The notes under the pieces: generated by a model
Database searches by the model: none
What the model was told of the DNA's origin: nothing
What the model saw: the letters and a program-made list of their open reading frames with translations, nothing else
Program-made: the position numbers and the translations under genes
Shown: positions 1 through 64,000 of the stretch, piece after piece
Layout of the letters: each line of letters starts with the position of its first letter
How positions within the stretch are numbered: the first letter of the stretch is position 1
DNA from: an uncultured Bacilli bacterium
Lineage (GTDB): Bacteria; Bacillota_I; Bacilli_A; RF39; UBA660
DNA: 64,000 nt
Direction of reading: 5' to 3'
NCBI GenBank assembly: GCA_934096805.1
Contig: CAKOMW010000002.1
Location: forward strand, 11,736 to 75,735

Positions 1-38
1 TGAAAAGAAGTGAAGTAGATAAAAATAAACTATCTCCA

Positions 39-2537
39 ATGATGCTACAATATTTAGAAATAAAAGAACAAAACGAAGATGCCATCATCTTCTTTAGACT
101 TGGAGACTTTTATGAAATGTTCTTTGAAGACGCAGAACTAGTATCCCGTCTTCTAGAACTAACCCTAACAGGAAAAAACTGTGGACTAGAAGAAAGAGTA
201 CCAATGTGTGGTATACCATACCATGCCTATTTAGGATACCTAGAAAAACTAGTGACCCTAGGGTATAAAATAGCAATATGCGAACAACTAACACCTCCAG
301 ATAAAAAAGGAGTAGTAAAAAGAGGAATAGTTCAAATTGTAACCAAAGGAACCTTAATGGAAAGAACATCCCTAGACGAAAAAAATAATAACTACATCGG
401 AAGCATATACGATTACAATCATTGTTATGCCTTAAGCTATGCCGATATTTCAACCGGAGCAATGTATTCAAGCCTAATAGACCACGACAAAGAAAAACTA
501 ATAAACGAAATAATAAGAATAGACATCAAAGAACTAATAGTAAATGATAAAATAGATCGCAAAATACTAAGCACCTTAAGAGAAAAATATAGCATCCTAA
601 TAACCATAAATAATAATCTCCTTGAAGAACAATATCAAAATATATACGAAGACATTAAAGATTTAAGAATAATAAACTCTATAAAACACTTGCTCTTCTA
701 CATTCAAGACACCAAAAAAGGAAATCTAAGTCATCTTCAAAAAAGTATCATAATAGACAAAAACGAATCATTAGAAATAGACATTCATTCCAAAAGAAAT
801 TTAGAACTAGTAGAAACCCTAAGACTAAAAGAAAGAACATACTCATTACTATGGCTCCTAGATAAAACTAAAACAGCCATGGGTTCAAGATTACTAAAAA
901 AATGGATAGAGGCCCCTCTAGTAAACAAAGAAGAAATTGAAAAAAGACAAAATCTGATCACAACCCTTCTAACCGAATTCATTCTAAAAGAAGAGCTAAG
1001 AGACCTCCTAAACAATGTCTATGACCTAGAAAGACTATCAGGAAGAATATCATATGGAAACCTAAACGCAAGAGACCTAATCCAACTAAAAAACTCCATA
1101 AAAACTTTCCCAGAAATAAAAAATATCTTAAAACAAATAAACTATGAAAAAACCTTTGACACTCTAGAAGAATTACAAAACACCCTAGAAAAATCAATAA
1201 ATGAAGATGCGCCAGTAACGATAAAAGAGGGAAATATTATAAAACAAGGATACAACGAAGAACTAGACAATCTAAGAAACCTATCAAGTGGAGGCAAAGA
1301 ATTCATTTTAAAACTAGAACAACAAGAAAAAGAACGTACCGGAATAAAAAACCTAAAAGTAGGATTCAACAAAGTCTATGGATATTACATTGAAATATCA
1401 AAAGGAAACGTTCATCAAATAAAAGAAGAATATGGCTATGTCAGAAAACAAACCCTAACAACCGGAGAAAGATATATAACAAACGAACTAAAAGAAAAAG
1501 AAGACATAATCTTAAACTCTGAAGAAAAAAGCATTGCTTTAGAATACAAACTATTCATTGAAATAAGAGACGAAGTAAGAAAATACATCCAAAAAATTCA
1601 ACAAGCAGCCCAAGTAATAAGTGAAATAGACGCCATCGTATCCCTAGCCAATGTTGCAGAACAAAACAACTTTATAAAACCAACCATAACAAATGAAAGG
1701 AACGTATACATAAAAGAAGCCAGACACCCTGTTGTAGAAAAAGTATCAAAAAAAGAATACGTTCAAAACGATATAATAATGGATGAAAAAACCAATATAC
1801 TCCTAATAACCGGACCAAATATGAGTGGAAAATCAACATATATGAGAATGTTTGCTATAATTGTAATCATGAATCAAATAGGCTCATTCATTCCTGCAAA
1901 ACAAGCAACCCTTCCAATCTTTGATAAAATATTCACAAGAATCGGAGCTAGCGATGACCTTGTAAGTGGAGAATCAACATTCATGGTTGAAATGAAAGAA
2001 GCCAACAATGCCGTTCAAGGAGCAACAAAAAACAGCCTAATTCTCTTTGATGAACTAGGAAGAGGTACAGCAACTTATGACGGAATGAGCCTAGCCCAAG
2101 CAATATTAGAATACATCCACGACCATGTAAAAGCAAAAACCTTGTTTTCAACCCACTATCACGAACTAACTACTCTAGATAAAAAACTAAGAAACCTAAA
2201 AAACATCCACGTAAGCGCCATCGAGGAACAAGGAACAATAACCTTTCTTCACAAAATAAAACCAGGACCAGTAGACAAAAGTTACGGAATTCATGTTGCA
2301 TCATTAGTAAACCTACCAAAAGAAATAATAAAAAGAGCTGAAGAAATACTAGACGTCTATGAAAATAAAAAACCAAAAAAAGAAATATATGAACAAACAA
2401 CTTTAAATCTAGAATTTAACAATCAAGAACAATCAAAAATTGAAAAAAGAATAAAAGAAATAAATCCTCTAGAAATCACTCCCCTAGAAGCCCTTAATAT
2501 TCTAGATGAATTAAAAAAAGAACTAAACGAAAAGTAG
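39..2537 (+). CDS. mutS: DNA mismatch repair protein MutS. The N-terminus may extend upstream of the window, since there is no in-frame stop between position 3 and 39.
   Basis: N-terminal PMMLQYLEIK..FFRLGDFYEMFFEDA mismatch-binding motif, Walker A GPNMSGKST, DE LGRGT and STHYHEL motifs, 832 aa. Confidence 0.9.
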   Translation: MMLQYLEIKEQNEDAIIFFRLGDFYEMFFEDAELVSRLLELTLTGKNCGLEERVPMCGIPYHAYLGYLEKLVTLGYKIAICEQLTPPDKKGVVKRGIVQIVTKGTLMERTSLDEKNNNYIGSIYDYNHCYALSYADISTGAMYSSLIDHDKEKLINEIIRIDIKELIVNDKIDRKILSTLREKYSILITINNNLLEEQYQNIYEDIKDLRIINSIKHLLFYIQDTKKGNLSHLQKSIIIDKNESLEIDIHSKRNLELVETLRLKERTYSLLWLLDKTKTAMGSRLLKKWIEAPLVNKEEIEKRQNLITTLLTEFILKEELRDLLNNVYDLERLSGRISYGNLNARDLIQLKNSIKTFPEIKNILKQINYEKTFDTLEELQNTLEKSINEDAPVTIKEGNIIKQGYNEELDNLRNLSSGGKEFILKLEQQEKERTGIKNLKVGFNKVYGYYIEISKGNVHQIKEEYGYVRKQTLTTGERYITNELKEKEDIILNSEEKSIALEYKLFIEIRDEVRKYIQKIQQAAQVISEIDAIVSLANVAEQNNFIKPTITNERNVYIKEARHPVVEKVSKKEYVQNDIIMDEKTNILLITGPNMSGKSTYMRMFAIIVIMNQIGSFIPAKQATLPIFDKIFTRIGASDDLVSGESTFMVEMKEANNAVQGATKNSLILFDELGRGTATYDGMSLAQAILEYIHDHVKAKTLFSTHYHELTTLDKKLRNLKNIHVSAIEEQGTITFLHKIKPGPVDKSYGIHVASLVNLPKEIIKRAEEILDVYENKKPKKEIYEQTTLNLEFNNQEQSKIEKRIKEINPLEITPLEALNILDELKKELNEK

Positions 2538-2545
2538 GTGATAAA

Positions 2546-3388
2546 ATGGGAACACTATACATAGTAGCAACTCCTATCGGTAATCTAGAAGACATTACCA
2601 AAAGAGCAATAAAAACCCTAAAAGAAGTAGACATTATTCTCTGTGAAGACACAAGACACAGCCTAAAACTATTAAACCACTATGAAATAAAAAACAAACT
2701 AATTTCATACCATAAATTTAATGAAACAGAGAGAACAACAACCATAATAAACTACCTAAAACAAGGAAAAAACATTGCCCTAATAACAGACGCCGGAACC
2801 CCATGTATATCAGATCCGGGATACATCCTAATAAAAGAAGCTAAAACAAATAATATAAATACAGTTCCAATCGGAGGAATATCAGCATTAGTTACAGCCT
2901 TATCAATAAGCGGTTTAAACACTAACAACTTCACTTTTTATGGATTCTTTCCTCGAGAAACAAAACAAAAAAAAGAACTAATAAAAAACATAAAAACAAG
3001 TAATATAAATACATTTGTCTTCTATGAAAGCCCAAAAAGAATAATAAAAACTCTAGAATACATAGAACAAAACCTAGACAATATAAAAATAAGTCTATCA
3101 AGCGATCTAACCAAACTCCATGAAAAAAACTATTATGGACAAATAAAACAAGTAATAACAGAACTAAAAGCCAATGAAAACGCAACCAAAGGAGAATACA
3201 CCTTTGTAATAGAAAAAGATTATATTGAAAAACAAGAAACCAATCTCTCATTAGAAGCACAACTAATAGATATAGCAATAAAAAATAAAACATCTCTAAA
3301 AGAAGCAATAAACATCTTAAATGAAACAACCAACTATAAAAAGAAAGACATATACAATGCCAATATAAATCTAAAAAACATTAAATAA
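2546..3388 (+). CDS. rsmI: 16S rRNA (cytidine1402-2'-O)-methyltransferase RsmI (tetrapyrrole-methylase fold)
   Basis: LYIVATPIGNLEDIT..ILCEDTRHS N-terminal signature, 280 aa. Confidence 0.85.
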   Translation: MGTLYIVATPIGNLEDITKRAIKTLKEVDIILCEDTRHSLKLLNHYEIKNKLISYHKFNETERTTTIINYLKQGKNIALITDAGTPCISDPGYILIKEAKTNNINTVPIGGISALVTALSISGLNTNNFTFYGFFPRETKQKKELIKNIKTSNINTFVFYESPKRIIKTLEYIEQNLDNIKISLSSDLTKLHEKNYYGQIKQVITELKANENATKGEYTFVIEKDYIEKQETNLSLEAQLIDIAIKNKTSLKEAINILNETTNYKKKDIYNANINLKNIK

Positions 3389-3456
3389 AAAGCCAAATAA
3401 TTATTTACATTTAAAAATAAATATGTTATAATAAGCCCCACTAAATGGGGGATAAT

Positions 3457-3960
3457 ATGAACAAAGAAATAATAAAATATTTAAACCAACTAGTCCTAAC
3501 ACTAATAATCCTAACAACATCAACATTCATCTGGTTAGAAAACCAAGACAAAAAAAGAAACATCATCACCAATAGTCAAATAAGAAAAACTATGTACATC
3601 GAAGAACTATCAAACCCGATAACCCTAGAAAACTCTTATCCAACCAAAGATAAAGAAGGCCTAAAAGAAAAAGGTTACACTTTTAAAGTAAAAAATAACT
3701 ATCAAAATAAAGAAGTAACATTCTATTTAAAAAACAATCTAATAGATAAAAAAGATCAATTAAACTACAAATATATAAGATACCAAGTAACAAAAGACAA
3801 CCACGTAATAATAAAACCAACAAACATCAAAGAAACAGGCATCTTATTTAAAGACAACAATACAGAAAATAGTACCTATGAAATAAAAATGTGGATTGAC
3901 TATAACTCAGACACAGGAGTATACGGTAAAAAGTTTTCTACTAAATTAGCCCTTTTATAG
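3457..3960 (+). CDS. Hypothetical membrane-anchored protein. It is a short paralog of the N-terminal domain of the poly-G variable family.
   Basis: N-terminal TM helix. Shares the YEIKMWIDYNSD motif with RLWIDESATNTD / RIWIDYEVDANS of the variable proteins. SD-like GGGGGA 4 nt upstream of the ATG at 3457. Confidence 0.5.
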   Translation: MNKEIIKYLNQLVLTLIILTTSTFIWLENQDKKRNIITNSQIRKTMYIEELSNPITLENSYPTKDKEGLKEKGYTFKVKNNYQNKEVTFYLKNNLIDKKDQLNYKYIRYQVTKDNHVIIKPTNIKETGILFKDNNTENSTYEIKMWIDYNSDTGVYGKKFSTKLALL

Positions 3961-4004
3961 TGCTATTTTTTTTAATTTGTTTTATAATTAAATAGGTGAT
4001 AACA

Positions 4005-4916
4005 ATGCAACAAACAAAAGATATATTCAATAAAACAAAATATAATGATAAAATACTAAAAGAAAATTATACAAAAGCCTTAAATAATAAAAAAGTATTA
4101 CAACTAAGAGAAAGAATAAAAATTGAAGATCAAAAAATATACAAACATGTACCAAACTTAATTGACTCATCAATAGAATTTGATAACTGTCTAAACTGTA
4201 AAGGACTAGCTAATTGTCAAAATGAAATAAAAGGATACTGCTACTATCCAGAAATAAACGATGACCAATTAATCTTTTCCTACGTAGCATGCAAATATAA
4301 AAACAACGAACTAAAAAAAGAAAAATATAAGGAGAATATTGACCTGTACAATGTTCCAACATCAATAAAAAATGCCTGTATGAAAAACATCTATGTTGAT
4401 GATAAATCACGAATTGAACCAATAAAATACATAAACAATTACTATCAAAACTACCCAAATGAAGAAAAAGGGTTATACTTATATGGAAATTTCGGAAGCG
4501 GGAAAACTTACTTAATCGCAGCCCTTTTCAATGAATTCGCAAAAAAAGGAATAAAATCAACAATAATCTACTTTCCAGAATTCCTAAGAACCCTAAAAGA
4601 ATCATTTCAAGAAACAGAAAACACTTACAGTGCAAAATATGAATACATAAAAAAAACACCACTTCTTTTAATTGATGACATCGGCGCCGAAAACGTAACA
4701 CCATGGGGAAGAGACGAAATACTAGGAACAATTCTCCAATATAGAATGGACGAAAACCTTCCAACCTTTTTCACATCAAATCTATCCCTTGATGAACTAG
4801 AAAGCCATCTAGGAGCAACCAATAAAAACATAGACAAAGTAAAAGCAAGAAGAATAATCGAAAGAATAAAATACCTAGCAAAAGACATAAAGCTAATCGG
4901 AGAAAATCGAAGATGA
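4005..4916 (+). CDS. dnaI: Primosomal helicase loader DnaI (DnaC/DnaI AAA+ family)
   Basis: Cys-rich N-terminal Zn-binding region, Walker A GNFGSGKTYL, Walker B LLLIDDIGAE. SD AGGTGA precedes the ATG at 4005. Confidence 0.7.
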   Translation: MQQTKDIFNKTKYNDKILKENYTKALNNKKVLQLRERIKIEDQKIYKHVPNLIDSSIEFDNCLNCKGLANCQNEIKGYCYYPEINDDQLIFSYVACKYKNNELKKEKYKENIDLYNVPTSIKNACMKNIYVDDKSRIEPIKYINNYYQNYPNEEKGLYLYGNFGSGKTYLIAALFNEFAKKGIKSTIIYFPEFLRTLKESFQETENTYSAKYEYIKKTPLLLIDDIGAENVTPWGRDEILGTILQYRMDENLPTFFTSNLSLDELESHLGATNKNIDKVKARRIIERIKYLAKDIKLIGENRR

Positions 4917-6724
4917 AAAACAATCAAAACATTATAGAAACCACAACCAAAGAAGAATATAAACAAAAAAACAATATCAAAACCGAAGAAGAATTATTCA
5001 ACAACTTGCTAAATAATTTAAAAAACGAAATAAAATCCATATTTCAAGGAACAATATCCGAAAATAAATACCAAATAGTAATAAAAACCCTTAACTATTT
5101 AGATGAAACCCTAGAACAAATAGAACATAAAAAACAAATAAAAACAAAATATTTAAGAAAAATAAAACAAGACACCATAACCTACTTAAAGGAAACAGAT
5201 AAAACAAAACCAAAAGCCAATAAAAAAATAGAAATATATCAAAAAATAATAAATAGATTGGAAAACATTGAACTAAATATAAACTATAATAAAAACAAAG
5301 AAACAATCGATAACTATAACATCATAAAATATGTTCTAATCGACCTAAAAGACGCAAATATCAGTCAAAAAATAGTAAAAGAATATGGATACTTAATAAA
5401 TGCTTATAATCAAACCAATCAAAACATTATAAACCAATTGGTAAATGAATACATAAAAGAACTATATAACTACATGGACATTGAAATAAACTACGACCTA
5501 TGCTACTATGAATCAATAATAAACGCTATCTTTGAAAACAAAAAAATTATAATCGAAGAAAAGACACTAAAAGAAAACACAAATAAATGCTTAAAAATAT
5601 TAAAACATAACAAAAACATCGAAGAGAAAAAAAGAATAAAAATGTTTTATTGGATAAACCATTTAATAAACATGTTGAATGATAAAGAATACATTCCAAC
5701 AATAGAAACAATAAATAACCTCTATAATATCAGATTTTATTTTAAACAAGCTCTCCACGAGGAAGGAAGAATCTACTACCTGACTAATCTTACTAAAACA
5801 CCAACAAATCAAGAAGATTACATAATATCGATTGACGACGAAGACAACTATAATAGAGATGATGCTGTATCAATAGAAAAAGAAAATGAAAACTATAACC
5901 TAAAAATATACATATCAGACCCTAACACTTTCTGTACAATGGACTCTCTATTAATAAAAGAAGCTAGAAAAAGATCCCAAAGCATCTACCTAAGTGATAG
6001 AACAATAGAAATATTTCCTGAAAGTATAATAGAGAACTACTTATCATTAAATGAAGAAAAACAAAGACTAGCTAGAATTTATAACTACAAAATATCAGAA
6101 GACGGACAAATAATAGACTTCTACATAGAAAAATCACCAATCATTGTAAGCAAAAACCTATCATATGAAAAAGTGAACAACAACCAGTACAAAGACAAAA
6201 AAATAAACGAGACCTTAGAACAACTACACGAAATAAGAAACATTATAACCAAAAACTATAACATAAAAAATCAATCAAACAGCGAAACCTTAATTGAATC
6301 CCTAATGGTCTTTAATAATATTAACGTTGCAAGATACTTTAAACAACACAATCTCCCATTAATATATAGAAATTTCGAACTAAAAAAAATAAAAAATTTC
6401 GAAGACATCGATCCTCAAGACGAAAATACCAAAAAAATTATAAAAATAATAAATTCAATCACCAATCAAGCATACTTTTCAGACAAAGTATTTCACCACG
6501 ATGGTATAAATGAAGAATATTATTGCTATAGCACTTCGCCTAACAGAAGATACGCCGACATTCTAGTAAATGAATGTGAAGACACTCTATATTTTAATAA
6601 ACCAACCAACAAAGAATACTATGCCTTTGAAGAATACTTAAAAAAAGAAGCAGATTACTTAAATCAAAAAAACCTCCAAATAGCAGAATACTACACAAGA
6701 TATGCAAGAACCTTAAAAAGATAA
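4913..6724 (+). CDS. RNB-domain exoribonuclease (RNase II/R family)
   Basis: SIDDEDNYNRDDAVSIE...IYISDPNTF matches the RNB catalytic DxxxxDDA / HIADV-like region. 603 aa. ATGA overlap with the dnaI stop. Confidence 0.6.
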   Translation: MKNNQNIIETTTKEEYKQKNNIKTEEELFNNLLNNLKNEIKSIFQGTISENKYQIVIKTLNYLDETLEQIEHKKQIKTKYLRKIKQDTITYLKETDKTKPKANKKIEIYQKIINRLENIELNINYNKNKETIDNYNIIKYVLIDLKDANISQKIVKEYGYLINAYNQTNQNIINQLVNEYIKELYNYMDIEINYDLCYYESIINAIFENKKIIIEEKTLKENTNKCLKILKHNKNIEEKKRIKMFYWINHLINMLNDKEYIPTIETINNLYNIRFYFKQALHEEGRIYYLTNLTKTPTNQEDYIISIDDEDNYNRDDAVSIEKENENYNLKIYISDPNTFCTMDSLLIKEARKRSQSIYLSDRTIEIFPESIIENYLSLNEEKQRLARIYNYKISEDGQIIDFYIEKSPIIVSKNLSYEKVNNNQYKDKKINETLEQLHEIRNIITKNYNIKNQSNSETLIESLMVFNNINVARYFKQHNLPLIYRNFELKKIKNFEDIDPQDENTKKIIKIINSITNQAYFSDKVFHHDGINEEYYCYSTSPNRRYADILVNECEDTLYFNKPTNKEYYAFEEYLKKEADYLNQKNLQIAEYYTRYARTLKR

Positions 6725-6731
6725 AAAATGC

Positions 6732-6760
6732 TTGAAAAAAGTATTTTTTTGTTATAGAAT
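6732..6760 (+). promoter_or_regulatory. Sigma-A-like promoter (TTGAAA-N17-TAGAAT) of variable-family copy 1
   Basis: -35 TTGAAA at 6732-6737, 17-bp spacer, -10 TAGAAT at 6755-6760. The same architecture is conserved upstream of copies 2, 4 and 5. Confidence 0.45.
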
Positions 6761-6874
6761 TAGACTATAGAAAACTAAAAAGGAGGACAGGTGTAATTGT
6801 AGGTTATAATTATAAACCACATAATATCGGGTAAAATAATTCGAAAATTTACATTTATACACCTAACAAGCAAT

Positions 6875-8461
6875 ATGATAAACAAACATTCGTCTGGGGG
6901 GGGGCAAAATACTAACAACCCTATAAATAAAAAAAGAAAGATACTATACTTAGTAGCCTTATCAATGTTTAGCATAGGTATAATAACACTAAGCACTTAT
7001 GCACTATATAATAATGAACTAATAACAGGTATAAATAAAATAGAAACAGGACAAGTAAAAATGTCCTACACAGAAGTAAATGAACTAAGCTTAAACAACG
7101 CCCTACCTATGAAAGATGAAGAAGGTAAAAAACTTAACAATTACTTTGATTTTACTGTGTCATCATATATAAAAACAAAAACAGATGATAACAATGAACA
7201 AGTATTAAAATATAATATAATCCTAGAACCAACATATTTTTCCGCACTAGGACAATCAGCTTCCTTACAAGAAATATCTGCATCAGAAATGGCAGAATAT
7301 TATCGTATAATTAATTCGGTTTATCACTTCAAAACATATCTAACAAAAATAGATGACAATGGAACAGAAACAGAAGTAGCAAAGCCAATTAACGTTGAAG
7401 ATTTAAATGGAGTTATAACCCAACAACAAGAAACATTCAAAAACGCCAAAGAACCAGTAACAACAAAGTATAGGCTAAGAATTTGGATAGACTATGAAGT
7501 AGATGCCAACAGCATAGTATGGAAAAAATTAGAACAACTTGGAGGAGCAACAATAAAATTTAGAGTAAACGTAAACACAGACAAAATAGAGCAAACTACT
7601 ACTATACCAATACTTAATCTACCAGTAGGAACAAGCCAAATAAAAAAAGTAACTCATGGTATGAGCTATACTTTACAAGTAGATAATAGGTTTGCAACAG
7701 AATATAGATATCAAGGAACCGATCCTAACAACTACATAAAATTTAATAATGAACTATGGAGAATAATCGGAGTAATCCCAACCGATGATGGAACAGGTAA
7801 AGTAGAAAATAGATTAAAAATAATAAGAAATGAATCAATCGGAGAAATGCCATGGAATGCTTGTGAGTATTCAAATATTGGTAGTGATAGTAATCCTGTA
7901 TATACATGCAATGACACAGGTAAATTCCTAAATGACTGGACTGGATCAACCTTAAACACTTACTTAAACACAACTTATTACAATTCCCTAACCAAAGAAG
8001 CAAGAGACATGATAGGAACAACAAAGTATTATCTTGGAAGTTCAGGCGATGAATTTAATGATTACATATGGGAAGCAGAAAGGTCAAACGAAAGTAAAAA
8101 CTATTATTCATATAATGGTGTGAATAATCCCTTGTCAGAAACAAATAAAATATCACTAGTTTATCCAAGTGATATATATTACGGTTATAACTATGAAATT
8201 CCAATTTTATTATATCAAGCAGACTTATTATCTGTTTTTGAATATTCTAAGATTTTAAAATTGAATTGGAGCAAAACTGATTATGTAAAGACAAGCGTCG
8301 ATAGTAGCCATACGATCAACTTTAATGATGATATTCATGTAGATATCTTTGATAATATGGCAACCCCTTATGTGTATCCAGTCCTAAGTCTCTCATCTAA
8401 TGTAAAAATATCCGGAGGAACTGGAACAAGCACTGACCCTTATACCTTATCCCTTCAATAA
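6875..8461 (+). CDS. Poly-G phase-variable surface protein family, copy 1 (full-length, in frame). N-terminal signal anchor, conserved central WRIIG..PTxD..G.VENR..II module, C-terminal LSLSSNVKISGG.GTS..PYTLS.
   Basis: Continuous 528-aa ORF. N-terminal TM ILYLVALSMFSIGIITLSTYALY. Paralogous to the ORFs at 36.5, 44.6 and 60.2 kb. Confidence 0.7.
   Translation: MINKHSSGGGQNTNNPINKKRKILYLVALSMFSIGIITLSTYALYNNELITGINKIETGQVKMSYTEVNELSLNNALPMKDEEGKKLNNYFDFTVSSYIKTKTDDNNEQVLKYNIILEPTYFSALGQSASLQEISASEMAEYYRIINSVYHFKTYLTKIDDNGTETEVAKPINVEDLNGVITQQQETFKNAKEPVTTKYRLRIWIDYEVDANSIVWKKLEQLGGATIKFRVNVNTDKIEQTTTIPILNLPVGTSQIKKVTHGMSYTLQVDNRFATEYRYQGTDPNNYIKFNNELWRIIGVIPTDDGTGKVENRLKIIRNESIGEMPWNACEYSNIGSDSNPVYTCNDTGKFLNDWTGSTLNTYLNTTYYNSLTKEARDMIGTTKYYLGSSGDEFNDYIWEAERSNESKNYYSYNGVNNPLSETNKISLVYPSDIYYGYNYEIPILLYQADLLSVFEYSKILKLNWSKTDYVKTSVDSSHTINFNDDIHVDIFDNMATPYVYPVLSLSSNVKISGGTGTSTDPYTLSLQ
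6896..6904 (+). repeat. Homopolymeric G tract, n=9, in codons 8-10 of copy 1 (in-frame, ON)
   Basis: ATG ATA AAC AAA CAT TCG TCT GGG GGG GGG CAA AAT... reads through into the 528-aa ORF. Confidence 0.8.
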
Positions 8462-8491
8462 CATAAATTAAAACAATACATTATAAAAATC

Positions 8492-8515
8492 AAAAGTTCC
8501 AATCGGAACTTTTTA
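8492..8515 (+). terminator. Rho-independent terminator after copy 1
   Basis: Perfect 9-bp stem AAAAGTTCC / GGAACTTTT with loop AATC and a T-run. Confidence 0.6.
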
Positions 8516-8583
8516 AATTACTTTTCCTTGTCTTTTCCTAAAAAATATGATATAATTTACAAGTCGCATAAGAGGTGGTAAAA

Positions 8584-10401
8584 ATGGAAAATAAAAATGA
8601 AAAAATAATAAATATTGCAGTAGTAGCACACGTAGACGTAGGAAAATCAACCCTTGTAGACGCACTACTACAACAAAGCGGTTCCTTAGAAAAAGAAACA
8701 GACGAACATCAAATCATGGACAGTAATGACCTAGAAAAGGAAAGAGGAATAACAATCTATTCTAAAAACTGTTCAATAAGATACAAAGACTATAAAATAA
8801 ACATAGTAGACACTCCAGGACATGCTGACTTTTCAAGTGAAGTAGAAAGAATCATCAAAACCGTAGACACTGTAATCCTACTTGTTGATTCAGCTGAGGG
8901 AGTAATGCCTCAAACAAGATTCGTTCTACAACAAGCCCTAAAACAAAACCTTAATCCAATTCTGTTTATCAATAAAATAGATAAAAAAGACGCTAGAATA
9001 GACGACGTTGTAAACATGACATTCGATCTATTCGTTGAACTTGATGCCAATGACACTCAATTAGACTTCCCAATCGTCTATGGAATAGCACGTGACGGAA
9101 TTGCTAAACTTGACATCAATGACCCATCAAATGACATAACCCCACTTTTAGAAACAATCATAAATCACACCAAAGTATACGAAGGAAATGAAAACGACCC
9201 TTTACAACTACAAATATCATCACTAGAATACGATGATTACCTAGGAAGAATGGGAATCGGAAGAGTAACCAAAGGAATAATAAAAAGTGGAGAAATGGTA
9301 GCTATAAGCAAAAACAATAGTGAAATAATAAACAATCGTGTTGGAAAAATATTCGTAAACGAAGGAATAAAAAAGAAAGAAGTAAAAGAAGCAAGATACG
9401 GAGAAATAGTAACAGTTCAAACATATCCTGATATCAAAGTTGGAGACACAATTTGCGATGTAAACAATATAAATCCAATGGACCCAATTGAAATTGAAGA
9501 ACCAACACTATCAATGAACTTTCTAGTAAATTCATCACCATTCGCAGGAAGAAGTGGCAAATTCTTAACCAATAGACACATCAAAGAAAGACTTGACCGC
9601 GAACTAGAAACAAACGTCGGTCTAAAAGTAGAACCATTAGAAAACAGCGACGGATACAAAGTATCAGGACGAGGAGAACTACACCTATCAATTCTCTTAG
9701 AAAAAATGAGAAGAGAAGGCTACGAACTATCAGTATCAAAACCAGTCGTGCTTTTTAAAGAAGAAAATGGTATTAAAGAAGAACCATATGAAAAAGTAAT
9801 AATAAACGTTCCAAATGACTACAGTGGTACTATTATAAATGACTTAAACGAAAGAAAAGGAATAATGGAAGAACTATCAAACAATGAAAGCTACACCAAA
9901 ATAATCTTTTCCGTGCCAACTCGTGGTCTAATTGGATATCGTAGCAATTTCATAACTAATACCAAAGGTGAGGGAATAATGGTAAGAAGCTTCGATTCAT
10001 ACAAACCATATGCCGGTCCAATAAAAGGAAGAAAAAACGGAGTATTAGTTTCTTGCGAAAATGGTACAACAATGGCTTATTCTCTATACAATCTAAGCGA
10101 CCGTGGAACAATGATTGTATCCCCATCAACCGAAGTATATGAAGGCATGATAATAGGAATAAACAACAGAGACAACGACCTAAACGTTAACCCTTGCAAA
10201 AACAAACAATTAACAAACACCAGAGCAGCAGGAAGTGACGATGCCTTAACCCTAATAAACCCTAAAAAATTCACTCTAGAAGAAGCCCTAGAATTTATAG
10301 AAAACGATGAACTAGTAGAAATAACCCCAGACAGCATAAGACTAAGAAAAAAGATACTAGATGAAAAAGAAAGGTACAGAGTCCAATCTAAGAACTCTTA
10401 A
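8584..10401 (+). CDS. typA: Translational GTPase TypA/BipA
   Basis: G1 AHVDVGKST, DTPGHADF, NKID. EF-G-like domains. SD AGAGGTGG before the ATG at 8584. Confidence 0.9.
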   Translation: MENKNEKIINIAVVAHVDVGKSTLVDALLQQSGSLEKETDEHQIMDSNDLEKERGITIYSKNCSIRYKDYKINIVDTPGHADFSSEVERIIKTVDTVILLVDSAEGVMPQTRFVLQQALKQNLNPILFINKIDKKDARIDDVVNMTFDLFVELDANDTQLDFPIVYGIARDGIAKLDINDPSNDITPLLETIINHTKVYEGNENDPLQLQISSLEYDDYLGRMGIGRVTKGIIKSGEMVAISKNNSEIINNRVGKIFVNEGIKKKEVKEARYGEIVTVQTYPDIKVGDTICDVNNINPMDPIEIEEPTLSMNFLVNSSPFAGRSGKFLTNRHIKERLDRELETNVGLKVEPLENSDGYKVSGRGELHLSILLEKMRREGYELSVSKPVVLFKEENGIKEEPYEKVIINVPNDYSGTIINDLNERKGIMEELSNNESYTKIIFSVPTRGLIGYRSNFITNTKGEGIMVRSFDSYKPYAGPIKGRKNGVLVSCENGTTMAYSLYNLSDRGTMIVSPSTEVYEGMIIGINNRDNDLNVNPCKNKQLTNTRAAGSDDALTLINPKKFTLEEALEFIENDELVEITPDSIRLRKKILDEKERYRVQSKNS

Positions 10402-11419
10402 TACCTTTCTTCTTTTTAATATAAGAATAAATAAGATAATAAACATAAGAACAGCTAAACGAAAGTACAATAACCAAAGAACTAATAAAGAAGCATCTCC
10501 ATCCCTTAATCCCAATAAGAGGATAAAGAATACTATCAAAAATAAAAGAAAATAAATACATATAAAACGAAACCAAAGAAATTCTCTTAACAGCCCCAAC
10601 AACAACCTTATTCTTACAAGAACAACCAAGAAGCAAACCAAACACCAAAATAGAAATAACAAAAGTAAATAAATCATTATAATAAATAGTAATTGTACTC
10701 TTAAAACTAGAACCGTAACAATAAAAAAATAAAATAAAACTTTGAAGTAAAATAAGACCAAATATTAACAAAACATTAATCCATCTCTTAATATTAAAAC
10801 CATACTCCCTAATATAACAACCAACATAATAATAGCAAATAGGCCACAAAGCAAGCATCCTATCAGGAAGTATATCAAGCTTATAAGAAGAAAACTCAAA
10901 CATAGCTAAAGTATTAGGCAAAAAACTAATAAAAACTAAGCTACCTATAAGAATAAGCTTTTCCTTTTTTTTAAGTCCTTTATATAAAATATTCAAAAAA
11001 GGAATAAGTAAAAACAAACCAATATACATTTCCACATACCAAGCATAACCAATCGTATTAAAATTAAAAATATCAATTATAAGCTTTATTATATCAGTTT
11101 CACCAAGATAAAAATACCTAAAAAATAAAGTAATAATAGATATAATAAAATAAGAAATCAAAATTGGCAAAATCTTCAAATAATGGTCTTTATTAACCCT
11201 CTTATTAATCTTCAAATAACCAGTAAGAAGAACAAATAAAGGCACACAAATAAAAAGCAACTGTCTTAAGAAAATGGACAAAAACATATACAAATTATCA
11301 ACACTTCTATCATAAAATCCATTATATAAAAATGTATGAACCCATATCACAAAACAAATAGCCACAGCCCTTATTAAATCCAAATTAAAAAAACGATTAT
11401 TATTACTACAATTTTCCAT
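10388..11419 (-). CDS. Acyltransferase-3 family integral membrane protein (OatA-like O-acyltransferase)
   Basis: N-terminal RFFNLDLIRAVAICFVIWVHT motif typical of the Acyl_transf_3 family. Multi-TM, 343 aa. It is the only long minus-strand ORF in the window. Confidence 0.7.
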   Translation of the reverse strand: MENCSNNNRFFNLDLIRAVAICFVIWVHTFLYNGFYDRSVDNLYMFLSIFLRQLLFICVPLFVLLTGYLKINKRVNKDHYLKILPILISYFIISIITLFFRYFYLGETDIIKLIIDIFNFNTIGYAWYVEMYIGLFLLIPFLNILYKGLKKKEKLILIGSLVFISFLPNTLAMFEFSSYKLDILPDRMLALWPICYYYVGCYIREYGFNIKRWINVLLIFGLILLQSFILFFYCYGSSFKSTITIYYNDLFTFVISILVFGLLLGCSCKNKVVVGAVKRISLVSFYMYLFSFIFDSILYPLIGIKGWRCFFISSLVIVLSFSCSYVYYLIYSYIKKKKGIKSS

Positions 11420-11505
11420 ATATTACTCCTATAAAAAAAGTATATCACAAACCAAAAAATAAAACAAACATTGCAAATAATAAATATATTTAATATAATA
11501 TAAAT

Positions 11506-12249
11506 ATGGAAAAAGACATGAAAATATATAGACAATTATTAAATCAAAAAACATTCAAAATGGTAGACAAAAACTTCCCATCATATGAACCGTACAAAAA
11601 AGAAAAACAAAAACACTTAAAAAATCAAATAGACCTAACAAACTTTACTAAAGAAATAAACGAAAACAATAAAAAAGATATACTATTAGAAAGCTTAGAC
11701 AACATAAAAGAAGACTACATCTACCAAAGTAACATTCACGGTATTAATCACAATGAAAGAGTAAGCCTTTATGGATTCTACATAGGAGTAAAAAATAATC
11801 TCGAAGACCAAAACTTAAAGTTGCTTCTTGAAGCCTGTAAATACCATGATATAGGAAGAATAAACGATATTGAAGACAAAGCCCACGGTTATCGAAGTTC
11901 AAAAATGATTGAAACATTTGAGACCCTAACAAAAGAAGAACTAAAAGTCCTAAAATGTATGATAACCTATCATAGCATCGATGACTACCTATTAAGCAAC
12001 TTAGCAAACCATTGCGAAATAAAAGATAAAGATAACCTACAACTGCTATGTAACATCTTAAAAGATTCAGACGCTTTAGATAGAACTCGTGGTGGAACAA
12101 TATGGGGCTTAAACACCAACTTTCTAAGAACTGAACAAGCAAAGGAAATGGTATATTTAGCATATGAATTATTATATAACTATGAACAAATAAAGAAAGA
12201 ACAAAAAAACAAAGAAAGGAAAAAAGAATATGAAAGGAACTTATATTGA
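11506..12249 (+). CDS. HD-domain phosphohydrolase
   Basis: KYHDIGR ... H..D motif pattern, 247 aa. Confidence 0.55.
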   Translation: MEKDMKIYRQLLNQKTFKMVDKNFPSYEPYKKEKQKHLKNQIDLTNFTKEINENNKKDILLESLDNIKEDYIYQSNIHGINHNERVSLYGFYIGVKNNLEDQNLKLLLEACKYHDIGRINDIEDKAHGYRSSKMIETFETLTKEELKVLKCMITYHSIDDYLLSNLANHCEIKDKDNLQLLCNILKDSDALDRTRGGTIWGLNTNFLRTEQAKEMVYLAYELLYNYEQIKKEQKNKERKKEYERNLY

Positions 12250-13417
12250 AATCAATCTAGACAATTTAAAACACAACGTTAAAACTATAAAAGAAAAATA
12301 CAACAACTATGACTATTATATTGCCGTCGTAAAAGGAGATGCCTATGGTCACGGTCAGTACATAGCAAATGCCCTAGAAAAATCTGGAATAAACTATCTA
12401 GCAGTAAGTAGTCTAAAAGAAGCAAACGACATAAGAAAATACAACAAAAATATTCCAATCTTATTACTACAACCAGTACCAATCGAAGACTTAAACCAAG
12501 TGACTAAAAATAACTTAACCCTAGTAATACATGAGCTAGAATATGCCAAAAAAATAACAGAAAATTTAAAAGACAACCTAAAAATTCATTTAAAAATAGA
12601 TTCAGGAATGGGGAGACTAGGTTTTACAGACAAAAAAGACTTAAAAAAATGCTATGACCTCTTATCAAAAAACAAGCTAGTAGAAATCGAAGGAATATAT
12701 TCCCACTTTGCCACAATTGGCTTATTTGATAAAAGATGGGACATCCAATTAGAAAGATTCAAAGACATAACAAGCGAAATAAACCTAAAAGACATTCCTA
12801 TTAGACATATGGCTAGCAGTGCAACCTTAATAAACCATCCTAAAATAGAATTTTGCAATGCCGTAAGAAGCGCAACCCTTATATATGGATATAACATATC
12901 AATTAACCAAAGCAACAAAGGAATAAAAAACAAACTAAAAACTTTAAGAAACAAACTATGTCAAAAAAAATATAATATAAGTAAATGCTACACAAATATT
13001 GACATAAACGTTAAAAAATGCATGAAATTTTACACCAATATTTTAGCCATAAAAGAAATAAAAAAAGGAGATAAAATTGGCTACGGAGCAAAAATTAAAG
13101 TTTCAGAAAATACCAAAATAGCAATTCTACCATTAGGATACAATAACGGCATAGGAACCAAAAATATAAACAGATATGTTGTCATAAAAGGAAAAAGATA
13201 TAACGTTTTAGAAACAAGCATGAATATGACAATAATAAAAATAGATGACCAAGTAACAAAAAAAGACCAAGTGATCCTGATGGACAACGAAAACATTACC
13301 ATCGGGCAATTAGGACGTTTCGCAGACAAACACATGCATGAAATAATGCTAGATATTGGTAAAAACAATAAAAGAGTATACATAGAAGATAAAAAAATAA
13401 TTCATATTGAAGATTAA
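12230..13417 (+). CDS. alr: Alanine racemase
   Basis: PLP-lysine motif AVVKGDAYGHG, N-terminal IEINLDNLKHNV, 395 aa. Confidence 0.85.
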   Translation: MKGTYIEINLDNLKHNVKTIKEKYNNYDYYIAVVKGDAYGHGQYIANALEKSGINYLAVSSLKEANDIRKYNKNIPILLLQPVPIEDLNQVTKNNLTLVIHELEYAKKITENLKDNLKIHLKIDSGMGRLGFTDKKDLKKCYDLLSKNKLVEIEGIYSHFATIGLFDKRWDIQLERFKDITSEINLKDIPIRHMASSATLINHPKIEFCNAVRSATLIYGYNISINQSNKGIKNKLKTLRNKLCQKKYNISKCYTNIDINVKKCMKFYTNILAIKEIKKGDKIGYGAKIKVSENTKIAILPLGYNNGIGTKNINRYVVIKGKRYNVLETSMNMTIIKIDDQVTKKDQVILMDNENITIGQLGRFADKHMHEIMLDIGKNNKRVYIEDKKIIHIED

Positions 13418-13507
13418 AGTGCAACAGCACTTTTTTAACATCAAAAAATTCTAATTTTATTGAATAAAAAAACAAACTATGATAAACTATCTATAGTAGG
13501 TGGTCTT

Positions 13508-15220
13508 ATGAATAAGAATACAATTTATATTATTAGCATTATTGCTCTAGTCCTTGCTATAATAATATTTTTTATTATCCTAAGACTTAGTAGTTTAAAA
13601 AAACTAAGAACCAAAGCAAGGGAACTAGAAAAACAAAGAAACCTAATTGTATCAACTCCTATTATGTCAGAACTATCAAAAATAGAAGTAATCCTAAAAA
13701 ATGAAAAATTAGAAGAAAAATTAGAACAATGGAAAAAAAGATACGAAATAATAAAAGGTGAAAAATATGATGCAATTACAGATAAACTATTAGAATTAGA
13801 TGGTTTAATTGAAGACAAAGACATAAAAGAATCAAAAGAAAAAGCTGTAGAATTAGAAATGGAAATATATAAACTTCGCGTCATAACAGATAATTTACTA
13901 GACGAAATTCGCGAAGTAACAATGAGTGAAGAAAGAAACAGGGCAATCGTAACCAAACTAAAATCAAGATATCGAGATCTAGAAAGAACATTTAATAACA
14001 ATTCCAATGCTTATCAAGAAATATATCAAAATATTGAACTACAATTTGAAAACATTGAAAAAAAATTTCAAGACTTTGAAGAAGTAATGGAAAATAATGA
14101 ATACGATGAAGTAGTAAAAGTAGTAAAAGTCCTAGATGAAATGATTGCCCACATCGGAGTAGTTGTTGAAGAAACTCCAGACTTAATCCTACTTATTAAC
14201 AAGATAATACCAACTAGAATAAAAGAAATAAGAGAAATATATAACAAAATGCTATCAAAAGGCTATCCCCTTGATTATTTAAAAGTAGAATACAACACCA
14301 GTGAAATAGAAAACAAAACTAAAGAAGCATACGATAGAATAAAAATACTCAATCTAGAAGATAGTATGTTTGAATTAAAAACATTCCTAAGTTATCTCGA
14401 CAACCTAATGACCGACTTTGACAACGAAAAAAGAAGTCGCAAAATATTCGACGAAACAGCTAAAACATTCAAATATAAAATAGAAAAAGTAAACAAAATA
14501 GTTGCAGACATCTATGCTCAACTAGACGATATAAAAAGTATGTATAACCTGAACCAAGATGACCTAAATGACTTAGAAACAGTAAATAAAAATCTTTTCG
14601 ATGCCAACAATGAATTTAACACCATGATAAAAGACTTAAAAAGTAAAAAAGAACCATACTCAAAGTTAAAAGACAAAATACTAAATCTATCAATAAATTT
14701 CGAACACATCGAAGATGACTTAAACGAATGCCTAAAATCACTTGGTAGCATGCACGACGATGAAATAAGAGCAAGAGAACAATTAGAAGAAATAACAGAA
14801 CTCCTAAAAAAATGTCGTAGTAAAATAAGAAACTATAAATTACCGATCATTTCAAACAATTATTTCGTTGAATTAAGCGAAGCAAATGACTCTATCTATG
14901 AAATAGTAAAAGAACTAGAAAAAACTCCAATAACAATAAAAACACTCAATATAAGAGTAGACACAGCAAGAGACTTATCGCTAAAATTATGCAACACAAC
15001 CAATGAAATGATAAAAACAGCAAAATTAGCTGAAATGACAATAGTATATGGAAACAGATACAAACCAATGGATGATGACATTGAAAAAGGACTAGACGTT
15101 GCAAGTCAACTATTCTTCAAAGGAAATTATAAAAAATCATTAGAAACAGCAATTGCAGCTATAAACATTGTCGAACCGGATATCTATAAAAAAATGTTAA
15201 ATGTCTATAAAGACGAGTAA
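13508..15220 (+). CDS. ezrA: Septation ring formation regulator EzrA
   Basis: Single N-terminal TM (IYIISIIALVLAIIIFFIIL) followed by about 540 aa of coiled-coil, which is the EzrA architecture. SD AGGTGG before the ATG at 13508. Confidence 0.7.
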   Translation: MNKNTIYIISIIALVLAIIIFFIILRLSSLKKLRTKARELEKQRNLIVSTPIMSELSKIEVILKNEKLEEKLEQWKKRYEIIKGEKYDAITDKLLELDGLIEDKDIKESKEKAVELEMEIYKLRVITDNLLDEIREVTMSEERNRAIVTKLKSRYRDLERTFNNNSNAYQEIYQNIELQFENIEKKFQDFEEVMENNEYDEVVKVVKVLDEMIAHIGVVVEETPDLILLINKIIPTRIKEIREIYNKMLSKGYPLDYLKVEYNTSEIENKTKEAYDRIKILNLEDSMFELKTFLSYLDNLMTDFDNEKRSRKIFDETAKTFKYKIEKVNKIVADIYAQLDDIKSMYNLNQDDLNDLETVNKNLFDANNEFNTMIKDLKSKKEPYSKLKDKILNLSINFEHIEDDLNECLKSLGSMHDDEIRAREQLEEITELLKKCRSKIRNYKLPIISNNYFVELSEANDSIYEIVKELEKTPITIKTLNIRVDTARDLSLKLCNTTNEMIKTAKLAEMTIVYGNRYKPMDDDIEKGLDVASQLFFKGNYKKSLETAIAAINIVEPDIYKKMLNVYKDE

Positions 15221-15475
15221 TAAAATAAGAAAACCTTAAATGATATAAACCATATTTTGGAAATACCATAAAAAAAGGTTTTTTTATATATAATTATGTT
15301 AAATTTACTATAATAACAAAAAAGTACATCATCAAAAAAACAAACAAATGTATCGAAAATCTTGACACATTATTCTTTACTATGATATAGTAAAAACATA
15401 AAAGAAAAATTAAACAAAAAACCTATTTTACTTTTGTTGTAATTACTTTTGTAGTATACTTAAAGAGGTGATAAA

Positions 15476-17551
15476 ATGACAGAAAATTTAAATGACATGC
15501 AAATCGAAGCAGTAAAACATAAAGATGGACCTCTTCTTATACTGGCGGGAGCTGGTTCCGGAAAAACAAAAGTATTAACCACTAGAATTGCTTATTTAAT
15601 AAAAGAATACAACGTAAAGCCAAGTGAAATTCTTGCTATTACATTTACTAATAAAGCAGCAGGAGAAATGAAAGAAAGAATAACTAATTTGATTGGAAAA
15701 ACAAATCTTTTAGCATGCACTTTCCATTCATTTGGAGTAAGAATTCTCCGTGAAAATTACAGCTATTTAGGTTATCAAAAAAACTTTAATATTTTAGACA
15801 GTGATGATTCTCTAACATTAATAAAAAAAATATTGAAAGATTATAACATTGACCCCAAAAGAATAAGTCCATACATGATAAGAAATAAAATATCAAATAA
15901 TAAAAGCGAGTTTGTTTTACCAGAAGAATATAAAAAATTCGTCTGTTCAGAAGAAGACGACATTATCTACAAAGTCTATAAAAAATATCAAGAAACATTA
16001 TTTAAAAATAATTCTGTAGACTTTGATGACCTATTAATTCTCCCAATAAAGTTATTTAATGAAAACAAACACGTCCTTGAAGAATATCAAGAAAGATACA
16101 AATACATCTTAATAGATGAGTATCAAGACACCAACCGTGCTCAATACATTTTATCAAAAATGATAAGTGCTAAATATCATAATATATGTGCTATCGGTGA
16201 TAATGATCAATCAATTTATTCCTTTAGAAATGCCGATTACAGAAACATTTTAAACTTTGAAAAAGATTATCCCAATTGTAAAACAATAATGTTAGAACAA
16301 AATTATCGTTCAACCAAAAACATCTTAAATGCAGCAAACTCAATAATAAAAAATAACAATCAAAGAAAAGATAAAAATCTATGGAGCGACAATAATGATG
16401 GCGATAAAATAACCATCTATAAGGCCCATGATGAATTAGATGAAGTCTTTTACTGCATAAGAAAAATAAAAGAACTGTTAAAAAAAGAAGTAAGCTACAA
16501 AGATATAGTAATTCTCTATAGGACAAATGCTCAATCTCGTATCTTCGAAACAGAACTTTTAAAAGCCAATCTGCCATTTAAAGTCGTAGGAAGTTTCTTC
16601 TTCTATCAAAGAAAAGAAATAAAAGATTTATTAGCATACTTAAAACTAATCAATAATCACAATGACGACATTAGTCTTCGAAGAGTAATCAACACTCCTA
16701 AAAGAGGAATAGGACTTAAAAGCCTTGCAAACCTAGAAGAAAAAGCTACAAACAATGATATAAGTCTGTTCGATGCTATAGAACAAGGAAAAGAATTAGA
16801 ATTTAAAAAACTAATTATTGAATTAACAAACGAAAAAGAAAATCTTTCATTAACAGACTTCGTTGAATTAGTATTAGAAAAAAGTGGGTTAAGAAAAGCC
16901 TTAAAAGAAGAGCACTCTTTAGAATCAGACATAAGAATAGAAAACTTAGAAGAATTTAAATCAGTTACAAAAACATTTGAAGAACAAAGTGGAGTAATAT
17001 CATTGGAAGACTTCCTACTTGAAGTAAGCCTCGTAAGCGACATCGAAGAATATAAAAACGATCCTAACAGAATAACTCTAATGACAGTCCATTCTGTAAA
17101 AGGTCTAGAATACCCATACGTCTTTCTCGTTGGAATGGAAGAAGGTCTATTTCCACATAAAAACTCTTTAACAAAAGAAGAACAAGAAGAAGAAAGAAGA
17201 CTTATGTATGTAGCGGTAACAAGAGCCAAGAAAAAGTTATACATAACTTGGGCCAAAAACAGAAGAATCTATGGAATAGATCAAATATGTATAAAAAGTA
17301 GATTTATAAACGAAATAGACAACGATCTATTAGAACTAGATAACAAAGATGAAATAAAACCAATCAAAAAAGAAAAAAAATTATACGATAACGACCAAGA
17401 ATTCACATATGGAGACAAAATAGAACATGAAACCTACGGAAGTGGCGTAGTAATCGAAGTATCAAAAACAATAATAACCGTAGCCTTTAAAAACGGAATC
17501 GGTATAAAAAAACTATTAAAAAATCATAAAAGTATTAGGAAGGTGAATTAA
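15476..17551 (+). CDS. pcrA: ATP-dependent DNA helicase PcrA (UvrD family)
   Basis: AGAGSGKTKVLT Walker A, TFTNKAAGEM, DEYQDTN, VTRAK motifs. 691 aa. Confidence 0.9.
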   Translation: MTENLNDMQIEAVKHKDGPLLILAGAGSGKTKVLTTRIAYLIKEYNVKPSEILAITFTNKAAGEMKERITNLIGKTNLLACTFHSFGVRILRENYSYLGYQKNFNILDSDDSLTLIKKILKDYNIDPKRISPYMIRNKISNNKSEFVLPEEYKKFVCSEEDDIIYKVYKKYQETLFKNNSVDFDDLLILPIKLFNENKHVLEEYQERYKYILIDEYQDTNRAQYILSKMISAKYHNICAIGDNDQSIYSFRNADYRNILNFEKDYPNCKTIMLEQNYRSTKNILNAANSIIKNNNQRKDKNLWSDNNDGDKITIYKAHDELDEVFYCIRKIKELLKKEVSYKDIVILYRTNAQSRIFETELLKANLPFKVVGSFFFYQRKEIKDLLAYLKLINNHNDDISLRRVINTPKRGIGLKSLANLEEKATNNDISLFDAIEQGKELEFKKLIIELTNEKENLSLTDFVELVLEKSGLRKALKEEHSLESDIRIENLEEFKSVTKTFEEQSGVISLEDFLLEVSLVSDIEEYKNDPNRITLMTVHSVKGLEYPYVFLVGMEEGLFPHKNSLTKEEQEEERRLMYVAVTRAKKKLYITWAKNRRIYGIDQICIKSRFINEIDNDLLELDNKDEIKPIKKEKKLYDNDQEFTYGDKIEHETYGSGVVIEVSKTIITVAFKNGIGIKKLLKNHKSIRKVN

Positions 17552-17552
17552 A

Positions 17553-18452
17553 ATGAATAAAACACTAGTAATCATGGCCGCAGGAATGGGCTCAAGATAT
17601 GGAGGACTAAAACAAATCGAATCCTTCGGACCAAACAATGAATTAATAATAGACTACTCAATTTATGATGCCAAAAGAACAGGCTTCAATAAAGTAGTAT
17701 TCATAATAAAAGAAGAAAACTACGAACTTTTCAAACAAAAAATCGGAGACAGAATATCAAATCACATAAAAGTAGAATATGCATTTCAAAAATTAACAGA
17801 CATTCCAGAAGGATATAAAATCCCAGAAGAAAGAATTAAACCACTTGGAACAGCCCATGCAATATATTCAGCAAGAAACTATATAAATGAAGACTTTGCA
17901 GTAATAAATGCCGATGATTTCTATGGCTATGAAGCATTCAAACTATTAAGTGAACAACTAGAAAAAGCAAACGAAAACGAATACATAATGATTCCCTACA
18001 AAGTAAAAAATACAATTACCCCAAACGGAAGTGTAAAACGAGGAGTTTGCTTAGTAGAACAAAACGAACTAAAAGGAATTGAAGAATCAGTAATTGAAAT
18101 AAAAGATAAAAAAATAATGAAAACTCCAATCGGAACAGACAAAACAACCGAAATAAGTGAAGACACCTTAGTATCAATGAACCTTTTCGGATTTAAGAAA
18201 AATATCTTAACCTACATTGAACAAGACTTCAAAAACTTTTTAGAAGAAAATAAAAACAATCTCCTAGAAAAAGAATTCTTTTTACCAGACGTAGTATTCA
18301 ATTGTATAAAAAGAGGACAAATTAAAGTGAAAGTTTTCCCAACCAATGAAAAGACATATGGCGTAACTTATAAAGAAGATAAACACCAAGTAGAAGAAGC
18401 CATAAAAGAAAAAATAAAAGAAAACATCTATCCTAACAATCTATGGTCATAA
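17553..18452 (+). CDS. Sugar-phosphate nucleotidyltransferase family protein (GlmU N-terminal-like fold)
   Basis: LVIMAAGMGSRYGG...PLGTAHAI...INADDFY NTP-transferase motifs. Confidence 0.55.
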   Translation: MNKTLVIMAAGMGSRYGGLKQIESFGPNNELIIDYSIYDAKRTGFNKVVFIIKEENYELFKQKIGDRISNHIKVEYAFQKLTDIPEGYKIPEERIKPLGTAHAIYSARNYINEDFAVINADDFYGYEAFKLLSEQLEKANENEYIMIPYKVKNTITPNGSVKRGVCLVEQNELKGIEESVIEIKDKKIMKTPIGTDKTTEISEDTLVSMNLFGFKKNILTYIEQDFKNFLEENKNNLLEKEFFLPDVVFNCIKRGQIKVKVFPTNEKTYGVTYKEDKHQVEEAIKEKIKENIYPNNLWS

Positions 18453-18591
18453 AAAAAACTAAGAGGCATAAATTAATAAAAATACTAGACAATAATAAAA
18501 AAATATGATAAAATCATATACGTTATCAAGCAATCCGCTGGCTAAATAAAATAATAAAGAACCATGATTGCATAAGAAAAGGAGTGTTAAT

Positions 18592-18936
18592 ATGAATTTA
18601 GTAGACAAAATGGCCGCTAAACAAATCAAAAGTGATATTCCTGAGTTCAGAGTTGGAGATACAGTTCGTGTTGATGTAAAAATCATCGAAGGAAAAAAAG
18701 AACGTATCCAAGCATATGAAGGAGTAGTCACTAGTCGTAAAGGTTCTGGATTAAGTGAAACATTCACAGTAAGAAAAATCTCTTATGGTGTTGGAGTAAA
18801 CAGAATTTTCCCTGTTCATTCTCCAAAATTAGCAAAAATTACTGTCGTAAGACGTGGTAAAGTAAGACGTGCTAAACTAAACTTCTTAAAAGATTATGTT
18901 GGACAATACAGAATCAAAGAAAAAGGAATAAAATAA
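18592..18936 (+). CDS. rplS: 50S ribosomal protein L19
   Basis: [10 protein letters not shown]...[12 protein letters not shown]...[27 protein letters not shown] 8 nt before the ATG at 18592. Confidence 0.9.
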
Positions 18937-18955
18937 GGCACCTGCCTTATTTTTG
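18934..18955 (+). terminator. Terminator hairpin TAAGGCA-CC-TGCCTTA plus T-run after rplS
   Basis: 7-bp perfect stem followed by TTTTT. Confidence 0.5.
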
Positions 18956-18962
18956 TTATACT

Positions 18963-19487
18963 ATGAAAAAAGAAACAACCAAAAAAGAAAAATACAAAGA
19001 ATTAATAACCTACGCCATAATAATAATCTTAATTATTCTGATAAGAACCTTTATTATAACCCCTGTAAGAGTAAACGGAACAAGCATGGATGACACCTTA
19101 AAAGATAAAGAAATAATGCTTTTAAACAAATTTAGCTATTACTTCAAAGATATAAAAAGATTCGACATAATAGTAATAGACTATGAAAATACAAAACTAA
19201 TAAAAAGAGTAATCGGACTACCTGGAGAAACCCTAGAATACAAAAATAATAAACTATACATAAACGGTAAAGAACAAAAAGAAACCTTCTTAAACCAAGA
19301 AACAGAAGACTTTAATATTGAAGACCTAGGATACACTAAAATTCCAGAAAACTGCTACTTCGCAATTGGTGACAATAGAAAAGACTCACTCGACAGTAGA
19401 GTATTCGGTTGCTTTAAAAAAGACCAAATCAAAGGAAAAGCAAACATTGTCCTATTTCCGTTAAAAAACTTTGGATACAAGCACTAA
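18963..19487 (+). CDS. lepB: Signal peptidase I (S26 family)
   Basis: VNGTSMDDTL (catalytic Ser box), GDNRKDSLDSRVFG (box E), N-terminal TM. Confidence 0.85.
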   Translation: MKKETTKKEKYKELITYAIIIILIILIRTFIITPVRVNGTSMDDTLKDKEIMLLNKFSYYFKDIKRFDIIVIDYENTKLIKRVIGLPGETLEYKNNKLYINGKEQKETFLNQETEDFNIEDLGYTKIPENCYFAIGDNRKDSLDSRVFGCFKKDQIKGKANIVLFPLKNFGYKH

Positions 19488-19502
19488 CTTGTATCTTTTT
19501 TT
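19474..19502 (+). terminator. Terminator GATACAAG-loop-CTTGTATC plus T7
   Basis: Perfect 8-bp stem overlapping the lepB stop. Confidence 0.55.
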
Positions 19503-19569
19503 ATTAAAAAGTTTACATTACAGTAACAATATATTATAATAAAATAAAAGAATAAAAGGAGAAAAAGTT

Positions 19570-21507
19570 ATGAAAAAGAAAAGCAAAGGGCAAACCATTA
19601 TTATAATTATCCTAATCATATTATTAGTAATTCTAGCAATATGTGGTTACTACATTTATAAACAACTTAACAACAATAATAATGAAAACCCAATAAACAA
19701 TTTAAAAGACCAAACAAAAAAAGAACCAACCAAATTAACTAAAGTAGGAGAATACGACCTTATAACTTCAATAGGAAGCAATTATTTCATTATCGAAGAA
19801 AATGAAAAATACGGTGTAATAGACACCAATGGTAAAATAATCGAAGAAATAAAATACGACGACATTTCCTATTTGATTGACGACTATTATTACACAACCC
19901 TAAAAGATCAAGTAACATTAAAGAGGAAAGGAAACACTGTAGGTGACATAAGTAAATACGAAGGAAACAAACTATATAAAGATGAAAACGAAAAAGATGC
20001 CCCTTACATTCTTTTATACTCTGAAAAAAATAAAGATACTAAAAAGTTAGAATACAGTCACTTTGAAAAAGCCAAAGATGACTTAAGACTAACCTATGCT
20101 TCAACCAAAAAAAACTATAAAACAATAGTATACAACTCTAAAACCGGAGAAAAAGTAAAAGAAATAGATAACTATCTAAGAAAAAAAGAAATAAACAATA
20201 CCAAAGAAAAAAGCTATTTTGCTTATGACTACATAAAAGATGAAACAAGAACCATAACATACTACGATAAAGATCTAAACAAAACTATAAAAGACAATAA
20301 CTATATTTCACTAGACAACATATACAATGAAGACTTCAGTCACAACGAACAATTCCTAGACCTTGTAACAACCAAAAAACAACTAGGAAAAAAATACGGC
20401 TATTACAGCATAAAACAACAAAAATTAATTCTCCCAATTGAGTATGGCACCACTAAAAAAACAAAAAGCATTGTCCAAACAAATAAAGATGAAACCCTAT
20501 TCGTAATAAGAGACAATACCTTTAAAAACTATTACGCAACAAAAGGTAAATACACACTAGTAGACAGCACCAACAAACAAGTCCTAAAAGGAAAATATGA
20601 CAATATTGACTTAATTGAAAACTTTATACTAGTAGCCAAAGGAACAAACCTAAAAATATATGATAAAAACCTAAAAGAACTATATAGTTTTAAATTCATT
20701 GAATATGACAAAAAATATTGCTCAGGAAAAAAAGACTACTGTGATTTACTAGGAACATACATCTTTGGCTACCAAAAACTATCATCCAACATTCTAGCAG
20801 TCGAATCCTTAAAAAAAGATAATGACAAAACAATAAACAAAGACACTGAAGAAAACGAATCTACAAGCTACAAATACTTCTACATAAAAGATGATAAAAT
20901 AGACCTAAAAGAAGAAGAAATTCATGTCCTAGTAAGAGAATCACTAGACAAAAGATACATCATAAGAACCACATACGATAACGATTCAAAACTAAAAAAA
21001 GTAACAATCTACGATGAAAACTTAGAAAAAATAAATGCCATCGACACCAACATCCCAGATAATAATAACAACATTTTCTGTCAATGTGAAAACTCATGTG
21101 ATGCAAACATACCAGACGATGATCATTTTAAATCACATGATCACTACGACTATGACATAAGCGAAGACGGAAACTATCTTCTAATAAAATACTGCGTTCC
21201 AACCCAAAATGACACCGAACTAAAAACAATCTACTATGACATCAAAAACAACAAAGAAGTCCAAAAAAACGAAATGTATAATTACAACAAAGAAGGTAAT
21301 TATTACTATCAAGCAACTTACAACGATCAAGGCAACATAACCAAAATGACAATCTATAACAAAAACAACAACGAAATAGCCCTAATCGAAGAAAAAGGCT
21401 ATACTATAAGAGAAACAAACTCATCAAAAAACTATGTCATTATTTCTAAAGTAAAAGAAGAGAATAATGATACAACAACAAAAGACATGTTATATAAATT
21501 TGAATAA
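19570..21507 (+). CDS. Hypothetical membrane-anchored extracellular protein (N/K/Y-rich)
   Basis: Strong SD AAGGAG, N-terminal TM. 645 aa, no recognisable catalytic motifs. Confidence 0.45.
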   Translation: MKKKSKGQTIIIIILIILLVILAICGYYIYKQLNNNNNENPINNLKDQTKKEPTKLTKVGEYDLITSIGSNYFIIEENEKYGVIDTNGKIIEEIKYDDISYLIDDYYYTTLKDQVTLKRKGNTVGDISKYEGNKLYKDENEKDAPYILLYSEKNKDTKKLEYSHFEKAKDDLRLTYASTKKNYKTIVYNSKTGEKVKEIDNYLRKKEINNTKEKSYFAYDYIKDETRTITYYDKDLNKTIKDNNYISLDNIYNEDFSHNEQFLDLVTTKKQLGKKYGYYSIKQQKLILPIEYGTTKKTKSIVQTNKDETLFVIRDNTFKNYYATKGKYTLVDSTNKQVLKGKYDNIDLIENFILVAKGTNLKIYDKNLKELYSFKFIEYDKKYCSGKKDYCDLLGTYIFGYQKLSSNILAVESLKKDNDKTINKDTEENESTSYKYFYIKDDKIDLKEEEIHVLVRESLDKRYIIRTTYDNDSKLKKVTIYDENLEKINAIDTNIPDNNNNIFCQCENSCDANIPDDDHFKSHDHYDYDISEDGNYLLIKYCVPTQNDTELKTIYYDIKNNKEVQKNEMYNYNKEGNYYYQATYNDQGNITKMTIYNKNNNEIALIEEKGYTIRETNSSKNYVIISKVKEENNDTTTKDMLYKFE

Positions 21508-21532
21508 ATACAAGCTAAAACTTGTATTTTTC
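21506..21532. terminator. Bidirectional terminator AATACAAG-CTAAAA-CTTGTATT between convergent genes
   Basis: Perfect 8-bp stem with T-runs on both strands. Confidence 0.5.
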
Positions 21533-21757
21533 TTTTAAAAACAAAATTTTTTCATAAACATCCTTACTAAGTTTTTCCTTAGCAATCTTTAAATAAGGAG
21601 TACAATCATACATAATATCCTTCCAATTATTTTTAACATAATAATAAATAATATCAACTTCATCATCTGAAATACTCAAATTTTCCTTAAAACAATAATT
21701 CTTAATATCATCCTTACTAAGTCTCTTTACATAACTTCCAATAATACTTTCATACAT
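21515..21757 (-). CDS. Small hypothetical protein (80 aa)
   Basis: Minus-strand ORF in a true intergenic gap, ending at a bidirectional terminator. No homolog recognised. Confidence 0.35.
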   Translation of the reverse strand: MYESIIGSYVKRLSKDDIKNYCFKENLSISDDEVDIIYYYVKNNWKDIMYDCTPYLKIAKEKLSKDVYEKILFLKEKYKF

Positions 21758-21797
21758 TTAAAATCACCTAATAATTTATATGTAAGTTTTTTTAAAA

Positions 21798-23861
21798 ATG
21801 AACCAAAATAATAATATGAGAAAAACAAATAATAATATAAAAAAAACTATTAACAAAAGAATCTTAATCATAGAAATACTAATTATTTCTATTTTTATCT
21901 GTGTCTTCATAAGAATAAGCTATTTAAACATCTTCCGTGGTGATTATTACAAAATGCTTTTAAACAACAAAACAAACGTCTATGTCTATGGCGATTCTAC
22001 ACCACGTGGTAAAATATATGACCGCAACATGACCCTCTTAGTAGACAATACATCAGTAAAAAGCATCTACTATAAAAAAGAAAAAAATATTACCCCAACA
22101 GAAGAAATAGAACTAGCATATCAAATAAGCAATAAACTAGACATAAGCTATAAAAAAGCAACCACTAGAATCCAAAAAGAATTCTTTATTTTAAAATATA
22201 AAGAATTAACAAACAAAAAAATAACATCACAAGAATTAGAAAAATTAAAAAATAGAAAACTAACCGAAGAAGACATCTACGAGTTAAAAATAAAAAGAAT
22301 CACCAAAGAAGATCTAAAAAAACTAAACAATAAAGACAAAAAAGTAGCATATATATACTATTTAATGAACAAAGGCTACTCATATGATGAAAAACTAATA
22401 AAAACACCAGCAACAGACAAAGAATATGCCTACATATCAGAAAACAAAAACGAATTAAAAGGCTTTACAACAAAATTAGAATGGAAAAGAAAATATCTAT
22501 ACGGTGATACTCTAAAATCAATCCTTGGAGAAGTATCAGAACCAAACAAAATTCCTGAAGAAGACCTAAAATACTACCTATCTCAAGGCTATTCCAGAGA
22601 CGATAGAGTAGGACTAACCGGAATCGAAAAACAATACGAAAAAATCCTAAAAGGAACCAAAGACAAATACAAAATAATGGACGATAACTCATTAAAACTA
22701 GTAGAAAAAGGAAAAAGAGGAAACGATATTGTTCTATCAATAGACATAAATCTTCAAAAAGAATTAGAAACAATGCTAAAAAAAGAAGTAATAAAAACAA
22801 AATATGAAAGAAACACTGACTTCTACAGTGGAAGTTTTATAATAATGCAACAACCAAAAACTGGAGAAATACTATCATTGCTTGGAGAACAAGTTTATTA
22901 TGATAAAAACGGTTACAAAACATATAATTATGAAGAAGGTAACATGCTAATGACAATAACGCCAGGTTCAGTTGTAAAAGGAGCCAGCATGATAGTAGGA
23001 TACAATAATAAAGCTATAAAAATAGGAACAAGCTTCTACGACAACTGTATATACCTATATAATTTACCAGAAAAATGTTCTTGGAAAACACTAGGACTAG
23101 TAAACGATCTCCAAGCCTTACAATACTCATCAAATGTTTATCAATACCTAACTGCCATGAAAGTTGGAGGTTTTAGCTACTATCCACATAAAAAACTAAA
23201 AATAGATGAAAAAGCCTTCTCAAAATACCGAGACGTTTACTATCAATTCGGATTAGGAGTAAAAACAGGAATAGATTATCCAAAAGAAGAAGTAGGGTAT
23301 AAAGGAGAAAACAAAGCCGGAGATCTTCTTATAAACTTTGCAATAGGGCAATATGACACCTATACACCACTTCAATTAAGTCAATACATAACAACTATAG
23401 CCAATAATGGAACAAGAGTAAAACCAAAACTTCTAAAAAAAGTGCTAAATCAACAAGGAGATACAATTTATGAAGAAACCCCAACAACTCTAAACAAAAT
23501 AAATACCAAAGAAAAATACTTAAAAAGAGTCCAAAAAGGTTTTAGGTTAGTAATGACAAATGGAACCGGTGTAGGTTATATAAATGAGACCTATAAACCA
23601 GCAGGAAAAACCGGAACCAGTGAAAGTTTTATAGACACAGATAATGATGGAACAATAGATAATCAAACAGTCAGCAATAACTTCATAGCCTATGCCCCAT
23701 ATAATAAACCAGTAGTTTCAATAATGACCTCATCCCCTAACGTTCAAAATCCTAAAAGAGGAGAGTATAAATCAAACATAAATTATAGATTAATGGAAAA
23801 AAGTAGTAACATTTTCTTCAAATATTACACAATTAAAGGAGAAAGAAGAAAAAATATATAA
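21798..23861 (+). CDS. Penicillin-binding protein 2-type transpeptidase
   Basis: N-terminal TM, dimerisation domain, transpeptidase domain with STVK-like and KTGT motifs (AGKTGT). 687 aa. Confidence 0.8.
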   Translation: MNQNNNMRKTNNNIKKTINKRILIIEILIISIFICVFIRISYLNIFRGDYYKMLLNNKTNVYVYGDSTPRGKIYDRNMTLLVDNTSVKSIYYKKEKNITPTEEIELAYQISNKLDISYKKATTRIQKEFFILKYKELTNKKITSQELEKLKNRKLTEEDIYELKIKRITKEDLKKLNNKDKKVAYIYYLMNKGYSYDEKLIKTPATDKEYAYISENKNELKGFTTKLEWKRKYLYGDTLKSILGEVSEPNKIPEEDLKYYLSQGYSRDDRVGLTGIEKQYEKILKGTKDKYKIMDDNSLKLVEKGKRGNDIVLSIDINLQKELETMLKKEVIKTKYERNTDFYSGSFIIMQQPKTGEILSLLGEQVYYDKNGYKTYNYEEGNMLMTITPGSVVKGASMIVGYNNKAIKIGTSFYDNCIYLYNLPEKCSWKTLGLVNDLQALQYSSNVYQYLTAMKVGGFSYYPHKKLKIDEKAFSKYRDVYYQFGLGVKTGIDYPKEEVGYKGENKAGDLLINFAIGQYDTYTPLQLSQYITTIANNGTRVKPKLLKKVLNQQGDTIYEETPTTLNKINTKEKYLKRVQKGFRLVMTNGTGVGYINETYKPAGKTGTSESFIDTDNDGTIDNQTVSNNFIAYAPYNKPVVSIMTSSPNVQNPKRGEYKSNINYRLMEKSSNIFFKYYTIKGERRKNI

Positions 23862-23924
23862 AAATGTTTTGATTTTTTGAAAAAATTTGATATAATATCT
23901 ATGGAAATGAGGAGGGATATTATG

Positions 23925-24086
23925 GCAAAATTTGAAAATAGACAAGGAAAAACACTTACTTGTACTGTATGTAAAAGTCAAAACTATCGTACAGAAAAAA
24001 ATGTAAAGAACACAACAGAACGTTTAGAATTAAACAAATACTGTCCTAAATGTAAAAAACACACATTACATAAAGAAGAAAAATAA
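23925..24086 (+). CDS. rpmG: 50S ribosomal protein L33
   Basis: C..C...NY.T.KN.....[17 protein letters not shown] zinc-ribbon signature. SD GAGGAGGG before the ATG at 23925. Confidence 0.85.
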
Positions 24087-24102
24087 TTAAGTAGGTGAAA
24101 AA

Positions 24103-24660
24103 ATGATAAATGTAAATGATTTTAAGACAGGTATGACTATTCAATTCGACGGAAATATTTACACTATACTAGAATTTCAACACGTAAAACCTGGTAAAGG
24201 AGCTGCTTTTGTAAGAACAAAATTAAAAAACTTAAGAACCGGAGCTACAACAGAATATACATTTAACTCTGCTACTAAAGTAGAATTAGCAAGAATTGAA
24301 AGAAAACCAATGCAATATTTATACTCAACCGGAGACGACTATACATTCATGAATATGGAAGATTACTCCCAAATTGATATAAATAAATCTAATCTTGGAG
24401 ATGACATAAAATATCTAAAAGAAAATCTAGATGTAGATATAACTTTCTTCGAAGGAGAAATGTTAGGACTATCCCTTCCAGATAAAATAGAAATGGAAGT
24501 AACAACAACCGAACCAGGAGTAAAAGGAAATACAACTTCAAGTGCAATGAAAGATGCAACTCTTGAAACTGGCTACATTGTAAAAGTACCTTTATTCATA
24601 AACGAAGGAGAAAAAATATTAATATCTACTAAAGATGGAAAATATGTATCAAGAGCATAA
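24103..24660 (+). CDS. efp: Elongation factor P
   Basis: KTGM.I..DG..Y.ILEFQHVKPGKGAAFVRTKLKNL.TG, 185 aa. Confidence 0.9.
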   Translation: MINVNDFKTGMTIQFDGNIYTILEFQHVKPGKGAAFVRTKLKNLRTGATTEYTFNSATKVELARIERKPMQYLYSTGDDYTFMNMEDYSQIDINKSNLGDDIKYLKENLDVDITFFEGEMLGLSLPDKIEMEVTTTEPGVKGNTTSSAMKDATLETGYIVKVPLFINEGEKILISTKDGKYVSRA

Positions 24661-24733
24661 CTATTAAAAATAATATAAAAACAAAACCAAATATATTGCT
24701 ATATTTATAAAAATATAATACAATATATTTAGT

Positions 24734-24808
24734 GCAGATGTGGTTCAATGGTTAGAACATGGCCTTGCCAAGGCTAGGATGCGGGTTCGATTCCCGTCAT
24801 TTGCTCCA
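24734..24808 (+). tRNA. tRNA-Gly (anticodon GCC)
   Basis: Manually folded cloverleaf. Acceptor GCAGATG/CATTTGC (one G-U), D-stem GTTC/GAAC, anticodon stem-loop TGGCC-TTGCCAA-GGCTA, T-arm GCGGG-TTCGATT-CCCGT, 3' CCA encoded. Confidence 0.85.
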
Positions 24809-24848
24809 GAAGCAAAAATCGTCGCACCAAAGCGATGTTAATGATAAA

Positions 24849-24874
24849 ATCAATCAGAGATGATTGATTTTTTT
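24849..24874 (+). terminator. Hairpin ATCAATC-AGAGAT-GATTGAT plus T-run downstream of tRNA-Gly. It is duplicated at 27031-27055.
   Basis: Perfect 7-bp stem followed by TTTTTT. The same hairpin with a GAAA loop recurs 2.2 kb downstream. Confidence 0.5.
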
Positions 24875-25178
24875 GTCGTTTAAGAAAGGTGTTGATGATA
24901 TTATGATAAAAATAATCAAACAAGAAATTAAAATAAATCATGAACTTAAAAGTAAAGTTGAATGGGCTTGTAGGCTTAATAATACTAAACCTATTTTCAT
25001 TAATGGTAGTTTATTAAAATTAGAGCCTACCAATATAGGCTATTTAGAGCCTCATAGAGCAATTATTAATAACAAGACATATCTTTTATTCAATGGACAC
25101 GAATTTGCTTACTACAGAGATTTAAATACCAAAATAAAACTATCTGATTTAAAAGATTTCATTAAAAAACTAAAATAA
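24864..25178 (+). CDS. Hypothetical protein (104 aa). A decayed second copy lies at about 27094-27290.
   Basis: ORF with no recognisable domain. The N-terminal IKIIKQEIK.. region is repeated in a frame-disrupted copy. Confidence 0.4.
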   Translation: MIFLSFKKGVDDIMIKIIKQEIKINHELKSKVEWACRLNNTKPIFINGSLLKLEPTNIGYLEPHRAIINNKTYLLFNGHEFAYYRDLNTKIKLSDLKDFIKKLK

Positions 25179-25369
25179 TGACGAAATCTGTGTTATAACC
25201 CGACTTTTTCATTTAGTAACTGAAAAAGTCGGGAATAGTTTGCGAGATTTAATTTCACTTCCAACAGTTGGATATATACTATAAAATGTTGGTTGAATAT
25301 TGGATCTGGCAGATTAGTGATAAAATTCGTTGAAATTGTGATATAATTATATATAGGGGAAGATATACT

Positions 25370-25969
25370 ATGTTAGTAATTTTTGAGGGATTAGATAATT
25401 GTGGTAAAACGACGTTAGTTCAAATGATAAAAGAATATTATATGAAATTAGATATTCCAGTAGAAATTTCAAAAGAGTTTGAAACAAATATTGGTAAAGA
25501 ATTAAAGCAAATGGCAAAATAAGGAACATTAGATCCGATTTTAAAGGCTTATTTATTTGCAACTGATAGATATATAAGAATGAAAAATATTACTAATGAT
25601 GATTTTAAAGAAAAAATAATGCTGTTTGATAGATATGTACCTTCCGCCTTAGCTTATCGTATGGTAGAAGGTGTAGATAAGAATTGGGTGGCTAACATCA
25701 ATTCGATTTTTCCAAAGGCTGATCTTGGATTTTTTATTGATATCACACCAGAGGACTCTATTAAGAGAAATACTGATGCAAAATTTAATATTAAATCATC
25801 TGCCGAGCACTTAGCAAAAGTTAGAAATGCATATTTATCTATTATAAATGAGAATAACCTAATACATGTTAATGGAATGCAACCTATTGAGTATATATTT
25901 GATGAAGTAATTAGTAATATTGAGGAGTACAGAAAAAGATATGAAAAAAGATACGGAAAAAGAATTTAA
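25370..25969 (+). pseudogene. Thymidylate kinase (Tmk)-like gene interrupted by an in-frame TAA at 25521-25523
   Basis: P-loop VIFEGLDNCGKTT, then a stop, then LFATDRY (LID) and DRYVPSALAYR (DRY motif) continue in the same frame. Confidence 0.5.
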
Positions 25970-26540
25970 TAATTTAATAGAAAATATTAAAAAATGTGAA
26001 ATTTGCAAAGATAAGTTTGGATTTCAACCACATCCTATATTTTTAGGAAATATTAATTCAAAGATAGTTCAAATAAGTCAGGCTCCATCTGCTACCGTTC
26101 ATGAAACATTAAAACCATTTACAGATCAAAGTGGAAAAAAACTAAAATATGAGTGGTATATGATAGACGATGACACATTTTATAATCCAAACAATTTTTA
26201 TATAGCAGCTCTAGCTCATTGCTATCCAGGAAAAGATAAAAATGGAAATGATAAAATACCGCCAAAGATTTGTTATGAAACTTGGATAAGAAAAGAACTA
26301 GAATATATTAATAACAAAATTTATATAATAATTGGTGCAAAATCAGCAAAAGTGTTTTTTCCAAAGGAAAATTTTAATGAATTAATTTTTAAAGATAATT
26401 ACATAAATGGAAAACCAGCTATAGTGTTACCACACCCTTCTCCGCTTAATATAAAATGGTTCAAGGACCACCCAAATTTTATGAATAAAAGAATATTAGA
26501 AATTAGAAAAATAATAAATAATGTATTGGAGGAAAAATAA
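25920..26540 (+). CDS. Uracil-DNA glycosylase superfamily protein
   Basis: C.IC......FGF.P.PIF.G.....IV.ISQAPS motif-A region and the HPSPLN motif B. Confidence 0.5.
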   Translation: MRSTEKDMKKDTEKEFNNLIENIKKCEICKDKFGFQPHPIFLGNINSKIVQISQAPSATVHETLKPFTDQSGKKLKYEWYMIDDDTFYNPNNFYIAALAHCYPGKDKNGNDKIPPKICYETWIRKELEYINNKIYIIIGAKSAKVFFPKENFNELIFKDNYINGKPAIVLPHPSPLNIKWFKDHPNFMNKRILEIRKIINNVLEEK

Positions 26541-26855
26541 ATGATAGATTTAAAACAATTACAAAAAGATATTTATAAAAATAAATTGGATAAGGGATTT
26601 AATGTAACAGACATTAATAAAGAATTTTGCTTAACATATGGTGAAATGGCAGAAGCATACGAAGCTTGGAGAAAAAAACAAACAGACGTTGGAGAAGAAA
26701 TTGCGGATGTAGTAATATATTTGCTTGGCTTATCAGAGATTTTAAATGTAGATTTAGAAACCGAAATTTTAAAAAAAGTAAATAAAAATAAACATAGAAA
26801 ATATAAAATTATTAATGGGGTAAATACAAGAGTTAAAGAATACAAAGAAGAATAA
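26541..26855 (+). CDS. MazG-like nucleotide pyrophosphohydrolase (all-alpha NTP-PPase)
   Basis: EE.AE...AWRKK and EE.ADV..YLLGL divalent-cation-binding EExxE/D motifs. 104 aa. Confidence 0.5.
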   Translation: MIDLKQLQKDIYKNKLDKGFNVTDINKEFCLTYGEMAEAYEAWRKKQTDVGEEIADVVIYLLGLSEILNVDLETEILKKVNKNKHRKYKIINGVNTRVKEYKEE

Positions 26856-26968
26856 AACTTAAACCTGTTGATAAAAATATTAATATATTGTTACTAAAAT
26901 AAACAAATATGTTATACTATTAATAGATTGATTTAATCAATTACTTGTTTCTATTTTTTCGCAAATGA

Positions 26969-27300
26969 CCCATGTCATTGCTCCATTGACGAATCTGTTC
27001 GAACTATTTAGTTTGAACTCGATATATAGAATCAATCGAAAGATTGATTTTTTTGTGTCTTACAAAGAAATCATCCTAAAGAAAGTATGGTGTTTATGAT
27101 TAATATTATCAAACAAGAAATTAGAGTTTATTTGTGATTTTTGTAATACTACTCCTATATTTATAAATGGAAGTATTAGAAAAATTGATAAATCTAATTT
27201 GGCTTATGTTGAACCTCACAAAATAATTATCAATAATATAATGTTTCTTGTTTTTAATTATTCTAATGATGTTTATATCAAAAACTAAATTTTCTAATTA
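26969..27300 (+). repeat. Degenerate duplicate of 24793-25180 (tRNA-Gly 3'-end remnant + hairpin/T-run + decayed hypothetical ORF)
   Basis: CCCATGTCATTGCTCCA versus tRNA 3' CCCGTCATTTGCTCCA. Same ATCAATC..GATTGAT hairpin. MINIIKQEIR.. copy with frame disruptions. Confidence 0.55.
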
Positions 27301-27568
27301 GATTAGAAAAACTTATATCTGATTTATTTATAGGTGAAATAGTACAAATAAGCCTAGTTGTACTGCTTCGCTCTTTTTTAGTTTACACTTTTCAAAAAAA
27401 TTTACATTTATACCAATATATGATATGATAAAATAAAATAAAAACATAACTATTTATAATAATATATAAAGCAAAAAAATCCTAACACTTTATCAGTAAC
27501 AGTACTATAATAAAATTAAAAACAATAAATATAATAACCAAAAATTTAAATCTTAAGGAGATGATAAT

Positions 27569-28270
27569 ATGGCTTATATAAAATTTGAGAATGTCGACAA
27601 AACTTATAAAATGGGAGAAGTAAAAATAGAAGCTTTAAAAAATACTTCATTTGAAATAGAAAAGGGAGAATTGGTTTGCATACTAGGTCCATCTGGTGCT
27701 GGCAAAACAACATGTCTAAATATTTTAGGAGGAATGGATACCTTAACAAATGGTAAAGTTATTGTTGATGGTGTTAGAATAGATAAATTAAAAGAAAGAG
27801 AACTAATTAAATATAGAAGAAATGATATAGGATTTGTTTTCCAATTTTATAATTTAATTCAAAACATGAATGTGCTTGAAAATGTAGAACTTGCAACTCA
27901 ATTATGTAAAGACTCTTTAGAACCAAACTTAATTTTAAATAAAGTAGGCTTAAAAATGAGAAAAAACAATTTTCCTTCTCAACTTTCAGGTGGTGAACAA
28001 CAAAGAGTTGCTATAGCAAGAGCAATATGCAAAAATCCTAAATTATTATTATGTGATGAACCAACTGGAGCATTAGATTATAATACAGGAAAACAAATCC
28101 TAAAACTATTACAAGATACATGCAGAAATGAAAAAATGACAGTTATTATTATTACACACAATTCAGCAATAAGCCCAATGGCAGACAAAATAATAAAATT
28201 TAAAAACGGTTCTGTTAGCGATGTTATTATAAATAAAAAGCCAAAAAGTATTGAGGATATTGAGTGGTAA
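27569..28270 (+). CDS. ABC transporter ATP-binding protein (MacB/FtsE-LolD-like)
   Basis: Walker [11 protein letters not shown]-loop, signature [14 protein letters not shown], Walker [13 protein letters not shown]. Confidence 0.85.
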
Positions 28271-28271
28271 T

Positions 28272-30737
28272 ATGAAAAGTATGATAATAAAACATATCTT
28301 CATGAAAATAAAAGACAACTATAAAAGATTTTTGTCATTATTATCTATGGCACTTCTTGGAGTCGGATTTTATGCAGGTATTCAAGCATGCAGTCCCGAT
28401 ATGCTAAACACTCTAGATAATTTTTATGATACTAATAATGTTTATGATATAGAAATTATCTCAAATTTAGGAATGACAAGTGAAGATATAAAAGAATTAA
28501 CAAAAATTAATAACATCGAAAAAGTAATCGGAACCTTTTCAAAAGACGTTTACATGCATAATAACAATGATCAATACGTAGTAAAATTAATTGGAATAAA
28601 TAACGATATAAATAATACTTATATAGAAGAAGGAAGATTACCTAACAGTAATAACGAAATAGTAGTAGAAAAAACACTGCTAGAAGATAATAATTTAAAA
28701 ATAAACGATACAATAGTCATAGAAAATAAAAATTATAATATAGTTGGTACAGTAATTAGTCCATTATATTTTTCAACTGAAAGACCCAACACAACTCTTG
28801 GAAGTGGAAAAGTTAATTACTATGCATATGTTGCAGAAGATGCTATAAAAAGTGATACATTCACAAATGTCTACATAACCGTATTAGGAGCCAAAAATGA
28901 AGTTACAAACAGCGATAAATACAAATCAATTATTCAAAAAGTTACCAATAATATTGAACAAATCAAAAAAAATAGAGAAGACGAAAGATATAAAGAATTA
29001 TATGAAGAAACAATCAAAAATAGTCAAGAATATGGAATTGCTCTTAATCAATCAGAATTAGTTAAACCTAAATGGCATATTTTTAATAGACTTGACAATG
29101 CTGCATATAAAGAACTCATAAATGCCAGCGACAATATAAAAAAACTAGGGAATGTTTTCCCACTAATATTTTTCGGTATTGCAGTATTAGTAAGTCTTAT
29201 CTCTATGATGAGAATGATAGAAGAAGACAGAACGGAAAACGGAACTTTGAAATCGCTTGGTTATAATAATTTTGAAATAACATCAAAATATATCATATAT
29301 TCGTTATTTGCAACAATTACAGGTAGTATTTTAGGAATTTTCCTCGGTTCATACTTAATACCATATGTAATATGGAATATTTATAAAAAATTATTTTTTA
29401 TCCCTGAATTTATATACTTAATCAATAATAGTTACAATGCGATAGGACTATGGATATGTATATTATGTATATGCGGTACTGCCATATTTGTCTGTACTCA
29501 TAATTTAAAAGACGTTCCAGCTAACTTAATGAGACCTAAAGAACCAAAAAGTGGAAAAAAAATATTTGTAGAAAAAATAACATTCATTTGGAAAAAATTA
29601 AAATTTTCAGATAAAATTACGATAAGAAATATTTTTAGATATAAAATCAGAGTCCTAACAACCATCTTTGGTATTGCTGGTTGTACAGCCTTGATACTTG
29701 CTGGATTTGGACTAAAAGACTCCATTAAAAATGTTACCAATTATCAATTCAACAATATATTTAAATACGATAAAATGCTAATGATAAATGAACACAAAGA
29801 TTACAATCAAATAAAAAATAGTTTAGAAAACGATTTATATGTAAACAAAATAGTAGAAGTTAATACACAAAATATTACAATATCCTATAATGGCGAAGAA
29901 CAAAATGTAACAACACTAACACCAAATAATTTTGAAGAATTAAATAACGTTATATCACTTATTGATATAAATGATAATAAAAAAATAAACAACGAAATTA
30001 TAGAAAACACATGCATTATAAGCGAAAAAACATCAAAATTATTAAACATCGAAGTTGGAGATAAAATTACATTATTAGATAATGAAAATAATCAAAAACA
30101 ATTAAAAGTATCATATATAACTAAAAACTATATTAACCAATACCTATATATTACAAAAAACACATACAACAATTTATTCGGTGAATACAATATTAATTCA
30201 CTTTTAGTAGACTTAAACAATATAACCAAAGAAGAAAAATCCTCTTTTGATAAAAACTATATTAATAACGGTTATGCAGTAGCAATAATTGATAATGAAG
30301 ACATTAAAACTTCTATGAATGACATGCTATCTTCGATCAATTCCATAGTAGCAATCTTGATTATTGCTGCAACTGCATTAGCATTTGTTGTATTATATAA
30401 TTTATCTAATATTAATATTAGCGAAAGAAAAAGAGAAATAGCAACATTAAAAGTATTAGGTTTTTATCCAAAAGAAGTTGATAAATATATTAATAGTGAA
30501 ACAATTATCTTAACAATAATTGGAATAGTATTAGGACTATTCTTTGGTTCATATTTAAGCCATTTCATCATTTCAACTTGTGAACCTGATTATATAATGT
30601 TTGACCGCCAAGTTTATACCATAAGTTATATATACTCATCATTAATAACAATAATATTTACTATAATAGTAAACATAGTAACTCATTATAATTTGAAAAA
30701 AATAAACATGATAGAATCATTAAAAAACGTTGAATAA
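28272..30737 (+). CDS. ABC transporter permease, FtsX/MacB-type with large extracytoplasmic domains
   Basis: Two FtsX-like 4-TM modules separated by long extracellular segments. About 820 aa, follows the ATPase. Confidence 0.75.
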   Translation: MKSMIIKHIFMKIKDNYKRFLSLLSMALLGVGFYAGIQACSPDMLNTLDNFYDTNNVYDIEIISNLGMTSEDIKELTKINNIEKVIGTFSKDVYMHNNNDQYVVKLIGINNDINNTYIEEGRLPNSNNEIVVEKTLLEDNNLKINDTIVIENKNYNIVGTVISPLYFSTERPNTTLGSGKVNYYAYVAEDAIKSDTFTNVYITVLGAKNEVTNSDKYKSIIQKVTNNIEQIKKNREDERYKELYEETIKNSQEYGIALNQSELVKPKWHIFNRLDNAAYKELINASDNIKKLGNVFPLIFFGIAVLVSLISMMRMIEEDRTENGTLKSLGYNNFEITSKYIIYSLFATITGSILGIFLGSYLIPYVIWNIYKKLFFIPEFIYLINNSYNAIGLWICILCICGTAIFVCTHNLKDVPANLMRPKEPKSGKKIFVEKITFIWKKLKFSDKITIRNIFRYKIRVLTTIFGIAGCTALILAGFGLKDSIKNVTNYQFNNIFKYDKMLMINEHKDYNQIKNSLENDLYVNKIVEVNTQNITISYNGEEQNVTTLTPNNFEELNNVISLIDINDNKKINNEIIENTCIISEKTSKLLNIEVGDKITLLDNENNQKQLKVSYITKNYINQYLYITKNTYNNLFGEYNINSLLVDLNNITKEEKSSFDKNYINNGYAVAIIDNEDIKTSMNDMLSSINSIVAILIIAATALAFVVLYNLSNINISERKREIATLKVLGFYPKEVDKYINSETIILTIIGIVLGLFFGSYLSHFIISTCEPDYIMFDRQVYTISYIYSSLITIIFTIIVNIVTHYNLKKINMIESLKNVE

Positions 30738-30786
30738 TTATTAAAAATACAAAACATTAGTTTTCTCACAAAAAAGGAGGCAAAAC

Positions 30787-30996
30787 ATGACAAAAGAAAT
30801 AAAAATAAGTATTGGCTTAATCATAATGGGAGAAGCATTATTTCTAGTAAACAAATACTTACTAGGCGACAAAACCGGTAATATAACCAACTTCACATCT
30901 GGAGTTTTAGTGGGAATATCATTGGGATTGAAACTAACAGCCTTGATAATCCTAATAATTCAAATACTTAAAAAAGAAAAATCCACTAAAAAATAA
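30787..30996 (+). CDS. Small hypothetical membrane protein (69 aa)
   Basis: SD AAGGAGG, two predicted TM helices. Confidence 0.3.
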   Translation: MTKEIKISIGLIIMGEALFLVNKYLLGDKTGNITNFTSGVLVGISLGLKLTALIILIIQILKKEKSTKK

Positions 30997-31085
30997 AAAA
31001 AATAAAAACTTCGTAAAAAGCGAGGTTTTATTTTGTGAAAACAAACATAAGTGATATAATAAAATAAAAGGTTATAGGTGAAAAA

Positions 31086-31745
31086 ATGAAAACAGAAGAA
31101 ATATTTATAAGCAATGAAAGCATTGCCATAGAACTAATTAGAAAACATTCTTATCCCCACGAAATTCTAAAAGAAATAAAAGACTATATAATAACTATAG
31201 GAAACAAACTAGATAACAATTATTTAAAACAAGATGAAAACATTTGGATTCACAAAAGTGCCAAAGTAGAAACAACAGCCAAAATAATCGGACCATGTAT
31301 TATTGATGAAAACGCCGAAATAAGACACTGTGCTTTTATTCGCGGAGGAGTAATAATAGGTAAAAACACCGTCCTAGGAAATTCATGCGAAATAAAAAAT
31401 TCAATTCTCTTTGACAACGTACAAGTCCCACACTTCAACTACATTGGCGACTCAATCCTAGGTACTCATGCTCATATGGGAGCAGGAAGCATCACATCAA
31501 ATGTGAAAAGTGATAGAAAACCAGTTAGAATAAAAGAAAACAATAAAATAATTGAAACAAACTTAAAAAAAGTTGGTGCCTTCCTTGGAGACAACGTTGA
31601 AGTAGGGTGCAACAGTGTCCTAAACCCAGGAACAATAATTGGACCAAACACAAATATATACCCTTTAACATCAGTAAGAGGGGTAATACCAAAAAATAGC
31701 ATAGTAAAAAGTACAAATAATATAATAAGAAAGGAAGAAATATAA
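31086..31745 (+). CDS. Left-handed beta-helix (hexapeptide-repeat) protein, GlmU C-terminal acetyltransferase-like
   Basis: VPHFNYIGDSILG...GAGSITSN hexapeptide repeats. Immediately upstream of glmM. Confidence 0.5.
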   Translation: MKTEEIFISNESIAIELIRKHSYPHEILKEIKDYIITIGNKLDNNYLKQDENIWIHKSAKVETTAKIIGPCIIDENAEIRHCAFIRGGVIIGKNTVLGNSCEIKNSILFDNVQVPHFNYIGDSILGTHAHMGAGSITSNVKSDRKPVRIKENNKIIETNLKKVGAFLGDNVEVGCNSVLNPGTIIGPNTNIYPLTSVRGVIPKNSIVKSTNNIIRKEEI

Positions 31746-33097
31746 TGGGAAAACTATTCGGAACAGACGGCATAAGAGGCATTGTAAATGATGACTTAAC
31801 AGCATCACTAGCCTTTAAAATCGGAGCAAGCGTCGCTAAAGTACTAAAACAAGAACTAAAAAAGGATAACTTGACATTTCTGGTAGGAACCGACACTAGA
31901 ATAAGCAAAGACATGTTTACAGCAAGCATTATATCTGGAGTCCTAAGCGAAAACTGTAACATCATTGACCTTGGAATAATGCCAACACCAGCCATTTCAT
32001 ACCTAACTAAAGAACTAAAAAAAGACGGAGCCTTTATAATAAGTGCTAGCCACAATCCTAGTAAATACAACGGGATAAAAGTACTAGACCAAAATGGATA
32101 CAAACTAACAGAACAAATGGAAGAAAAAATAGAACGACAAATTATAAACTTCGAAGAAAACAATCAAATCAACAAATGCGGAAAAATATTAAAAACAAAA
32201 GACTCAATCGAACTATACATAAAGCACTTACTAAAAACAATTGATATAAACGATGAATTAAAAAACAAGAAAATTCTAATTGATACCGCAAACGGAGCAA
32301 GCTACAAAACCGCTGAACAACTATTTAAAAAAATAAACATCAACTATGATATAATCAACAACCACCCAGACGGACTAAACATAAATGAAAATGCTGGTTC
32401 AACCCACATCCAAAATCTTCAAAAACTAGTAAAAGAAAATAACTACGATTTAGGAATAGCCTACGATGGTGATGCCGACAGATGCATAATGGTCGATGAA
32501 GACGGTGAAGAAGTAGACGGAGATTACATAATCGCCATATGTGGAAACCACCTAAAAAAACAAAACAAACTAACCAACAACACTCTAACTGGAACTGTAA
32601 TGTCCAACCTAGGACTAGTAAAATTCTGCAAAGAACAAAACATCAACTTTTCTAAAACCAAAGTTGGAGACAAATACGTCCTAGAAGAAATGTTAAAAAA
32701 TAACTATCCCCTTGGAGGAGAACAAAGCGGTCACATAATATTTAAAGAATACGCCAACACCGGAGACGGAGAATTAACATCACTTCAAGTCCTAAACGTC
32801 ATGGCCAAAGAAAATAAGTCTTTAAAAGAACTAAAAAACATCATGAAAAAATATCCTCAAGTAACCATAAACGTAGAAACAACTAAACAAGGAAAAGACC
32901 AGTTAAACACCAATAAAAACATTCAAAATAAAATTTCCGAACTAAACCAAATCCTAAACGAAGATGGCAGAGTATTAGTAAGACCAAGTGGAACCGAAAA
33001 CTTAATAAGAGTAATGATCGAAGGAAAAGATAAAAATCAAATAACCCAACAATGCGAAGAACTAGCAAATTATATTAACCAACAACTAAACAACTAA
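31745..33097 (+). CDS. glmM: Phosphoglucosamine mutase
   Basis: LFGTDGIRG, active-site SASHNPSKYNGIK, 450 aa. Confidence 0.9.
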   Translation: MGKLFGTDGIRGIVNDDLTASLAFKIGASVAKVLKQELKKDNLTFLVGTDTRISKDMFTASIISGVLSENCNIIDLGIMPTPAISYLTKELKKDGAFIISASHNPSKYNGIKVLDQNGYKLTEQMEEKIERQIINFEENNQINKCGKILKTKDSIELYIKHLLKTIDINDELKNKKILIDTANGASYKTAEQLFKKININYDIINNHPDGLNINENAGSTHIQNLQKLVKENNYDLGIAYDGDADRCIMVDEDGEEVDGDYIIAICGNHLKKQNKLTNNTLTGTVMSNLGLVKFCKEQNINFSKTKVGDKYVLEEMLKNNYPLGGEQSGHIIFKEYANTGDGELTSLQVLNVMAKENKSLKELKNIMKKYPQVTINVETTKQGKDQLNTNKNIQNKISELNQILNEDGRVLVRPSGTENLIRVMIEGKDKNQITQQCEELANYINQQLNN

Positions 33098-33147
33098 TTT
33101 AAGCTTTATTTAAGAAAAAACAATATAATATTTAAGTGGTGATAAAA

Positions 33148-33843
33148 ATGAAAATATTAATAATCGAAGACGAATACAATCTAGCAGACGCTATATCTGC
33201 CATGCTAAAAGCTCAAAACTATATGGTTGACATAAGAACAGATGGTGAAGAAGGCTTATATGAAGCCTTAACCGACATCTACGACCTAATAATCCTAGAC
33301 GTCATGCTTCCTAACAAAAATGGTTTTGAAATTCTAAAAGAGATAAAACAAGAAAAAATCTCATCCAAAGTAATAATGTTAACAGCCAAAAGCACTATCG
33401 AAGACAAAATGATAGGATTCAAAACAGGAGCAGATGATTATTTAACTAAACCATTCCACATGGATGAACTATTAGCAAGAGTAAACCTAAAACTAAGAAA
33501 AGACAACAACGAAGAAAACAACATTCTAAAATACAATGACATTGAGCTAGACACAAAGAAACTAATTCTAAAAAACACCACCACCAAAAGCGAAGTATCC
33601 GTAATAGGTAAAGAATTTCAACTACTAGAACTCCTAATAAGAAATAAAAACATCGTTCTATCCAAAGAACAAATATTTAATAAAATATGGGGCTTTGAAA
33701 GCGAATGCGAAATAAACACCCTAGAAGCATACATCTCATTCATCAGAAAAAAACTAAAACTTATAAAATCCCAAGTCCAAATAAAAGCCATAAGAGGAAT
33801 AGGCTATAGATTAGAGGTACAAAATGAAAAAATTAAGAACTAA
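33148..33843 (+). CDS. OmpR-family response regulator
   Basis: Receiver domain (IIEDE..D..LDVMLP..NG, LTAK) plus a winged-helix C-terminal domain. Confidence 0.85.
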   Translation: MKILIIEDEYNLADAISAMLKAQNYMVDIRTDGEEGLYEALTDIYDLIILDVMLPNKNGFEILKEIKQEKISSKVIMLTAKSTIEDKMIGFKTGADDYLTKPFHMDELLARVNLKLRKDNNEENNILKYNDIELDTKKLILKNTTTKSEVSVIGKEFQLLELLIRNKNIVLSKEQIFNKIWGFESECEINTLEAYISFIRKKLKLIKSQVQIKAIRGIGYRLEVQNEKIKN

Positions 33844-35011
33844 ATTATTTGTAACCATATTTTTAATCATCACAATCTTCACAACATTCATTTTTCTCTT
33901 CTCAAATCTAAGAGCCTACACCCAAGAAAAAAATAATATTGCAAACGTTATTGATAAACTATATAAAGAAGATCCATCAACCAATCTAGACCAAAAGAAA
34001 ATTTTTATGGAATACAACATTTATACCATCATACTTGGAGAAAACAATACTTACAAAGCTATAATATCAAACACCCTAGAAGACATGAACTCTAAAAAAA
34101 TAGAAAAATTAGCTAACAACATTATAAAGAAAAAAAATCAAAAACAATACATTGGTAATCTTTATTTTAATCAATACTCTTACAAATTCATAAACGATGA
34201 AATTCTTATCATTATAGACAATAGCAAAACCACAAAGAAAGTAACCGAAACCCTAGTAGTAACCTCAATAACCTTTGTTTTATTAGAAATATCCACCGTG
34301 ATAGTGGCATACACTCTAACAAAATGGTTAATAACCCCAGTCGAAACAAGCTTCGAAAAACAAAAAACCTTTATCGCCGATGCATCACATGAGTTAAAAA
34401 CCCCCCTTACAGTAATAGACGCCAGTTGTGACGCTTACTTTAATGACAAAAATGATAAATGGATAAAAAATATAAAAAATGAAACAACCAGAATGACTAA
34501 ACTAGTAACAGAACTATTAGACTTAGCCACTCTAGAAAACAATAACAAAGTCCCAATCCAAGAAGAAAACCTATCAAACATCATCGAAAGCTCAGTCCTT
34601 ACCTTCGAAAGTCTATTCTATGAAAAAAACATAAAACTAAAATACAACATCAAAAAAGACATAATGCTAGACTGCAACCAAGACTTAATAAAAGAGTTAA
34701 TGAGTATTCTAATAGACAATGCTATAAGCCACACCAAAGAAAAAAATAAAGTAGAAATAACCTTAACAAGTACCAATAAAGAAATAAATCTAAAAGTTAA
34801 AAATGAAGGTTCAAAAATAAATAAAGAAGACGAAACAAAAATATTTGAAAGATTTTATCGAGCAGATAAATCAAGAAACAGACAAAACAACAAATACGGT
34901 CTAGGGCTCTCAATAGCCAAAAACATCGTTGAAAAACAAAAGGGAAACATAAAAGCTTACTCCAAAGACAACTATACAATATTTGAAATAACCTGGAATC
35001 AAAATAAATGA
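33824..35011 (+). CDS. Sensor histidine kinase
   Basis: Two TM helices, H-box ADASHELKTPLT, N/G boxes (GLGLSIAKNIV). Confidence 0.8.
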   Translation: MKKLRTKLFVTIFLIITIFTTFIFLFSNLRAYTQEKNNIANVIDKLYKEDPSTNLDQKKIFMEYNIYTIILGENNTYKAIISNTLEDMNSKKIEKLANNIIKKKNQKQYIGNLYFNQYSYKFINDEILIIIDNSKTTKKVTETLVVTSITFVLLEISTVIVAYTLTKWLITPVETSFEKQKTFIADASHELKTPLTVIDASCDAYFNDKNDKWIKNIKNETTRMTKLVTELLDLATLENNNKVPIQEENLSNIIESSVLTFESLFYEKNIKLKYNIKKDIMLDCNQDLIKELMSILIDNAISHTKEKNKVEITLTSTNKEINLKVKNEGSKINKEDETKIFERFYRADKSRNRQNNKYGLGLSIAKNIVEKQKGNIKAYSKDNYTIFEITWNQNK

Positions 35012-35070
35012 TTCCTTTTTAAGTTTCTTTTAAGTTTAAAAAAGTAAACTAAATACAAGGAGGAAAGAAT

Positions 35071-36228
35071 ATGGAAAATAATAATGAACAAAATAAACAA
35101 GAACAACCAAAAGAAACAATAAAAAAAGACAAAAATAAAAACATTAGAAACAACATAATAATAGGAATAACACTATTTGCCCTTGGAGTACTTTCAGCTT
35201 TTATAATAATATGTCAAGAACCAAACATATTAACCAAAATAACAGAACAAAAAAATGTAACCATCACTGATACAGGTATTTCAGAAGCAGTAGACAAAGT
35301 ATACGATAAAACCGTAATCGTAACAACATACAAAGACAATCAAAAATACTCATCGGGAAGTGGATTCATCTATAAAGTAAACAAAGACACTACTTATATA
35401 ATTACTAACCACCATGTAGTAGCATCAGGAGAAACCTACAAAATTACCACCACTGATGAAGAACAACAAGATGCAACCCTTGTAGGAAGCGATCAATACT
35501 CCGACATTGCAGTATTAAAAGTAAAAACAAAAAGCACATATAAAGAAGTAGAAAAAGGAAATAGCAATAAACTAAAAATCGGAGACACAACCTTCGCCAT
35601 AGGGGCACCCTTAACAAGTGACTACTCATGGACAGTAACCAAAGGAATAATCTCAGGAAAAGAAAGACTAGTAGAAATATCAACTACATCAACAAACGAA
35701 TCAGACTATGTTATGAACGTTATCCAAACAGACACAGCCGTAAACCAAGGAAATTCAGGAGGTCCATTATGTAATGCAAACGGTGAAGTAATAGGAATAA
35801 TATCAGCAAAAATAAGTGGTACCGGAGTCGAAGGAATGGGCTTTGCCATACCAATAGAAACAGCAACAGAAAAAGCCGATAACATAATAAATAAGAAAAC
35901 AACAACATACCCATACCTAGGAATATCAATGATGAACCTAACAGACATAAAATCATATCCAAACTACTATAACTATTTAGAAAAAACAAACCTAGAAAAT
36001 GGAGTAGTAGTAATGTCAGTAGAAAACAATTCACCGGCTAAAAAAGCTGGACTAAAAGAAGGAGACATTATAACAAAACTGAATGATGAAGAAACAAAAA
36101 ACATAGCTTATCTAAGATACAAACTATATAAACATAAAAAAGGAGACAAAATAACCATAACCTATGAAAGAAATGGTAAAACAAAAACAACCAAAGTAAA
36201 ACTAACTGATCAAAACAAACAAGCATAA
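35071..36228 (+). CDS. HtrA/DegP-family serine protease with C-terminal PDZ
   Basis: TNHHVV (His), D, GNSGGPL (Ser) triad motifs. N-terminal TM, PDZ-like tail. Confidence 0.85.
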   Translation: MENNNEQNKQEQPKETIKKDKNKNIRNNIIIGITLFALGVLSAFIIICQEPNILTKITEQKNVTITDTGISEAVDKVYDKTVIVTTYKDNQKYSSGSGFIYKVNKDTTYIITNHHVVASGETYKITTTDEEQQDATLVGSDQYSDIAVLKVKTKSTYKEVEKGNSNKLKIGDTTFAIGAPLTSDYSWTVTKGIISGKERLVEISTTSTNESDYVMNVIQTDTAVNQGNSGGPLCNANGEVIGIISAKISGTGVEGMGFAIPIETATEKADNIINKKTTTYPYLGISMMNLTDIKSYPNYYNYLEKTNLENGVVVMSVENNSPAKKAGLKEGDIITKLNDEETKNIAYLRYKLYKHKKGDKITITYERNGKTKTTKVKLTDQNKQA

Positions 36229-36245
36229 AACAAACCAAAAGGTAC

Positions 36246-36274
36246 TTGAAAAAGTATCTTTTTTGTATTAAAAT
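36246..36274 (+). promoter_or_regulatory. Promoter TTGAAA-N17-TAAAAT of variable-family copy 2
   Basis: Same -35/-10 geometry as copies 1, 4 and 5. Confidence 0.4.
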
Positions 36275-36355
36275 TAAATTATAGAAAACTAAGGAAGGAG
36301 GAAGAAATTTTATAACAAACATACATATATTTGTTATGAGATTTTTGAATTTTTT

Positions 36356-37904
36356 ATGACAAATAAATATTCGTCTGGGGGGGGGGCAAAATACTACTAG
36401 CCCTATAAATAAAAAAGGGAAAACAATAAAAATAATATCAATAATAATACTTTTAATACTAATAGTAATTAGTATATCTTTTGCATTAGGTAATATTGAT
36501 ATAAATATACTAGGAAGAAGAAATATAAAAATATCTAAATGTGAACTAGATATAAACTTTAAAGAAAGTGAAGAACTAATGCTAGTAAGTAAATATCCCA
36601 TATCAAAAGAAGAAGCATTAAAGTATAATGCAAAAGAAATAAATATAACAAACAATTCTACATGTGATACAGCTTATTATAAAGTAACAATAAAAGACTT
36701 AGTAAATTCATCTATAAATAAAGATAAGATTAACTATCAAGTAATAGATAAAAGTACAAATACAGAAACAATAGATAAAAACCCAGATAACTTTAATATA
36801 AGTGATTCACTTACTAAAGGAAATACAAAAACATACACAATAAGACTATGGATAGATGAAAGTGCAACCAATACTGACTTATTTATAAATGGAGATACAA
36901 CAAAACCAATAGAATATAAATATGCACTTAACATAGAATCAAGTGATGAAGAGATAAAAGGAGCAGGCATGACAGCAACAGAATTTGCCCAAGCAAATGT
37001 AGGACAAAATGGTTTGGAACAAATAACACATACTATAGATAATACACTTCAAGTTGATGAAAGATTTGCAACAGAATATAGATACAGGGGAGGAAATTCC
37101 ACAGTAAATAATTGGGTATATTTTAACTGCAGTGATCCCTCTAATCAAACAGACTCAACATGCGAAAAATGGATGATAATTGGAGTAATTCCAACAGAAG
37201 ACGCAAATGGAAATGTTACAAACAGGTTCAAAATGCTAAGACAAATCATTCGTAATGGAGATTTGTGTATAATAAAACCATCAGGTGGAGGTGGCTCATC
37301 AGGTGGAGGTGGCTCATCAGGTGGAGGAAACGGTTCTACAGATACTTTGTATAGCTGCAACAATAATTACGCAAACAATACTATGTATAATTATTGTTTT
37401 TCGGAAAATATTATAAACTCTAACTATACAGATTATGTAGATTATGCAAAGTATTATCTTGGTGGTTATAGCTCAATAGACGTTACTCCAAAACAAATGT
37501 GGCAGTATGAGAGAAAAAATGAAGCTAACAGAGAAGGATATTTTTATAAAGATAATCAGTTGAATGTTACTAAAAAAGTTGCATTTTTAAGTATCAGTGA
37601 CCATGGATATGCCTCAAGTAACTGTGAAGATAAAACTTTAAACGGTGATAATTCAGACAACATTTATTCCTGTGATAATTGGATATTAGATAGGTTTGAT
37701 CAAGGGAACATTCGAATATTTATTAATGCAGGCTCTGCTAGTAACAAAAGTATTTATCATTTTTCATCGTCCAGGATTATTCTCAGTGAAATGAAAACTA
37801 ACAGTACCGCTCAAGTCATTAACGTCCTAACCCTCTCTTCCAACATTAAAATTACTGGAGGTAAAGGTACTAAGACTGAACCATACCAATTATCAGTGGA
37901 ATAA
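36356..37904 (+). CDS. Poly-G phase-variable surface protein family, copy 2. It is frameshifted in the G tract. The main ORF 36579-37904 is restored by -1 G.
   Basis: With G9 the reading frame gives MTNKYSSGGGQNTTSPINKKGKTIKIISIIILLILIVISISFALG.. (signal anchor), continuous with MLVSKYPIS... It contains a (GGGGS) linker repeat. Confidence 0.65.
36377..36386 (+). repeat. Homopolymeric G tract, n=10, in codons 8-11 of copy 2 (out of frame, OFF; G9 would be ON)
   Basis: ATG ACA AAT AAA TAT TCG TCT G10 then CAAAATACTACTAG gives TAG six codons later. Removing one G fuses to the 441-aa ORF. Confidence 0.8.
37281..37330 (+). repeat. 18-nt tandem repeat (TCAGGTGGAGGTGGCTCA) x about 2.7 encoding an SGGGGS linker in copy 2
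   Basis: PSGGGGSSGGGGSSGGGNGS in the ORF. The repeat is perfect at the DNA level. Confidence 0.7.
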
Positions 37905-38335
37905 TACAAAAATAAATAAAATATAAAAAAATTAAAAAAATATAAAAATTCAGTTTCATTTAAGAAATATCCACTATACTTAAGATGTAAACAAAAATAT
38001 TTGTTTATGAAAGAGGTGAGATATGACATACAAAAAGCAATATTAAAAAAATAAAAACTTAAACTCCTAAAAAGAATTTGCGAAAAAAATCGCAAAATGT
38101 AAAAAATATAAAAATATTAACAAACCTGTCTAATTAAAAAAACGAAAAAAGATGAAATTTAAACGATTCGAAAATTTACAATTATTTGTGTTGTAAAACG
38201 CCTAATAATAAAATGATGGTAACTTTAGCCATCATTTTTATTTGATATAATAATCAAATAAAACCCTAACAAAAATTACTTTATTTTATTAAACAAAAAT
38301 GATATAATACACATGTATATAAAGGAGAGATACCC

Positions 38336-39181
38336 ATGATTGATATCATTTTAGATACATTAATCGATGCTTTAAAACTGTTACCATTTTTATTTGCAAC
38401 ATTCCTTGTAATAGAATACATCGAACACAAACTAAAGGACAAACCAAGACAAAAACTACAAAATAGTAAATACGGTCCTGTAATCGGAGCCCTTCTCGGA
38501 GCCTTTCCTCAATGCGGTTTTAGCGTCGCTGCCACTAACCTCTATATCACAAGGATAATCTCCTTAGGTACCTTAATTGCAATTTTTCTATCAACTAGTG
38601 ATGAAATGCTACCAATCCTAATAGCAAACAAAACAAACCCCATAATCATAATAAAAATAGTAAGCATAAAAATAATAATTGGTATGATCTGTGGTATTAT
38701 AATAGACCTAATATACAAAAAAAATAAAAAAGAAGAAATAGAAAAATCTCCCTACGAAATATGTGAACATTCAAAATGTGGCTGTAATAATAACATTATA
38801 AAATCATCTCTAAAACATACCATAAATATATTGATATTCATCATAATCATCAGTTTCATATTAAACTTATCACTTTCTTATCTAGGTCAAGACAAAATAA
38901 AAACATTATTTCTAAATAATAATATTTTTGCCCCATTTATATCTGGTTTAATAGGTCTAATTCCAAACTGTGGTGCAAGCATAGCTTTAACAGAACTTTA
39001 CCTAGAAGACGTCATCACCCTTGGAACATCATTATCAGGGCTTTTATCAGGAAGTGGAATAGGGCTTCTAGTACTAATAAAACAAAACAAAAATATTAAA
39101 CAAAACATCCTAATAATTTTAACAATTTATCTAATCGGAGTAATAAGTGGTATTATCATTAATCTAATTAATATCATGTAA
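38336..39181 (+). CDS. Integral membrane protein with an internally duplicated P(Q/N)CG(F/A)S motif (putative permease)
   Basis: About 8 TM helices, two-fold internal repeat. SD AAAGGAG. Confidence 0.4.
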   Translation: MIDIILDTLIDALKLLPFLFATFLVIEYIEHKLKDKPRQKLQNSKYGPVIGALLGAFPQCGFSVAATNLYITRIISLGTLIAIFLSTSDEMLPILIANKTNPIIIIKIVSIKIIIGMICGIIIDLIYKKNKKEEIEKSPYEICEHSKCGCNNNIIKSSLKHTINILIFIIIISFILNLSLSYLGQDKIKTLFLNNNIFAPFISGLIGLIPNCGASIALTELYLEDVITLGTSLSGLLSGSGIGLLVLIKQNKNIKQNILIILTIYLIGVISGIIINLINIM

Positions 39182-39193
39182 AAGGAGGACCTT

Positions 39194-40504
39194 ATGGAAA
39201 TAATAGGACTAAATGAAGAAAAAATAAAACAAATATCAAAGATGAAACAAGAAGACCCAACCATTCTAGACTATCGCCTAAAATGTTACAATAAGTTCAA
39301 AGAACTAGGACTTCCTTCCTTTGGACCTAAAATAAACATTGACTTTGACAAAGTAAAATACTATAAAAACAATCTAGACAACAACATAAAAAACGATTGG
39401 AATAATATTGAAAATCAAGTAAAAGATGAATTCAATAACCTTGGGGTAATATCATCAGAAAAATACTTAGACGGAATCGGTGTTCAATACCAAAGCGAAG
39501 TAATATATCACAACATGCTAAAAGAATTAAACGATAAAAATGTAATCTTCACTTCAATAGAAAATGCTATGAAAAAATATCCGGAACTAGTAAACAAATA
39601 CTTCTCAAAAATAGTATCCCCATCAGAAAATAAATTCACTGCCTTAAATGGTGCTGTTTTTTCAGGAGGAAGCTTTATCTATATACCAAAAAACACCAAA
39701 CTAGATAGACCGCTCCAAAGTTACTTCAGAATAAACAGCAAAGATTTAGGACAATTTGAAAGAACCTTAATCGTAGTGGACGACAACAGTGAACTTCATT
39801 ATATCGAAGGATGCACAGCAAGAGACTATTCCACTAGCAACCTTCATGCAGCAGTAGTAGAAATATATGTAGGAAAAAACAGTAAATGTCGCTACAGTAC
39901 TATTCAAAACTGGGCTACCAACGTTTATAACCTCGTAACAAAAAGAGCCTTAGTCGAAGAAAACGGAACCATGGAATGGATAGACGGAAACATAGGTTCA
40001 TACAAAACAATGAAATACCCATGTTGCGTCCTAAAAGGAGACTACTCCAAAGGTACATGTATCACTATAAGCATCGCTAAAGGAAAACAACAACAAGACA
40101 GTGGAGCCAAAATGATTCACATCGGAAAAAACACAACCAGCAACATTATCTCTAAAAGCATTGCCATGGAAAATGGTTCATCAGACTATCGTGGTAAGGT
40201 AGAAATAAAAAAAAGTGCGACAAACTCAACCTCGCTTGTAAAATGTGATAGTCTAATCCTCGATAAAAACTCCAGTAGCGACACATATCCTAATAACATT
40301 GTCAACAATAACACTAGCAACATTGAACACGAAGCAACCGTTTCAAAAATAAGCGAAGAGAAACTATTCTACATGATGAGCCGTGGCATCTCCAAAGAAA
40401 AAGCCATTGAACTAATTATACTAGGATTCACAGACAGATTTAAACAAGAACTTCCAATGGAATACGCTGTTGAATTAAATCAACTATTAAAACAAAATTT
40501 ATAA
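39194..40504 (+). CDS. sufB: Fe-S cluster assembly protein SufB
   Basis: NWATNVYNLVTKRALVEENGTMEWIDGNIGS...KYPCCVLKGD...KMIHIGKNTTSNIISKSIA, a SufB-specific conserved block. Confidence 0.85.
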   Translation: MEIIGLNEEKIKQISKMKQEDPTILDYRLKCYNKFKELGLPSFGPKINIDFDKVKYYKNNLDNNIKNDWNNIENQVKDEFNNLGVISSEKYLDGIGVQYQSEVIYHNMLKELNDKNVIFTSIENAMKKYPELVNKYFSKIVSPSENKFTALNGAVFSGGSFIYIPKNTKLDRPLQSYFRINSKDLGQFERTLIVVDDNSELHYIEGCTARDYSTSNLHAAVVEIYVGKNSKCRYSTIQNWATNVYNLVTKRALVEENGTMEWIDGNIGSYKTMKYPCCVLKGDYSKGTCITISIAKGKQQQDSGAKMIHIGKNTTSNIISKSIAMENGSSDYRGKVEIKKSATNSTSLVKCDSLILDKNSSSDTYPNNIVNNNTSNIEHEATVSKISEEKLFYMMSRGISKEKAIELIILGFTDRFKQELPMEYAVELNQLLKQNL

Positions 40505-40681
40505 AAAAAGTTAAATTATGCTACTTTGACCATTTTGAACATAAAAAACTAACCAAAAAAGTAATTTTTCCCTAGAGAAAAACTACTTTTTTAATACAAA
40601 AAAAACAACAAAAAATAAAAAATGCCCATTTGCAACCGCAAAATTAATTAGGTATTATATCACCAGAAAGGAGGTGATTTA

Positions 40682-41017
40682 ATGCTTAATCAAGTTACAC
40701 TAGTAGGAAGACTAGTAAAAAAACCAGAAGTAGTAGAGTCAGAAAACAAAACCAAAAGAAGTATCATCACCTTAGCAGTGCCAAGAAACTTCAAAAACGT
40801 AAACGGTGAATACGAAACTGACTTCATTGACTGCATTCTCTGGCAAAACAATGCCCTAAACACTGCAGAATACTGTGACAAAGGCGACATAATAGGAATA
40901 AGAGGAAGAATTCAAACCTCAGTATATGAAAAAGAAGGAACTAAAATATACAAAAAAGAAATAATCGCAGAAAAAGTAACATTCCTATCAGGGAATAAAA
41001 AAGAAAAGACAGAATAA
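40682..41017 (+). CDS. Single-stranded DNA-binding protein, short form lacking the acidic C-terminal tail
   Basis: OB-fold MLNQVTLVGRLVKKPE........W.....GD...I.GR. Ends ..GNKKEKTE without a DDDIPF-type tail. Confidence 0.7.
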   Translation: MLNQVTLVGRLVKKPEVVESENKTKRSIITLAVPRNFKNVNGEYETDFIDCILWQNNALNTAEYCDKGDIIGIRGRIQTSVYEKEGTKIYKKEIIAEKVTFLSGNKKEKTE

Positions 41018-41119
41018 TCTGTCTTTTAAAATAAAAAAACAAAAATCGAATTAACTTTCGGCTAATAACGACATTTTATTCATTATATTTTCTTATAATG
41101 TAACCATGAGGTGAATAAA

Positions 41120-41482
41120 ATGGTTTTAGCAAACAGAATAAAGCAGTGTAGAAAGAGCAAAAACATGACACAAGAAGAGCTAGGCAACCTTATAGACGTT
41201 TCTAAAGTAAGCATTTGCCAATGGGAAAAAGGTACAAAAACACCAAGTACCAAAAACCTGATATTACTCTCAAAAATATTCAACATTGAATTAGAATACC
41301 TAATAGGAAACGATAACTATGTAGTAGCATCAAATGACGAAAAATATGGAATGGCAATGGCCAAAGAAGAAATAGACATCATACGTGAATTAAAAAGACA
41401 CGATAAACTATACAAAGAACTACTAGAAAATCCAAAAAGAGCAGTAGAAAGAATAGAAAAGAGTATCTATAAACATATGTAA
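41120..41482 (+). CDS. XRE-family HTH transcriptional regulator (HipB-like antitoxin candidate)
   Basis: LANRIKQCRKSKNMTQEELGNLIDVSKVSICQWEKG helix-turn-helix. SD GAGGTGA before the ATG at 41120. Confidence 0.7.
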   Translation: MVLANRIKQCRKSKNMTQEELGNLIDVSKVSICQWEKGTKTPSTKNLILLSKIFNIELEYLIGNDNYVVASNDEKYGMAMAKEEIDIIRELKRHDKLYKELLENPKRAVERIEKSIYKHM

Positions 41483-41562
41483 ATAAATTATATATGTTTA
41501 TTTTTTTATATAGGAAAAAATAAAAAAAAATGATATAATATATAAAGAAAGAAGGTGTAACT

Positions 41563-42753
41563 ATGAAGTGCATATTAATGAATAAAAACACCCCTGTTTT
41601 AGTAGCAGAATACAATACAACCCTGAATGTATTTGACAGAATGTACGAAATTATAGACATCAACTACGCGCCATTAATCATTAAAAATTACTATGAAGAA
41701 GAACAAGATGCATTAATATTACTCAAAAGACTAGGGGAATGGTTTAACGGAAGAGGCATTCCATCATGGAGAGATAAACTAGACTTATTACTTCATAGAC
41801 TTAACATCGAAACCCCCACAGAATTATTAGATAAAGCCTTTGGACTTTCACTATCTGACCAATACTGGTTAAAACCATACGATTTAGAAATAAAATACGA
41901 TGACATCAACTTTTTTGATAATGACTTTGATTATGCTGAGTTTTTAGAAGCATCACTTTCACTCAATAGCAAAACCATAAAAAAAGAAGCATCATTAAAG
42001 ACACCAAATAATACAACAGATGGTATGCTAAAAAAAGCATGGATTATCGAAAATAAAACAAGATACCTATTAAAAGGTGGATACAAAAACGAAATTCTCC
42101 AACCATTTAACGAAGTTCTGGCATCAATGATTTGTGAAAGACTAGGATTTGACCATGTTACATACACATTAGACACCTATAAAGATACAGTCGTTTCAAA
42201 ATGTCCATGTTTTATAAACAAAAACACAGAACTAATTACTTGCTACCAAATAAGAAACAATATGAAAAGACATGACTCAGAAGAAGACTACGAAGATTAC
42301 ATCAAAAAACTGGAAGAAAACAACATAAAAGATGCAAGAATCAAAATAGAAAACATGTACATTCTAGACTTCCTTATAATGAATGAAGATAGACACTTAA
42401 ACAACTTTGGCATCATAAGAGACGTAAATACTTTAAAATGGATAGACGTTGCACCAATATTTGATAATGGTATGGCCCTTTCAATTCAAAGCTACGACGA
42501 TGAAGAGCTAATTATATCAGGGCATGGTAGATTATTCTACGAAATAAAACCATTCGATGAAATCATTAAAGTAGTAAAAGACATTACAAGAATAGATGTC
42601 TCAAAACTAGAAGACATCCCAGAAGAATTTGACAACATGTTACACAAATATCAATACCTAACCAAAATATCAGATAAAAGAATATATAGACTATGCGTAC
42701 TATTACAAAGACAAATAAATAAACTAAAAAAACTAATCGAAGAAGCCCAATAA
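41563..42753 (+). CDS. HipA-like Ser/Thr kinase family protein (toxin candidate)
   Basis: DFLIMNEDRHLNNFGII matches the HipA C-terminal catalytic motif (..L.GN.D.H.KN.S). About 400 aa. Downstream of the XRE regulator. Confidence 0.5.
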   Translation: MKCILMNKNTPVLVAEYNTTLNVFDRMYEIIDINYAPLIIKNYYEEEQDALILLKRLGEWFNGRGIPSWRDKLDLLLHRLNIETPTELLDKAFGLSLSDQYWLKPYDLEIKYDDINFFDNDFDYAEFLEASLSLNSKTIKKEASLKTPNNTTDGMLKKAWIIENKTRYLLKGGYKNEILQPFNEVLASMICERLGFDHVTYTLDTYKDTVVSKCPCFINKNTELITCYQIRNNMKRHDSEEDYEDYIKKLEENNIKDARIKIENMYILDFLIMNEDRHLNNFGIIRDVNTLKWIDVAPIFDNGMALSIQSYDDEELIISGHGRLFYEIKPFDEIIKVVKDITRIDVSKLEDIPEEFDNMLHKYQYLTKISDKRIYRLCVLLQRQINKLKKLIEEAQ

Positions 42754-42873
42754 ATAGCTTCTTTTTTCATGTAAATTAATGTAAAACAACAAAAAAAAAA
42801 GTTAAATCTATGTTTACAAACTTAATAAATACATAGTAAAATAATAATATAAAAAAAGAAAGGAGTTTTAAAT

Positions 42874-43863
42874 ATGGAAAAGAAAAATAATAAGGGGTTA
42901 ACAATAATAATTGTAACATTAATAGTCTTACTTCTAGGGGTAGTTTGTTATATTTATTATGATAAATTCTTAAACAATGATAATAACAATAATGTTAATA
43001 GCCCTAACAACACAAACAAAACGAAAGAAGATACTGATTTTTATTCTATTAATAATTTAGTTAAAAATCACTATATTAAAAAGTTAACTTCTACTACCAG
43101 CGATGGAATAGAAATAAAAGACGGCAGTGTCTACTATGTTGCTACAATCGGAGGGAAACTTATTAAAGACACTTCCATTACTGAACAACCAGTAGCAGTC
43201 TATTCAACCCTAAAAGGTGGTCTTGTTGGGCCTTTATCTTTATACGTCTTAACTAAAGAAAATAATCTTTACTATTGCATCCAAAATTACAGTGACAGTG
43301 AAACTGTTCCTACATTTACAAAAATAAATACTAAGAAAATTGCTAATGTTTATACAGAATATTTAAAAGGTGACAACTTTATCGGCGTTGACTACGGAGA
43401 TGGTAACCTATACATTCATTCTCCAGAAGGATTTACCAATACTTACAAAGAAACGTACAAATACCCTGATTATCAAGACGCATATAAAACAGCAGATACC
43501 ATTCTATGGAGAATTGATACAGATAAAAAATTATATGCCTTTGTTGTATCTGAAACAAACCCTGATAATGGAGACTATAAAGAAGTAACTTACAACCAAA
43601 AACCAGTTGTTGTTAAAAATACTTTTAATGGGTACTTAAATAATACAATTGTTAACTTTGTAATCGATAATGATAATAACTTATTAACAGATAGCAAAGA
43701 CAAGACTGATTTATCACTATACAAAAACTCTAAAGTTAAAGATGCAAAATATGAAAAAGATAAAGATGGAAACTATAACGTTACAGTCACTCTAGAAGAC
43801 GGAAGCAATATTTTTATAAGCAATGCTACACTTTCATCATTATATCTAAGAAACAATTCATAA
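42874..43863 (+). CDS. Hypothetical secreted/membrane-anchored protein
   Basis: SD AAAGGAG, N-terminal TM. 329 aa, N/D/Y-rich. Confidence 0.45.
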   Translation: MEKKNNKGLTIIIVTLIVLLLGVVCYIYYDKFLNNDNNNNVNSPNNTNKTKEDTDFYSINNLVKNHYIKKLTSTTSDGIEIKDGSVYYVATIGGKLIKDTSITEQPVAVYSTLKGGLVGPLSLYVLTKENNLYYCIQNYSDSETVPTFTKINTKKIANVYTEYLKGDNFIGVDYGDGNLYIHSPEGFTNTYKETYKYPDYQDAYKTADTILWRIDTDKKLYAFVVSETNPDNGDYKEVTYNQKPVVVKNTFNGYLNNTIVNFVIDNDNNLLTDSKDKTDLSLYKNSKVKDAKYEKDKDGNYNVTVTLEDGSNIFISNATLSSLYLRNNS

Positions 43864-43976
43864 GAGAAAAATAATTAATAAAAAAAGACTTCAATTTACA
43901 CAATGAAGTTCTTTTTTCTACATCTTAATGACATTTTTCAAGAAATTTGTTATACTTACCATAGGAGATGATTACT

Positions 43977-44399
43977 ATGAATAAAAAAGGCTTTACCCTA
44001 ATAGAACTATTAGCCATAATCGTAATCTTAGGAATACTAGCAGCAATGAGTACAATGATGGTAGGAAACTATGTAAAAAACTCTAAGAAAGATGCTACAA
44101 GAGTAACTGCTCAAACAATGATAAACGCCGTACTAGACGACTTAGAACTACTAGAAGTAAAAGATGAAACACCAGAAAATAAAACTTATGATTTTCTTGG
44201 AGAAAACAAAAACTTACTAGAAAAACCATTAAACAAAAGCCCTTGGGAATACAAAATAACAGCGGCAAAAGTATACTTAACAAACTATAGCAATATAACA
44301 ATATGTATAAAAGATGAAAAAGGAAACGGAGTAAAAGGAACAGAAGAACAAATAAAAAGTAATAAAGACTTAATATACGAAAATATAACTTGTAACTAA
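43977..44399 (+). CDS. Prepilin-type N-terminal cleavage/methylation domain protein (type IV pilin / ComGC-like pseudopilin)
   Basis: MNKKGFTLIELLAIIVILGILAAM class-III signal peptide (G|FTLIE). 141 aa. Confidence 0.65.
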   Translation: MNKKGFTLIELLAIIVILGILAAMSTMMVGNYVKNSKKDATRVTAQTMINAVLDDLELLEVKDETPENKTYDFLGENKNLLEKPLNKSPWEYKITAAKVYLTNYSNITICIKDEKGNGVKGTEEQIKSNKDLIYENITCN

Positions 44400-44412
44400 A
44401 AGGAGGAAAACT

Positions 44413-45886
44413 ATGAACAAATATTCGTCTGGGGGGGGGGCAAAATACTACTAACCCTATAAATAAAAAAGGGAAAACAATAAAAATAATATCAATAATA
44501 ATACTTTTAATACTAATAGTAATTAGTATATCTTTTGCATTAGGTAATATTGATATAAATATACTAGGAAGAAGAAATATAAAAATATCTAAATGCGAAC
44601 TAGATATAAACTTTAAAGAAAGTGAAGAACTAATGCTAGTAAGTAAATATCCCATATCAAAAGAAGAAGCATTAAAGTATAATGCAAAAGAAATAAATAT
44701 AACAAACAATTCTACATGTGATACAGCTTATTATAAAGTAACAATAAAAGACTTAGTAAATTCATCTATAAATAAAGATAAGATTAACTATCAAGTAATA
44801 GATAAAAGTACAAATACAGAAACAATAGATAAAAACCCAGATAACTTTAATATAAGTGATTCACTTACTAAAGGAAATACAAAAACATACACAATAAGAC
44901 TATGGATAGATGAAAGTGCCACCAATACAGACTTATTTATAAATGGGGATACAACAAAACTAATAGAATATAAATATGCACTTAACATAGAATCAAGTGA
45001 TGAAAAATTAAAAGGACCAGATTATGCTTTAGAGTTTGCCCAAGCAAATGCAGGACAAAATGGTTTAGAACAAATAACTCATACAATAGATAATACACTT
45101 CAAGTAGATAATAAATTTGCAACAGAATACAGATACAGAGGAGGAGATTCTGTAGTAAAGAACTATGTAACATTTAATAATGAAACATGGAGAATAATCG
45201 GAATAATACCAACTGAAGATACAAATGGTAATGTAGAAAATAGAATTAAGATAATAAGGGATACTTCAATAGGAAATAAATATTGGAATACAATTAAAGA
45301 TACAACAACTAATTCATATAATAACTGGGTAACAGGAACATTAAATACATACTTAAATAATGATTATTATAATACATTAAGTACTGATGCCAAGAATATG
45401 ATAGGAACAACAAAATATTATCTTGGAGGATATGATTCTTCTAATAAAACCTCCGACATAATGTGGCAATATGAAAGAAAGAATGATGCCAATAGAAGTG
45501 GCTACTATTATGGAACTAATCCAATAATGCAAAGTGATGCAAATAAAAAGATAGCAATAATGTATGCCAGTGATTATGGATATGGAGCATCAACAAGTTG
45601 TACGAATACATTGAAATATTATGCTGGCATAAATTATGATTCAAGTACAGAATGTAATAGAACAAATAATTGGTTAGATAAAAGTCAAGCCATATGGTTA
45701 CTTTCTCAGATTACAGCCGATTCCTACGGCGCTTTCAATATGAGCTCGAGTGGCTATGTCGATAACGGCGGCAACGTCGGCAACGACGAGTATGCAGTCC
45801 GCCCAGTCCTAAGTCTGTCATCTAACGTAAAGATTTCAGGTGGAGAAGGCACTTCGAGTAGTCCTTACACCTTATCAGAAAAATAA
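44413..45886 (+). CDS. Poly-G phase-variable surface protein family, copy 3 (frameshifted in the G tract). The start is 13 nt after the pilin-like gene, with SD AAAGGAGGA.
   Basis: About 590 bp of the 5' end are nearly identical to copies 2 and 4. C-terminal VRPVLSLSSNVKISGGEGTSSSPYTLSEK. Confidence 0.65.
44431..44440 (+). repeat. Homopolymeric G tract, n=10, in copy 3 (OFF; G9 would be ON)
   Basis: ATG AAC AAA TAT TCG TCT G10 CAAAATACTACTAA gives a TAA stop. Removing one G fuses to the 417-aa ORF at 44633. Confidence 0.8.
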
Positions 45887-46027
45887 TGTTATCAACGATT
45901 TATAAAAAAGAAACCATACAAAACTAGGCTCTATATTTTTTGATGGGTCAATTTCAAATAAGGCTTCACGGTACAGTGGTGTCTTTTTTATATAATAACT
46001 TCGTATTTTATTGATTTTGTGAACACC

Positions 46028-46091
46028 TATTTTACATTTTGGCTAATTTTTATTTTACAATTTGGACAAAAATCATTTTACATTTTGGCCA
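46028..46091 (+). repeat. Three direct repeats of about 19 bp (TATTTTACATTTTGGCTAA-like) spaced 22-23 bp, upstream of gatCAB
   Basis: tattttacattttggctaa / tattttacaatttggacaa / cattttacattttggccaa. Confidence 0.4.
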
Positions 46092-46257
46092 ACTTTAATC
46101 TTTATGAATAGTAATCATTTCATTAATATATATTTTTATCACATTACTTTTAGAAATAGTACATTATAATCATACAAACAGTTTTCTTTACACTAAAAAC
46201 TCATTTTTCTTTAATTATTCTTTCATACATGCTATAATATATAGGACGGAGGTAAGT

Positions 46258-46551
46258 ATGAATAAATTAACTAAAGAAGAAGTATTACACGTTGCAAACC
46301 TTGCACGGTTACAATTAACCGAAGAAGAAATAGAAAAATTCTCATATCAATTAAAAGAAATCATGGACAGTATTAACACCATAAACGAAGTATCAACAGA
46401 TGAACAAGAACCATTAATCGCGCCATGGTCCAATGAATGTGTTCTAAGAAAAGACGAATATCAAGAATACAACCTAAAACAAGACATCCTAAAAAATGCA
46501 CCAAAAAGCTTTGATAACTTCATAGAAGTAGGAGGTGTTTTAAATGACTAA
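46258..46551 (+). CDS. gatC: Glu-tRNA(Gln) amidotransferase subunit C
   Basis: About 95 aa, V..VA.LARL.L.EEE motif. Immediately upstream of gatA. Confidence 0.8.
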   Translation: MNKLTKEEVLHVANLARLQLTEEEIEKFSYQLKEIMDSINTINEVSTDEQEPLIAPWSNECVLRKDEYQEYNLKQDILKNAPKSFDNFIEVGGVLND

Positions 46552-47980
46552 CTACCTAGAACTACCAATAATAGAAATTAACAAACTATTAAAAGAAAAA
46601 CAAATAAAACCAATTGATCTAGTAAATGAATGCTTAAAAAGAATAGAGGAAAGCGACTTAAACGCCTTTATCACTTTAGATAAAGAAAATGCCATAAAAA
46701 AAGCCAAAGAACTAGAAACAAAAGAAGTAGACAATATTCTTTTTGGAATTCCTATTGCCATAAAAGATAACATTTTAACTAAAAAACTAACCACAACTGC
46801 TGCTTCAAAAATGCTAGAAAATTTTAATCCGATATATGATGCTTATGTCATTGAATTAATAAATGAAAAAAATATGATAATCATAGGAAAAACCAACATG
46901 GACGAATTTGCCATGGGTTCAAGCAACCAAACAAGCTACTTTGGACCAGTAAAAAATCCATGGGACAAAACCCGTGTATCAGGAGGTTCATCTGGAGGCT
47001 CAGCAGTTGCAGTTGCAGCCTCACTCACCCCGTTAGCGCTAGGTAGCGACACAGGAGGTTCAATCAGACAACCATCAGCTTTCTGTGGCACCGTAGGACT
47101 AAAACCAACCTATGGAAGAGTATCAAGATACGGCCTTATTGCCTTTGCATCAAGCATGGATCAAATCGGACCAATAACCAGAAACGTCTATGAAAATGCC
47201 TTGTTACTAAACACTATTTGTAAAAAAGACAAAAGAGACCTAACCAACATTGAAACAAACGAAGACTTTACATCCTTAATCGGAAAAGACATCAAAGACA
47301 TGAAAATAGCAATTCCTAGCTTTTATCTAAGCGATGTCATTGAAAAAGAAATTTTAAATAACTTCAATGAAGTAACAGAAATGTTAAAAAACAAAGGTGC
47401 AACAGTAGAAGTAATAAACATGAAATACTTAGAAAATGCTGTAAGCCTTTATCAAATAATCGCTCTCGGAGAAGCAAGCAGTAATCTTGCCCGTTTCGAT
47501 GGCATAAAATACGGTTATAAAACAGAAAATCCTTCCTCTTTAGAAGAACTATATAAAAAAACAAGAAGCGAAGGCTTTGGAGACGAAGTAAAAAGAAGAA
47601 TAATGGTCGGTTCATATTTATTAAGTGGTGAAAACGCTAATATCTACTACGAAAAAGCCCTTAAAATAAGAAATGCTTTTAAACAAGAATTCAATAAAGT
47701 ATTCCAAAACTATGACCTTATAATCGGGCCAACAACCACAACTCTACCATACAAAATCGGAGAATCTTTAAACGATCCTAACAAAGGCTTCTTAGATGAC
47801 ATCCTAACCAATCCAATAAATATGGCTGGTCTTCCTGCAATGTCCTTACCAATAGCCTTTTCCAAAGACCATCTTCCCATAGGAATACAAATAATTGGCA
47901 ACAAATTTGATGAAAAAACAATCTATCAACTCGGATCATTTCTAGAAAAAGAACTGAACCTAAAAGGAGGCTTAAAATGA
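46544..47980 (+). CDS. gatA: Glu-tRNA(Gln) amidotransferase subunit A
   Basis: Amidase signature GGSSGGSAVAVAA...GSDTGGSIRQP. 478 aa. Confidence 0.9.
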   Translation: MTNYLELPIIEINKLLKEKQIKPIDLVNECLKRIEESDLNAFITLDKENAIKKAKELETKEVDNILFGIPIAIKDNILTKKLTTTAASKMLENFNPIYDAYVIELINEKNMIIIGKTNMDEFAMGSSNQTSYFGPVKNPWDKTRVSGGSSGGSAVAVAASLTPLALGSDTGGSIRQPSAFCGTVGLKPTYGRVSRYGLIAFASSMDQIGPITRNVYENALLLNTICKKDKRDLTNIETNEDFTSLIGKDIKDMKIAIPSFYLSDVIEKEILNNFNEVTEMLKNKGATVEVINMKYLENAVSLYQIIALGEASSNLARFDGIKYGYKTENPSSLEELYKKTRSEGFGDEVKRRIMVGSYLLSGENANIYYEKALKIRNAFKQEFNKVFQNYDLIIGPTTTTLPYKIGESLNDPNKGFLDDILTNPINMAGLPAMSLPIAFSKDHLPIGIQIIGNKFDEKTIYQLGSFLEKELNLKGGLK

Positions 47981-49392
47981 GTAAATATCTTCCAACAATT
48001 GGTATCGAAGTTCACATCGAACTAAAAACAAACTCCAAAGTCTTCTCAGACACAAAAAATGATTACAACAGTGAAGCTAACACCAATATATGTGAAATAG
48101 ACTTAGGTTATCCTGGAACACTTCCTACTGTAAATGAAGAAGTAGTAAGAAAAGCCATAAAATCTGGGCTTGCACTTAACTGTACCATAAATAAAAAGAT
48201 GCACTTTGACAGAAAAAATTATTTCTACCCAGACCTACCAAAAGGTTACCAAATAACCCAAGCCAAAACCCCAATCGCAGAAAATGGCTACATTGAAATA
48301 AAAGACAAAAAAATACGAATCGAAAGAATTCATATCGAAGAAGACACTGCAAAAAGCCTTCATAAAAAAGACAAAACATACCTTAACTACAACAGAGCAG
48401 GGGTACCCCTTATTGAAATAGTATCAAAACCAGACATGCACACTAAAGAAGAAGCAATGGCTTATCTTGAACGCCTAAGAGAAACTCTTTTCTATCTTGG
48501 TGTAAGCGACTGCAAAATCGAAGAAGGAAGCATGCGGGCAGACGTAAATATTTCCATAAGTGATACAGATACTCTAGGAACTCGCGCTGAAATAAAAAAC
48601 ATTGGTTCCATAAAAAATGTTGGTCTGGCAATCGATTATGAAATAAAAAGACAAGAAAAACTCCTAGAAAACAATGAAAAAGTTGAAGAAGATACTAGAA
48701 AATTTGATGCTACCACTAACACAACAATTTTAATGAGAAAAAAAGAAACTGGAAACGACTATCGTTATTTTGAAGAACCAGACATACCATACCTAACAAT
48801 CGAAGACACACTTATCGAAGAAATAAGACAAAATATCAAACTTCTACCAGACGAAAGAAGACAAATCTATAAACAAAGAAACATCCTAGACATTAACATT
48901 GAAAAACTAATAAATGATAAAGAACTATCAGACTACCTAAATCAATTTATAGACACAAAAGTAAACTTCAAAATAGCAAGCAACATTCTTCTATCAGACA
49001 TAAAATCATACTTAAACAAAAACAGAATATCCATTTTTGATACTAAACTAACAAAAGAAAAATTCATTGAACTAACAACCCTTCTTGAAGAAAAAACCAT
49101 AACAAACCAAATATTCAAAGACATAATAAATGACATTTTAGAACAAGATCTTTCCTTAAAAGAAATACTAAAACAAAAAAATATTTCTTTAGAGAAAGAC
49201 TTAACTCTACTAGAAGAAATAATAAAAAATGTCTTAAAAGAAAATGAAAAAAGCGTAAACGACTATAAAAATGGAAAAGACAACGCTCTAAAATACTTAA
49301 TGGGCATGGTAATGAAACAAACAAAAGGAACCTATAATCCTAAAGATGTCAACCAAACCCTAATAAGTTTACTGTCAAAAAGTGTAAATTGA
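47977..49392 (+). CDS. gatB: Glu-tRNA(Gln) amidotransferase subunit B
   Basis: PTIGIEVHIEL..T.SK.F, HIEEDT.K, GatB/YqeY C-terminal domain. 471 aa. Confidence 0.9.
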   Translation: MSKYLPTIGIEVHIELKTNSKVFSDTKNDYNSEANTNICEIDLGYPGTLPTVNEEVVRKAIKSGLALNCTINKKMHFDRKNYFYPDLPKGYQITQAKTPIAENGYIEIKDKKIRIERIHIEEDTAKSLHKKDKTYLNYNRAGVPLIEIVSKPDMHTKEEAMAYLERLRETLFYLGVSDCKIEEGSMRADVNISISDTDTLGTRAEIKNIGSIKNVGLAIDYEIKRQEKLLENNEKVEEDTRKFDATTNTTILMRKKETGNDYRYFEEPDIPYLTIEDTLIEEIRQNIKLLPDERRQIYKQRNILDINIEKLINDKELSDYLNQFIDTKVNFKIASNILLSDIKSYLNKNRISIFDTKLTKEKFIELTTLLEEKTITNQIFKDIINDILEQDLSLKEILKQKNISLEKDLTLLEEIIKNVLKENEKSVNDYKNGKDNALKYLMGMVMKQTKGTYNPKDVNQTLISLLSKSVN

Positions 49393-49441
49393 TTATTATT
49401 AAAATATAATGTATAATTACTATAATAAAGAGGTGTTATAA

Positions 49442-49912
49442 ATGAAAAAATCAATATTAAGTGAAATTAAAAAAAACAAATACACATCAATTGGTATAAT
49501 TGCATTCATCGTTTTACTAATTCTAGTCTTCATAATCTATAAAGCCATCATGCCATCCCTAGGAACTCCAGTATATGGTAACCGCCTAGACGGAATAGAA
49601 AAAGTAGAAATAACAAGTACCAAAATAAACGAATTAGACAAGGCCCTAGAAGAAGAATCATACGTAACAAATGCTAAAACAAATCTAAGTGGGAAAACTC
49701 TAAACACTGTAATCACAGTAAAAGAGGGCACTAAAGCATCAACTGCTAAAAAAATAACAAGCAAAGTCCTATCAAAATTCGATAAAGATCAAATTGCGTA
49801 CTATGACTTCCAAGTATTCATAAAAAATGAAAACAATAAGGAAAAAAGCTACCCAATAATTGCATATAAAAATAAGAGTAATGAAAGTTTCTCATACTCA
49901 CAATCTAAGTAG
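49442..49912 (+). CDS. Hypothetical membrane-anchored protein (156 aa)
   Basis: SD GAGGTG, single N-terminal TM. Confidence 0.4.
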   Translation: MKKSILSEIKKNKYTSIGIIAFIVLLILVFIIYKAIMPSLGTPVYGNRLDGIEKVEITSTKINELDKALEEESYVTNAKTNLSGKTLNTVITVKEGTKASTAKKITSKVLSKFDKDQIAYYDFQVFIKNENNKEKSYPIIAYKNKSNESFSYSQSK

Positions 49913-49921
49913 GTGTTATAA

Positions 49922-51973
49922 ATGAAAAAACAGACAAAAAAGAAAAAAACAAAAAAGAAAAATAACAAAAATATAACCAGAATAATTATTATTCTAGTTC
50001 TTTTGCTTGCAGTAATAACAGGAATTTATTTTTTCCTAAATGTCGAAGACGACAATAGTAAGCTAACTCTATTCGATAAACAATGGATAGACAAAAATAA
50101 AAGTACACTGTTTAATATTGAAATACCAAATAATATAAATATATATGGAAAAAATGGAGAAGGTGTTCTTTTTAACTATATAAAATATTTAGAAAATGAA
50201 ACAAAATTAACATTTAATAAAATATCATACAACTATCCATCAAAAAATGAAGAAGAATCAGGGCTAAAGATAATGATTTTATCAAACTCTGACACATTAA
50301 AAAAAGATGACATCTTAATCAGTGAAGATAAATACGTTTTAGTAAGTCCTACAAATACTAACATTGATGATTTATCAATTATCACTAACAAAAAAATAGG
50401 TATTTTACAAACAGATAAAGAAATATTTAACAATACTTATAACATAAACTATCAAACATATAATAATCTAAGTGATTTACTAAAAGCCGTAAAACAAAAA
50501 AAGTTAGACTATGCAGTAATACCACAACACTATTCACTTGAAGAAACAGTAAAAAATAATTTATACATAAACTATATTTACACTGACATATCAAATAAAA
50601 TAGTTCTACGTATGTCTACCAACAAAAAACTAAACGACATAGTAGCCAAAAACATTGAAAAATATAAAAAAGAACAACTAAGAACAAACTATGACGAACG
50701 ATTAATGAATTTCTACGTATCAAACATGAACATAAAAGACGTTGATCAACAATCATTATCCAATAAAACATATAAATATGGATACGTAAAAACTAATGCA
50801 TACAACATATCAAATAATAAAAAAATATACTCGGTTGCAGGAGAATATATAAACACTTTAAAAAACATGACTAACATTGATATCAATTATATTCCATTTG
50901 ATAATAAAGAAAAGCTAAAAAAAGCCATTGAAAAAAATGAAATAGACTTTGCATTCATTGACTTTGAATACGAAAATGAACAAGGATATAAAACACCATC
51001 AAACATTGACACAACTTTCCTTGCTCTATCTAAAAACTACAAAAACATAGATAACAAAAAAGGATTAACTAACAATCGTTTATACGTTTATACAGACAAC
51101 AATTTATATACATATATAAACAACAATTATAATGCTAACATAACAAAAACAAACAATGAAAACGTTCCTCTAAACGAAATCCTTTTAATAGATGAAACAG
51201 ATTATCTTCTAAAAAGAAATGAATTAAATGATACATACAACATTATTTTTAAAGACACATACCCATCAGGAAATCACTTTAACATAAATGAAAATGAAAA
51301 AAATTTAAGTGACATCCTAACATTCATCACTAATTATATAGACAATAAAAACATAAAAGAATTAGGAATGAACACTATAATAGAAAATGATGAAGACAAC
51401 AAAAGCTTCAGCACTTTATACCTAGCAATTCTATCAATAATTCTATTACCAATCATCCTAATAATAACTGTAGTTATAATAAACAAAATAACATTTAAAT
51501 TCAAAAATCCTAAAAAAGAAGACGTATTAAAATACAATGACATGTTAACCTCTTTGAAAAATAGAAACTATTTAAATGCCAACATTGATACTTGGGATGA
51601 AACCAAAATCTATCCAAGAACTATTATCATGCTTGACCTAAATAACCTAAAATACGTAAACGATAACTATGGACACCAAGAAGGAAATGAATTAATAAAA
51701 AGAGCAGCAGCAGTTCTTATAAACACTCAATTAGAAAAAAGTGAAATAATAAGAACTGATGGTAATGAATTCTTAGTATACCTAATAGGATACAATGAAA
51801 AACAAATAAAAACCTATATTGGAAAACTATCAAAAGAATTCGAAAAACTACCACATGGCTTCGGTGTATCAACCGGTTACAGCATGATTGAAGACGAAAT
51901 AAAAACAATAGACGATGCCATAAATGAAGCAAGTATTGCTATGAGAAAGGATAAACAGGAGAGATTCAAATAA
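49922..51973 (+). CDS. Membrane protein with tandem extracytoplasmic binding-protein-like domains and a C-terminal GGDEF-like domain with a degenerate active site (RTDGNEF)
   Basis: N-terminal TM, a second TM about aa 500, then IIMLDLNNLKYVNDNYGH.EGN..IK..A...........RTDGNEFLVYL. Confidence 0.5.
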   Translation: MKKQTKKKKTKKKNNKNITRIIIILVLLLAVITGIYFFLNVEDDNSKLTLFDKQWIDKNKSTLFNIEIPNNINIYGKNGEGVLFNYIKYLENETKLTFNKISYNYPSKNEEESGLKIMILSNSDTLKKDDILISEDKYVLVSPTNTNIDDLSIITNKKIGILQTDKEIFNNTYNINYQTYNNLSDLLKAVKQKKLDYAVIPQHYSLEETVKNNLYINYIYTDISNKIVLRMSTNKKLNDIVAKNIEKYKKEQLRTNYDERLMNFYVSNMNIKDVDQQSLSNKTYKYGYVKTNAYNISNNKKIYSVAGEYINTLKNMTNIDINYIPFDNKEKLKKAIEKNEIDFAFIDFEYENEQGYKTPSNIDTTFLALSKNYKNIDNKKGLTNNRLYVYTDNNLYTYINNNYNANITKTNNENVPLNEILLIDETDYLLKRNELNDTYNIIFKDTYPSGNHFNINENEKNLSDILTFITNYIDNKNIKELGMNTIIENDEDNKSFSTLYLAILSIILLPIILIITVVIINKITFKFKNPKKEDVLKYNDMLTSLKNRNYLNANIDTWDETKIYPRTIIMLDLNNLKYVNDNYGHQEGNELIKRAAAVLINTQLEKSEIIRTDGNEFLVYLIGYNEKQIKTYIGKLSKEFEKLPHGFGVSTGYSMIEDEIKTIDDAINEASIAMRKDKQERFK

Positions 51974-51974
51974 A

Positions 51975-52823
51975 ATGAAACGCGAAGTAAAAAAAATATA
52001 CAAAAACTTTCTAGATGCTTTAAAAACACCAGAATTAATGATTCTACCAGGACAATTAGCATTCTATATCCTTATGTCAATTATTCCTATAATTGCCATA
52101 ATCTCTTTAGTAGCATCATACTTAATAAACAACTTTGATTTATACAAAACAATAAGCTCAATTGTCCCAGATGTTCTAGCATCAACAATTATAAGACTAA
52201 TCGACAATACCACAATAGGAAACGTCGCTTTCATTATAATATGCTACATCATTTTAGGTTCAAATGGCCCCTCTGCCATCATAATATCATCAAATGAAAT
52301 ATATGGTCTAAAACAACCAAACTTTATAAAGCTAAAAATAAAAGCATGCCTCATGACAATGATAATCGTGCTTTTATTCCTATTTATTATAATAATTCCT
52401 CTCTTAGGGAACATTATTCTAAAAAACATTAGCTATTACTTCCCCATGGCAGGAAGCATAAAAAATTATTATCCTATAATAACAATCTTAAAATACCTAG
52501 GCTCATTCTTAGTAATATACATGGGAATAAAACTCTTATATACACTTGGGCCTAACAAAACCATAAAAAGCAAACACACAACTCTAGGTTCAATCTTTAC
52601 AACCCTAGGCTTCATCATAACAACAGAGCTATTTGCCTTTTATATATCAAACATCGCAAGATATGACAAACTATATGGCAACTTTGCCAATATATTAATA
52701 TTACTTATTTGGATCTATCTACTAGCATACATCTTTGTCGTAGGAATGGCCATCAATGTAAATAGATACCAAAACAAGGAGTGTCAAAATGAAAAGGAAA
52801 AAAATAACAAATCTAAAAAATAA
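51975..52823 (+). CDS. YihY/BrkB-family membrane protein
   Basis: LPGQLAFY.LMSIIP motif and six TM segments. Confidence 0.65.
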   Translation: MKREVKKIYKNFLDALKTPELMILPGQLAFYILMSIIPIIAIISLVASYLINNFDLYKTISSIVPDVLASTIIRLIDNTTIGNVAFIIICYIILGSNGPSAIIISSNEIYGLKQPNFIKLKIKACLMTMIIVLLFLFIIIIPLLGNIILKNISYYFPMAGSIKNYYPIITILKYLGSFLVIYMGIKLLYTLGPNKTIKSKHTTLGSIFTTLGFIITTELFAFYISNIARYDKLYGNFANILILLIWIYLLAYIFVVGMAINVNRYQNKECQNEKEKNNKSKK

Positions 52824-54813
52824 TAAAATTGTTAAAGAAACACTAAATTTCTTCAAACAAACAAAAAAATTTATAAAAGAAAATAAACTAGTATTCATCT
52901 ATGTTATTGGAACTCTTTTAAACGGAATAATTCTAAGAGCCCTAACAACCAAAAACATCCTAGCCATATCACCAATCTTTGCAGATCTATTTGTTACAAT
53001 TTTCTTTGCTTCATTTTACTTTGTAATAAAGAAAAAATGGCGCTTCTTATACCTTTATACAATGATAATTCTATCAACCCTAATCTGCATCGCCAACATC
53101 GTCTATTATCATTACTATAGTTCTTTCATTTCCATAACATTCATATCATTTGCCCTAACTAATCGTGAAACTGGAAATACAAACGTTGTTGGAAATCTAA
53201 TTGAACTAAAATACCTATTACCAATATGGTTACCAATAGTATTCTATATACTAAATAAAAAAGAAAAGAAAAAAGAACCAGTTATTAAAAAACTAACCAA
53301 AAAAGGTAGTATGCGTATCATGTATATTTGGATGACAGTATTCTTTTTTCTGTTAATATCAACTCTAAAAGGAGTCGACTATGGTAGATTCTATAGTCAA
53401 TGGAATAGGGAATACTTAGTAAACAAATTTGGCGTATACTTATATCAAATAAATGATGTTATAAAAAGCGTTGAACCCAAAATGGCAACCCTTTTTGGTT
53501 CAGACAAAGTCTACAAAGAAGTAAATGAATTCTACAAAACAAGAAGTGATAAAAAAGACTATAAAAATGAATATACTAATATTTTTAAAGGAAAAAATGT
53601 CATAGCAATCCATTCTGAAAGCATGCAAAACGTCCTTATTAATATGAAAATAAATGGTCAAGAAATAACACCAAATCTAAACAAACTAACCAAAGAATCT
53701 CTGTACTTCAGTAACTTCCATTCCCAAGTTAGTTTTGGAACAAGTAGTGACACAGAATTCACTCTTGCCACTTCACTTTTACCTGTAAAAAGCGGTTCTG
53801 TATTCATAAACTATTCAGACAGAAAATACATTTCCATGTACCAACTACTAAAAGAACAAGGATACTATACATTCAGTATGCACGCTAACACCGGAGATTT
53901 TTGGAATCGAAACATCATGCATAAAAAACTAGGATACGACAAATTCTATGAAAAACAGTCATACCAAGAAGACGAAAAAGTAGGTTTTGGTCTATCAGAC
54001 AAATCATTCATGGAACAATCAGTAAACTACATAAAACAAATAAATGAAGAACATCAAAAATACTATGGAACCCTTATTACTCTAAGCAATCATACACCAT
54101 TTGCCTACAATGAACTATTTGAAAAATTAGACCTTACCATGACCAAAGACGGTGTCAAATATCCATACTTAACAGACACTAAACTCGGAGACTACCTAGT
54201 ATCAGCCCACTATGCCGACAAACAACTAGGCTATCTAATTGAACTATTAGAAAAAGAAAACCTTTTAGAAAACACAGTCATCATGATATACGGTGACCAC
54301 GATGCTAGAATATCAACATCCCTTTGGAATAGATACTATAACTACGATTATAAAACAAACGATGTCCTTGATAAAACCGACGAAGACTATAAAGAATTAG
54401 ACTACTACTGGCAAGAACTAAACAGAAGTACACCACTTATAATATGGACAAAAGACCAAAACTTTAAAGAAAACTATGCCAAAGAAGTAAAAACAGCAAC
54501 CGGAATGTACGATGTTTTCCCAACCCTAGGCAACATGCTTGGAATATACAGCAAATACACACTAGGAAGTGACGTCATGAGTAAAAAAGACAATCTCGTA
54601 GTATTTCCAAACGGTAACTTTCTAACAAACTATGTCTACTACAACAACAATAAAAGTCAATACAAACTATTAAAAAATGTTCCATTAAGCGAAGACTACA
54701 TCAAAGAAAAAAAACAACAAGCAGACCAAATACTAGAAATGTCCAACAACATAATAGTCTATAACTATTTCAAAAAAGAACTATCAAATAGTGAATATAT
54801 TAAGGAGAAATAA
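52789..54813 (+). CDS. LTA-synthase (LtaS)-family sulfatase-like membrane protein
   Basis: Five N-terminal TM helices plus an extracellular alkaline-phosphatase-superfamily domain (HSESMQ...T.S..H). 674 aa. Confidence 0.7.
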   Translation: MKRKKITNLKNNKIVKETLNFFKQTKKFIKENKLVFIYVIGTLLNGIILRALTTKNILAISPIFADLFVTIFFASFYFVIKKKWRFLYLYTMIILSTLICIANIVYYHYYSSFISITFISFALTNRETGNTNVVGNLIELKYLLPIWLPIVFYILNKKEKKKEPVIKKLTKKGSMRIMYIWMTVFFFLLISTLKGVDYGRFYSQWNREYLVNKFGVYLYQINDVIKSVEPKMATLFGSDKVYKEVNEFYKTRSDKKDYKNEYTNIFKGKNVIAIHSESMQNVLINMKINGQEITPNLNKLTKESLYFSNFHSQVSFGTSSDTEFTLATSLLPVKSGSVFINYSDRKYISMYQLLKEQGYYTFSMHANTGDFWNRNIMHKKLGYDKFYEKQSYQEDEKVGFGLSDKSFMEQSVNYIKQINEEHQKYYGTLITLSNHTPFAYNELFEKLDLTMTKDGVKYPYLTDTKLGDYLVSAHYADKQLGYLIELLEKENLLENTVIMIYGDHDARISTSLWNRYYNYDYKTNDVLDKTDEDYKELDYYWQELNRSTPLIIWTKDQNFKENYAKEVKTATGMYDVFPTLGNMLGIYSKYTLGSDVMSKKDNLVVFPNGNFLTNYVYYNNNKSQYKLLKNVPLSEDYIKEKKQQADQILEMSNNIIVYNYFKKELSNSEYIKEK

Positions 54814-54814
54814 T

Positions 54815-55462
54815 ATGAAAAAAGATAAAAATAATAAAAAGAACACCAAAAAAAATAAAAAAATTATAATACCAATCATAATCATATTACTAGTAGCACT
54901 ATCAATCGGAGGATACTTAATATTTAAGCAAACAACAGATAAAAGCACATCTGCAAAAACAAAAGTAGTAGACAAAATAGATAACTATGGATACACTCTA
55001 GAAAAAGATGCTACAAACCTATACAAAGAACTTTTTAAAAAACTTCAAAAAGTTCTAAATGAAAACGAAGTAAACGAAGAAGAATATGCCAAACTAATCG
55101 CTCAAATGGCATCATCAGACTTCTATACTCTAGACAATAAAATGTCTAAAAACGACATTGGAGGTTCCCAATTTATATACGAACCATATCGTAAAAACTT
55201 TGTTCTTGAAGCATCAGAAACAGTATACAAATATATTCAACATAACCTTTATGGAACAAGAACTCAACAATTACCAGAAGTAGACCAAGTAGACGTTGAA
55301 GAAATAAAACAAGAAAGTTATAAATATAAAAAAATAAACGATGAAAAAGCCTATACTGTAAAAGTAAAATTAGTATACAAAAAAGATATGGGCTACCCAT
55401 CAAACGTAACTGTAAAACTATTACACAACAACAAAAAACTAGAAGTTTATTACATGAAATAA
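54815..55462 (+). CDS. Hypothetical membrane-anchored protein
   Basis: SD AAGGAG, N-terminal TM. Confidence 0.4.
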   Translation: MKKDKNNKKNTKKNKKIIIPIIIILLVALSIGGYLIFKQTTDKSTSAKTKVVDKIDNYGYTLEKDATNLYKELFKKLQKVLNENEVNEEEYAKLIAQMASSDFYTLDNKMSKNDIGGSQFIYEPYRKNFVLEASETVYKYIQHNLYGTRTQQLPEVDQVDVEEIKQESYKYKKINDEKAYTVKVKLVYKKDMGYPSNVTVKLLHNNKKLEVYYMK

Positions 55463-55551
55463 TAAAAAAATAAGAAAAACTACAAATTAAGTAGTTTTTT
55501 CTATTAAAAATAGAAAAAATATGTTAAAATATTCTAGAAGTTGGTGATAAG

Positions 55552-56575
55552 ATGAAAACAAACGATTTTGATTACTACCTACCAGAAGAACTAATTGCTC
55601 AAACACCCTTAAAAGACAGAAGTGCATCCAAGTTAATGGTCGTAGATAAAAAAACAGGAAAAATAAAACATGAAAAATTCCAAAACATAACAAACTATCT
55701 CCATAAAGGAGACGTTCTAGTTCTAAACAACACTAAAGTAATCCCTGCCAGATTAATAGGACTAAAAGAAGAAACAAACGCTACCATTGAATTACTACTA
55801 TTAAAAGAAATAAAAAACGACACATGGGAATGCCTAGTAAAACCAGCAAGAAGAATAAAAGTAGGAACCATTGTAAAAATACAAGACAAGCTAAAATGTG
55901 AATGCATAAAATGCTTAGACGAAGGAATATGTCACTTTAAAATGATATACGACGGAATTCTCCTAGAAATACTAGAAGAACTAGGGACAATGCCACTCCC
56001 ACCATACATCAAAGAAAAACTAAAAGATCAAAACCGTTATCAAACAATCTATGCCAAACAAAGTGGATCAGCAGCCGCACCAACCGCCGGCCTCCACTTT
56101 ACCAAAGAAATACTAAAAAAACTAAAAGAACAAGGAGTAATAATCTGCTATATTACTCTTCATGTCGGACTAGGAACATTTAGACCAGTAAAAGTAGACG
56201 ATGTAAAAAAACACCAAATGCACAAAGAATACTACGAAATAGATAAAGAAACATGCGATATTTTAAACAAAGCCAAACAAGACAAAAGAAAAATAGTAAG
56301 CGTTGGCACAACTACAACCAGAACCCTAGAATCAGTAATGACTAAATATAATAAATTTATTCCAACCAAAGAAGAAACCGATATCTTTATCTATCCTGGA
56401 TATAAGTTCAAAGCCATAGACACTCAGATAACAAACTTTCATCTGCCAAAGTCAACACTAATCATGCTAGTAAGTGCCTTTGCCACCAAAGAAATAATTC
56501 TAAATGCTTATAAAGAAGCAGTAAAAAATAAATATAGATTCTTCTCATTCGGAGACTCTATGATACTGGGGGATT

Positions 56576-56589
<14 letters not shown>
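55552..56589 (+). CDS. queA: S-adenosylmethionine:tRNA ribosyltransferase-isomerase
   Basis: N-terminal DFDY.LP.ELIAQ.P...[13 protein letters not shown]. 345 aa. Confidence 0.9.
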
Positions 56590-58028
<1,439 letters not shown>

Positions 58029-58086
58029 AAAATATGATAAAATATATTAGTAGTACCCAAAATATAATAAAAAAGGAAGTGTTTTA

Positions 58087-59802
58087 ATGAAGTTAAGTCA
58101 AAACTTCTTCTATACTTTAAGAGAAGACGTAAAAAATGAAGACTGCAAAAGTAGTAATCTATTAGTAAAAAGTGGAATGATTAAAAGAGTATCAAGTGGA
58201 ATTTATATGTACATGCCTCTAGGACTAAAAGTTATTAGAAACATCGAAAAAATAGTAAGAGACGAAATGAACAAACAAGGAGCTCTAGAACTTCTAATGC
58301 CAAGCCTTCTTCCAAGTGAAGCCTATGAAAAAAGTGGTAGAAAAGAAAACTTCGGTAAAAGCATGTTCAACCTAAAAGATAGAAACAACAGAGACTATGT
58401 CCTTGGACCAACCCACGAAGAACTATTTGTAAATGCAGCATCAAGTATGATAAAATCATACAAAGACATGCCATTCACTATATATCAAATGGCCACTAAA
58501 TACCGTGACGAAGCCCGTCCTAGATACGGACTTATAAGAGTAAGAGAATTTACCATGAAAGATGCATACTCATTTGATCATACCTATGAAGGACTAGATA
58601 AATCATATAAAACAATGTTCAAAGCCTATAAAAACATATTTGACAAAATAGGACTAGACTATAAAATAGTACGAGCAGACACAGGATTAATGGGAGGACT
58701 CCTATCCGAAGAATTCCAAGCCATAACCGATATCGGAGAAGACACAATAGTAATATGTGAAGAATGTGGCTTCAGATCAAACATAGAAATATGCAAATGC
58801 GTAATCGAATACGACGACATTCCACTATCAGATAAAGAAAAAGAACTAATCCATACCCCAAACATAAAAACCATAAACGACCTAGTAGAAAATGGATTCG
58901 ATATAAATGACTTAACTAAAACTCTAATATATAAAACAGACACTGAATTAGTAGCCTGCCTCATAAAAGGAGACAGAGACATAAATGAACTAAAATTACA
59001 AAACCTACTAGAAACAAAAACACTAGAACTAGCAACTGAAGAAGAAGTAGAAAAAGTAACAAATGCTAAAATAGGTTCAATTGGACCAATAGGATTAAAA
59101 ATTCCAATCATCGTAGATAAAGAAGTAATCCTAATGCAAGACTTTGTAGTCGGAGCAAACAAAACAGACTACCACTACAAAAACGCAAACGTCTATGACC
59201 TTGACCACTATCGAGTAGCAGACATAAAAAATGTTAAAGAAAGAGATAAATGTCCAGAATGCCGAGGAAAACTAGTCTTTAAAAAAGGAATAGAAATAGG
59301 AAACACCTTCAAGCTAGGTACAAAATATTCACAACTTTTAGATCTAAAATACTTAGATAAAAATAATAGAGAAAGACATCCAATAATGGGATCATACGGA
59401 ATAGGAATTGATAGAGTACTAGCAGCAGTAATAGAACAAAACAACGACGACAAAGGAATAATATTTCCAATATCAATTGCTCCATATAAAGTAGCAATAG
59501 TTCTAATAAATAATAAAGACGAAAAACAAAAACAAGTAGCAGAAGAAATATACAATAAACTAAACGAAAAAGGTATAGACACAATCCTAGACGATAGAGA
59601 AGAAAGACCAGGAGTAAAATTCAATGATATGGACTTAATAGGTATACCAATTAGAATAACAGTAGGAAAGAAAGTAGATAAAGATAAAGTAGAAATAAAA
59701 CTAAGAAAAGAAGACACATCAAAAGACATAAAAGTAGATAAAATAGAAGAAGAAATCCAAAAACAAATAAGAAAACTATCAAGAAAAAGTAAAAAGAAAT
59801 AA
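58087..59802 (+). CDS. proS: Proline--tRNA ligase
   Basis: Class II aaRS motifs. N-terminal SQ.F..TLRE...DA...S..LL..AG.I, editing-domain insertion. 571 aa. Confidence 0.9.
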   Translation: MKLSQNFFYTLREDVKNEDCKSSNLLVKSGMIKRVSSGIYMYMPLGLKVIRNIEKIVRDEMNKQGALELLMPSLLPSEAYEKSGRKENFGKSMFNLKDRNNRDYVLGPTHEELFVNAASSMIKSYKDMPFTIYQMATKYRDEARPRYGLIRVREFTMKDAYSFDHTYEGLDKSYKTMFKAYKNIFDKIGLDYKIVRADTGLMGGLLSEEFQAITDIGEDTIVICEECGFRSNIEICKCVIEYDDIPLSDKEKELIHTPNIKTINDLVENGFDINDLTKTLIYKTDTELVACLIKGDRDINELKLQNLLETKTLELATEEEVEKVTNAKIGSIGPIGLKIPIIVDKEVILMQDFVVGANKTDYHYKNANVYDLDHYRVADIKNVKERDKCPECRGKLVFKKGIEIGNTFKLGTKYSQLLDLKYLDKNNRERHPIMGSYGIGIDRVLAAVIEQNNDDKGIIFPISIAPYKVAIVLINNKDEKQKQVAEEIYNKLNEKGIDTILDDREERPGVKFNDMDLIGIPIRITVGKKVDKDKVEIKLRKEDTSKDIKVDKIEEEIQKQIRKLSRKSKKK

Positions 59803-59907
59803 AAAAGTTGAAATAGATTAATGATTAATTCTATTTCTTTTTTTCATATACTAAACTACATAATAGTGATAATAAGCGAAATCAAGAAGATAAAAAACAA
59901 AAGGTAC

Positions 59908-59936
59908 TTGAAAAAAGTAAAATTTTGATATAAAAT
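59908..59936 (+). promoter_or_regulatory. Promoter TTGAAA-N17-TAAAAT of copy 4
   Basis: Conserved with the other copies. Confidence 0.4.
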
Positions 59937-60015
59937 TAAGTTATAGAAAACTAAAGAGGAGGACAGGTGTAACTACAAAAATTCATGCATCATGTACAAA
60001 CACCTAATAAGTAAC

Positions 60016-61613
60016 ATGGTAAACAAATATTCGCTAGGGGGGGGGGGCAAAATACTACTAACCCTATAGATAAGAAAGGGAAAACAATAAAAATAATATC
60101 AATAATAATACTTTTAATACTAATAGTAATTAGTATATCTTTTGCATTAGGAAATATTGATATAAATATACTAGGAAGAAGAAATATAAAAATATCTAAA
60201 TGCGAACTAGATATAAACTTTAAAGAAAGTGAAGAACTAATGCTAGTAAGTAAATATCCCATATCAAAAGAAGAAGCATTAAAGTATAATGCAAAAGAAA
60301 TAAATATAACAAACAATTCTACATGTGATACAGCTTATTATAAAGTAACAATAAAAGACTTAGTAAATTCATCTATAAATAAAGATAAGATTAACTATCA
60401 AGTAATAGATAAAAGTACAAATACAGAAACAATAGATAAAAACCCAGATAACTTTAATATAAGTGATTCACTTACTAAAGGAAATACAAAAACATACACA
60501 ATAAGACTATGGATAGATGAAAGTGCAACCAATACTGACTTATTTATAAATGGAGATACGACAAAACCAATGGAATACAGATATGCATTAAACATAGAAT
60601 CAAGTGATGAATATATGAAAGTAGACTATGCATTAACCTTTGCTAAGTCAAAAGTAGGAACAGACGGACTAGAAATAGTAACCCATGAAATAGATGACAC
60701 ACTTCAAGTAGATAATAAGTTTGCTACAGAATACAGATATAGAGGAGGAGATTCCATAGTAAATAACTATGTAACATTCAATAATGAAACATGGAGAATA
60801 ATAGGAATAATTCCAACAGAAGATACAGACGGTAATGTAGAAAACAGATTTAAGATAATAAAAGATGAATCTATTGGATATTATGTTTGGGATAGTGATA
60901 CCGAAATAACATATGATTATGAAATAAATAATAATTTTAATCTTTTGAATAACAATAATAATGATATAATCACCCCAAATGATTTAATTAACCATAATGA
61001 AAAATATGAAACTATACAGACAGCACCTGATTTGGGAACAAAAAAATGTACTACTTGTAGTAATAATTGGGCTAGACCTAGTGCATTGAATACATATTTG
61101 AATAGTACATATTATAATTCAATAAATACTAATTCAAAAAATATGATAGGAACAACAAAATATTATCTTGGAGGATATAATACTTCTGATATAACAAATG
61201 ATGTAATGTGGCAATATGAAAGAAAGAATGATGTCAACAGAAGTGGTTATTATTCTGATACAAATCCAGTAATGTCAAATGATGCATCTAAGAGTATTGC
61301 ATTAATGTATGCCAGTGATTATGGGTATGGAGCCTCAAAAGAGTGTCCACAAACACTAAATAACTATAAGAACGATACATTATGTAAAATGACAAATAAT
61401 TGGTTAGATAAGTCTCTAAAGGAATGGCTACTTCCACAGTATCCAGATGGTGGTAGATTGTTTTATCTTGAGTCCAGCAACGTCGAACATTACAACGGTT
61501 GGACTCTGACTTACTATTCTTTTGCAGTTCGTCCAATTTTATCTTTATCATCCAACGTAAAAATTTCAGGTGGAGAAGGAACTTCTTCTAATCCATACAC
61601 TCTGTCACAATAA
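60016..61613 (+). CDS. Poly-G phase-variable surface protein family, copy 4 (frameshifted in the G tract)
   Basis: 5' about 590 bp nearly identical to copies 2 and 3. Divergent middle. C-terminal FAVRPILSLSSNVKISGGEGTSSNPYTLSQ. Confidence 0.65.
60037..60047 (+). repeat. Homopolymeric G tract, n=11, in copy 4 (OFF; G9 or G12 would be ON)
   Basis: ATG GTA AAC AAA TAT TCG CTA G11 CAAAATACTACTAACCCTATAG gives a TAG stop. The offset to the 60240 ORF is 224 nt, which is 2 mod 3. Confidence 0.8.
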
Positions 61614-61667
61614 ATTAATCAAAACTACTTGTATAAACATTAAATAAGTAGTATATTATATATAAAG

Positions 61668-61900
61668 AAGCACGTTCCTTGAACGTCGGCTTCCTAGTTT
61701 TGTAGAAAGCGACGCTTCTCTATATCAGAGAGACGTCGCTATTGTATTACATATAAAGTTTATGTATTAACATGATGATTATATATAATTGCAATAGGGA
61801 GATTATAAAAAACATTAAGATTGTACAATCTTTCTTGCTCATCATAATAACCACCTCACTTTCATAGAAAGTAAAGCCGACGCCCAAAGATACGTGCTAA
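61668..61900. repeat. GC-rich imperfect inverted repeats (AGCACGT..CGTCGGCTT / AAGCCGACG..ACGTGCT) plus a 13-bp palindromic hairpin, flanking a 150-bp AT-rich segment between copies 4 and 5
   Basis: 61668-61710 is reverse-complementary to 61861-61898 (16 matching positions in two blocks). Hairpin GCGACGCTTCTCT-ATAT-CAGAGAGACGTCGC at 61709-61739. Confidence 0.4.
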
Positions 61901-62060
61901 TATCACTATATACTATATAGAAACACAATGCAAATGAGCAAAAATGACATTTGGTATAAAAAATAGTGCACAAAATCAAGAATTGCCCTAAGGCAAAAAC
62001 AATTTTTAATATAAAAAAGGATACTAAAAAGTACTATTTTGTATAAATTAAAAAAATTTC

Positions 62061-62089
62061 TTGAAAAAGTATTTTTTTTGTTATAGAAT
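62061..62089 (+). promoter_or_regulatory. Promoter TTGAAA-N17-TAGAAT of copy 5
   Basis: Identical geometry and near-identical sequence to the copy 1 promoter. Confidence 0.4.
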
Positions 62090-62168
62090 TAAGTTATAGA
62101 AAACTAAAGAGGAGGACAGGTGTAAACAAAAAGATATATGCATGATACGCACACACCTAATAAGTAAT

Positions 62169-63747
62169 ATGGTAAACAAATATTCGTCGGGGGGGGGGGC
62201 GGAATACTAGTAATAAAGTAAAACAAAACCCCTTATTTAAAGATATAAACGACTATAATAAATATCTATTAAGTTTAATAGGTATTCTTTTTCTTGTAAT
62301 AACAGGAGTAATCTCTTATAATCTTACAAATGCATCATATGCAAAGTGGAGTAGTAGTATAGAGTCTAAGAATGTGTTGAAGCTTAGTGTGCAATCAGGT
62401 CTTGATAAAAGTGGTGCGAATAAACCAGAACTTACAAATAATATGATACCAGTATATTATGATAGTACAAATGCAGTATGGAGAAAAGCAGATGCTAATA
62501 ATAGTAAAGAAAATTATAAATGGTATGATTATGATAATAAGATGTGGGCAAATGCAGTAACTGTTACAGAAACTAATAGGAGTACTTATCTAAGTGCAAA
62601 TGTAGGTACAGAAATAAATATGAATGATATAAATACAATGTGGGTATGGATACCAAGGTATACTTATACATATTTAAATACAAATACACCACAAGAAATA
62701 AATATAAAGTTTGAAAAAGAAACAAATAGTACAGGCACAATAAAATGTACTGATAATGTATCAGGAAGTGGTACAACATCACAAACATGTACAGATACAA
62801 CAAATGGTTCTTTAGTTGCAGGAACATCTACATATACCCACCCAGCATTTACCTTTGGAGATAAAGAACTAAAAGGATTATGGGTAGGTAAGTTTGAGAG
62901 TAGTGCAACAACAATACCAACAAGTACTTCAACAACAGAATCTACAGTAATAATAAAACCAAATGTACAATCATTAAGATATAAAGCAGTATCGTATTTC
63001 TTTCGCGATGCCCGACAAATGGAGAAAGCAAATAATGTATATGGCTTTCCACAAAGTAGTAGTACAACATTTAATTGGAATGGAGAATTAAATGGAGATA
63101 CAAATAATATAGATATCCATATGATGAAGAATACAGAATGGGGAGCAGTAACATACTTATATCATTCTAAATATGGAAGATGCACAAATGGTAAATGTGA
63201 AGAGCTAACAATAAATAACTGTAATACTTATACAACAGGAATTGGAGCAGACTCAGTAAGTGCAAGTTATTCATCAACAACATGTACAACAGATAAGAAT
63301 AAATATAATGGAGAAAGTGGAGTAAAAGCGTCAACTACAGGAAATGTATATGGTGTGTATGATATGTCTGGAGGCCCATGGGAATATACAATGGGTAACA
63401 TGGTAAACTCCTCTAATCAATTTTATACATTATCTGCATCAAACTGGAGTACAACAACATATCCATTAGCAAAGTATTATGATAGTTATACATATAATGG
63501 TAGTTATACAACATATACAAGAGGAAGATTAGGAGATGCAATAGTAGAAATGAGTCCTTCATCTAGTTCTTATACTTCGTGGTATTCAGATTTCGCCTAC
63601 TTCCCGTACTCGTCCAATTCTTGGTTCACTCGTGGGGGTCACTACAATGATGGTCCGGACGCGGGCGTTTTCGGTTTCAGCTACGAGGTTGGTATTGCGG
63701 ACCATTACCACTCGTTTCGGGCCTCGCTCATCGCACAGGCCTCTTAA
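62169..63747 (+). CDS. Poly-G-switched membrane-anchored protein with a C-terminal FGE-sulfatase (formylglycine-generating-enzyme-like) domain. It shares only the promoter/leader/MVNKYSSGGG module with copies 1-4. Frameshifted in the G tract.
   Basis: With G10 the frame gives a TM anchor YLLSLIGILFLVITGVISY continuous with ORF 62374-63747. NVYGVYDMSGGPWEYT and WFTRGGHY...FR motifs resemble the FGE/SUMF1 family. Confidence 0.55.
62189..62199 (+). repeat. Homopolymeric G tract, n=11, in copy 5 (OFF; G10 or G13 would be ON)
   Basis: ATG GTA AAC AAA TAT TCG TCG G... The T to G change at the tract edge lengthens it. A TAA follows 7 codons later. The offset to the GTG at 62374 is 205 nt, which is 1 mod 3. 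Confidence 0.8.
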
Positions 63748-63895
63748 GCCTGTTTAATATAAATAATTTTAATATTTTCATAAACTTGTTTATTTTCATT
63801 AATCAATATTTTATGTTATTAATAGTATATTATAGAACTTAAATTAAAAAAAATAGGGTGGTTTATATTACATATTTAAGTTCTAGGAGGTATAT

Positions 63896-64000
63896 ATGGA
63901 CGTATTAGTAACAAATAAATTAATAAATATATTATTGATAAGTATTGCTTTTTCAATTATACAAATGACTTTTATACAAAAGTGTAAAAAGTTTAAATGT
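63896..64000 (+). CDS. Start of a hypothetical membrane protein (3' end outside the window)
   Basis: SD AGGAGG plus ATG at 63896. Hydrophobic N-terminus. Truncated by the window edge. Confidence 0.3.
   Translation, partial: MDVLVTNKLINILLISIAFSIIQMTFIQKCKKFKC

What the first reader, a model, noticed from the sequence alone, without database searches (positions are those of the whole stretch)
6732..63747. Five genes share a promoter-leader-start module carrying a G9/G10/G10/G11/G11 homopolymer in codons 8-11: a candidate poly-G phase-variation system for surface proteins
The background is about 25% GC, so runs of 9-11 G are essentially never expected. Five occur in this window, and each sits at the same place in paralogous 5' ends (M-x-N-K-Y/H-S-S-GGG). 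Copy 1 (6896-6904, G9) reads through into a 528-aa signal-anchored protein. Copies 2 and 3 (G10) and copies 4 and 5 (G11) hit a stop within 5-8 codons, but each is continuous with a 417-457-aa ORF if the tract changes by -1 (copies 2, 3 and 5) or -2/+1 (copy 4). This ON/OFF-by-slippage layout is the hallmark of contingency loci in Campylobacter, Neisseria and Helicobacter. I do not recognise it as described for low-GC wall-bearing Firmicutes, and the protein family itself is uncharacterised. The result would be combinatorial, stochastic expression of up to five antigenically distinct surface proteins.
Basis: seen in the sequence. Interest (0 to 1): 0.92.

Follow-up and report, generated by a model that had tools for sequence, protein, structure and literature searches.

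The report
Poly-G on/off switches on lectin-like surface genes
An uncultured human-gut bacterium carries many surface-protein genes that each start with the same short cassette holding a run of 9-11 G's. One-base slips in that run most likely turn each gene on or off at random; the trick is well known in Campylobacter and Neisseria, but I found no report of it for this lineage or protein family.

Summary
Five sense-strand poly-G runs (G9, G10, G10, G11, G11) lie 6-7 codons after the ATG of five paralogous genes. Only copy 1 is in frame. The other four stop after 13-17 codons, yet each keeps an intact ORF of 490-531 codons that a 1-base change would restore.

The window is a chromosomal segment of an uncultured, wall-bearing Bacilli MAG from Hadza/Nepal gut samples. 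Across 737 kb of the window plus related loci, 61 of 62 G>=7 runs sit in this same cassette (G8 x1, G9 x13, G10 x38, G11 x9). OFF copies almost always keep long ORFs. GGG is the rarest glycine codon (5%). Loci with identical flanks differ in tract length between samples (copy 2: G10 x5, G9 x1), and identical copy-4 products lie behind G11 or G10. Alleles with an interrupted tract also exist.

Best reading: classical slipped-strand, translational phase variation. It is a new member of a known kind. Switching itself has not been demonstrated; that needs read-level data.

The parts
6732..6760 (+). Copy 1 promoter: TTGAAA (6732-6737), 17-nt spacer, TAGAAT (6755-6760)
   Evidence: The motif CTTGAAAAA occurs only 4 times in the window, each time upstream of a family gene.
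6782..6864 (+). Copy 1 leader: SD GGAGG (6782-6786) lies 88 nt before the ATG. GTG-TAA follows at 6791-6796. Stem arms AGGTGT (6789-6794) and ACACCT (6859-6864) close the inserted segment.
6875..8461 (+). Copy 1 CDS, 528 aa, in frame (ON). Poly-G G9 at 6896-6904 encodes Gly8-10 ahead of the hydrophobic signal/anchor segment.
   Evidence: The exact 528-aa product is on 9 public contigs. DUF6273 scores 20.6 bits, below the 23.5 cutoff.
36246..36347 (+). Copy 2 promoter (TTGAAA 36246-36251, TAAAAT 36269-36274) and SD (36297-36301, 54 nt before the ATG). A 17-bp leader hairpin follows. A uORF (MRFLNFL*) has its TGA overlapping the ATG.
   Evidence: (z = -3.9)
36356..37904 (+). Copy 2 gene, OFF as assembled. 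ATG 36356, G10 at 36377-36386, premature stop at 36398-36400. G9 restores a 515-aa ORF.
   Evidence: The same locus in other samples is G10 x4 and G9 x1.
43968..44399 (+). 143-aa prepilin-type (N_methyl) pseudopilin-like gene immediately upstream of copy 3. It probably supplies copy 3's transcription.
   Evidence: PF07963; TIGR02532. The same synteny is seen in L001 and L082.
44402..45886 (+). Copy 3, OFF. SD at 44402-44406 (6 nt before the ATG), ATG 44413, G10 at 44431-44440, premature stop at 44452-44454. G9 restores 490 aa. It has no promoter module of its own.
   Evidence: The ortholog is also G10 in two other samples.
59908..60005 (+). Copy 4 promoter (TTGAAA 59908-59913, TAAAAT 59931-59936) and SD (59958-59962, 53 nt before the ATG). 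GTG-TAA lies at 59967-59972. Stem arms are 59965-59970 and 60000-60005.
60016..61613 (+). Copy 4, OFF. ATG 60016, G11 at 60037-60047, premature stop at 60067-60069. G9 or G12 restores 531 aa.
   Evidence: An identical downstream 457-aa product lies behind G10 in L084 and L085 and behind G11 in L105.
62061..62158 (+). Copy 5 promoter (TTGAAA 62061-62066, TAGAAT 62084-62089) and SD (62111-62115, 53 nt before the ATG). GTG-TAA lies at 62120-62125. Stem arms are 62118-62123 and 62153-62158.
62169..63747 (+). Copy 5, OFF. ATG 62169, G11 at 62189-62199, premature stop at 62208-62210. G10 restores 525 aa. Same switch cassette but a different, C-type-lectin/FGE-like ectodomain.

Best explanation
**What it is.** These are simple-sequence-repeat contingency loci. 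Each of the five genes encodes a secreted or membrane-anchored protein with a lectin-like ectodomain, and each begins with a conserved switch cassette. The cassette is ATG, then 5-6 codons (x-N-K-Y/H-S-x), then a sense-strand poly-G run, then CAAAATAC. In four of the five copies it comes with its own sigma-A-type promoter.

**How it most likely works.**
- The run lies in the N-terminal tail ahead of the hydrophobic signal/anchor segment. Changes in multiples of three only add or remove glycines there.
- Slipped-strand mispairing during replication adds or removes one G at a time.
- Only G9 or G12 (G10 for copy 5) joins the ATG to the 490-531-codon ORF. Any other length ends translation after 13-17 codons.
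- Each gene therefore flips heritably, reversibly and independently, so a population carries a mixture of surface-lectin repertoires. This assembly is 1 ON and 4 OFF.

**Shown here.** The anatomy, the frame logic, conservation of the tract, retention of ORFs in OFF copies, tract-length differences between samples, and the fold of copy 5.

**Inferred.** The slippage rate, reversibility within a clone, surface exposure, ligand binding, and the selective agent (host immunity, phage or glycan niche).
For: - **Non-random tracts.** Five G9-G11 runs occur against 0.11 G>=8 matches expected, and the window has no G run of 6-8.
- **Codon choice.** GGG makes up 33 of 629 glycine codons, yet the cassette uses GGG-GGG-GGG in every copy.
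- **Frame logic.** One in-frame copy and four copies that a 1-base change would restore, each with no other defect.
- **Relatives.** In 737 kb of window plus fetched loci, 61 of 62 G>=7 runs lie in the same cassette context. Lengths are G8 x1, G9 x13, G10 x38 and G11 x9, in 50 distinct flank contexts from several species-level MAGs.
- **ORF retention.** Of 31 out-of-frame copies, 26 keep complete 338-602-codon ORFs, 4 run off the locus still open, and 1 does not.
- **Length differences between samples.** With identical flanks, copy 2 is G10 in five assemblies and G9 in one, and L086 is G10 against L094 G9. An identical copy-4 product lies behind G11 (window, L105) or G10 (L084, L085). Contig k141_3158 has copies 1 and 2 both ON, while the window has copy 1 ON and copy 2 OFF.
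- **Allele types.** Public homologues include full N-termini (MNKYSSGGGQNT...), truncated calls from an internal Met (MLVSKYPIS...), and in-frame alleles with an interrupted tract (LGGRD, SGRGQ, YRGGQ).
- **Cassette on different genes.** It is attached to at least three different anchor/ectodomain architectures.
- **Products.** Copy 5 has the C-type-lectin/FGE fold of DGR variable proteins. Copies 1-4 are DUF6273-like, and DUF6273 is described as C-type-lectin-like in phage receptor-binding proteins (PMC10743442). Some relatives end in dockerin domains.
Against: - **No read-level data.** Within-population heterogeneity and reversibility were not observed.
- **Majority states are fairly stable.** Copy 3 is G10 in 3 of 3 assemblies and copy 2 is G10 in 5 of 6. 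Either switching is not extremely fast, OFF is favoured, or the sampled strains are near-clonal.
- **Skew to G10.** 38 of 61 tracts are G10, one base longer than the ON length. This leaves room for an expression route from G10 templates, by recoding or by an alternative start.
- **Mismatch repair.** An intact MutS is encoded in the window (39-2537), unlike Campylobacter, which lacks mismatch repair.
- **Odd ribosome-binding layout.** In four of the five copies the only SD is 53-88 nt upstream of the ATG. Initiation at that ATG is therefore not straightforward.
Confidence: 0.75

Rival explanations
1. Recoding rather than heritable switching. RNA polymerase slippage on the 9-11-nt run, which is about the length of the RNA-DNA hybrid, or +1/-1 ribosomal slippage on rare GGG codons, yields some in-frame product from every allele. 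On this view the tract acts as a constitutive attenuator or noise generator, and most 'OFF' genes are in fact weakly expressed.
For: - G10 dominates (38 of 61) and recurs at the same locus in independent samples.
- GGG is a rare and presumably slowly decoded codon.
- Transcriptional realignment on homopolymer runs is an established mechanism (PMC3711429).
Against: - A programmed recoding site should have a fixed length and a fixed shift direction. Here G9, G10 and G11 all occur and need 0, +1 or -1 shifts, and orthologues differ.
- Documented bacterial transcriptional slippage mostly involves A/T runs (PMC3711429).
- In-frame alleles with interrupted tracts exist. That fits escape from a switch better than it fits a required recoding signal.
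- This rival can coexist with DNA-level switching.
Confidence: 0.12
2. Assembly or sequencing artefact. The true tracts are all in frame, and the apparent frameshifts are homopolymer-length miscalls in short-read metagenome assemblies.
For: - G9-G11 runs are difficult for library PCR and for consensus calling.
- All the data are metagenome assemblies. Several contigs break just after the tract.
Against: - Independent assemblies from different samples and assemblers reproduce the same out-of-frame lengths.
- 48 of 61 tracts are not G9. In the first 35 tracts only 4 were in frame. That would need a strong systematic +1 bias, which is not a known short-read behaviour (my own knowledge).
- Even if the lengths were miscalled, the conserved run of rare codons would still need explaining.
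Confidence: 0.05
3. Non-adaptive decay. The poly-G run is merely a mutational hot spot inherited by a recently expanded gene family, and the frameshifted copies are young pseudogenes.
For: - Most copies are out of frame.
- The family is large and recombining.
- One copy (L042) has only a 22-codon frame downstream of its tract.
Against: - 26 of 31 OFF copies keep complete 338-602-codon ORFs with no second lesion, and 4 more are still open at the end of the fetched DNA.
- The tract is retained across several species-level MAGs and on unrelated ectodomains, despite strong AT bias and a 5% GGG codon share.
- The same locus is ON in one sample and OFF in others.
Confidence: 0.05

Closest known systems
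Campylobacter jejuni poly-G/C contingency genes (the 'phasome'; PMC6321876, PMC8355987)
   Same: - Both are AT-rich genomes with many G8-G11 runs inside coding regions.
- A +/-1 slip toggles the reading frame.
- Many loci switch independently in one genome, giving combinatorial phasotypes.
   Different: - Campylobacter is a Gram-negative pathogen that lacks mismatch repair. Here MutS is intact.
- Its targets are mostly glycan-modifying enzymes. Here they are lectin-fold surface proteins.
- Its tracts sit at varied positions, not in one shared promoter-start cassette.
Neisseria opa genes (CTCTT repeats in the signal-peptide coding region; Murphy et al. 1989 as cited in PMC3894217)
   Same: - A multicopy family of surface adhesins.
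- The repeat lies in the N-terminal leader region, so in-frame length changes do not alter the mature protein.
- Each copy switches independently.
   Different: - The Neisseria repeat is a pentamer, not a homopolymer.
- The products are outer-membrane beta-barrels in a diderm.
- The proteins are unrelated.
Mycoplasma homopolymer switches (M. fermentans p78 poly-A, cited in PMC3711429; M. hominis vaa, from my own knowledge)
   Same: - The lineage is related to Bacilli.
- A homopolymer in the 5' coding region of a surface-protein gene produces frameshift ON/OFF switching.
   Different: - Those tracts are poly-A in wall-less organisms.
- They are single lipoprotein loci, not a cassette spread over dozens of paralogs.
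Repeat-based switches in wall-bearing Firmicutes (Streptococcus gallolyticus pil1 leader peptide GCAGA repeats, PMC3894217; S. aureus SSRs, bioRxiv 10.1101/2025.07.08.663602)
   Same: Slipped-strand phase variation of surface structures or adaptive genes in Gram-positive bacteria.
   Different: - In S. gallolyticus the repeat acts through transcription attenuation via a leader peptide.
- In S. aureus the repeats are scattered, not attached to a dedicated family.
- Neither is a poly-G cassette on a multigene family.
DGR variable proteins (TaqVP 5vf4, TvpA 2y3c, Mtd 1yu0)
   Same: - Both systems diversify what a ligand-binding surface protein presents.
   Different: - DGRs rewrite the binding site through reverse transcription.
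- Here no template repeat and no reverse transcriptase were found in the window.
- Diversity here comes from choosing which paralog is ON.

Membership tests
SSR-mediated translational phase-variable (contingency) loci | A repeat tract long enough to slip (a G/C homopolymer of about 8 or more) lies inside the 5' coding region | tested here: met
   G9-G11 runs start 18-21 nt after the ATG in all five copies.
SSR-mediated translational phase-variable (contingency) loci | Tract-length changes toggle between a full-length ORF and early termination | tested here: met
   G9 or G12 (G10 for copy 5) gives 490-531 aa. Other lengths stop after 13-17 codons.
SSR-mediated translational phase-variable (contingency) loci | Tract length is polymorphic between strains or populations at the same locus | tested here: met
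   With identical flanks, copy 2 is G10 x5 and G9 x1, and L086/L094 are G10/G9. An identical copy-4 product lies behind G11 x2 or G10 x2. The sample is small and comes from assemblies only.
SSR-mediated translational phase-variable (contingency) loci | OFF alleles remain otherwise intact, meaning selection maintains the gene | tested here: met
   26 of 31 OFF copies keep complete 338-602-codon ORFs, 4 run off the locus still open, and 1 does not.
SSR-mediated translational phase-variable (contingency) loci | High-frequency, reversible switching within a clonal population | not testable with these tools
   This needs per-read tract counts or cultured lineages.
Pfam DUF6273 (PF19789), for copies 1-4 | The score reaches the Pfam gathering threshold | tested here: inconclusive
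   [not shown]
C-type-lectin / FGE-sulfatase fold, for copy 5 | Fold similarity to solved members | tested here: met
   [not shown]
Diversity-generating retroelement target genes | A nearby template repeat matching the 3' variable region, plus a reverse transcriptase | tested here: not met
   The 3' ends of copies 1, 3 and 5 have no template-like second copy in the window; the only matches are the corresponding 3' ends of paralogs. The 40 largest flanking ORFs scanned with Pfam show no reverse transcriptase. Only the 64-kb window was tested.
Programmed frameshift or transcriptional-slippage genes | A conserved slippery site of fixed length that needs one fixed shift | tested here: not met
   Lengths range from 8 to 11. 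The shift needed is 0, +1 or -1 depending on the copy, and orthologues differ.
Type IV pilins / pseudopilins | Prepilin N-terminal cleavage/methylation motif (GFxxxE) | tested here: not met
   Copies 1, 3 and 5 get no N_methyl hit. Only the gene upstream of copy 3 has the motif. A few distant relatives of copy 5 do begin with a pilin-like N-terminus (P0230, P0238).

The most novel reading that the evidence does not exclude
The cassette may be more than a binary switch.

**A possible three-level output.** In the sister species the codon before the tract is TAT (or ATT). At G10 the last bases of that codon plus the first G form an in-frame ATG (or TTG) that reads straight into the ORF. Public gene callers annotate dozens of such MGGGQNTY... 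proteins. G9 could then give full output from the SD-served ATG. G10 could give low output by re-initiation at the tract-embedded start. G11 would be OFF. That would explain why G10 is by far the commonest state.

**An unusual ribosome-binding layout.** In the window's species four copies have 44-80 nt inserted between the SD and the ATG. A conserved short stem closes the insertion, and the SD is followed by a GTG-TAA start-stop. This suggests a split ribosome-binding site or ribosome-loading device layered on top of the DNA switch.

**A portable module.** The promoter-start-tract unit appears to have been grafted by recombination onto several lectin-fold families.
Probability: 0.15. Interest if true: 0.75.

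Novelty: new member of a known kind. Interest (0 to 1): 0.55.

Why it matters
Phase variation by simple repeats has been worked out almost entirely in cultured Gram-negative pathogens. Here the same logic appears on a large scale in an uncultured, small-genome Bacilli commensal found in Hadza and Nepali gut samples.

- **Scale.** At least 14 cassettes were counted in the loci fetched from one related MAG, and there are five in this 64-kb window.
- **Targets.** The switched proteins have the lectin-like fold that other microbes diversify with retroelements.
- **What it suggests.** Stochastic surface-lectin repertoires may be a general strategy of these gut bacteria, for coping with immunity, phage or changing glycans.
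- **Practical warning for annotation.** Most members of this family in public databases are annotated as N-terminally truncated proteins or with wrong starts (MLVSKYPIS..., MGGGQ..., and code-4 read-through calls).
- **Use in metagenomics.** The five tracts give direct markers for measuring within-host population dynamics from metagenomic reads.

Tried and rejected
- **DGR target.** Rejected for the window. No template-like repeat of the 3' ends was found, and no reverse transcriptase appeared among the 40 flanking ORFs scanned.
- **Phage or prophage origin.** PHROGs gave no hit for any of the five proteins. The cassette pattern gave 0 hits in viral contigs. The neighbours are housekeeping genes: MutS, BipA, EzrA, PBP, Alr, GatCAB, ProRS.
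- **Genetic code 4.** This would explain public gene calls that read through TGA, such as P0054. It is rejected: TGA ends 5 of 44 ORFs, Trp is TGG 91 times, and there is no in-frame TGA.
- **Pilin membership of copies 1-5.** Rejected.
- **Homology between the ectodomains of copies 1-4 and copy 5.** hhalign probability was below 1%.
- **PDB and NCBIfam searches for copies 1-4.** No PDB match and no NCBIfam match for copies 1, 3 and 5.
- **AF2 model of copy 1.** Too poor for firm fold assignment (pLDDT 58).
- **Second promoter giving a leaderless mRNA at the ATG.** Considered from the sequence alone. The -35-like hexamers are poor, so I dropped it.
- **Leader stem covariation.** The 6-bp stem is unbroken in 7 sequences, but changes are wobble-only with no compensatory pairs, and the folding energy is -4.5 kcal/mol. 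z-scores are not significant for copies 1, 4 and 5. This is suggestive only.
- **Copy 3 upstream gene and copy 2 truncated ORF.** Exact-product look-ups found nothing on record.

Full report
**1.

A search for G8 finds hits only at five + strand sites: 6896-6904 (G9), 36377-36386 (G10), 44431-44440 (G10), 60037-60047 (G11) and 62189-62199 (G11). Shuffles predict 0.11 matches against 16 overlapping matches observed. The window is 26-32% GC. It has no G run of 6-8 and no C run longer than 6, so the length distribution has a gap: either no long run, or one of 9-11.

Reading the sequence and translating it confirms each frame statement.

| Copy | ATG | Tract | As assembled | In-frame length and product |
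|---|---|---|---|---|
| 1 | 6875 | G9 | in frame, ends 8461 | G9, 528 aa |
| 2 | 36356 | G10 | MTNKYSSGGGAKYY* | G9, 515 aa |
| 3 | 44413 | G10 | MNKYSSGGGAKYY* | G9, 490 aa |
| 4 | 60016 | G11 | MVNKYSLGGGGKILLTL* | G9 or G12, 531 aa |
| 5 | 62169 | G11 | MVNKYSSGGGAEY* | G10, 525 aa |

GGG is the rarest glycine codon in 30 neighbouring genes (33 of 629, 5%). Three consecutive GGG codons in every copy are therefore not a product of codon usage.

**2. What the shared module really is**

An alignment of the upstream regions and a motif count show that CTTGAAAAA occurs exactly four times in the window. Each occurrence is upstream of copy 1, 2, 4 or 5. It forms a sigma-70/sigma-A-like promoter, TTGAAA-17 nt-TAGAAT or TAAAAT.

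Copy 3 lacks this promoter. It follows a 143-aa prepilin-type gene by 13 nt and has an ordinary SD 6 nt before its ATG. The part common to all five copies is the start-plus-tract cassette: ATG, 5-6 codons, Gn, CAAAATAC (CGGAATAC in copy 5).

There is an unexplained oddity. In copies 1, 2, 4 and 5 the only SD lies 88, 54, 53 and 53 nt before the ATG.
- In copies 1, 4 and 5 and four relatives the inserted segment is closed by a 6-bp stem, AGGUGU/ACACCU. The stem is unbroken in the seven sequences aligned (copies 4 and 5 and five relatives). It shows only wobble changes, no compensatory pairs, and weak energy.
- In copy 2 an unrelated 17-bp hairpin sits in the same place (z = -3.9).
- In copies 1, 4 and 5 the SD is followed by GTG-TAA.
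- Sister species have the plain arrangement GGAGGTAAAACTATG.

**3. Organism and context**

The flanking genes are chromosomal housekeeping genes of a wall-bearing monoderm. They include MutS, RNase R-like, BipA, alanine racemase, EzrA, PcrA, a PBP transpeptidase, signal peptidase I, EF-P, GlmM-like, HtrA, SufB, GatCAB, an LtaS-like sulfatase and ProRS. TGA is a stop codon and Trp is encoded by TGG, so the code is 11.

Exact and near-exact matches come from human-gut metagenome assemblies, including a Hadza/Nepal study contig. The closest genome records are four 'uncultured Bacilli bacterium' MAGs from Hadza samples. More distant relatives are Mycoplasma sp. CAG:611, Tenericutes UMGS1485 and Candidatus Onthousia. 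I infer an RF39/RFN20-like lineage from these names. That placement was not tested.

**4. The cassette is conserved and its length varies**

The first 80 related loci (494 kb) held 29 further G9-G11 tracts, and every one was in the same context. I then added a metagenome pattern scan and orthologous loci fetched through neighbouring genes.

The combined 737 kb contains 62 runs of G>=7 on either strand. Of these, 61 are in the cassette, with lengths G8 x1, G9 x13, G10 x38 and G11 x9, in 50 distinct flank contexts.

In the first set of 35 tracts, 4 were in frame, all G9. Of the 31 out-of-frame copies, 26 keep complete downstream ORFs of 338-602 codons, 4 run off the fetched DNA with the frame still open, and 1 (L042) has only 22 open codons.

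Comparisons of the same locus or gene between samples show length differences:
- Copy 2 is G10 in the window and four other assemblies, and G9 (ON) in ERZ27287093 contig k141_3158, all with identical flanks.
- The identical copy-4 product lies behind G11 in the window and L105, and behind G10 in L084 and L085. The L084 and L085 flanks are not identical to the window's.
- L086 is G10 and L094 is G9, with identical flanks.
- Copy 3 is G10 in all three assemblies.
- Copy 1's exact in-frame product is on 9 contigs.

Protein databases hold three kinds of N-terminus for this family: full (MNKYSSGGGQNT...), truncated calls from an internal Met (MLVSKYPIS...), and in-frame alleles in which the tract is interrupted (LGGRD, SGRGQ, YRGGQ). 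The YRGGQ cluster has 80 member sequences. Some paralogs have no tract at all (MKKYLEKFK...).

Together these are the expected comparative signatures of a contingency locus. They are not a demonstration of switching.

**5. What the genes encode**

Copies 2-4 are 97-98% identical over the first ~190 aa and 44-66% identical afterwards. At the DNA level the first 750 nt are 92-95% identical, followed by an abrupt drop. This is a mosaic of a conserved N-terminal half and a variable C-terminal half. Copy 1 is a distant member. Copy 5 shares only the cassette.

All five have a basic N-terminal tail and then a hydrophobic segment ending in S/T-x-A (ISFA, TYA, SYA). The tract therefore lies ahead of the signal or anchor. 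Whether the segment is cleaved is unknown.

The C-terminal half of copies 1-4 matches DUF6273.
- The window proteins score below the Pfam threshold, and half of the aligned homologues match at E<=1e-3.
- DUF6273 domains of phage receptor-binding proteins are described as C-type-lectin-like and as DGR targets (PMC10743442).

Some relatives end in dockerin domains, and a few start with pilin-like N-termini. I infer extracellular, ligand-binding proteins. The ligands are unknown.

**6. Mechanism and rivals**

The best-supported mechanism is slipped-strand mispairing that changes the tract by one base and so toggles translation of each gene independently. My confidence is 0.75.

- **Recoding (0.12).** Transcriptional or ribosomal slippage is a real possibility as a secondary route, and it would help explain the excess of G10. 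The spread of lengths and of shift directions argues against a programmed site.
- **Assembly artefact (0.05).** This is unlikely, because independent assemblies reproduce the same out-of-frame lengths.
- **Simple decay (0.05).** This is unlikely, because ORFs stay intact and the tract is conserved against strong AT and codon bias.

Points that weaken the main reading:
- There are no read-level data.
- Majority states are fairly stable across samples.
- MutS is intact.
- The distant SD is unexplained.

**7. Comparison with what is known, and novelty**

The system works like the Campylobacter poly-G genes. It also resembles the Neisseria opa family, a multicopy adhesin family with its repeat in the leader region. 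Homopolymer switches are known in Mycoplasma, and repeat-based switches are known in streptococci and staphylococci (PMC3711429, PMC3894217), so the mechanism is not new to Firmicutes.

Five literature searches found no description of a poly-G system in this lineage, on DUF6273 or lectin-fold proteins, or of a shared switch cassette of this kind. I rate it a new member of a known kind, with interest 0.55.

The most novel reading still open has probability about 0.15. It has three parts:
- A graded, three-level output in sister species, where TAT plus G10 creates an in-frame ATG.
- A split ribosome-binding site in this species.
- A promoter-start-tract unit that has been moved by recombination onto several lectin-fold families.

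Noticed in passing
window 6782-6874, 36297-36355, 59958-60015, 62111-62168: In four of the five copies the only Shine-Dalgarno sequence lies 53-88 nt upstream of the ATG. The inserted segment is closed by a short conserved stem (AGGUGU/ACACCU), or in copy 2 by an unrelated 17-bp hairpin. In copies 1, 4 and 5 the SD is followed by a GTG-TAA start-stop. Copy 2 also has a uORF (MRFLNFL*) whose TGA overlaps the ATG. Sister species have a normal 7-nt spacing.
   Followed up: partly
L002-L061, e.g. L021 about 2700-2790; weaker in window 36240-36262 and 59902-59925: In sister species the -35 hexamer sits inside a perfect 7-bp inverted repeat followed by a T run (AGTACTT-GAAA-AAGTACT-TTTTTTT). This could be an AU-rich terminator-like hairpin or a palindromic operator overlapping the promoter of almost every family member. 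It hints at insulation or common regulation of the family.
   Followed up: no
L002-L061 and L086-L096 (tract contexts listed): The codon before the tract is usually TAT (sometimes ATT or TCT). At G10 the junction therefore forms an in-frame ATG (or TTG, or CTG) that reads directly into the ORF. Public gene callers annotate many MGGGQNTY... proteins from it. G10 is the commonest length (38 of 61).
   Followed up: partly
window 36356-37110, 44413-45165, 60016-60770: Copies 2, 3 and 4 share 92-95% DNA identity over their first ~750 nt, then diverge abruptly to patches of about 77%. This mosaic suggests gene conversion of the 5' half, or diversifying selection on the lectin-like 3' half.
   Followed up: partly
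window 41111-44399: Upstream of copy 3 lie an HTH gene plus a HipA-like kinase pair (41111-41482, 41563-42753). They are followed by a 329-aa gene of unknown function and a 143-aa prepilin-type pseudopilin gene. The 329-aa gene, pilin-like gene and copy 3 arrangement is conserved in two other samples (L001, L082).
   Followed up: partly
window 25370-25969: Thymidylate kinase appears to be interrupted by an in-frame TAA at 25520-25522. The P-loop N-terminus (25370-25522) and the rest (25580-25969) are in the same frame. This could be a nonsense allele, a sequencing error or read-through. It is not associated with a homopolymer.
   Followed up: no
L100 and L101 (gene called from 2766); protein P0054: Some public gene calls for the copy 2 orthologue start at an upstream ATG and read through a TGA as Trp (MRFLNFLWQINIRLGGGQ...). 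They were evidently predicted with genetic code 4, whereas the window clearly uses TGA as a stop.
   Followed up: yes
proteins P0003, P0123, P0136, P0209, P0219, P0221: These are alleles in which the glycine tract is interrupted (LGRD, LGGRD, SGRGQ, YRGGQ, YGEGGF) while the protein stays in frame. They may be 'locked-ON' derivatives. The P0209 cluster has 80 member sequences.
   Followed up: partly
window 62072-62079 and 6745-6751: The promoter spacers of copies 5 and 1 contain T8 and T7 runs between the -35 and -10 hexamers. The spacer is 17 nt in all four promoters. A slip here would change promoter spacing and so provide a possible second, transcriptional dial.
   Followed up: no

Follow-up and report, generated by a model that had tools for sequence, protein, structure and literature searches.

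Candidate hairpin-bridged ribosome-binding sites in the leaders of a poly-G phase-variable gene family of gut Bacilli

How does a ribosome find the start codon of a gene whose only Shine-Dalgarno (SD) sequence lies 88 nt upstream? The question is raised by the open reading frame (ORF) at positions 6875–8461 of the window, the term used here for the whole 64,000-nt stretch of DNA that was analyzed (all coordinates refer to its + strand). This ORF, hereafter copy 1, belongs to a poly-G phase-variable surface-protein gene family, and the host is an uncultured Bacilli lineage from the human gut. In most genes of the window, AGGAG, GAGGT, or AGGTG is located 5–9 nt upstream of the start, and the usual arrangement within the family is a promoter, about 15 nt, GGAGG, 7 nt, and ATG. 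In a subset of copies, a self-complementary sequence of 43–80 nt lies between this same SD and an ATG that lacks an SD. Ribosome-binding sites bridged by a hairpin are experimentally documented in T4-type phages; we know of no well-studied example in a bacterial chromosome.

In copy 1, a promoter-like site (TTGAAA-17-TAGAAT, 6732–6760; 10/12 matches) suggests a transcription start at approximately 6767, such that the upstream SD, AGGAGG (6781–6786), would be located approximately 15 nt inside the transcript. Promoter-like sites of the same kind are present upstream of copies 2, 4, and 5, and the SD is approximately 15 nt from the 5′ end predicted from these sites in all four leaders. A consensus scan of the + strand upstream of each ATG placed promoter-like sites only before the SD and none near the ATG, and a leaderless start was rejected on this ground. 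The copy 1 SD is homologous to the SD that canonical leaders of the family carry 7 nt upstream of the ATG. It is followed by a 5′ arm, AGGTGTA (6789–6795), with a start-stop consisting of GTG (6791–6793) and TAA (6794–6796), then by a self-folding interior that would be looped out (6797–6857) and a 3′ arm, TACACCT (6858–6864). The interior contains a second start-stop, TTG TAG (6797–6802), a near-palindrome, GGTTATAATTATAAACC (6803–6819), and a recurrent leader motif, GGGTAAAATAATTCGAAAAT (6829–6848). The A-rich, SD-less 10-nt spacer AACAAGCAAT and the ATG (6875–6877) complete the leader (6865–6877 together), and a downstream poly-G tract of 9 G (6896–6904) leaves the reading frame open.

Copies 4 and 5 share this organization. 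The 16-mer AGGAGGACAGGTGTAA has exactly three occurrences (6781–6796, 59957–59972, and 62110–62125), and shuffled sequences are expected to have none. These exact matches agree with the preliminary description, which had reported the SD-GTG-TAA string at three sites, except that its end at 59973 should be 59972. Because copies 1, 4, and 5 are paralogs, the triple occurrence reflects shared descent and not three independent events. The copy 4 leader (59957–60018) consists of the SD (59957–59962), the 5′ arm AGGTGT (59965–59970) with GTG TAA at 59967–59972, a loop of 29 nt, the 3′ arm ACACCT (60000–60005), and a 10-nt spacer before the ATG (60016–60018). In the copy 5 leader (62110–62171), the SD is at 62110–62115, the 5′ arm at 62118–62123 with GTG TAA at 62120–62125, and the 3′ arm ACACCT at 62153–62158, followed by 10 nt and the ATG (62169–62171). 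Both leaders also have an upstream ORF (uORF), namely, MHHVQTPNK-stop in copy 4 (59985–60014) and MHDTHTPNK-stop in copy 5 (62138–62167), and both genes have a poly-G tract of 11 G that is out of frame (60037–60047 and 62189–62199, respectively). The earlier claim that the ATGs of copies 1, 4, and 5 have no SD of their own stands, as no SD-like motif was seen within 20 nt upstream of any of the three.

Copy 2 had been described as lacking this element. The shared string is indeed absent, but the substance of the claim is wrong, for an analogous hairpin with the same layout is present. The copy 2 leader (36297–36358) has the SD GGAGG (36297–36301), a hairpin of 17 bp (36303–36319 with 36330–36346; z −4.6), the spacer GAATTTTTT (36347–36355), and the ATG (36356–36358), i.e., the order of SD, hairpin, and ATG found in copies 1, 4, and 5 with a different and stronger stem. 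Its uORF, MRFLNFL-stop (36336–36359), overlaps the start codon as ATGA. Since copy 2 represents one of the three stem types described below, the feature is not missing from it. Copy 3 has an ordinary site, GGAGG-AAAACT-ATG (44402–44415), directly 3′ of the pilin gene and without a hairpin; its use of the SD after the pilin gene, as previously suggested, is thus confirmed in the canonical form AAGGAGG-6 nt-ATG.

For comparison, 21 distinct homologous long leaders were gathered from gut Bacilli assemblies. Every homologue came from a narrow clade of metagenome assemblies, and in the closest other species ProRS is only 67% identical. The long leaders sort into three types by stem sequence: type A (AGGTGT/ACACCT; 14 leaders, including copies 1, 4, and 5), type B (AGAAATTTT../..GAAATTTCT; six leaders, including copy 2), and type C (GATTTTT../..AAAAATC). 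Types B and C have GGAGGAAGA in common at the 5′ side, and judging from this shared sequence the independence of the three types may be incomplete. Within the family, the distance from SD to ATG is bimodal, being either 6–10 nt (23 distinct leaders) or 51–89 nt (23) with none between, and motifs of the GGAG, GAGG, AGGA, or GGTG type are absent within 20 nt of the ATG in every long leader. Most family members read ..tataagaaactatGGAGGtaaaactATG, and the long leaders retain that 5′ part together with the SD. L127, a syntenic ortholog of copy 1 with a protein 95% identical and its poly-G tract in frame, reads AGGAGG-AAGAAATTTT-ATG. This is a linear spacing of 10 nt without a hairpin, and it equals the spacing of a type B leader minus its hairpin.

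The intervening RNA is predicted to fold in a consistent manner. Pairing of AGGTGT(A) with (T)ACACCT, postulated in the preliminary description, dominates the predictions for copies 1, 4, and 5 and lies within the minimum-energy fold of all three, with pair probabilities of 0.76–0.96 in copy 1, about 0.6–0.66 in copy 4, and 0.73–0.80 in copy 5; RNAalifold recovers the same helix independently. It leaves 2 nt on the 3′ side of the SD and 10 nt on the 5′ side of the ATG, such that the predicted separation of approximately 12 nt falls within the 11–13 nt proposed earlier. With the SD constrained to remain single-stranded, the pair probabilities in copies 4 and 5 are at least 0.87. Both the 10-nt stretch preceding the ATG and the first codons are rich in A and unpaired in the prediction. 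The helix is kept in 13/14 type A leaders; the exception, L110, is another syntenic ortholog of copy 1, in which the 3′ arm reads ACCCCT and the closing helix is lost. The in silico layout of SD, 1–2 nt, hairpin, 9–10 nt, and ATG is common to 20 of the 21 long leaders. One exterior helix and a total of 10–13 unpaired nt between SD and ATG were obtained for 19/20 folded leaders, and the 21st leader (L128) has both arms intact as judged by its sequence.

The strength of these folds differs among the types. Type B hairpins are much more stable than shuffled sequences (z −3.2 to −4.6), and the hairpin of L113 has a z of −3.1. Type A short hairpins, such as those in copies 4 and 5, have a low predicted stability (−5 to −8 kcal/mol) that does not exceed that of shuffled sequence (z about 0). 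Among shuffled inserts, 2–7% per type give the layout, and 0.5–3% do so when the closing helix must have 6 bp or more, under a definition (one helix, beginning no more than 3 nt after the SD and ending 7–11 nt before the ATG) that was set after the data were seen; a looser measure, exterior unpaired nucleotides no more numerous than observed, is satisfied by 20–45% of shuffles. A search of the leaders with the Rfam 15 covariance models gave no match at the gathering score, and permissive scans gave chance-level hits only.

Conservation is pronounced in the type A stem. Among the short leaders of type A, the loop varies greatly, the arms and flanks are nearly invariant, and indels are absent; only two single changes compatible with G.U pairing and one disruptive change were found in the arms of the AGGTGT/ACACCT helix. 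The compensatory double changes that had been suggested as evidence for the AGGTGT/ACACCT helix did not appear among the homologous type A leaders, and for this reason structure is inseparable there from plain sequence conservation or gene conversion. In type B, two pairs are changed on both sides (C-G/U-A and A-U/G-C), and this covariation is not significant compared with shuffles (118/500). The weakness of covariation is attributable to the narrow clade from which all long leaders were found.

Based on these models, the chance that the long leaders are split, hairpin-bridged ribosome-binding sites of the kind found in phage T4 genes 25 and 38 appears to us to be about even. The hairpin base would begin 1–2 nt after the SD and end 9–10 nt short of the start codon. 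For a 30S subunit occupying the upstream SD, the ATG would then lie at an effective distance of 10–12 nt. Such a distance is also used linearly within the family, although 12 nt exceeds the 5–9 nt usual for this genome. Translation would then run on into the poly-G tract, which would set the frame ON or OFF. The upstream SD may additionally protect the 5′ end of the mRNA.

In T4, the intervening hairpin shortens the spacing between SD and AUG from 22 to 5 nt in gene 38 and from 27 to 11 nt in gene 25 (PMC3014915). The leaders described here resemble these two sites in that the SD is far from the AUG, no proximal SD is present, and both elements flank the base of a hairpin; the predicted reduction is from 51–89 to 10–12 nt. 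The sequences are unrelated, and the present sites belong to a bacterial chromosome and not to a phage. Here, the segment that would be looped out is also much longer (41–77 nt), a single family of paralogs has several unrelated stems that are swapped from locus to locus, and a poly-G frame switch is added to the arrangement. In T4, mutagenesis and probing established the effect on translation, which is only predicted here. If confirmed, these leaders would provide a natural bacterial example of a hairpin-bridged ribosome site with several interchangeable versions in one multigene family; the linear spacing that these versions would imitate is present in the ortholog without a hairpin. The expression of a phase-variable surface protein would then depend on RNA folding in addition to poly-G length. 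For genome annotation, gene callers would miss or misplace starts that have no SD nearby.

The start-stop codons and uORFs raise the alternative of a reinitiation relay, in which a ribosome starts at the SD-proximal GTG-stop (or at the type B uORF), terminates at once, and, staying on the mRNA, scans or diffuses to the SD-less ATG, either directly or via a short uORF ending at that ATG; we consider this unlikely. GTG followed by a stop is found 4 nt after the SD in 14/14 type A leaders (TAA is replaced by TGA in two), and each of the five type A long leaders has a second start-stop, TTG-stop, at SD+10. Furthermore, a single nucleotide separates the end of a uORF from the ATG in copies 4 and 5, L048, and L107 (four of the eight type A short leaders tabulated), and in 6/6 type B leaders a uORF, whose changes are synonymous or conservative, overlaps the main start as ATGA; ATGA and TAAnATG junctions are the form taken by uORF termination-reinitiation coupling. 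In no leader does an out-of-frame ORF extend beyond the main ATG. Functional start-stops are known in Escherichia coli (bioRxiv 10.1101/520783), and those of yecJ and hslR (Meydan et al., 2019) similarly combine an SD-like sequence, a start codon, and an immediate stop. However, the E. coli examples lie inside genes, and the tested one slightly lowered rather than raised the expression of its host gene (bioRxiv 10.1101/520783); the start-stop here is in a 5′ leader and inside a stem arm, and its ribosome occupancy is putative. The relay is also at odds with types B and C, which share the layout without a start-stop adjoining the SD; a coupled uORF, too, is absent from type C. Within type A, copy 1, L109, L112, and L123 have no such uORF and L108 has a truncated one, and no uORF abuts the start in copy 1 or the other type A long leaders. 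Where uORFs exist, 22–34 nt separate the only SD from their ATGs, which lack an SD of their own and, in type B, are buried in the stem. The 4 nt between GGAGG and GTG is shorter than the 5–9 nt typical of the genome, and the distance of 43–79 nt from the stop to the main ATG is long for reinitiation. The conservation of the GTG-TAA start-stop asserted in the preliminary description thus holds within type A and fails for types B and C. Being kept in only one of three types that share the layout, the start-stop is unlikely to be central to the mechanism, and its sequence distribution suggests that its role is probably secondary. Under the split-site reading, the GTG-stop within the 5′ arm would most likely be a by-product, AGGTG being a common SD form in this genome, and the immediate stop would render an accidental start harmless, an idea put forward by Meydan et al. 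(2019; bioRxiv 10.1101/520783). We regard it as highly improbable that the SD-proximal GUG-UAA instead loads a 70S ribosome with initiator tRNA and, owing to its place in the 5′ arm, passes that ribosome over the hairpin base to the SD-less AUG, with exchange of leader cassettes among paralogs forming a second, translational layer of variation over the poly-G switch. Such a transfer would be a bacterial “shunt” or initiator-tRNA hop, comparable to T4 gene 60 bypassing but at initiation.

Two other explanations leave the ATG without help from the hairpin. The upstream SD may serve only as a 5′ mRNA stabilizer or standby site of the STAB-SD type, where a bound 30S subunit blocks 5′-3′ decay; the ATG would then be weakly started without an SD from its A/U-rich, unstructured surroundings, and the long-leader copies would be low-expression versions. 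We consider both parts of this explanation rather unlikely. It draws on the A-rich, apparently unpaired sequence around the ATG, on the position of the SD near the predicted 5′ end in four leaders, and on a host from the class Bacilli, for which STAB-SD and RNase J1 protection have been described (PMC4113751). The hairpin module GGGTAAAATAATTCGAAAAT, moreover, also occurs in leaders with their own proximal SD (L031, L053, and L091), and that hairpin therefore need not serve SD bridging. The closest parallel is the STAB-SD of Bacillus thuringiensis cry3A, likewise a strong SD-like sequence near the mRNA 5′ end and far from the coding start in a member of the same class. The cry3A coding sequence is reported to have its own translation start signals. 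Its STAB-SD does not direct initiation (PMC4113751), whereas the main ATG here has no SD and the upstream SD is therefore the only one available. Stabilization would also leave unexplained why, in three stem types, the ends of the hairpin lie 1–2 nt from the SD and 9–10 nt from the ATG, why the spacing is bimodal, and why an ortholog is collapsed to 10 nt, in a genome whose genes generally use SDs.

The second explanation, evolutionary debris, would make the long leaders chimeras of paralogs created by recombination or partial duplication, with a functionless inverted repeat; such copies would be poorly translated or silent, and their conserved blocks homogenized by gene conversion. This appears very unlikely to us on both counts. 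Consistent with it, very close strains carry different leader types at syntenic positions (copy 2 and L124; copy 1 and L127), the AGGTGT/ACACCT helix shows no covariation, and it is broken in L110. The 5′ arm string AGGTGTAACTA is identical to the ordinary ribosome site of gene 41563 (AGGTGTAACTATG) and may thus be a fossil start region, and local alignment found only marginal similarity between leader interiors and family 5′ ends (p about 0.03–0.08), of which the insert may be a decayed duplicate. Against decay, the ORFs of all long-leader copies are intact, and the poly-G tract is uninterrupted in all but L107, where it reads GGGGGGCGCC; several of the copies are in frame in the assemblies (copy 1, P0121, P0126, P0131, P0257, P0319, and P0312). 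Both arms are fixed while the loop has strongly diverged, and the layout recurs with unrelated stems.

Several other candidates were rejected. For a terminator or attenuator, no terminator-like site was found on the + strand, and a U-run occurs only after the AU-rich stem of type B and not in types A and C. A DNA-level operator or invertible segment formed by AGGTGT..ACACCT is disfavored by an arm spacing that varies from 29 to about 65 nt and by arms of only 6–7 bp. A dispersed mobile mini-element was dismissed because GGGTAAAATAATTCGAAAAT is confined to leaders of this family. Finally, protein P0334 prompted us to consider an alternative genetic code with TGA as Trp; the long intact ORFs and the five TGA-terminated ORFs in the window fit the standard bacterial code.

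The leader string AGGAGGACAGGTGTAA occurs exactly three times, at 6781, 59957, and 62110 (none expected from shuffles), in front of copies 1, 4, and 5 of the five poly-G phase-variable surface-protein paralogs in the window. Upstream of each lies a strong promoter-like site, TTGAAA-17-TA(G/A)AAT, from which transcription would presumably start. The complement is found at 6858-6864 in copy 1 (TACACCT), 60000-60005 in copy 4, and 62153-62158 in copy 5 (both ACACCT), each followed by 10 nt and then the ATG (at 6875 in copy 1). No SD-like motif was found within 20 nt of these ATGs; most genes in the window have AGGAG, GAGGT, or AGGTG 5–9 nt upstream of the start. The minimum-energy folds of all three leaders contain the AGGTGT(A)/(T)ACACCT pairing, with pair probabilities of 0.76–0.96 (copy 1), ~0.6–0.66 (copy 4), and 0.73–0.80 (copy 5). 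When the SD was forced single-stranded, as if ribosome-bound, those of copies 4 and 5 reached 0.87–0.98. The preliminary description of these leaders was accurate in its three exact strings, their complements, the SD-less ATGs, and the pairing in the folds; its statement that copy 2 lacks the element has to be revised, as copy 2 carries a different and stronger version (type B).

Several additional features were observed in these leaders. That of copy 1 contains a second start-stop (TTG TAG) and a near-perfect 17-nt palindrome, GGTTATAATTATAAACC, at 6797-6819, and the motif GGGTAAAATAATTCGAAAAT at 6829-6848. This motif recurs in family leaders only, some with their own proximal SD (L031, L053, and L091 from other assemblies), and was therefore rejected as a dispersed element. 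Extra in-frame ATGs at 59992 (copy 4) and 62142 (copy 5), 24–27 nt upstream of the annotated starts and inside the looped-out region, would add 8–9 residues and are not conserved among homologs.

The window is chromosomal (29% G+C) and encodes MutS, an RNB-domain RNase, TypA/BipA, Tgt, ProRS, and a type IV pilin. The genes behind the ATGs of copies 1, 4, and 5 start with M-(I/V)-N-K-(H/Y)-S, followed by the poly-G tract. Only copy 1 is in frame in this assembly (9 G; 6896-6904); a stop codon soon follows the tract in copies 2 (10 G; 36377-36386), 3 (10 G; 44431-44440), 4 (11 G; 60037-60047), and 5 (11 G; 62189-62199). The family proteins carry a membrane anchor at the N-terminus, Pfam shows no informative domain in them, and the family has >1800 homologs, many of which are missing the poly-G extension. 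An unbiased scan of species-representative genomes, using only the first codons and poly-G as the query (AAAYATTCGNNNGGGGGGGG), recovered ~70 members, in low-G+C loci of uncultured gut "Bacilli" or "Mycoplasma sp." MAGs, many from Hadza samples. The closest other species has a ProRS identity of just 67%.

The usual family leader consists of the promoter and ..ttataagaaactat-GGAGG-taaaact-ATG, with an ordinary SD 7 nt from the start. Copies 1, 2, 4, and 5 retain the family promoter, 5′ leader, and SD, and their SD-ATG interval is enlarged by 43–80 nt. With a second unbiased pattern applied to metagenomes and a look-up of contigs encoding homologous proteins, we collected 21 distinct long leaders of three stem-sequence types. 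Type A has the stem AGGTGT/ACACCT and comes in a short form (SD-to-ATG 53 nt with no indels; n = 9, including copies 4 and 5) and a long form (83–89 nt; n = 5, including copy 1). Type B (51–54 nt; n = 6, including copy 2) has the stem AGAAATTTT.. / ..GAAATTTCT, and type C (67 nt; L043 only) has GATTTTTAAATTATTT / AAATAATTCAAAAATC. Linear SD-to-ATG distances have a bimodal distribution in the family, at 6–10 nt (n = 23 distinct leaders) vs. 51–89 nt (n = 23), with none between.

When only the SD-to-ATG interval was folded in 20 leaders, 19 formed a single exterior helix that ends 9–10 nt before the ATG. The helix starts 1–2 nt past the SD (4 nt in L117, owing to SD indexing), such that the predicted effective SD-to-ATG spacing across the hairpin is 10–13 nt. 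Both arms are also intact in the 21st leader, L128. This specific layout appeared in 2–7% of shuffled inserts per type, or 0.5–3% when the closing helix had to be ≥6 bp; both criteria were set post hoc and the figures are indicative. Of the shuffles, 20–45% passed a looser measure, in which the total of exterior unpaired nucleotides must not exceed that observed.

The most telling single case is L127, the syntenic ortholog of copy 1 (same upstream RNase gene and promoter, 95% identical protein, poly-G in frame). Its leader, AGGAGG-AAGAAATTTT-ATG, is a type B leader minus the hairpin, and the linear spacing is exactly 10 nt; a presumably expressed member therefore uses 10 nt. The hairpin leaders, as modeled, would reproduce this spacing virtually. 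Leader types also differ at syntenic loci of close strains: at the copy 1 locus, the leader either contains a hairpin or is just a plain spacer of 10 nt (6724-6877 vs. L127:2928-3003), and at the copy 2 locus it is type B or, in L124, type A short (36150-36358 vs. L124:2800-3003). Leaders thus appear to have been swapped between paralogs through recombination.

The upstream SD is the only one available to the long-leader ATG; if the helix forms in vivo, this SD would serve the ATG, and the hairpin would loop out the intervening RNA. T4 genes 38 (22 to 5 nt) and 25 (27 to 11 nt) share this device of a distant SD with hairpin-shortened spacing; their split ribosome-binding sites were shown experimentally (PMC3014915), whereas the effective 10–12 nt here is a prediction. 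A split ribosome-binding site is the best-supported reading of the long leaders, and we give it an even chance of being correct. It would most likely represent a new bacterial case of a known translational arrangement, of interest for its interchangeable versions in a phase-variable family and its natural hairpin-free control. No Rfam family matches the long leaders.

The structural evidence is uneven among types. Type B hairpins far exceed shuffles in stability (z −3.2 to −4.6); among type A long leaders, z runs from −3.1 (L113) through −1.8 (copy 1) and −1.6 (L111) to ~0 in L110, a copy 1 ortholog in which the 3′ arm reads ACCCCT and the closing helix is lost. Type A short leaders (−5 to −8 kcal/mol, z ~0) are at shuffle level. 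Covariation within types is weak. The pairing proposed in the preliminary description remains the best available explanation as a predicted structure, and the compensatory changes suggested as its check did not appear in type A short AGGTGT/ACACCT: all 48 cells pair, the arms are near-invariant, and the two single changes both lead to G.U. In type B, pairing holds in 96.9% of cells, and both partners changed in two pairs (C-G/U-A and A-U/G-C, through A.C intermediates), which is not significant against column shuffles (118/500). In type A short leaders the loop varies greatly, and there is almost no change in either arm, the 5′ leader, or the 10-nt spacer. This supports constraint, but recombination among paralogs could also yield the pattern; that the long leaders are non-functional debris of such recombination seems very unlikely. 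Support is only marginal for the insert being a decayed copy of the 5′ end of the gene. Within the type A 5′ arm, AGGTGTAACTA exactly matches the ordinary ribosome site used by the gene at 41563 (AGGTGTAACTATG), so the arm may be a fossil ribosome site, judging from sequence. AGGTG often serves as the SD in this genome, and several other genes use it with 5–6 nt. The 41563 gene is HipA_C-like, and gaAGGTGTAACTATG in its site region (41549-41565) shares 11 nt with the type A 5′ arm region (AGGTGTAACTAc).

The preliminary emphasis on the GTG-TAA start-stop needs correcting. A GTG-stop lies 4 nt past GGAGG in all 14 type A leaders (TAA in 12, TGA in two), and a second start-stop, TTG-TAG or TTG-TAA, is found at SD+10 in type A long leaders. 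No start-stop adjoins the SD in types B and C, and it is therefore not the common feature of the three types. Stopping at once after an accidental start has been proposed as damage limitation (Meydan et al., bioRxiv 10.1101/520783). A reinitiation relay could also run through uORFs: type B always has one, M..KFL(N/I)FL*, with the start overlapped as ATGA, and in copies 4 and 5, L048, and L107 a uORF stops 1 nt before the ATG. It is missing or truncated in the remaining type A leaders, including copy 1, and uORF ATGs lie 22–34 nt from the sole SD, inside the stem in type B. We consider such a relay, via start-stop or uORF, improbable. A stabilizer or standby role of the SD (STAB-SD) with weak SD-independent initiation is unlikely; the readings are not all mutually exclusive, and the upstream SD could bridge to the ATG while also protecting the 5′ end. 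The leaderless transcript raised earlier as an alternative is unsupported, since no promoter-like site was found near the long-leader ATGs. No terminator-like site was found on the coding strand.

The database protein P0334, a copy 2 homolog, begins with MRFLNFLWQINIRLGGGQ..., which corresponds to the type B uORF (window 36336-36359) read into the main gene with TGA as Trp. This start probably reflects gene calling under genetic code 4 for a low-G+C contig; the standard code fits the window (35 TAA, five TGA, and three TAG stops).

Other poly-G elements were met in the scan. MAG CAZEAD01 ("Mycoplasma sp."; L007, L012, L022, L029, L066-L068, L076, L080, L083, L088, and L098) has a related family (ATGCAAACAAATATTCGCCAG(n)) in which an inverted repeat, AAGTATGCTAT..~19 nt..ATAGCATACTT, is conserved and precedes a T-run. 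This repeat covers the −10 box, lies upstream of a normal AAGGAGG-7 nt-ATG, and looks like an operator or attenuator. Chloroflexota MAGs (L003, L005, L013, L016, L020, L027, L039, L086, and L093) have an unrelated conserved element, ..gaaattagaacAAATATTCG-G(12 to 28)-TAATGTTATGTAATA, at several sites per genome, with very long and length-variable poly-G runs.

Follow-up and report, generated by a model that had tools for sequence, protein, structure and literature searches.

A tRNA-Gly islet of an uncultured Bacilli bacterium appears to be a tandem array of decayed large serine recombinase elements

In the group formed by SCCmec, psi-SCC and the Enterococcus cassette chromosome, Ccr serine recombinases target the 3′ end of a single conserved gene, where they place small cassettes of cargo; composite arrays in tandem are common there, as are pseudo-cassettes without a recombinase. 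Large serine recombinases (LSRs) are normally strict for recombination between attP and attB. In the integration modules of phages of the phiC31, Bxb1 and TP901-1 type, the LSR gene adjoins attP downstream of the lysis genes. Elements that have lost their integration and transfer genes but retain attL and attR have been described as cis-mobilisable elements, or CIMEs (PMC5704250). In the ssrA islands of Dehalococcoides a serine recombinase module adjoins attL at the 3′ end of a tRNA-like gene, and the islands stand in tandem with 20-bp direct repeats; some lack integration genes and were suggested to be CIMEs (PMC3146451). The tycheposons of Prochlorococcus are tRNA-targeted cargo elements lying between partial tRNAs, in which each new arrival displaces its predecessors inward and decayed remnants pile up, a minority of them using large serine recombinases (bioRxiv 10.1101/2020.12.28.424599).

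The 2.2-kb islet described here lies directly behind a tRNA-Gly(GCC) gene in a 64-kb stretch of DNA from an uncultured Bacilli bacterium (the window, to whose numbering the coordinates refer unless another locus is named). It is a worn-down mobile-element remnant of a CIME-like or psi-SCC-like kind, an ordinary sort of genome islet. As in CIMEs and the ICESt1-type islands of Streptococcus, the integration gene is gone and both putative att ends are kept, and on these two features the element would fit the CIME description (PMC5704250). It also appears to stand in tandem with a related decayed element at a tRNA 3′ end, a pattern of repeated site-specific insertion followed by deletion. The classical cases have tyrosine integrases and a conjugative origin, whereas the recombinase of the present family is an LSR, its intact members measure ~4.2 kb and transfer genes are absent. 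Elements of the SCC group are larger, target rlmH (orfX) and encode ccrAB pairs; the target here is a tRNA gene, and the likeness drawn is one of architecture. The Dehalococcoides islands differ in having a six-gene module on the reverse strand, a tmRNA target and reductive-dehalogenase cargo (PMC3146451), compared with a forward-strand module of two genes (a 91-aa ORF and the LSR gene) in this family. Tycheposons rely mostly on tyrosine recombinases, carry replication genes and belong to a different phylum (bioRxiv 10.1101/2020.12.28.424599). The phage modules share their domain set (Resolvase, Recombinase and a zinc-ribbon-like stretch) with the LSRs of sister elements, and their gene arrangement recurs in viral contig L127. 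The window element, in contrast, lacks any phage genes, and all that such mini-elements retain of a phage kind are the ends and the integration genes, which enclose 1-4 kb of cargo.

The locus contains the following features, with element 1 denoting the islet and element 0 the older neighbour that we propose to its right.

24734..24808, + strand: tRNA-Gly(GCC) gene (ARAGORN; Rfam, 67 bits)
24809..24902, + strand: putative left (P′) arm of element 1, starting GAAGCAAAAATCGTCGCACC; absent from the empty sites L002 and L004
24903..25178, + strand: 91-aa ORF, found in the family between the att arm and the LSR gene (ORF and family conservation)
25199..25233, no strand: 35-nt palindrome at the deletion scar, standing where the sister element has 2,065 bp with the LSR gene (L057 10297-12361)
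25234..25369, + strand: conserved segment, lying in the family between the end of the LSR gene and the cargo (comparison with sister copies)
25370..25969, + strand: dTMP kinase (tmk) pseudogene, S51* (TIGR00041, PF02223; TAA at 25520-25522)
25941..26540, + strand: uracil-DNA glycosylase (UDG)-superfamily protein, 199 aa, intact (PF03167, 7.5e-21)
26541..26855, + strand: MazG-like all-alpha NTP pyrophosphatase, 104 aa, intact (PF12643, 1.8e-7; phrog_3301, 2.9e-13)
26885..26985, + strand: putative right (P) arm of element 1; its end is the tRNA-like CCCATGTCATTGCTCCA at 26969-26985
26986..27096, + strand: putative left (P′) arm of the older element 0, starting TTGACGAATCTGTTCG, with a hairpin and T7 at 27030-27054
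27097..27290, + strand: decayed small-ORF homologue assigned to element 0 (tblastn; alignment)
27330..27380, + strand: putative last recognisable piece of element 0, from the segment that in intact elements separates small ORF and LSR gene (by-eye similarity to L038 8326-8370, gtgaagtagtatttataacctaaatattgcttcgccctttttt)

The final bases of the tRNA, GCTCCA (24803-24808), form a shared core, and every family junction diverges there when the junctions are compared. An Rfam scan of 24500-27700 returned nothing beyond the tRNA. The P′ arm behind it contains a hairpin with an 8-bp stem followed by T7 (24848-24875), probably the terminator of the tRNA transcript, and then the ribosome-binding site of the small ORF. 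Behind other tRNA-Gly genes (L057, L050, L200) lies a nearly identical arm, which also stands behind attP-like junctions in two viral contigs (L126, L127). Both hairpins of the locus are of the AATCAATC/GATTGATT-T7 type, one in each left arm, the first with stems at 24848-24855/24862-24869 (dG -13.3, z -4.1) and the second at 27030-27037/27042-27049 (dG -10.9, z -3.7). A generic promoter and terminator scan was uninformative in this DNA of 26-29% GC (19 promoter-like sites where 25 were expected), and it missed the AT-rich hairpins because they fail its G+C rule.

At the other end, the 12-mer GTCATTGCTCCA within the tRNA-like repeat is by itself weakly significant, with a match of at most one mismatch in 10 of 100 shuffles. 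We accept the repeat on account of its colinear order and its conservation across genomes. The ~26-nt end of the P arm recurs in 65 metagenome loci and one viral contig, and in the metagenome loci it is joined to >25 different flanks, all of which split off right after GCTCCA; the junctions of L016 and L057 are in agreement. A prophage in viral contig L130 terminates in the same P arm (102 nt, 91%).

Comparison with strains encoding an identical EF-P demonstrated that the islet is an insertion. Two such strains (L002, L004), with flanks 96-99.9% identical to the window, lack exactly 24809-26985, and in both the tRNA ...GCTCCA runs straight into the sequence of 26986 onward. A preliminary description of this DNA had called for such an empty-site comparison, and the outcome upholds its reading of an element inserted at a tRNA 3′ end. 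The tRNA remnant, the second hairpin-T7 and the broken copy of the 91-aa ORF that it had noted are all in place, and its statement that no integrase is left agrees with a tblastn search, which detected no LSR in the 64-kb window.

The missing recombinase was found in sister elements. Intact copies of ~4.2 kb (L057, L152, L200) have the order tRNA-Gly, arm, 91-aa ORF, LSR gene, tmk-UDG-MazG, P arm, with LSR lengths of 604-615 aa. In L057 (Clostridium sp. CAG:628), a tRNA-Gly(GCC) gene precedes the small ORF (97%), a 615-aa LSR encoded at L057 10351-12198, the trio and the P arm. This LSR matches Resolvase (PF00239, 5e-35), Recombinase (PF07508, 2e-16) and the integrase family phrog_95, and contains a Cys-rich zinc-ribbon-like stretch. 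The layout is shared by L152 and L200-L203; the L200 element, at tRNA-Gly(TCC), occupies 4411-8604, with a plain terminator flank behind it. Viral contig L127 encodes an LSR 98% identical, which comes behind genes for tape measure, tail and amidase proteins and behind an attP-like junction. The order tRNA, small ORF, LSR is kept in most of 84 loci examined, and wherever an intact integrase stands behind the small ORF, as in most of these loci, it is a serine recombinase. The cognate integrase of the islet, as predicted from its relatives, is an LSR.

The 91-aa ORF at the head of this module had no match in Pfam, PHROG, PADLOC or PDB. It has 142 relatives in species genomes and 697 representatives in the 50% library, and its omega against L057 is 0.08. 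Among longer relatives, Pfam shows just fusions with fragments of host genes (SIS, Trigger_C).

Alignment with L057 by blast located the loss. Positions 24731-25198 correspond to L057 9829-10296 and 25234-26985 to L057 12362-14100, with 93-94% identity on either side of the deletion; the two arms, left and right, match their counterparts in LSR-bearing copies at 91-94% identity. The 35-nt palindrome between the two blocks (dG -18.8, z -5.2) is restricted to window-type copies. Lacking the LSR gene, the window copy is a derivative and not an autonomous member of the family.

The sequence behind the islet was next assigned. The second small-ORF homologue shares 46% aa identity with the 91-aa ORF over 56 aa (tblastn, E 8e-15), carries an internal deletion and lacks its C-terminus; L002 and L004 keep a different fragment, the C-terminal part ...KIKINELEDYLKHTN*. 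The preliminary description had taken this hairpin and ORF for a decayed duplicate of host DNA. That part of its reading did not hold, since L038 has this arm behind tRNA-Gly(TCC), where an intact small ORF and an LSR remnant come next, and since the arm also stands behind the right ends (P arms) of other elements (L159, L162, L177, L192). Recurrence at a different tRNA and behind other elements' ends points to an older element's left end rather than to host DNA, and the locus is therefore a tandem array. Even the 'empty' strains L002 and L004 still have this arm right behind the tRNA. No truly virgin tRNA-Gly(GCC) site was seen in the window's species, and the right limit given for element 0 is accordingly approximate. 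Three strains (L003, L013, L014) have a third element added, bounded by gggCTCCA and carrying an Xre gene and a 100-aa gene.

Taken together, the comparisons make it very probable that two decayed elements of one LSR family stand in tandem at the 3′ end of tRNA-Gly(GCC), with the following history. The family would be mobilised by its LSR, acting on an attP made of the P arm joined to the P′ arm and recombining it with the tRNA end; the junction comparison and general knowledge of LSRs would place the crossover within or next to GCTCCA. After integration the tRNA would be whole and would gain a new terminator, the P arm remaining at the far end as the 'remnant'. Element 1 (24809-26985) would have entered directly behind the tRNA, in front of the left end of element 0 (26986 to about 27380), which would account for the second hairpin and the second, broken small ORF beyond the remnant. 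Given the strictness of LSRs, insertion beside a resident arm would require some tolerance in the B′ half-site or else a different route. Element 1 would then have lost 2,065 bp with the LSR gene, leaving the palindrome as scar and ending its self-mobility, and the tmk nonsense codon would have arisen afterwards. A circular form of element 1 would show the junction …CATTGCTCCAGAAGCAAAAATCG (also written ...CATGTCATTGCTCCAGAAGCAAAAATCG).

Loss of self-mobility might not mean immobility. With both att ends kept, the islet could still be mobilised in cis, either by a related LSR acting in trans or along with a neighbouring element, a possibility to which we attach some weight while considering it rather doubtful. 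It draws on locus L016, where an LSR-less palindrome version 99.2% identical to the window over 1,868 nt has a different right flank; the two diverge 2 nt past GCTCCA, a TT being common to both flanks, and homology stops at 26987. L016 is, however, a single 10.9-kb metagenome contig without the left junction, in which a chimeric join inside similar cargo is possible, and the palindrome version occurs in 0 of the 65 metagenome P-arm loci. Presence and absence of the islet among strains with identical EF-P, and same-type LSRs (98% identical) circulating in the same habitat, are in keeping with mobilisation in trans, and precedents have been documented for CIMEs (PMC5704250) and the Dehalococcoides ssrA islands (PMC3146451). 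Against this, the 64-kb window is without an LSR, and the LSR at the tRNA-Gly(TCC) locus of L038-L045, which may belong to another organism than the window, is internally deleted.

The cargo of element 1 was identified by profile searches, in agreement with the preliminary description of a tmk, UDG and MazG trio. The tmk product scores 102 bits with TIGR00041 (cutoff 83.25) and 1.4e-28 with PF02223, and contains the P-loop GLDNCGKT. In the window it is a pseudogene because of an in-frame TAA at codon 51, where the intact copies of L003, L013, L014, L016, L018 and L019 have TCA. An alternative genetic code was rejected, as efp and the MazG gene end in TAA and the sister copies have TCA. The UDG is a member of the UDG superfamily (PF03167) and is family-4-like: four conserved Fe-S cysteines (C-x2-C...C...C) align with those of Thermus thermophilus UDG 1ui0. 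Its motif A, SQAPS, is atypical against GE[AG]PG, and its TIGR00758 score of 32.8 bits is far under the cutoff of 125. The best PDB matches were 3ikb (4.5e-16) and the family-4 UDG 1ui0 (1.7e-5); 3ikb, the nearest solved structure, is an uncharacterised protein. The MazG-like protein (PF12643, 31.8 bits against a cutoff of 27) has the EXXE...EXXD metal-binding motif, read directly as GEMAEAYE...VGEEIADV, and its nearest structures are 4qgp and DCTPP1. Cargo omega is 0.05-0.13 overall, about 0.05 for UDG (982 homologues) and about 0.1 for the MazG-like gene; both of these genes are intact, and purifying selection acts on them.

The trio was also compared with chromosomal genes. In another, related gut species (L196-L198), tmk-UDG-MazG is a chromosomal operon with 79.6% nt identity to the window from promoter through MazG stop; homology to the L196 operon begins at 25321. 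This occurrence in at least one further species speaks against the view that the three genes are not conserved as an operon. Ahead of the cargo, at about 25339-25347, the sequence TGaTATAAT reads as a likely extended -10 promoter, which the generic promoter scan did not pick up. It lies within the conserved segment 25234..25369, which is ~80% identical to the DNA preceding the Xre gene in L006 and L038. The surviving cargo, an Fe-S UDG-family protein and a MazG-type pyrophosphatase that once had a thymidylate kinase beside them, is most likely a DNA-precursor and uracil 'hygiene' operon with its own promoter, probably captured from, or exchangeable with, the chromosomal operon of related bacteria.

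The preliminary description had called this combination typical of phage modules and linked it to nucleotide-depletion anti-phage systems; neither point was sustained. UDG had no relative in IMG/VR and just 25%-identity matches in INPHARED phages, and PHROGs placed neither UDG nor the small ORF in a phage family. In many relatives a UDG homologue with 75-90% identity stands alone as a chromosomal gene. The trio is no typical phage cargo and fits no known defence model. It is nevertheless conceivable, if unlikely, that the trio is an anti-phage module, for instance one that excludes uracil-containing or modified-base phage DNA or depletes precursors. By our own reasoning, the three activities would be coherent for barring uracil and odd nucleotides from DNA, and the same chassis of small ORF, LSR and P arm elsewhere carries defence-type cargo: an N6_N4 methylase with a RAMA domain beside a HinfI-type gene, a 535-aa HNH protein and a KAP NTPase. 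PADLOC gave a weak match of tmk to the candidate PDC-M51B (5.4e-7), but none for UDG, MazG or the small ORF, and among the papers searched none united MazG, uracil-DNA glycosylase, thymidylate kinase and phage. Chromosomal stability of the trio in another species, the single chromosomal UDG genes and repeated inactivation of tmk also speak against a defence role. More speculative still, and in our view quite improbable as a whole, is a scheme in which the 4.2-kb elements are minimal LSR 'cassette shuttles', the 91-aa protein is an LSR accessory or directionality factor, the cargo protects against phages with uracil or hypermodified-thymidine DNA, and LSR-less copies hop in trans.

Two further readings of the locus were weighed. 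A classical tRNA island, with for example a tyrosine integrase, a duplicated tRNA 3′ end and the second hairpin and ORF as displaced host flank, would account for the island-like architecture and for the hairpin right behind the tRNA in the 'empty' strains. We judge it very improbable, since the arm recurs at a different tRNA and at other elements' ends, always before small-ORF and LSR genes, and every intact relative encodes a serine and not a tyrosine recombinase. An ancient local tandem duplication, or homologous recombination through flanking homology without site-specific insertion, could draw on the divergence of the two copies (about 67% nt identity over 173 nt, 46% aa) but is scarcely credible given clean presence/absence at GCTCCA, one right end joined to >25 unrelated flanks and LSRs in sister copies, and the expectation that all relatives would carry the 2.2 kb is contradicted by the empty sites.

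As part of a tandem array of LSR elements, the islet belongs to what is apparently an undescribed family of very small LSR-driven elements, widespread in uncultured human-gut Bacilli. With a readable attB (tRNA-Gly ...GCTCCA), attP arms and a 91-aa partner gene, the family offers material for mining serine integrases and directionality factors, and its tmk/UDG/MazG operon moves between chromosomes of AT-rich, reduced-genome bacteria. It also forms a natural series in which tRNA islets arise by tandem insertion and then lose the recombinase repeatedly and independently: the LSR is lost in L142, L160/L183 and L179. Each LSR deletion was seen in a separate lineage. Besides the window copy, at least five further copies of tmk have been disrupted independently; stops lie at codon 32 in L057, codon 51 in the window and E174 in L199-L203. 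The tmk variant P0352, listed in 552 index blocks, was on a trio element in 5/5 contexts inspected.

The islet at 24809-26985 (element 1) is an insertion at the 3′ end of tRNA-Gly(GCC) and is a decayed derivative, resembling a cis-mobilisable element (CIME) or a psi-SCC, of a large serine recombinase (LSR) integrative element, lying in a tandem array. The preliminary description was right in its core idea of a tRNA-end insertion that lost its integrase and carries nucleotide-metabolism cargo. An exact-sequence lookup using the window EF-P, encoded just before the tRNA, returned ten human-gut metagenome contigs sharing the window's upstream genes. In two strains (L002, L004) the tRNA-Gly ...GCTCCA is joined straight to TTGA(G/C)GAATCTGTTCG..., the window sequence from 26986; they lack exactly 24809-26985, with flanks 96-99.9% identical (blast). 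Loci L003, L013, L014 and L018 hold an extra 1.3-kb segment separating the tRNA from the islet (L003 10707-12004), with minus-strand genes for an Xre-type regulator (171 aa) and a 100-aa protein, its own terminator hairpin behind the tRNA and a right boundary of ...gggCTCCA. Locus L006 carries a further variant. The site is therefore polymorphic, with tandem inserts. The extra segment represents a third recombinase-less insert at tRNA-Gly.

The window is AT-rich (29% GC) with nearly all genes on the plus strand, and the features first listed at the locus (tRNA remnant, two hairpins with T7, broken second ORF) were all found, together with a palindrome:

24734-24808, plus strand: tRNA-Gly(GCC), right behind efp (ARAGORN; the sole tRNA found in the window)
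24848-24875: hairpin A followed by T7, stems AATCAATC/GATTGATT, dG -13.3 kcal/mol, z -4.1
24903-25178: 91-aa small ORF
25199-25233: 35-nt palindrome, 17-nt arms 94% complementary, dG -18.8, z -5.2
26969-26985: tRNA-like end, 17 nt, CCCATGTCATTGCTCCA
27030-27054: hairpin B followed by T7, stems AATCAATC/GATTGATT, dG -10.9 kcal/mol, z -3.7
~27097-27290: broken homologue of the 91-aa ORF, 46% aa identity over 56 aa, E 8e-15

The tRNA-like 12-mer by itself is hardly above chance; the repeat was accepted as real because of colinear order and the cross-genome data.

The arm at 26986-27096, hairpin included, also occurs behind tRNA-Gly(TCC) in L038, preceding a small ORF and an LSR remnant, and behind the right ends (P arms) of other elements in L159, L177 and L192. 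This recurrence rules out host flank and identifies the arm as the left end of an older relative, element 0. Thus the hairpin and ORF initially read as a decayed duplicate are present, but their nature is different. Strains lacking the islet, for which an empty-site check had been proposed, do exist, but their flank still holds the element 0 left end (with the small ORF deleted differently), indicating that element 0 is fixed in the window species. A related arm in L162 diverges after ~23 nt and leads into a small ORF followed by a complete LSR, which belongs to a subtype with 40% identity. The window order is tRNA, element 1 (LSR deleted), element 0 (left end alone remaining) and an ABC transporter, which reads like the tandem accretion described for CIMEs (PMC5704250), the Dehalococcoides ssrA islands with their serine recombinases (PMC3146451) and tycheposons (bioRxiv 10.1101/2020.12.28.424599).

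The 91-aa ORF, which had no match in Pfam, PHROG, PADLOC or PDB, proved the key marker for tracing the element family. Scanning 185,579 species genomes with an alignment of this ORF yielded 142 relatives; they come from MAGs of uncultured gut 'Bacilli', 'Mollicutes' and 'Tenericutes', and from Clostridium sp. CAG:302, 524, 609 and 628. The majority of 84 inspected loci read tRNA (Gly-GCC, Gly-TCC, occasionally Leu or Phe), ~100 nt, small ORF and a 570-663-aa serine recombinase. In L038-L045 a near homologue (P0135) lies behind tRNA Gly-TCC, and the Resolvase-domain gene after it has an internal deletion. Clostridium sp. CAG:628 (L057) carries a complete counterpart of the islet: tRNA-Gly(GCC), window-type arm, small ORF (97%), 615-aa LSR (PF00239 and PF07508; phrog_95 integrase), tmk, UDG, MazG and a window-type right end. 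Window 24731-25198 aligns to L057 9829-10296 (94%) and 25234-26985 to 12362-14100 (93%); therefore 2,065 bp with the LSR gene are missing from the window copy. The palindrome sits exactly at this loss and is confined to window-type copies. No LSR was found anywhere in the 64-kb window, in agreement with the reported absence of an integrase, but the lost enzyme's type is corrected: it is a large serine recombinase. The gap between recombinase and cargo (window 25255-25310; L038 9020-9075) is ~80% conserved across elements with differing cargo and holds repeated GTTGGAT/CCAACnGTTGG motifs; it may act in regulation or as an operator.

Other lineages have independently lost their LSR: by a deletion beginning mid small ORF (L142), down to the LSR C-terminus alone (L160, L183), and also in L179. 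An LSR-less islet with the palindrome, 99.2% identical, stands on a different flank in L016, diverging from the window's 2 nt past GCTCCA (TT is common to both). This suggests mobilisation in trans, a reading graded as rather unlikely because L016 is a single metagenome contig that ends short of the left junction.

Searching with the P arm (26885-26985) identified 65 metagenome loci with >25 distinct downstream sequences, every one diverging right past GCTCCA and many opening with a plain terminator hairpin. Many flanks (L131-L195) share a loose motif, WTTGAAAT / TTGAcGAATC, in their first 12 nt, a possible B′ half-site for the recombinase. The trio was present in 16 of the 65 loci (94-99% aa identity), and the full 4.2-kb element in L152 and L200-L203; in L200 it lies at tRNA-Gly(TCC) (4411-8604), flanked by an ordinary terminator. 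These mini-elements consist of phage-type ends, small ORF and LSR enclosing 1-4 kb of cargo, which in sisters comprises an N6/N4 methylase with a RAMA domain, a 535-aa HNH protein, a KAP NTPase, GNAT, an Xre regulator and uncharacterised proteins. On the opposite strand near the trio element (L200 9118-11068; L203 11779-13729) lie an HMUDK_hel gene (5-hmdU DNA kinase-like) and a radical SAM/SPASM gene, reminiscent of thymidine-hypermodification genes.

A prophage on viral contig L130 terminates in the P arm, behind an endolysin with CHAP and CW_7 domains, and viral contig L127 carries a 98%-identical LSR directly behind tape-measure, tail and amidase genes plus an attP-like junction (...ctgCTCCA, then gaagcaaaaatcg). 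These contexts mark the integration module as one of the temperate-phage kind. The L130 prophage also encodes, ~1.2 kb upstream of the endolysin (6473-7543), a reverse transcriptase (RVT_1, 1e-17) that may belong to a diversity-generating retroelement. Upstream of its small ORF and LSR, contig L126 (1-9826; IMG/VR 'viral') encodes another serine integrase together with a DNA methyltransferase, a helicase and a protein of 1,203 aa; the arrangement resembles an island array, possibly a defence system, more than a phage.

Profile searches upheld the three cargo assignments: dTMP kinase (TIGR00041, 102 bits, cutoff 83), UDG superfamily (PF03167, 7.5e-21) and MazG-like (PF12643, 1.8e-7). The UDG aligns to family-4 enzymes, including the four Fe-S cysteines, but motif A reads SQAPS; its nearest solved structure is the uncharacterised 3ikb. 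In the MazG-like protein the EXXE...EXXD motif is present, and the closest structures are 4qgp and DCTPP1. UDG homologues (75-90% identity) are lone chromosomal genes in many relatives, and the trio forms a chromosomal operon in another gut species (L196-L198, 5742-7841; 79.6% nt identity), with homology running from a likely extended -10 promoter through the MazG stop. There it lies ~180 nt downstream of tRNA-His(GTG) and precedes a short nucleoside 2-deoxyribosyltransferase gene; as small ORF, LSR and P arm are all absent from this locus, it is either a chromosomal cargo source or a fully domesticated insert. With this operon, no close UDG homologue among IMG/VR and INPHARED phages and no real match in a PADLOC scan, the phage- or defence-typical character first ascribed to the cargo was not borne out. 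Our literature search found no paper joining tmk, UDG and MazG. Sister elements with defence-type cargo make a defence role conceivable, though unsupported; the trio is best read as a putative nucleotide-pool and uracil hygiene operon, presumably dispensable where the host has its own tmk.

Window tmk contains an in-frame TAA at 25520-25522 (S51*, TCA to TAA), L057 tmk a TAA at codon 32 (~12590) and the very abundant variant P0352 (552 index blocks) E174* (TAA; L199-L203 ~7520), stops that arose independently; in L133, L155 and L193 the gene is split. The overlapping UDG is broken in no copy, and MazG in L019 and L193 only. This repeated breakage beside an intact UDG suggests that hosts can do without the extra thymidylate kinase or pay a cost for it. 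Between the window and L057 lineages all four genes are under purifying selection (omega: small ORF 0.08, tmk 0.10, UDG 0.06, MazG 0.13), and tmk shows 1 synonymous versus 6 non-synonymous changes on the recent branch that leads to L179.

What the first reader, a model, noticed from the sequence alone, without database searches (positions are those of the whole stretch)
36356..60610. About 590 bp of near-identical 5' sequence in copies 2, 3 and 4, followed by abrupt divergence: a mosaic cassette structure and recombination substrates
From the G tract through codon about 195 (…ALNIESSDE), copies at 36.36, 44.41 and 60.02 kb differ by only a handful of substitutions. Downstream they become different sequences that still keep short conserved blocks (ATEYRYRGG, WRIIG(I/V)IPTED, TTKYYLGGY, MWQYERKN, SLSSNVKISGGEGTS..PYTLS). 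Identity this high next to divergent 3' halves implies ongoing gene conversion of the 5' module, or cassette shuffling of the 3' modules. Direct repeats of this size 8 kb and 16 kb apart also predict deletion and duplication polymorphisms of the intervening housekeeping genes (sufB, ssb, gatCAB, proS and others).
Basis: seen in the sequence. Interest (0 to 1): 0.6.

Follow-up and report, generated by a model that had tools for sequence, protein, structure and literature searches.

The report
Shared 5' module of phase-variable genes
Three genes of an uncultured human-gut Bacilli bacterium share an almost identical 590-bp front end (a poly-G on/off switch, a secretion signal and a stalk domain) that copying between the genes keeps uniform, while their lectin-like heads stay old and different: a familiar strategy for varying a cell surface, seen here in a lineage and protein family where I found no published description.

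Summary
From just before the poly-G tract to codon ~195 (36362-36948, 44416-45002, 60022-60609) the three copies differ at 6-13 of 560 sites, and at only 1-2 in the central 437 nt. Identity then falls to 30-80%, abruptly for c2/c4 and in two steps for the other pairs.

The block encodes the front of a secreted or membrane-anchored protein: a leader peptide with a G9-11 frameshift switch, a hydrophobic helix and a beta-sandwich domain. It ends at the predicted domain boundary. A DUF6273-like (C-type-lectin-like) head follows.

Interlocus gene conversion is well supported:
- Synonymous divergence is 0.04-0.07 in the module against 0.7-1.5 downstream.
- Module copies coalesce within the species, whereas the heads are closer to genes of other species than to paralogues in the same genome.
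- Polymorphisms are reassorted among loci.
- All four differences from a near-identical strain over 21 kb fall inside the modules.

Module shuffling also occurs. The predicted deletions or duplications of the intervening housekeeping genes were not seen in six strain assemblies.

The family is large, with 10-17 or more loci in each sister MAG, and has three types of 5' module. The mechanism is a known kind (opa, vlp and bab-like contingency families). The lineage and the protein family are new for it.

The parts
36356..37904 (+). Copy 2 (c2). The gene runs from ATG 36356 to the stop at 37904 and would encode 515 aa if in frame. As assembled it is out of frame (21 nt + G10).
36377..36386 (+). 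Poly-G tract of c2 (G10). It would be in frame at G9 or G12.
36362..36948 (+). 5' module of c2: leader, G tract, hydrophobic helix and beta-sandwich domain. It is 98-99% identical to the modules of c3 and c4.
44413..45886 (+). Copy 3 (c3), 490 aa if in frame. It is out of frame as assembled (18 nt + G10). Its ATG lies 14 nt after the stop of a prepilin-type gene and has its own GGAGG Shine-Dalgarno (SD) sequence.
44431..44440 (+). Poly-G tract of c3 (G10).
44416..45002 (+). 5' module of c3.
60016..61613 (+). Copy 4 (c4), 531 aa if in frame. It is out of frame as assembled (21 nt + G11).
60037..60047 (+). Poly-G tract of c4 (G11).
60022..60609 (+). 5' module of c4.
36949..37901 (+). Divergent head of c2: a linker plus a DUF6273-like globular domain, containing GGGGSS repeats. 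dS to c3 and c4 is 1.4-1.5.
45003..45883 (+). Divergent head of c3. Pfam DUF6273 scores 20.9 bits (cut-off 23.5). In the AlphaFold2 (AF2) model the domain (residues 205-481) matches DUF6273-containing structures.
60610..61610 (+). Divergent head of c4, with an ~50-aa insertion relative to c3.
6875..8461 (+). Copy 1 (c1). Same leader and tract (G9, in frame, 528 aa) and the same kind of head, but a different N-terminal module (type B, about 26% aa identity to type A).
62169..63747 (+). Copy 5 (c5). Same leader and tract (G11, out of frame), a type C short anchor module, and an unrelated ~450-aa body.
59905..59975 (+). Conserved promoter and 5'UTR cassette (TTGAAA...TATAAA...AGAGGAGGACAGGTGTAA). 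It is also found upstream of c1 and c5, and upstream of c2 in a variant lacking the GTG-TAA; c3 does not have it.

Best explanation
The ~590-bp repeat is the common 5' module of a multigene family of phase-variable surface or secreted proteins in an uncultured, low-GC gut Bacilli bacterium.

Shown: each gene begins with a short leader (M-x-N-K-Y-S-S/L) and then a G9-G11 tract that is read as Gly codons. G9 is in frame with the ATG. G10 and G11 stop translation after about 14 codons.

Inferred: slipped-strand length changes in the tract switch each gene on or off.

Shown: the module then encodes a basic stretch, a hydrophobic helix (a signal peptide or membrane anchor) and a ~130-aa beta-sandwich domain. 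The near-identity ends at the predicted boundary between that domain and the linker to a DUF6273-like (C-type-lectin-like) head.

Well supported: the module is kept nearly identical among c2, c3, c4 and at least one more copy elsewhere in the genome by repeated non-reciprocal recombination (interlocus gene conversion). The heads are old paralogous lineages that stay different and are occasionally swapped.

Inferred: the leader and G tract conserved across the whole family mark the 5' limit of the conversion tracts, and their 3' ends scatter around the domain boundary.

Inferred: the cell carries a repertoire of alternative ligand-binding heads on one standard export and stalk module. Each head can be switched independently, which would vary adhesion or help evade antibodies or phages.
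For: Poly-G switch:
- There are five G tracts of 7 or more in 64 kb of 29% GC DNA. All are on the + strand, at the same codon position of family genes, and none occurs elsewhere.
- Frame analysis gives G9 as in frame and G10/G11 as out of frame.
- The same leader and tract head many genes in four other MAG species, with lengths 9, 10 and 11.
- Homologues in databases occur both as full-length forms (MNKYSSGGGQNT...) and as forms truncated to the internal Met. An interrupted, locked-on allele also exists.

Gene conversion:
- dS is 0.036-0.074 in the module against 0.71-1.48 in the 3' part.
- Module copies of one species differ by 1-5%, but by 15-25% from sister species. The head of c3 is 19-22% from genes of other species, yet 27-43% from c4 and c2 of its own genome.
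- Variant sites are shared and reassorted among loci and strains. In strain S1, c3 is nearly identical to a copy 80 kb away.
- L056 differs from the window at 4 of 21,311 nt. All four lie in the two modules (P about 9e-6) and three of them switch to the state of a paralogue. The three that lie in c3 recur in L058, whose contig does not cover the c2 site.
- The same mosaic pattern is seen among paralogues of two other species.

Domain structure:
- The AF2 model of c3 has pLDDT 83: helix 10-34, beta-sandwich 55-186, linker, globular domain 205-481.
- Fold matches include the DUF6273-containing T. ramosa IgA peptidase 9qa6 (E 2.5e-5) and many phage DUF6273 proteins (PMC12402451; PMC10743442).
- A dockerin is inserted in the N-module of sister-species homologues, which argues for an extracellular location.

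Mechanism excluded: no recombinase or reverse transcriptase is present in the window.
Against: - No reads were available, so tract-length heterogeneity within a population, which is the defining behaviour of a phase switch, was not observed. Near-identical strains all carry the same tract lengths.
- The organism encodes MutS, which should damp homopolymer instability.
- c1, c4 and c5 lack a Shine-Dalgarno sequence next to the ATG. Their SD-like sequence lies 45-80 nt upstream, so translation initiation is not fully understood.
- Short-read assembly across 590-bp repeats can mis-phase single variants, so some individual 'conversion' SNPs could be artefacts.
- The Pfam DUF6273 scores of the window proteins are below the gathering cut-off.
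- The ligand and the biological role are unknown.
Confidence: 0.8

Rival explanations
1. Recent duplication of whole genes, followed by very fast divergence of the heads under diversifying selection. Under this view the 5' part looks identical only because the duplication was recent and the part is under purifying selection. No gene conversion is involved.
For: The heads are surface-exposed, lectin-like domains, which often evolve fast. dN is high there, at 0.26-0.59.
Against: Synonymous divergence in the heads is 0.7-1.5, against 0.04-0.07 in the module. The head lineages predate the species split: c3 is closer to L002, L003 and L004 of other species than to c2 or c4. Orthologous loci in strains 97-99% identical in their flanks carry different module haplotypes made of shared variants.
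Confidence: 0.04
2. Assembly artefact. The near-identity, or part of it, comes from short-read assemblers collapsing or averaging a repeat, so the true copies are more different than they appear.
For: The related genomes fetched are metagenome-assembled, and the window probably is too: its c3 ORF and its SufB are recorded on a 281-kb contig held by NCBI and ENA. Several contigs break exactly at the module (L058, L059, L060, L183), which shows that assemblers struggle with it. The 3' end of c3 in L057 may be a chimeric path.
Against: Independent assemblies from different samples reproduce the same copy-specific variants. L056 and L058 are identical to each other in c3, and L060 is identical to the window across the aligned 5' module of c4. 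Strains with less homogenised copies (L057 with 29 differences, L001 with 26) were assembled by the same kinds of pipeline, so differences are not being erased systematically. Contig breaks at the repeat are what a real repeat produces.
Confidence: 0.07
3. Constraint at the nucleotide level. The 5' block is conserved because the DNA or RNA itself is functional, for example as an mRNA structure, an antisense gene (ORFs 36068-36655 and 44095-44709 on the minus strand) or a binding site, and not because of recombination.
For: Long antisense ORFs overlap the modules. The 5'UTR of c2 holds a strong hairpin.
Against: The module does change between strains and species (2.5-5% and 15-25%), yet it stays uniform within a genome. 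That is the signature of concerted evolution and not of constraint. The antisense ORFs start with TTG, are the kind of antisense ORF that the strong A bias of the coding strand can produce by chance, and are absent from the gene calls on the related contigs.
Confidence: 0.03
4. A programmed cassette system. In this view site-specific inversion or a shufflon, or a diversity-generating retroelement acting on the DUF6273 head, produces the mosaic. Homologous gene conversion is not needed.
For: DUF6273 domains are known DGR targets in phages (PMC10743442). Conserved 5' regions joined to variable 3' cassettes are typical of the Mycoplasma vsa and Bacteroides shufflon systems (my own knowledge).
Against: All copies are complete genes in direct orientation, each with its own start, and there are no silent cassettes. 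No recombinase, invertase or reverse transcriptase is present among the window ORFs of 150 aa or more. Differences between heads are spread along the whole domain and include indels.
Confidence: 0.02

Closest known systems
Neisseria opa genes (my own knowledge)
   Same: Several dispersed paralogues. A simple-sequence repeat inside the signal-peptide coding region shifts the frame on and off independently in each gene. The 5' parts are conserved and the exposed regions are variable. Interlocus recombination produces mosaics.
   Different: The repeat is a pentamer (CTCTT) in opa and a homopolymer here. Opa proteins are Gram-negative outer-membrane beta-barrels. Here the protein is a secreted or anchored two-domain protein of a Gram-positive-type Bacilli lineage.
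Mycoplasma hyorhinis vlp and M. bovis vsp families (my own knowledge)
   Same: Low-GC Bacilli/Mollicutes relatives. These are gene families with a nearly identical 5' region (expression signals and signal peptide) followed by divergent surface domains. A homopolymer controls on/off expression.
   Different: In vlp the poly-A tract lies in the promoter and acts on transcription. The products are lipoproteins with tandem repeats, and the genes are clustered. Here the tract is in the coding sequence, the heads are globular and lectin-like, and the copies are scattered among housekeeping genes.
Helicobacter pylori babA/babB/babC (my own knowledge)
   Same: The paralogues have near-identical 5' segments and divergent ligand-binding middle parts. 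Gene conversion between loci is documented. 5' repeats make some alleles phase-variable.
   Different: The repeats are CT dinucleotides in bab. The 3' ends are conserved as well. The proteins belong to an outer-membrane family.
Campylobacter jejuni poly-G contingency loci (PMC4965091, PMC3025981)
   Same: G tracts of 8-11 inside reading frames of a low-GC gut bacterium give reversible frameshifts, and many such loci occur per genome.
   Different: C. jejuni is described as lacking MutS/MutL-type mismatch repair (my own knowledge). Its loci are mostly unrelated genes for surface-glycan modification, not one protein family with a shared leader. Here MutS is present.
DUF6273 proteins: phage 'tentaclin' receptor-binding proteins and the N-terminal domain of the Thomasclavelia ramosa IgA peptidase (PMC10743442, PMC12402451)
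   Same: The head domain has the same fold. Both are extracellular, and in phages the domain has a role in ligand recognition.
   Different: In phages the domain is diversified by a retroelement. Here diversity comes from a repertoire of paralogues with on/off switches. Sequence similarity to the Pfam model is below the cut-off.

Membership tests
Simple-sequence-repeat contingency (phase-variable) locus | A homopolymer or short repeat lies inside the 5' coding region or the promoter. | tested here: met
   G9-G11 tracts lie at codons 7-10 of five genes. No other G/C run of 7 or more exists in the window.
Simple-sequence-repeat contingency (phase-variable) locus | A change of repeat number moves the gene between an intact and a truncated reading frame. 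| tested here: met
   G9 gives 528 aa in c1. G10 and G11 give a stop after about 14 codons in c2-c5, and the post-tract frame is open for 481-521 codons.
Simple-sequence-repeat contingency (phase-variable) locus | Repeat number is polymorphic among alleles, strains or paralogues. | tested here: met
   Lengths 9, 10 and 11 occur across paralogues and species. Both ON and OFF forms occur among close homologues, and an interrupted locked-ON allele exists. Near-identical strains share the same lengths.
Simple-sequence-repeat contingency (phase-variable) locus | High-frequency reversible switching within a clonal population. | not testable with these tools
   This needs read-level data or cultures.
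Concerted evolution by interlocus gene conversion | Paralogues within a genome or species are more alike in the tract than orthologues between genomes, while flanking segments follow orthology. | tested here: met
   Module: 1-5% within the species, 15-25% between species. Head: c3 is 19-22% from genes of other species but 27-43% from its own paralogues. The core of the module shows 1-2 differences between paralogues against 7-11 between orthologues.
Concerted evolution by interlocus gene conversion | Homogenisation includes synonymous sites. | tested here: met
   dS is 0.036-0.074 in the module against 0.71-1.48 downstream.
Concerted evolution by interlocus gene conversion | Patchy mosaics, with polymorphisms shared between loci. 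| tested here: met
   Shown by the variable-site matrix of 12 copies. All four differences between the window and L056 lie in the modules, and three of them match a paralogue's state.
Pfam DUF6273 (PF19789) | HMM score at or above the gathering cut-off (23.5 bits). | tested here: not met
   c1 scores 20.6 bits and c3 20.9 bits; c2, c4 and c5 have no hit. Many close homologues carry a precomputed PF19789.7 hit. The window copies are therefore called DUF6273-like and are not filed as members on sequence.
Pfam DUF6273 (PF19789) | Same fold as established DUF6273 domains. | tested here: met
   Foldseek matches 9qa6 at E 2.5e-5; its N-terminal domain is DUF6273 (PMC12402451). Several BFVD proteins annotated as DUF6273 match with probability 1.00.
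TasA / archaeal bundling-pilin type donor-strand fibre subunit (considered for the 5' module) | Fold similarity of the beta-sandwich to TasA or ABP subunits. | tested here: inconclusive
   The best PDB match is 7ueg at E 6e-5, but TM-scores are only 0.32-0.35 with rmsd 6.8 A, and TasA itself is not among the top 50 hits. The N-terminal strand is disordered in the monomer model.
TasA / archaeal bundling-pilin type donor-strand fibre subunit (considered for the 5' module) | A dedicated SipW-type (archaeal-type) signal peptidase, or a match to Peptidase_M73. | tested here: not met
   The only signal peptidase in the window is of the bacterial type (TIGR02227, 165 bits, against 19 bits for the archaeal type). 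There is no Peptidase_M73 hit. The rest of the genome was not examined.
Diversity-generating retroelement target | A reverse transcriptase and a template repeat close to the variable gene. | tested here: not met
   No reverse transcriptase is present among the window ORFs, and no repeat of a head segment fits a template repeat.
Site-specific inversion / shufflon cassette system | An invertase or recombinase, inverted recombination sites, and silent cassettes. | tested here: not met
   All copies are in direct orientation and complete, and no recombinase is present in the window.

The most novel reading that the evidence does not exclude
The homogenised 5' module may be more than an export signal. 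It could be a common assembly module: a beta-sandwich with a disordered N-terminal strand, whose best structural match is an archaeal TasA-like bundling pilin, and which carries an inserted dockerin in sister species. Through it, differently headed paralogues would polymerise or dock into one surface fibre or scaffold. Gene conversion would then be selected because it keeps all subunits mutually compatible, and the poly-G switches would set which lectin heads the structure displays. That would amount to a combinatorial, phase-variable adhesive fibre in an uncultured gut Bacilli lineage. A possible second layer exists in sister species: an ATG or TTG overlapping the tract is in frame at G10, which would give three expression states.
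Probability: 0.12. Interest if true: 0.75.

Novelty: new member of a known kind. Interest (0 to 1): 0.45.

Why it matters
Contingency gene families are textbook biology for a few cultured pathogens (Neisseria, Haemophilus, Campylobacter, Helicobacter, mycoplasmas). They are hardly documented for the uncultured Gram-positive-type commensals that make up much of the human gut community.

Here a whole lineage of low-GC gut Bacilli MAGs, from Hadza and Nepali samples, carries 10-17 or more such genes per genome. They share one standard switch and export cassette and carry lectin-like heads of a fold that phages use for receptor binding.

That gives:
- a concrete marker, the leader plus G tract, for measuring phase variation directly in metagenomic reads;
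- a set of candidate adhesins or decoys for host-glycan, IgA or phage interactions;
- a clean natural example of domain-bounded concerted evolution.

It also has a practical side. Gene callers truncate or misstart these genes, and assemblers break contigs at the module.

Tried and rejected
- NCBIfam and Pfam scans of the N-modules gave nothing significant. The only hits were YOMG_N at E 0.075 and DNRLRE at E 0.015, both below their cut-offs.
- A profile search of the family against PDB sequences gave no hit.
- I asked whether a prepilin gene is a regular upstream partner of family genes. It occurs only at c3 of this species.
Only about 12 family loci were recovered.
- Literature searches for this family, for poly-G switches in gut Firmicutes and for RF39 found nothing specific.
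- The hairpin that might bring the distant SD next to the ATG of c1, c4 and c5 is not more stable than shuffled sequence (z -0.4 to 0.07), so no claim is made.
- The 522-aa and 516-aa calls for c2 in ENA records start upstream of an in-frame TGA, and GatA is likewise extended in those records. This looks like gene calling under a code that reads through TGA. They are not ON alleles.

Full report
**What is there**

The window has 29% GC, a strongly A-rich coding strand, and almost all genes on the + strand. It holds exactly five G/C homopolymers of 7 or more. All are G runs on the + strand and all sit in the same context, ATG-x-AAC-AAA-TAT-TCG-xxx-G(9-11)-CAA-AAT. They lie at 6896, 36377, 44431, 60037 and 62189.

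Each tract is followed by an open frame of 481-521 codons. I call the genes c1 to c5.

| Gene | Tract | Frame | Length if in frame |
|---|---|---|---|
| c1 | G9 | in frame | 528 aa |
| c2 | G10 | out of frame | 515 aa |
| c3 | G10 | out of frame | 490 aa |
| c4 | G11 | out of frame | 531 aa |
| c5 | G11 | out of frame | 525 aa |

In the out-of-frame genes the leader peptide stops after about 14 codons. This is why the mechanical ORF list starts c2, c3 and c4 at an internal Met.

**The observation**

From the leader just before the tract to about codon 195 they are nearly identical. There are 6, 11 and 13 differences in the first 560 nt after the tract, and only 1-2 in the central 437 nt.

Upstream of the ATG the copies diverge. 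c3 sits 14 nt behind a prepilin-type gene. c2 and c4 have their own promoter cassette.

Downstream, identity falls to 30-80%. Maximum chi-square breakpoints are at 36950 for c2-c4, 37099 for c2-c3 and 45257 for c3-c4. The chi-square values are 300-428, against at most 18 in permutations. The boundary is therefore real. It is sharp for one pair and two-step for the others.

**What the module encodes**

An AlphaFold2 model of c3 was built on 83 homologues and has mean pLDDT 83. Residue numbers count from the first codon after the tract. It shows:
- a hydrophobic helix (residues 10-34);
- a disordered stretch;
- a beta-sandwich (55-186);
- a short linker helix;
- a globular domain (205-481).

The near-identity ends at the end of the beta-sandwich.

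The head is DUF6273-like. Pfam scores it 20.6-20.9 bits, below the 23.5 cut-off. Many close homologues have the precomputed hit. The fold matches the DUF6273-containing IgA peptidase of Thomasclavelia ramosa (9qa6, E 2.5e-5) and a series of phage DUF6273 proteins (PMC12402451). DUF6273 has been described as C-type-lectin-like and as a receptor-binding domain in phages (PMC10743442).

Homologues in sister species carry a type I dockerin inserted in the N-module. Together with the signal or anchor helix, this places the proteins outside the cell.

**The family**

A protein search returned more than 2,400 relatives, essentially all from metagenomes. A scan of species-representative genomes found 54 loci in five MAGs labelled 'uncultured Bacilli bacterium', with 10-17 loci per genome.

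Many of these loci carry the same leader and a G9-G11 tract. The leader is joined to three types of N-terminal module:
- Type A, as in c2-c4.
- Type B, as in c1.
- Type C, a short anchor, as in c5.

Other homologues have the type A or type B module without any G tract.

Measured against the ATG behind the ribosome-binding site, 16 of 18 complete sister-species genes and 4 of 5 window genes are off. Among about 12 metagenome loci, roughly half are G9 and therefore on.

**Evidence for gene conversion**

1. Synonymous divergence is 0.036-0.074 in the module and 0.71-1.48 in the rest of the same gene pairs.

2. Module copies from three strains of the window's species differ by 1-5% whatever their locus, and by 15-25% from sister species. 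The head of c3 is closer to genes of other species (19-22%) than to c4 (27%) or c2 (43%) of its own genome. The heads are therefore ancient lineages and the modules are young.

3. Strain contigs were recovered through the exact SufB, ProS and RNase R proteins. In a variable-site matrix of 12 module copies from these contigs, the same variants recur in different loci and strains in different combinations. In strain S1, c3 matches a further copy 80 kb away almost perfectly.

4. L056, from another sample, differs from the window at 4 of 21,311 nt. All four lie in the two modules (P about 9e-6) and three change to the state of a paralogue. The three that lie in c3 recur in a third sample, L058, whose contig does not cover the c2 site.

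5. Paralogues in two other species show the same pattern of 92-100% identical 5' ends, with further identical patches elsewhere.

Homogenisation is not equally advanced everywhere. c2 and c3 differ at 29 sites in L057 and at 26 in L001.

**Evidence for module shuffling**

- c5 shares its upstream region and its first ~190 coding nt (88.5%) with a gene of another species. That gene continues into a DUF6273-type head, whereas c5 continues into an unrelated body.
- A c3-type gene, 94% identical to c3 including its downstream flank, sits behind a c4-like promoter in contig L185. Its tract is interrupted and it is locked on.
- The 3' end of c3 in L057 is replaced by c4-like sequence at about 80% identity. 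That contig ends 275 nt later, so a chimeric assembly path cannot be excluded.

**What is not supported**

All strain contigs keep the order c2 - ArsP - SufB - SSB - HTH - HipA-like - unknown - pilin - c3 - GatCAB - ... - QueA - Tgt - ProS - c4. I found no deletion or duplication between the direct repeats. Deletions would remove essential single-copy genes.

No recombinase, invertase or reverse transcriptase is present in the window. This argues against shufflon-type or retroelement mechanisms.

**Caveats**

Phase switching is inferred from frame logic and from polymorphism between alleles. It has not been observed within a population.

MutS is present.

c1, c4 and c5 have their SD-like sequence 45-80 nt upstream of the ATG, next to a GTG-TAA start-stop.

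In sister species, the codon before the tract creates an ATG or TTG that is in frame at G10. Gene callers use this start, giving 'MGGGQNT...'. Whether cells do is unknown.

The resemblance of the beta-sandwich to an archaeal TasA-like pilin (7ueg) is weak, with TM-scores of 0.32-0.35. No SipW-type peptidase is nearby.

**Comparison and verdict**

The arrangement works like the opa, vlp/vsp and bab families, and like the poly-G contingency genes of Campylobacter (PMC4965091). It combines a repeat-controlled frame switch, a conserved 5' part, variable exposed parts and recombination between loci.

It is a new member of that kind. It occurs in an uncultured gut Bacilli lineage and in a protein family (a beta-sandwich plus a DUF6273-like head) for which my literature searches found no description.

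The gene conversion and shuffling readings are supported. The structural-variant prediction is not.

Noticed in passing
window 61667-61898, minus strand (between c4 and c5): A ~230-nt element with 24-nt imperfect terminal inverted repeats folds very stably: -90.7 kcal/mol (z -9.3) on the minus strand and -70.3 (z -7.4) on the plus strand. It has no Rfam family.

On the minus strand it holds GAGGTG followed by an ATG and a 20-32-aa hydrophobic peptide (MSKKD..LLIIIYLLL..). The consensus structure has a long 5'-3' closing helix with compensatory changes at several pairs, and the start codon is paired.

About 20 copies at 68-97% identity occur in the fetched loci. Most lie roughly 150-470 nt upstream of poly-G family genes in sister species.

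It looks like a multicopy type I toxin mRNA. No Pfam toxin family matched.
   Followed up: partly
window 62169-63747 (c5): A fifth gene carries the same leader and a G11 tract (out of frame) and a short type C anchor module. Its ~450-aa body is unrelated to c1-c4 and has no Pfam or NCBIfam hit. Its C-terminal ~170 nt are noticeably GC-richer than the rest of the gene.
   Followed up: partly
window 6875-8461 (c1): This is the only family gene in frame (G9) in the window. It has a different N-module (type B...TGQVKMSYTE...) and the same kind of head. It is also in frame in another sample, L182.
   Followed up: partly
window 6790-6874, 59955-60015, 62105-62168; and 36294-36355: c1, c4 and c5 have AGAGGAGGA followed by a GTG-TAA start-stop 45-80 nt upstream of the real ATG, which has no adjacent SD of its own. 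A 6-bp AGGTGT/ACACCT stem could bring the SD and the ATG together, but it is not more stable than shuffled sequence. c2 instead has a strong hairpin (-16 kcal/mol, z -4.5) between its SD-like sequence and the ATG.
   Followed up: partly
sister-species loci L002-L054 (for example L003:2980-3015): The codon before the tract is TAT, ATT or AAT, so an ATG or TTG overlaps the first G. It is in frame at G10, the commonest length. Most database gene calls therefore start 'MGGGQNT...'. This may be a second start site, giving three expression states, or it may be a gene-caller artefact.
   Followed up: no
window 43968-44399: A prepilin-type gene (GFTLIE motif; TIGR02532 and GspG/ComGC-like N-terminus) ends 14 nt before the ATG of c3, so c3 may be co-transcribed with it. 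It is not found next to family genes in other species.
   Followed up: yes
L057:16300-16929; L185:1-1916; L184:2900-3080: Three strain-level variants were seen:
- In L057 the 3' end of c3 and its downstream flank are replaced by c4-like sequence (about 80% identity) just before the contig ends.
- In L185 a c3-type gene sits behind a c4-like promoter and has an interrupted tract (GGGGGGAGGG), which locks it on.
- In L184 a further paralogue is in frame at G11, because the sequence after the tract reads CAAT instead of CAAAAT.
   Followed up: partly
L056, L057, L058, L060 gene calls: The public gene calls on these contigs start c2 41 nt upstream of the tract, at an ATG that is followed by an in-frame TGA. 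They also extend GatA to 493 aa. I take this to mean a genetic code without TGA stops was used. It makes c2 look intact (522 and 516 aa) when it is out of frame.
   Followed up: yes
window 39-2537: A complete MutS (all five domains) lies in the same window as five long G tracts. The gene that follows it is a methylase and not MutL. Whether mismatch repair is complete in this organism bears on how unstable the tracts are.
   Followed up: no
window 40900-42753: An HTH protein and a HipA_C-like kinase (a possible toxin-antitoxin pair) lie between c2 and c3. A 329-aa and a 645-aa Asn/Lys-rich membrane-anchored protein without known domains lie at 42874-43863 and 19570-21507.
   Followed up: no
metagenome loci L070, L088, L090, L097, L103, L105, L110 and others: An unrelated element recurs in human-gut metagenomes: AACGTATGAATGC(A/G)TAAAATATTCG, then G10-G15, then CTAAAAAATCTGCGAAAATCAG. 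Its G-run length varies. It turned up by chance in the pattern scan and may be another phase-variable site in a different organism.
   Followed up: no
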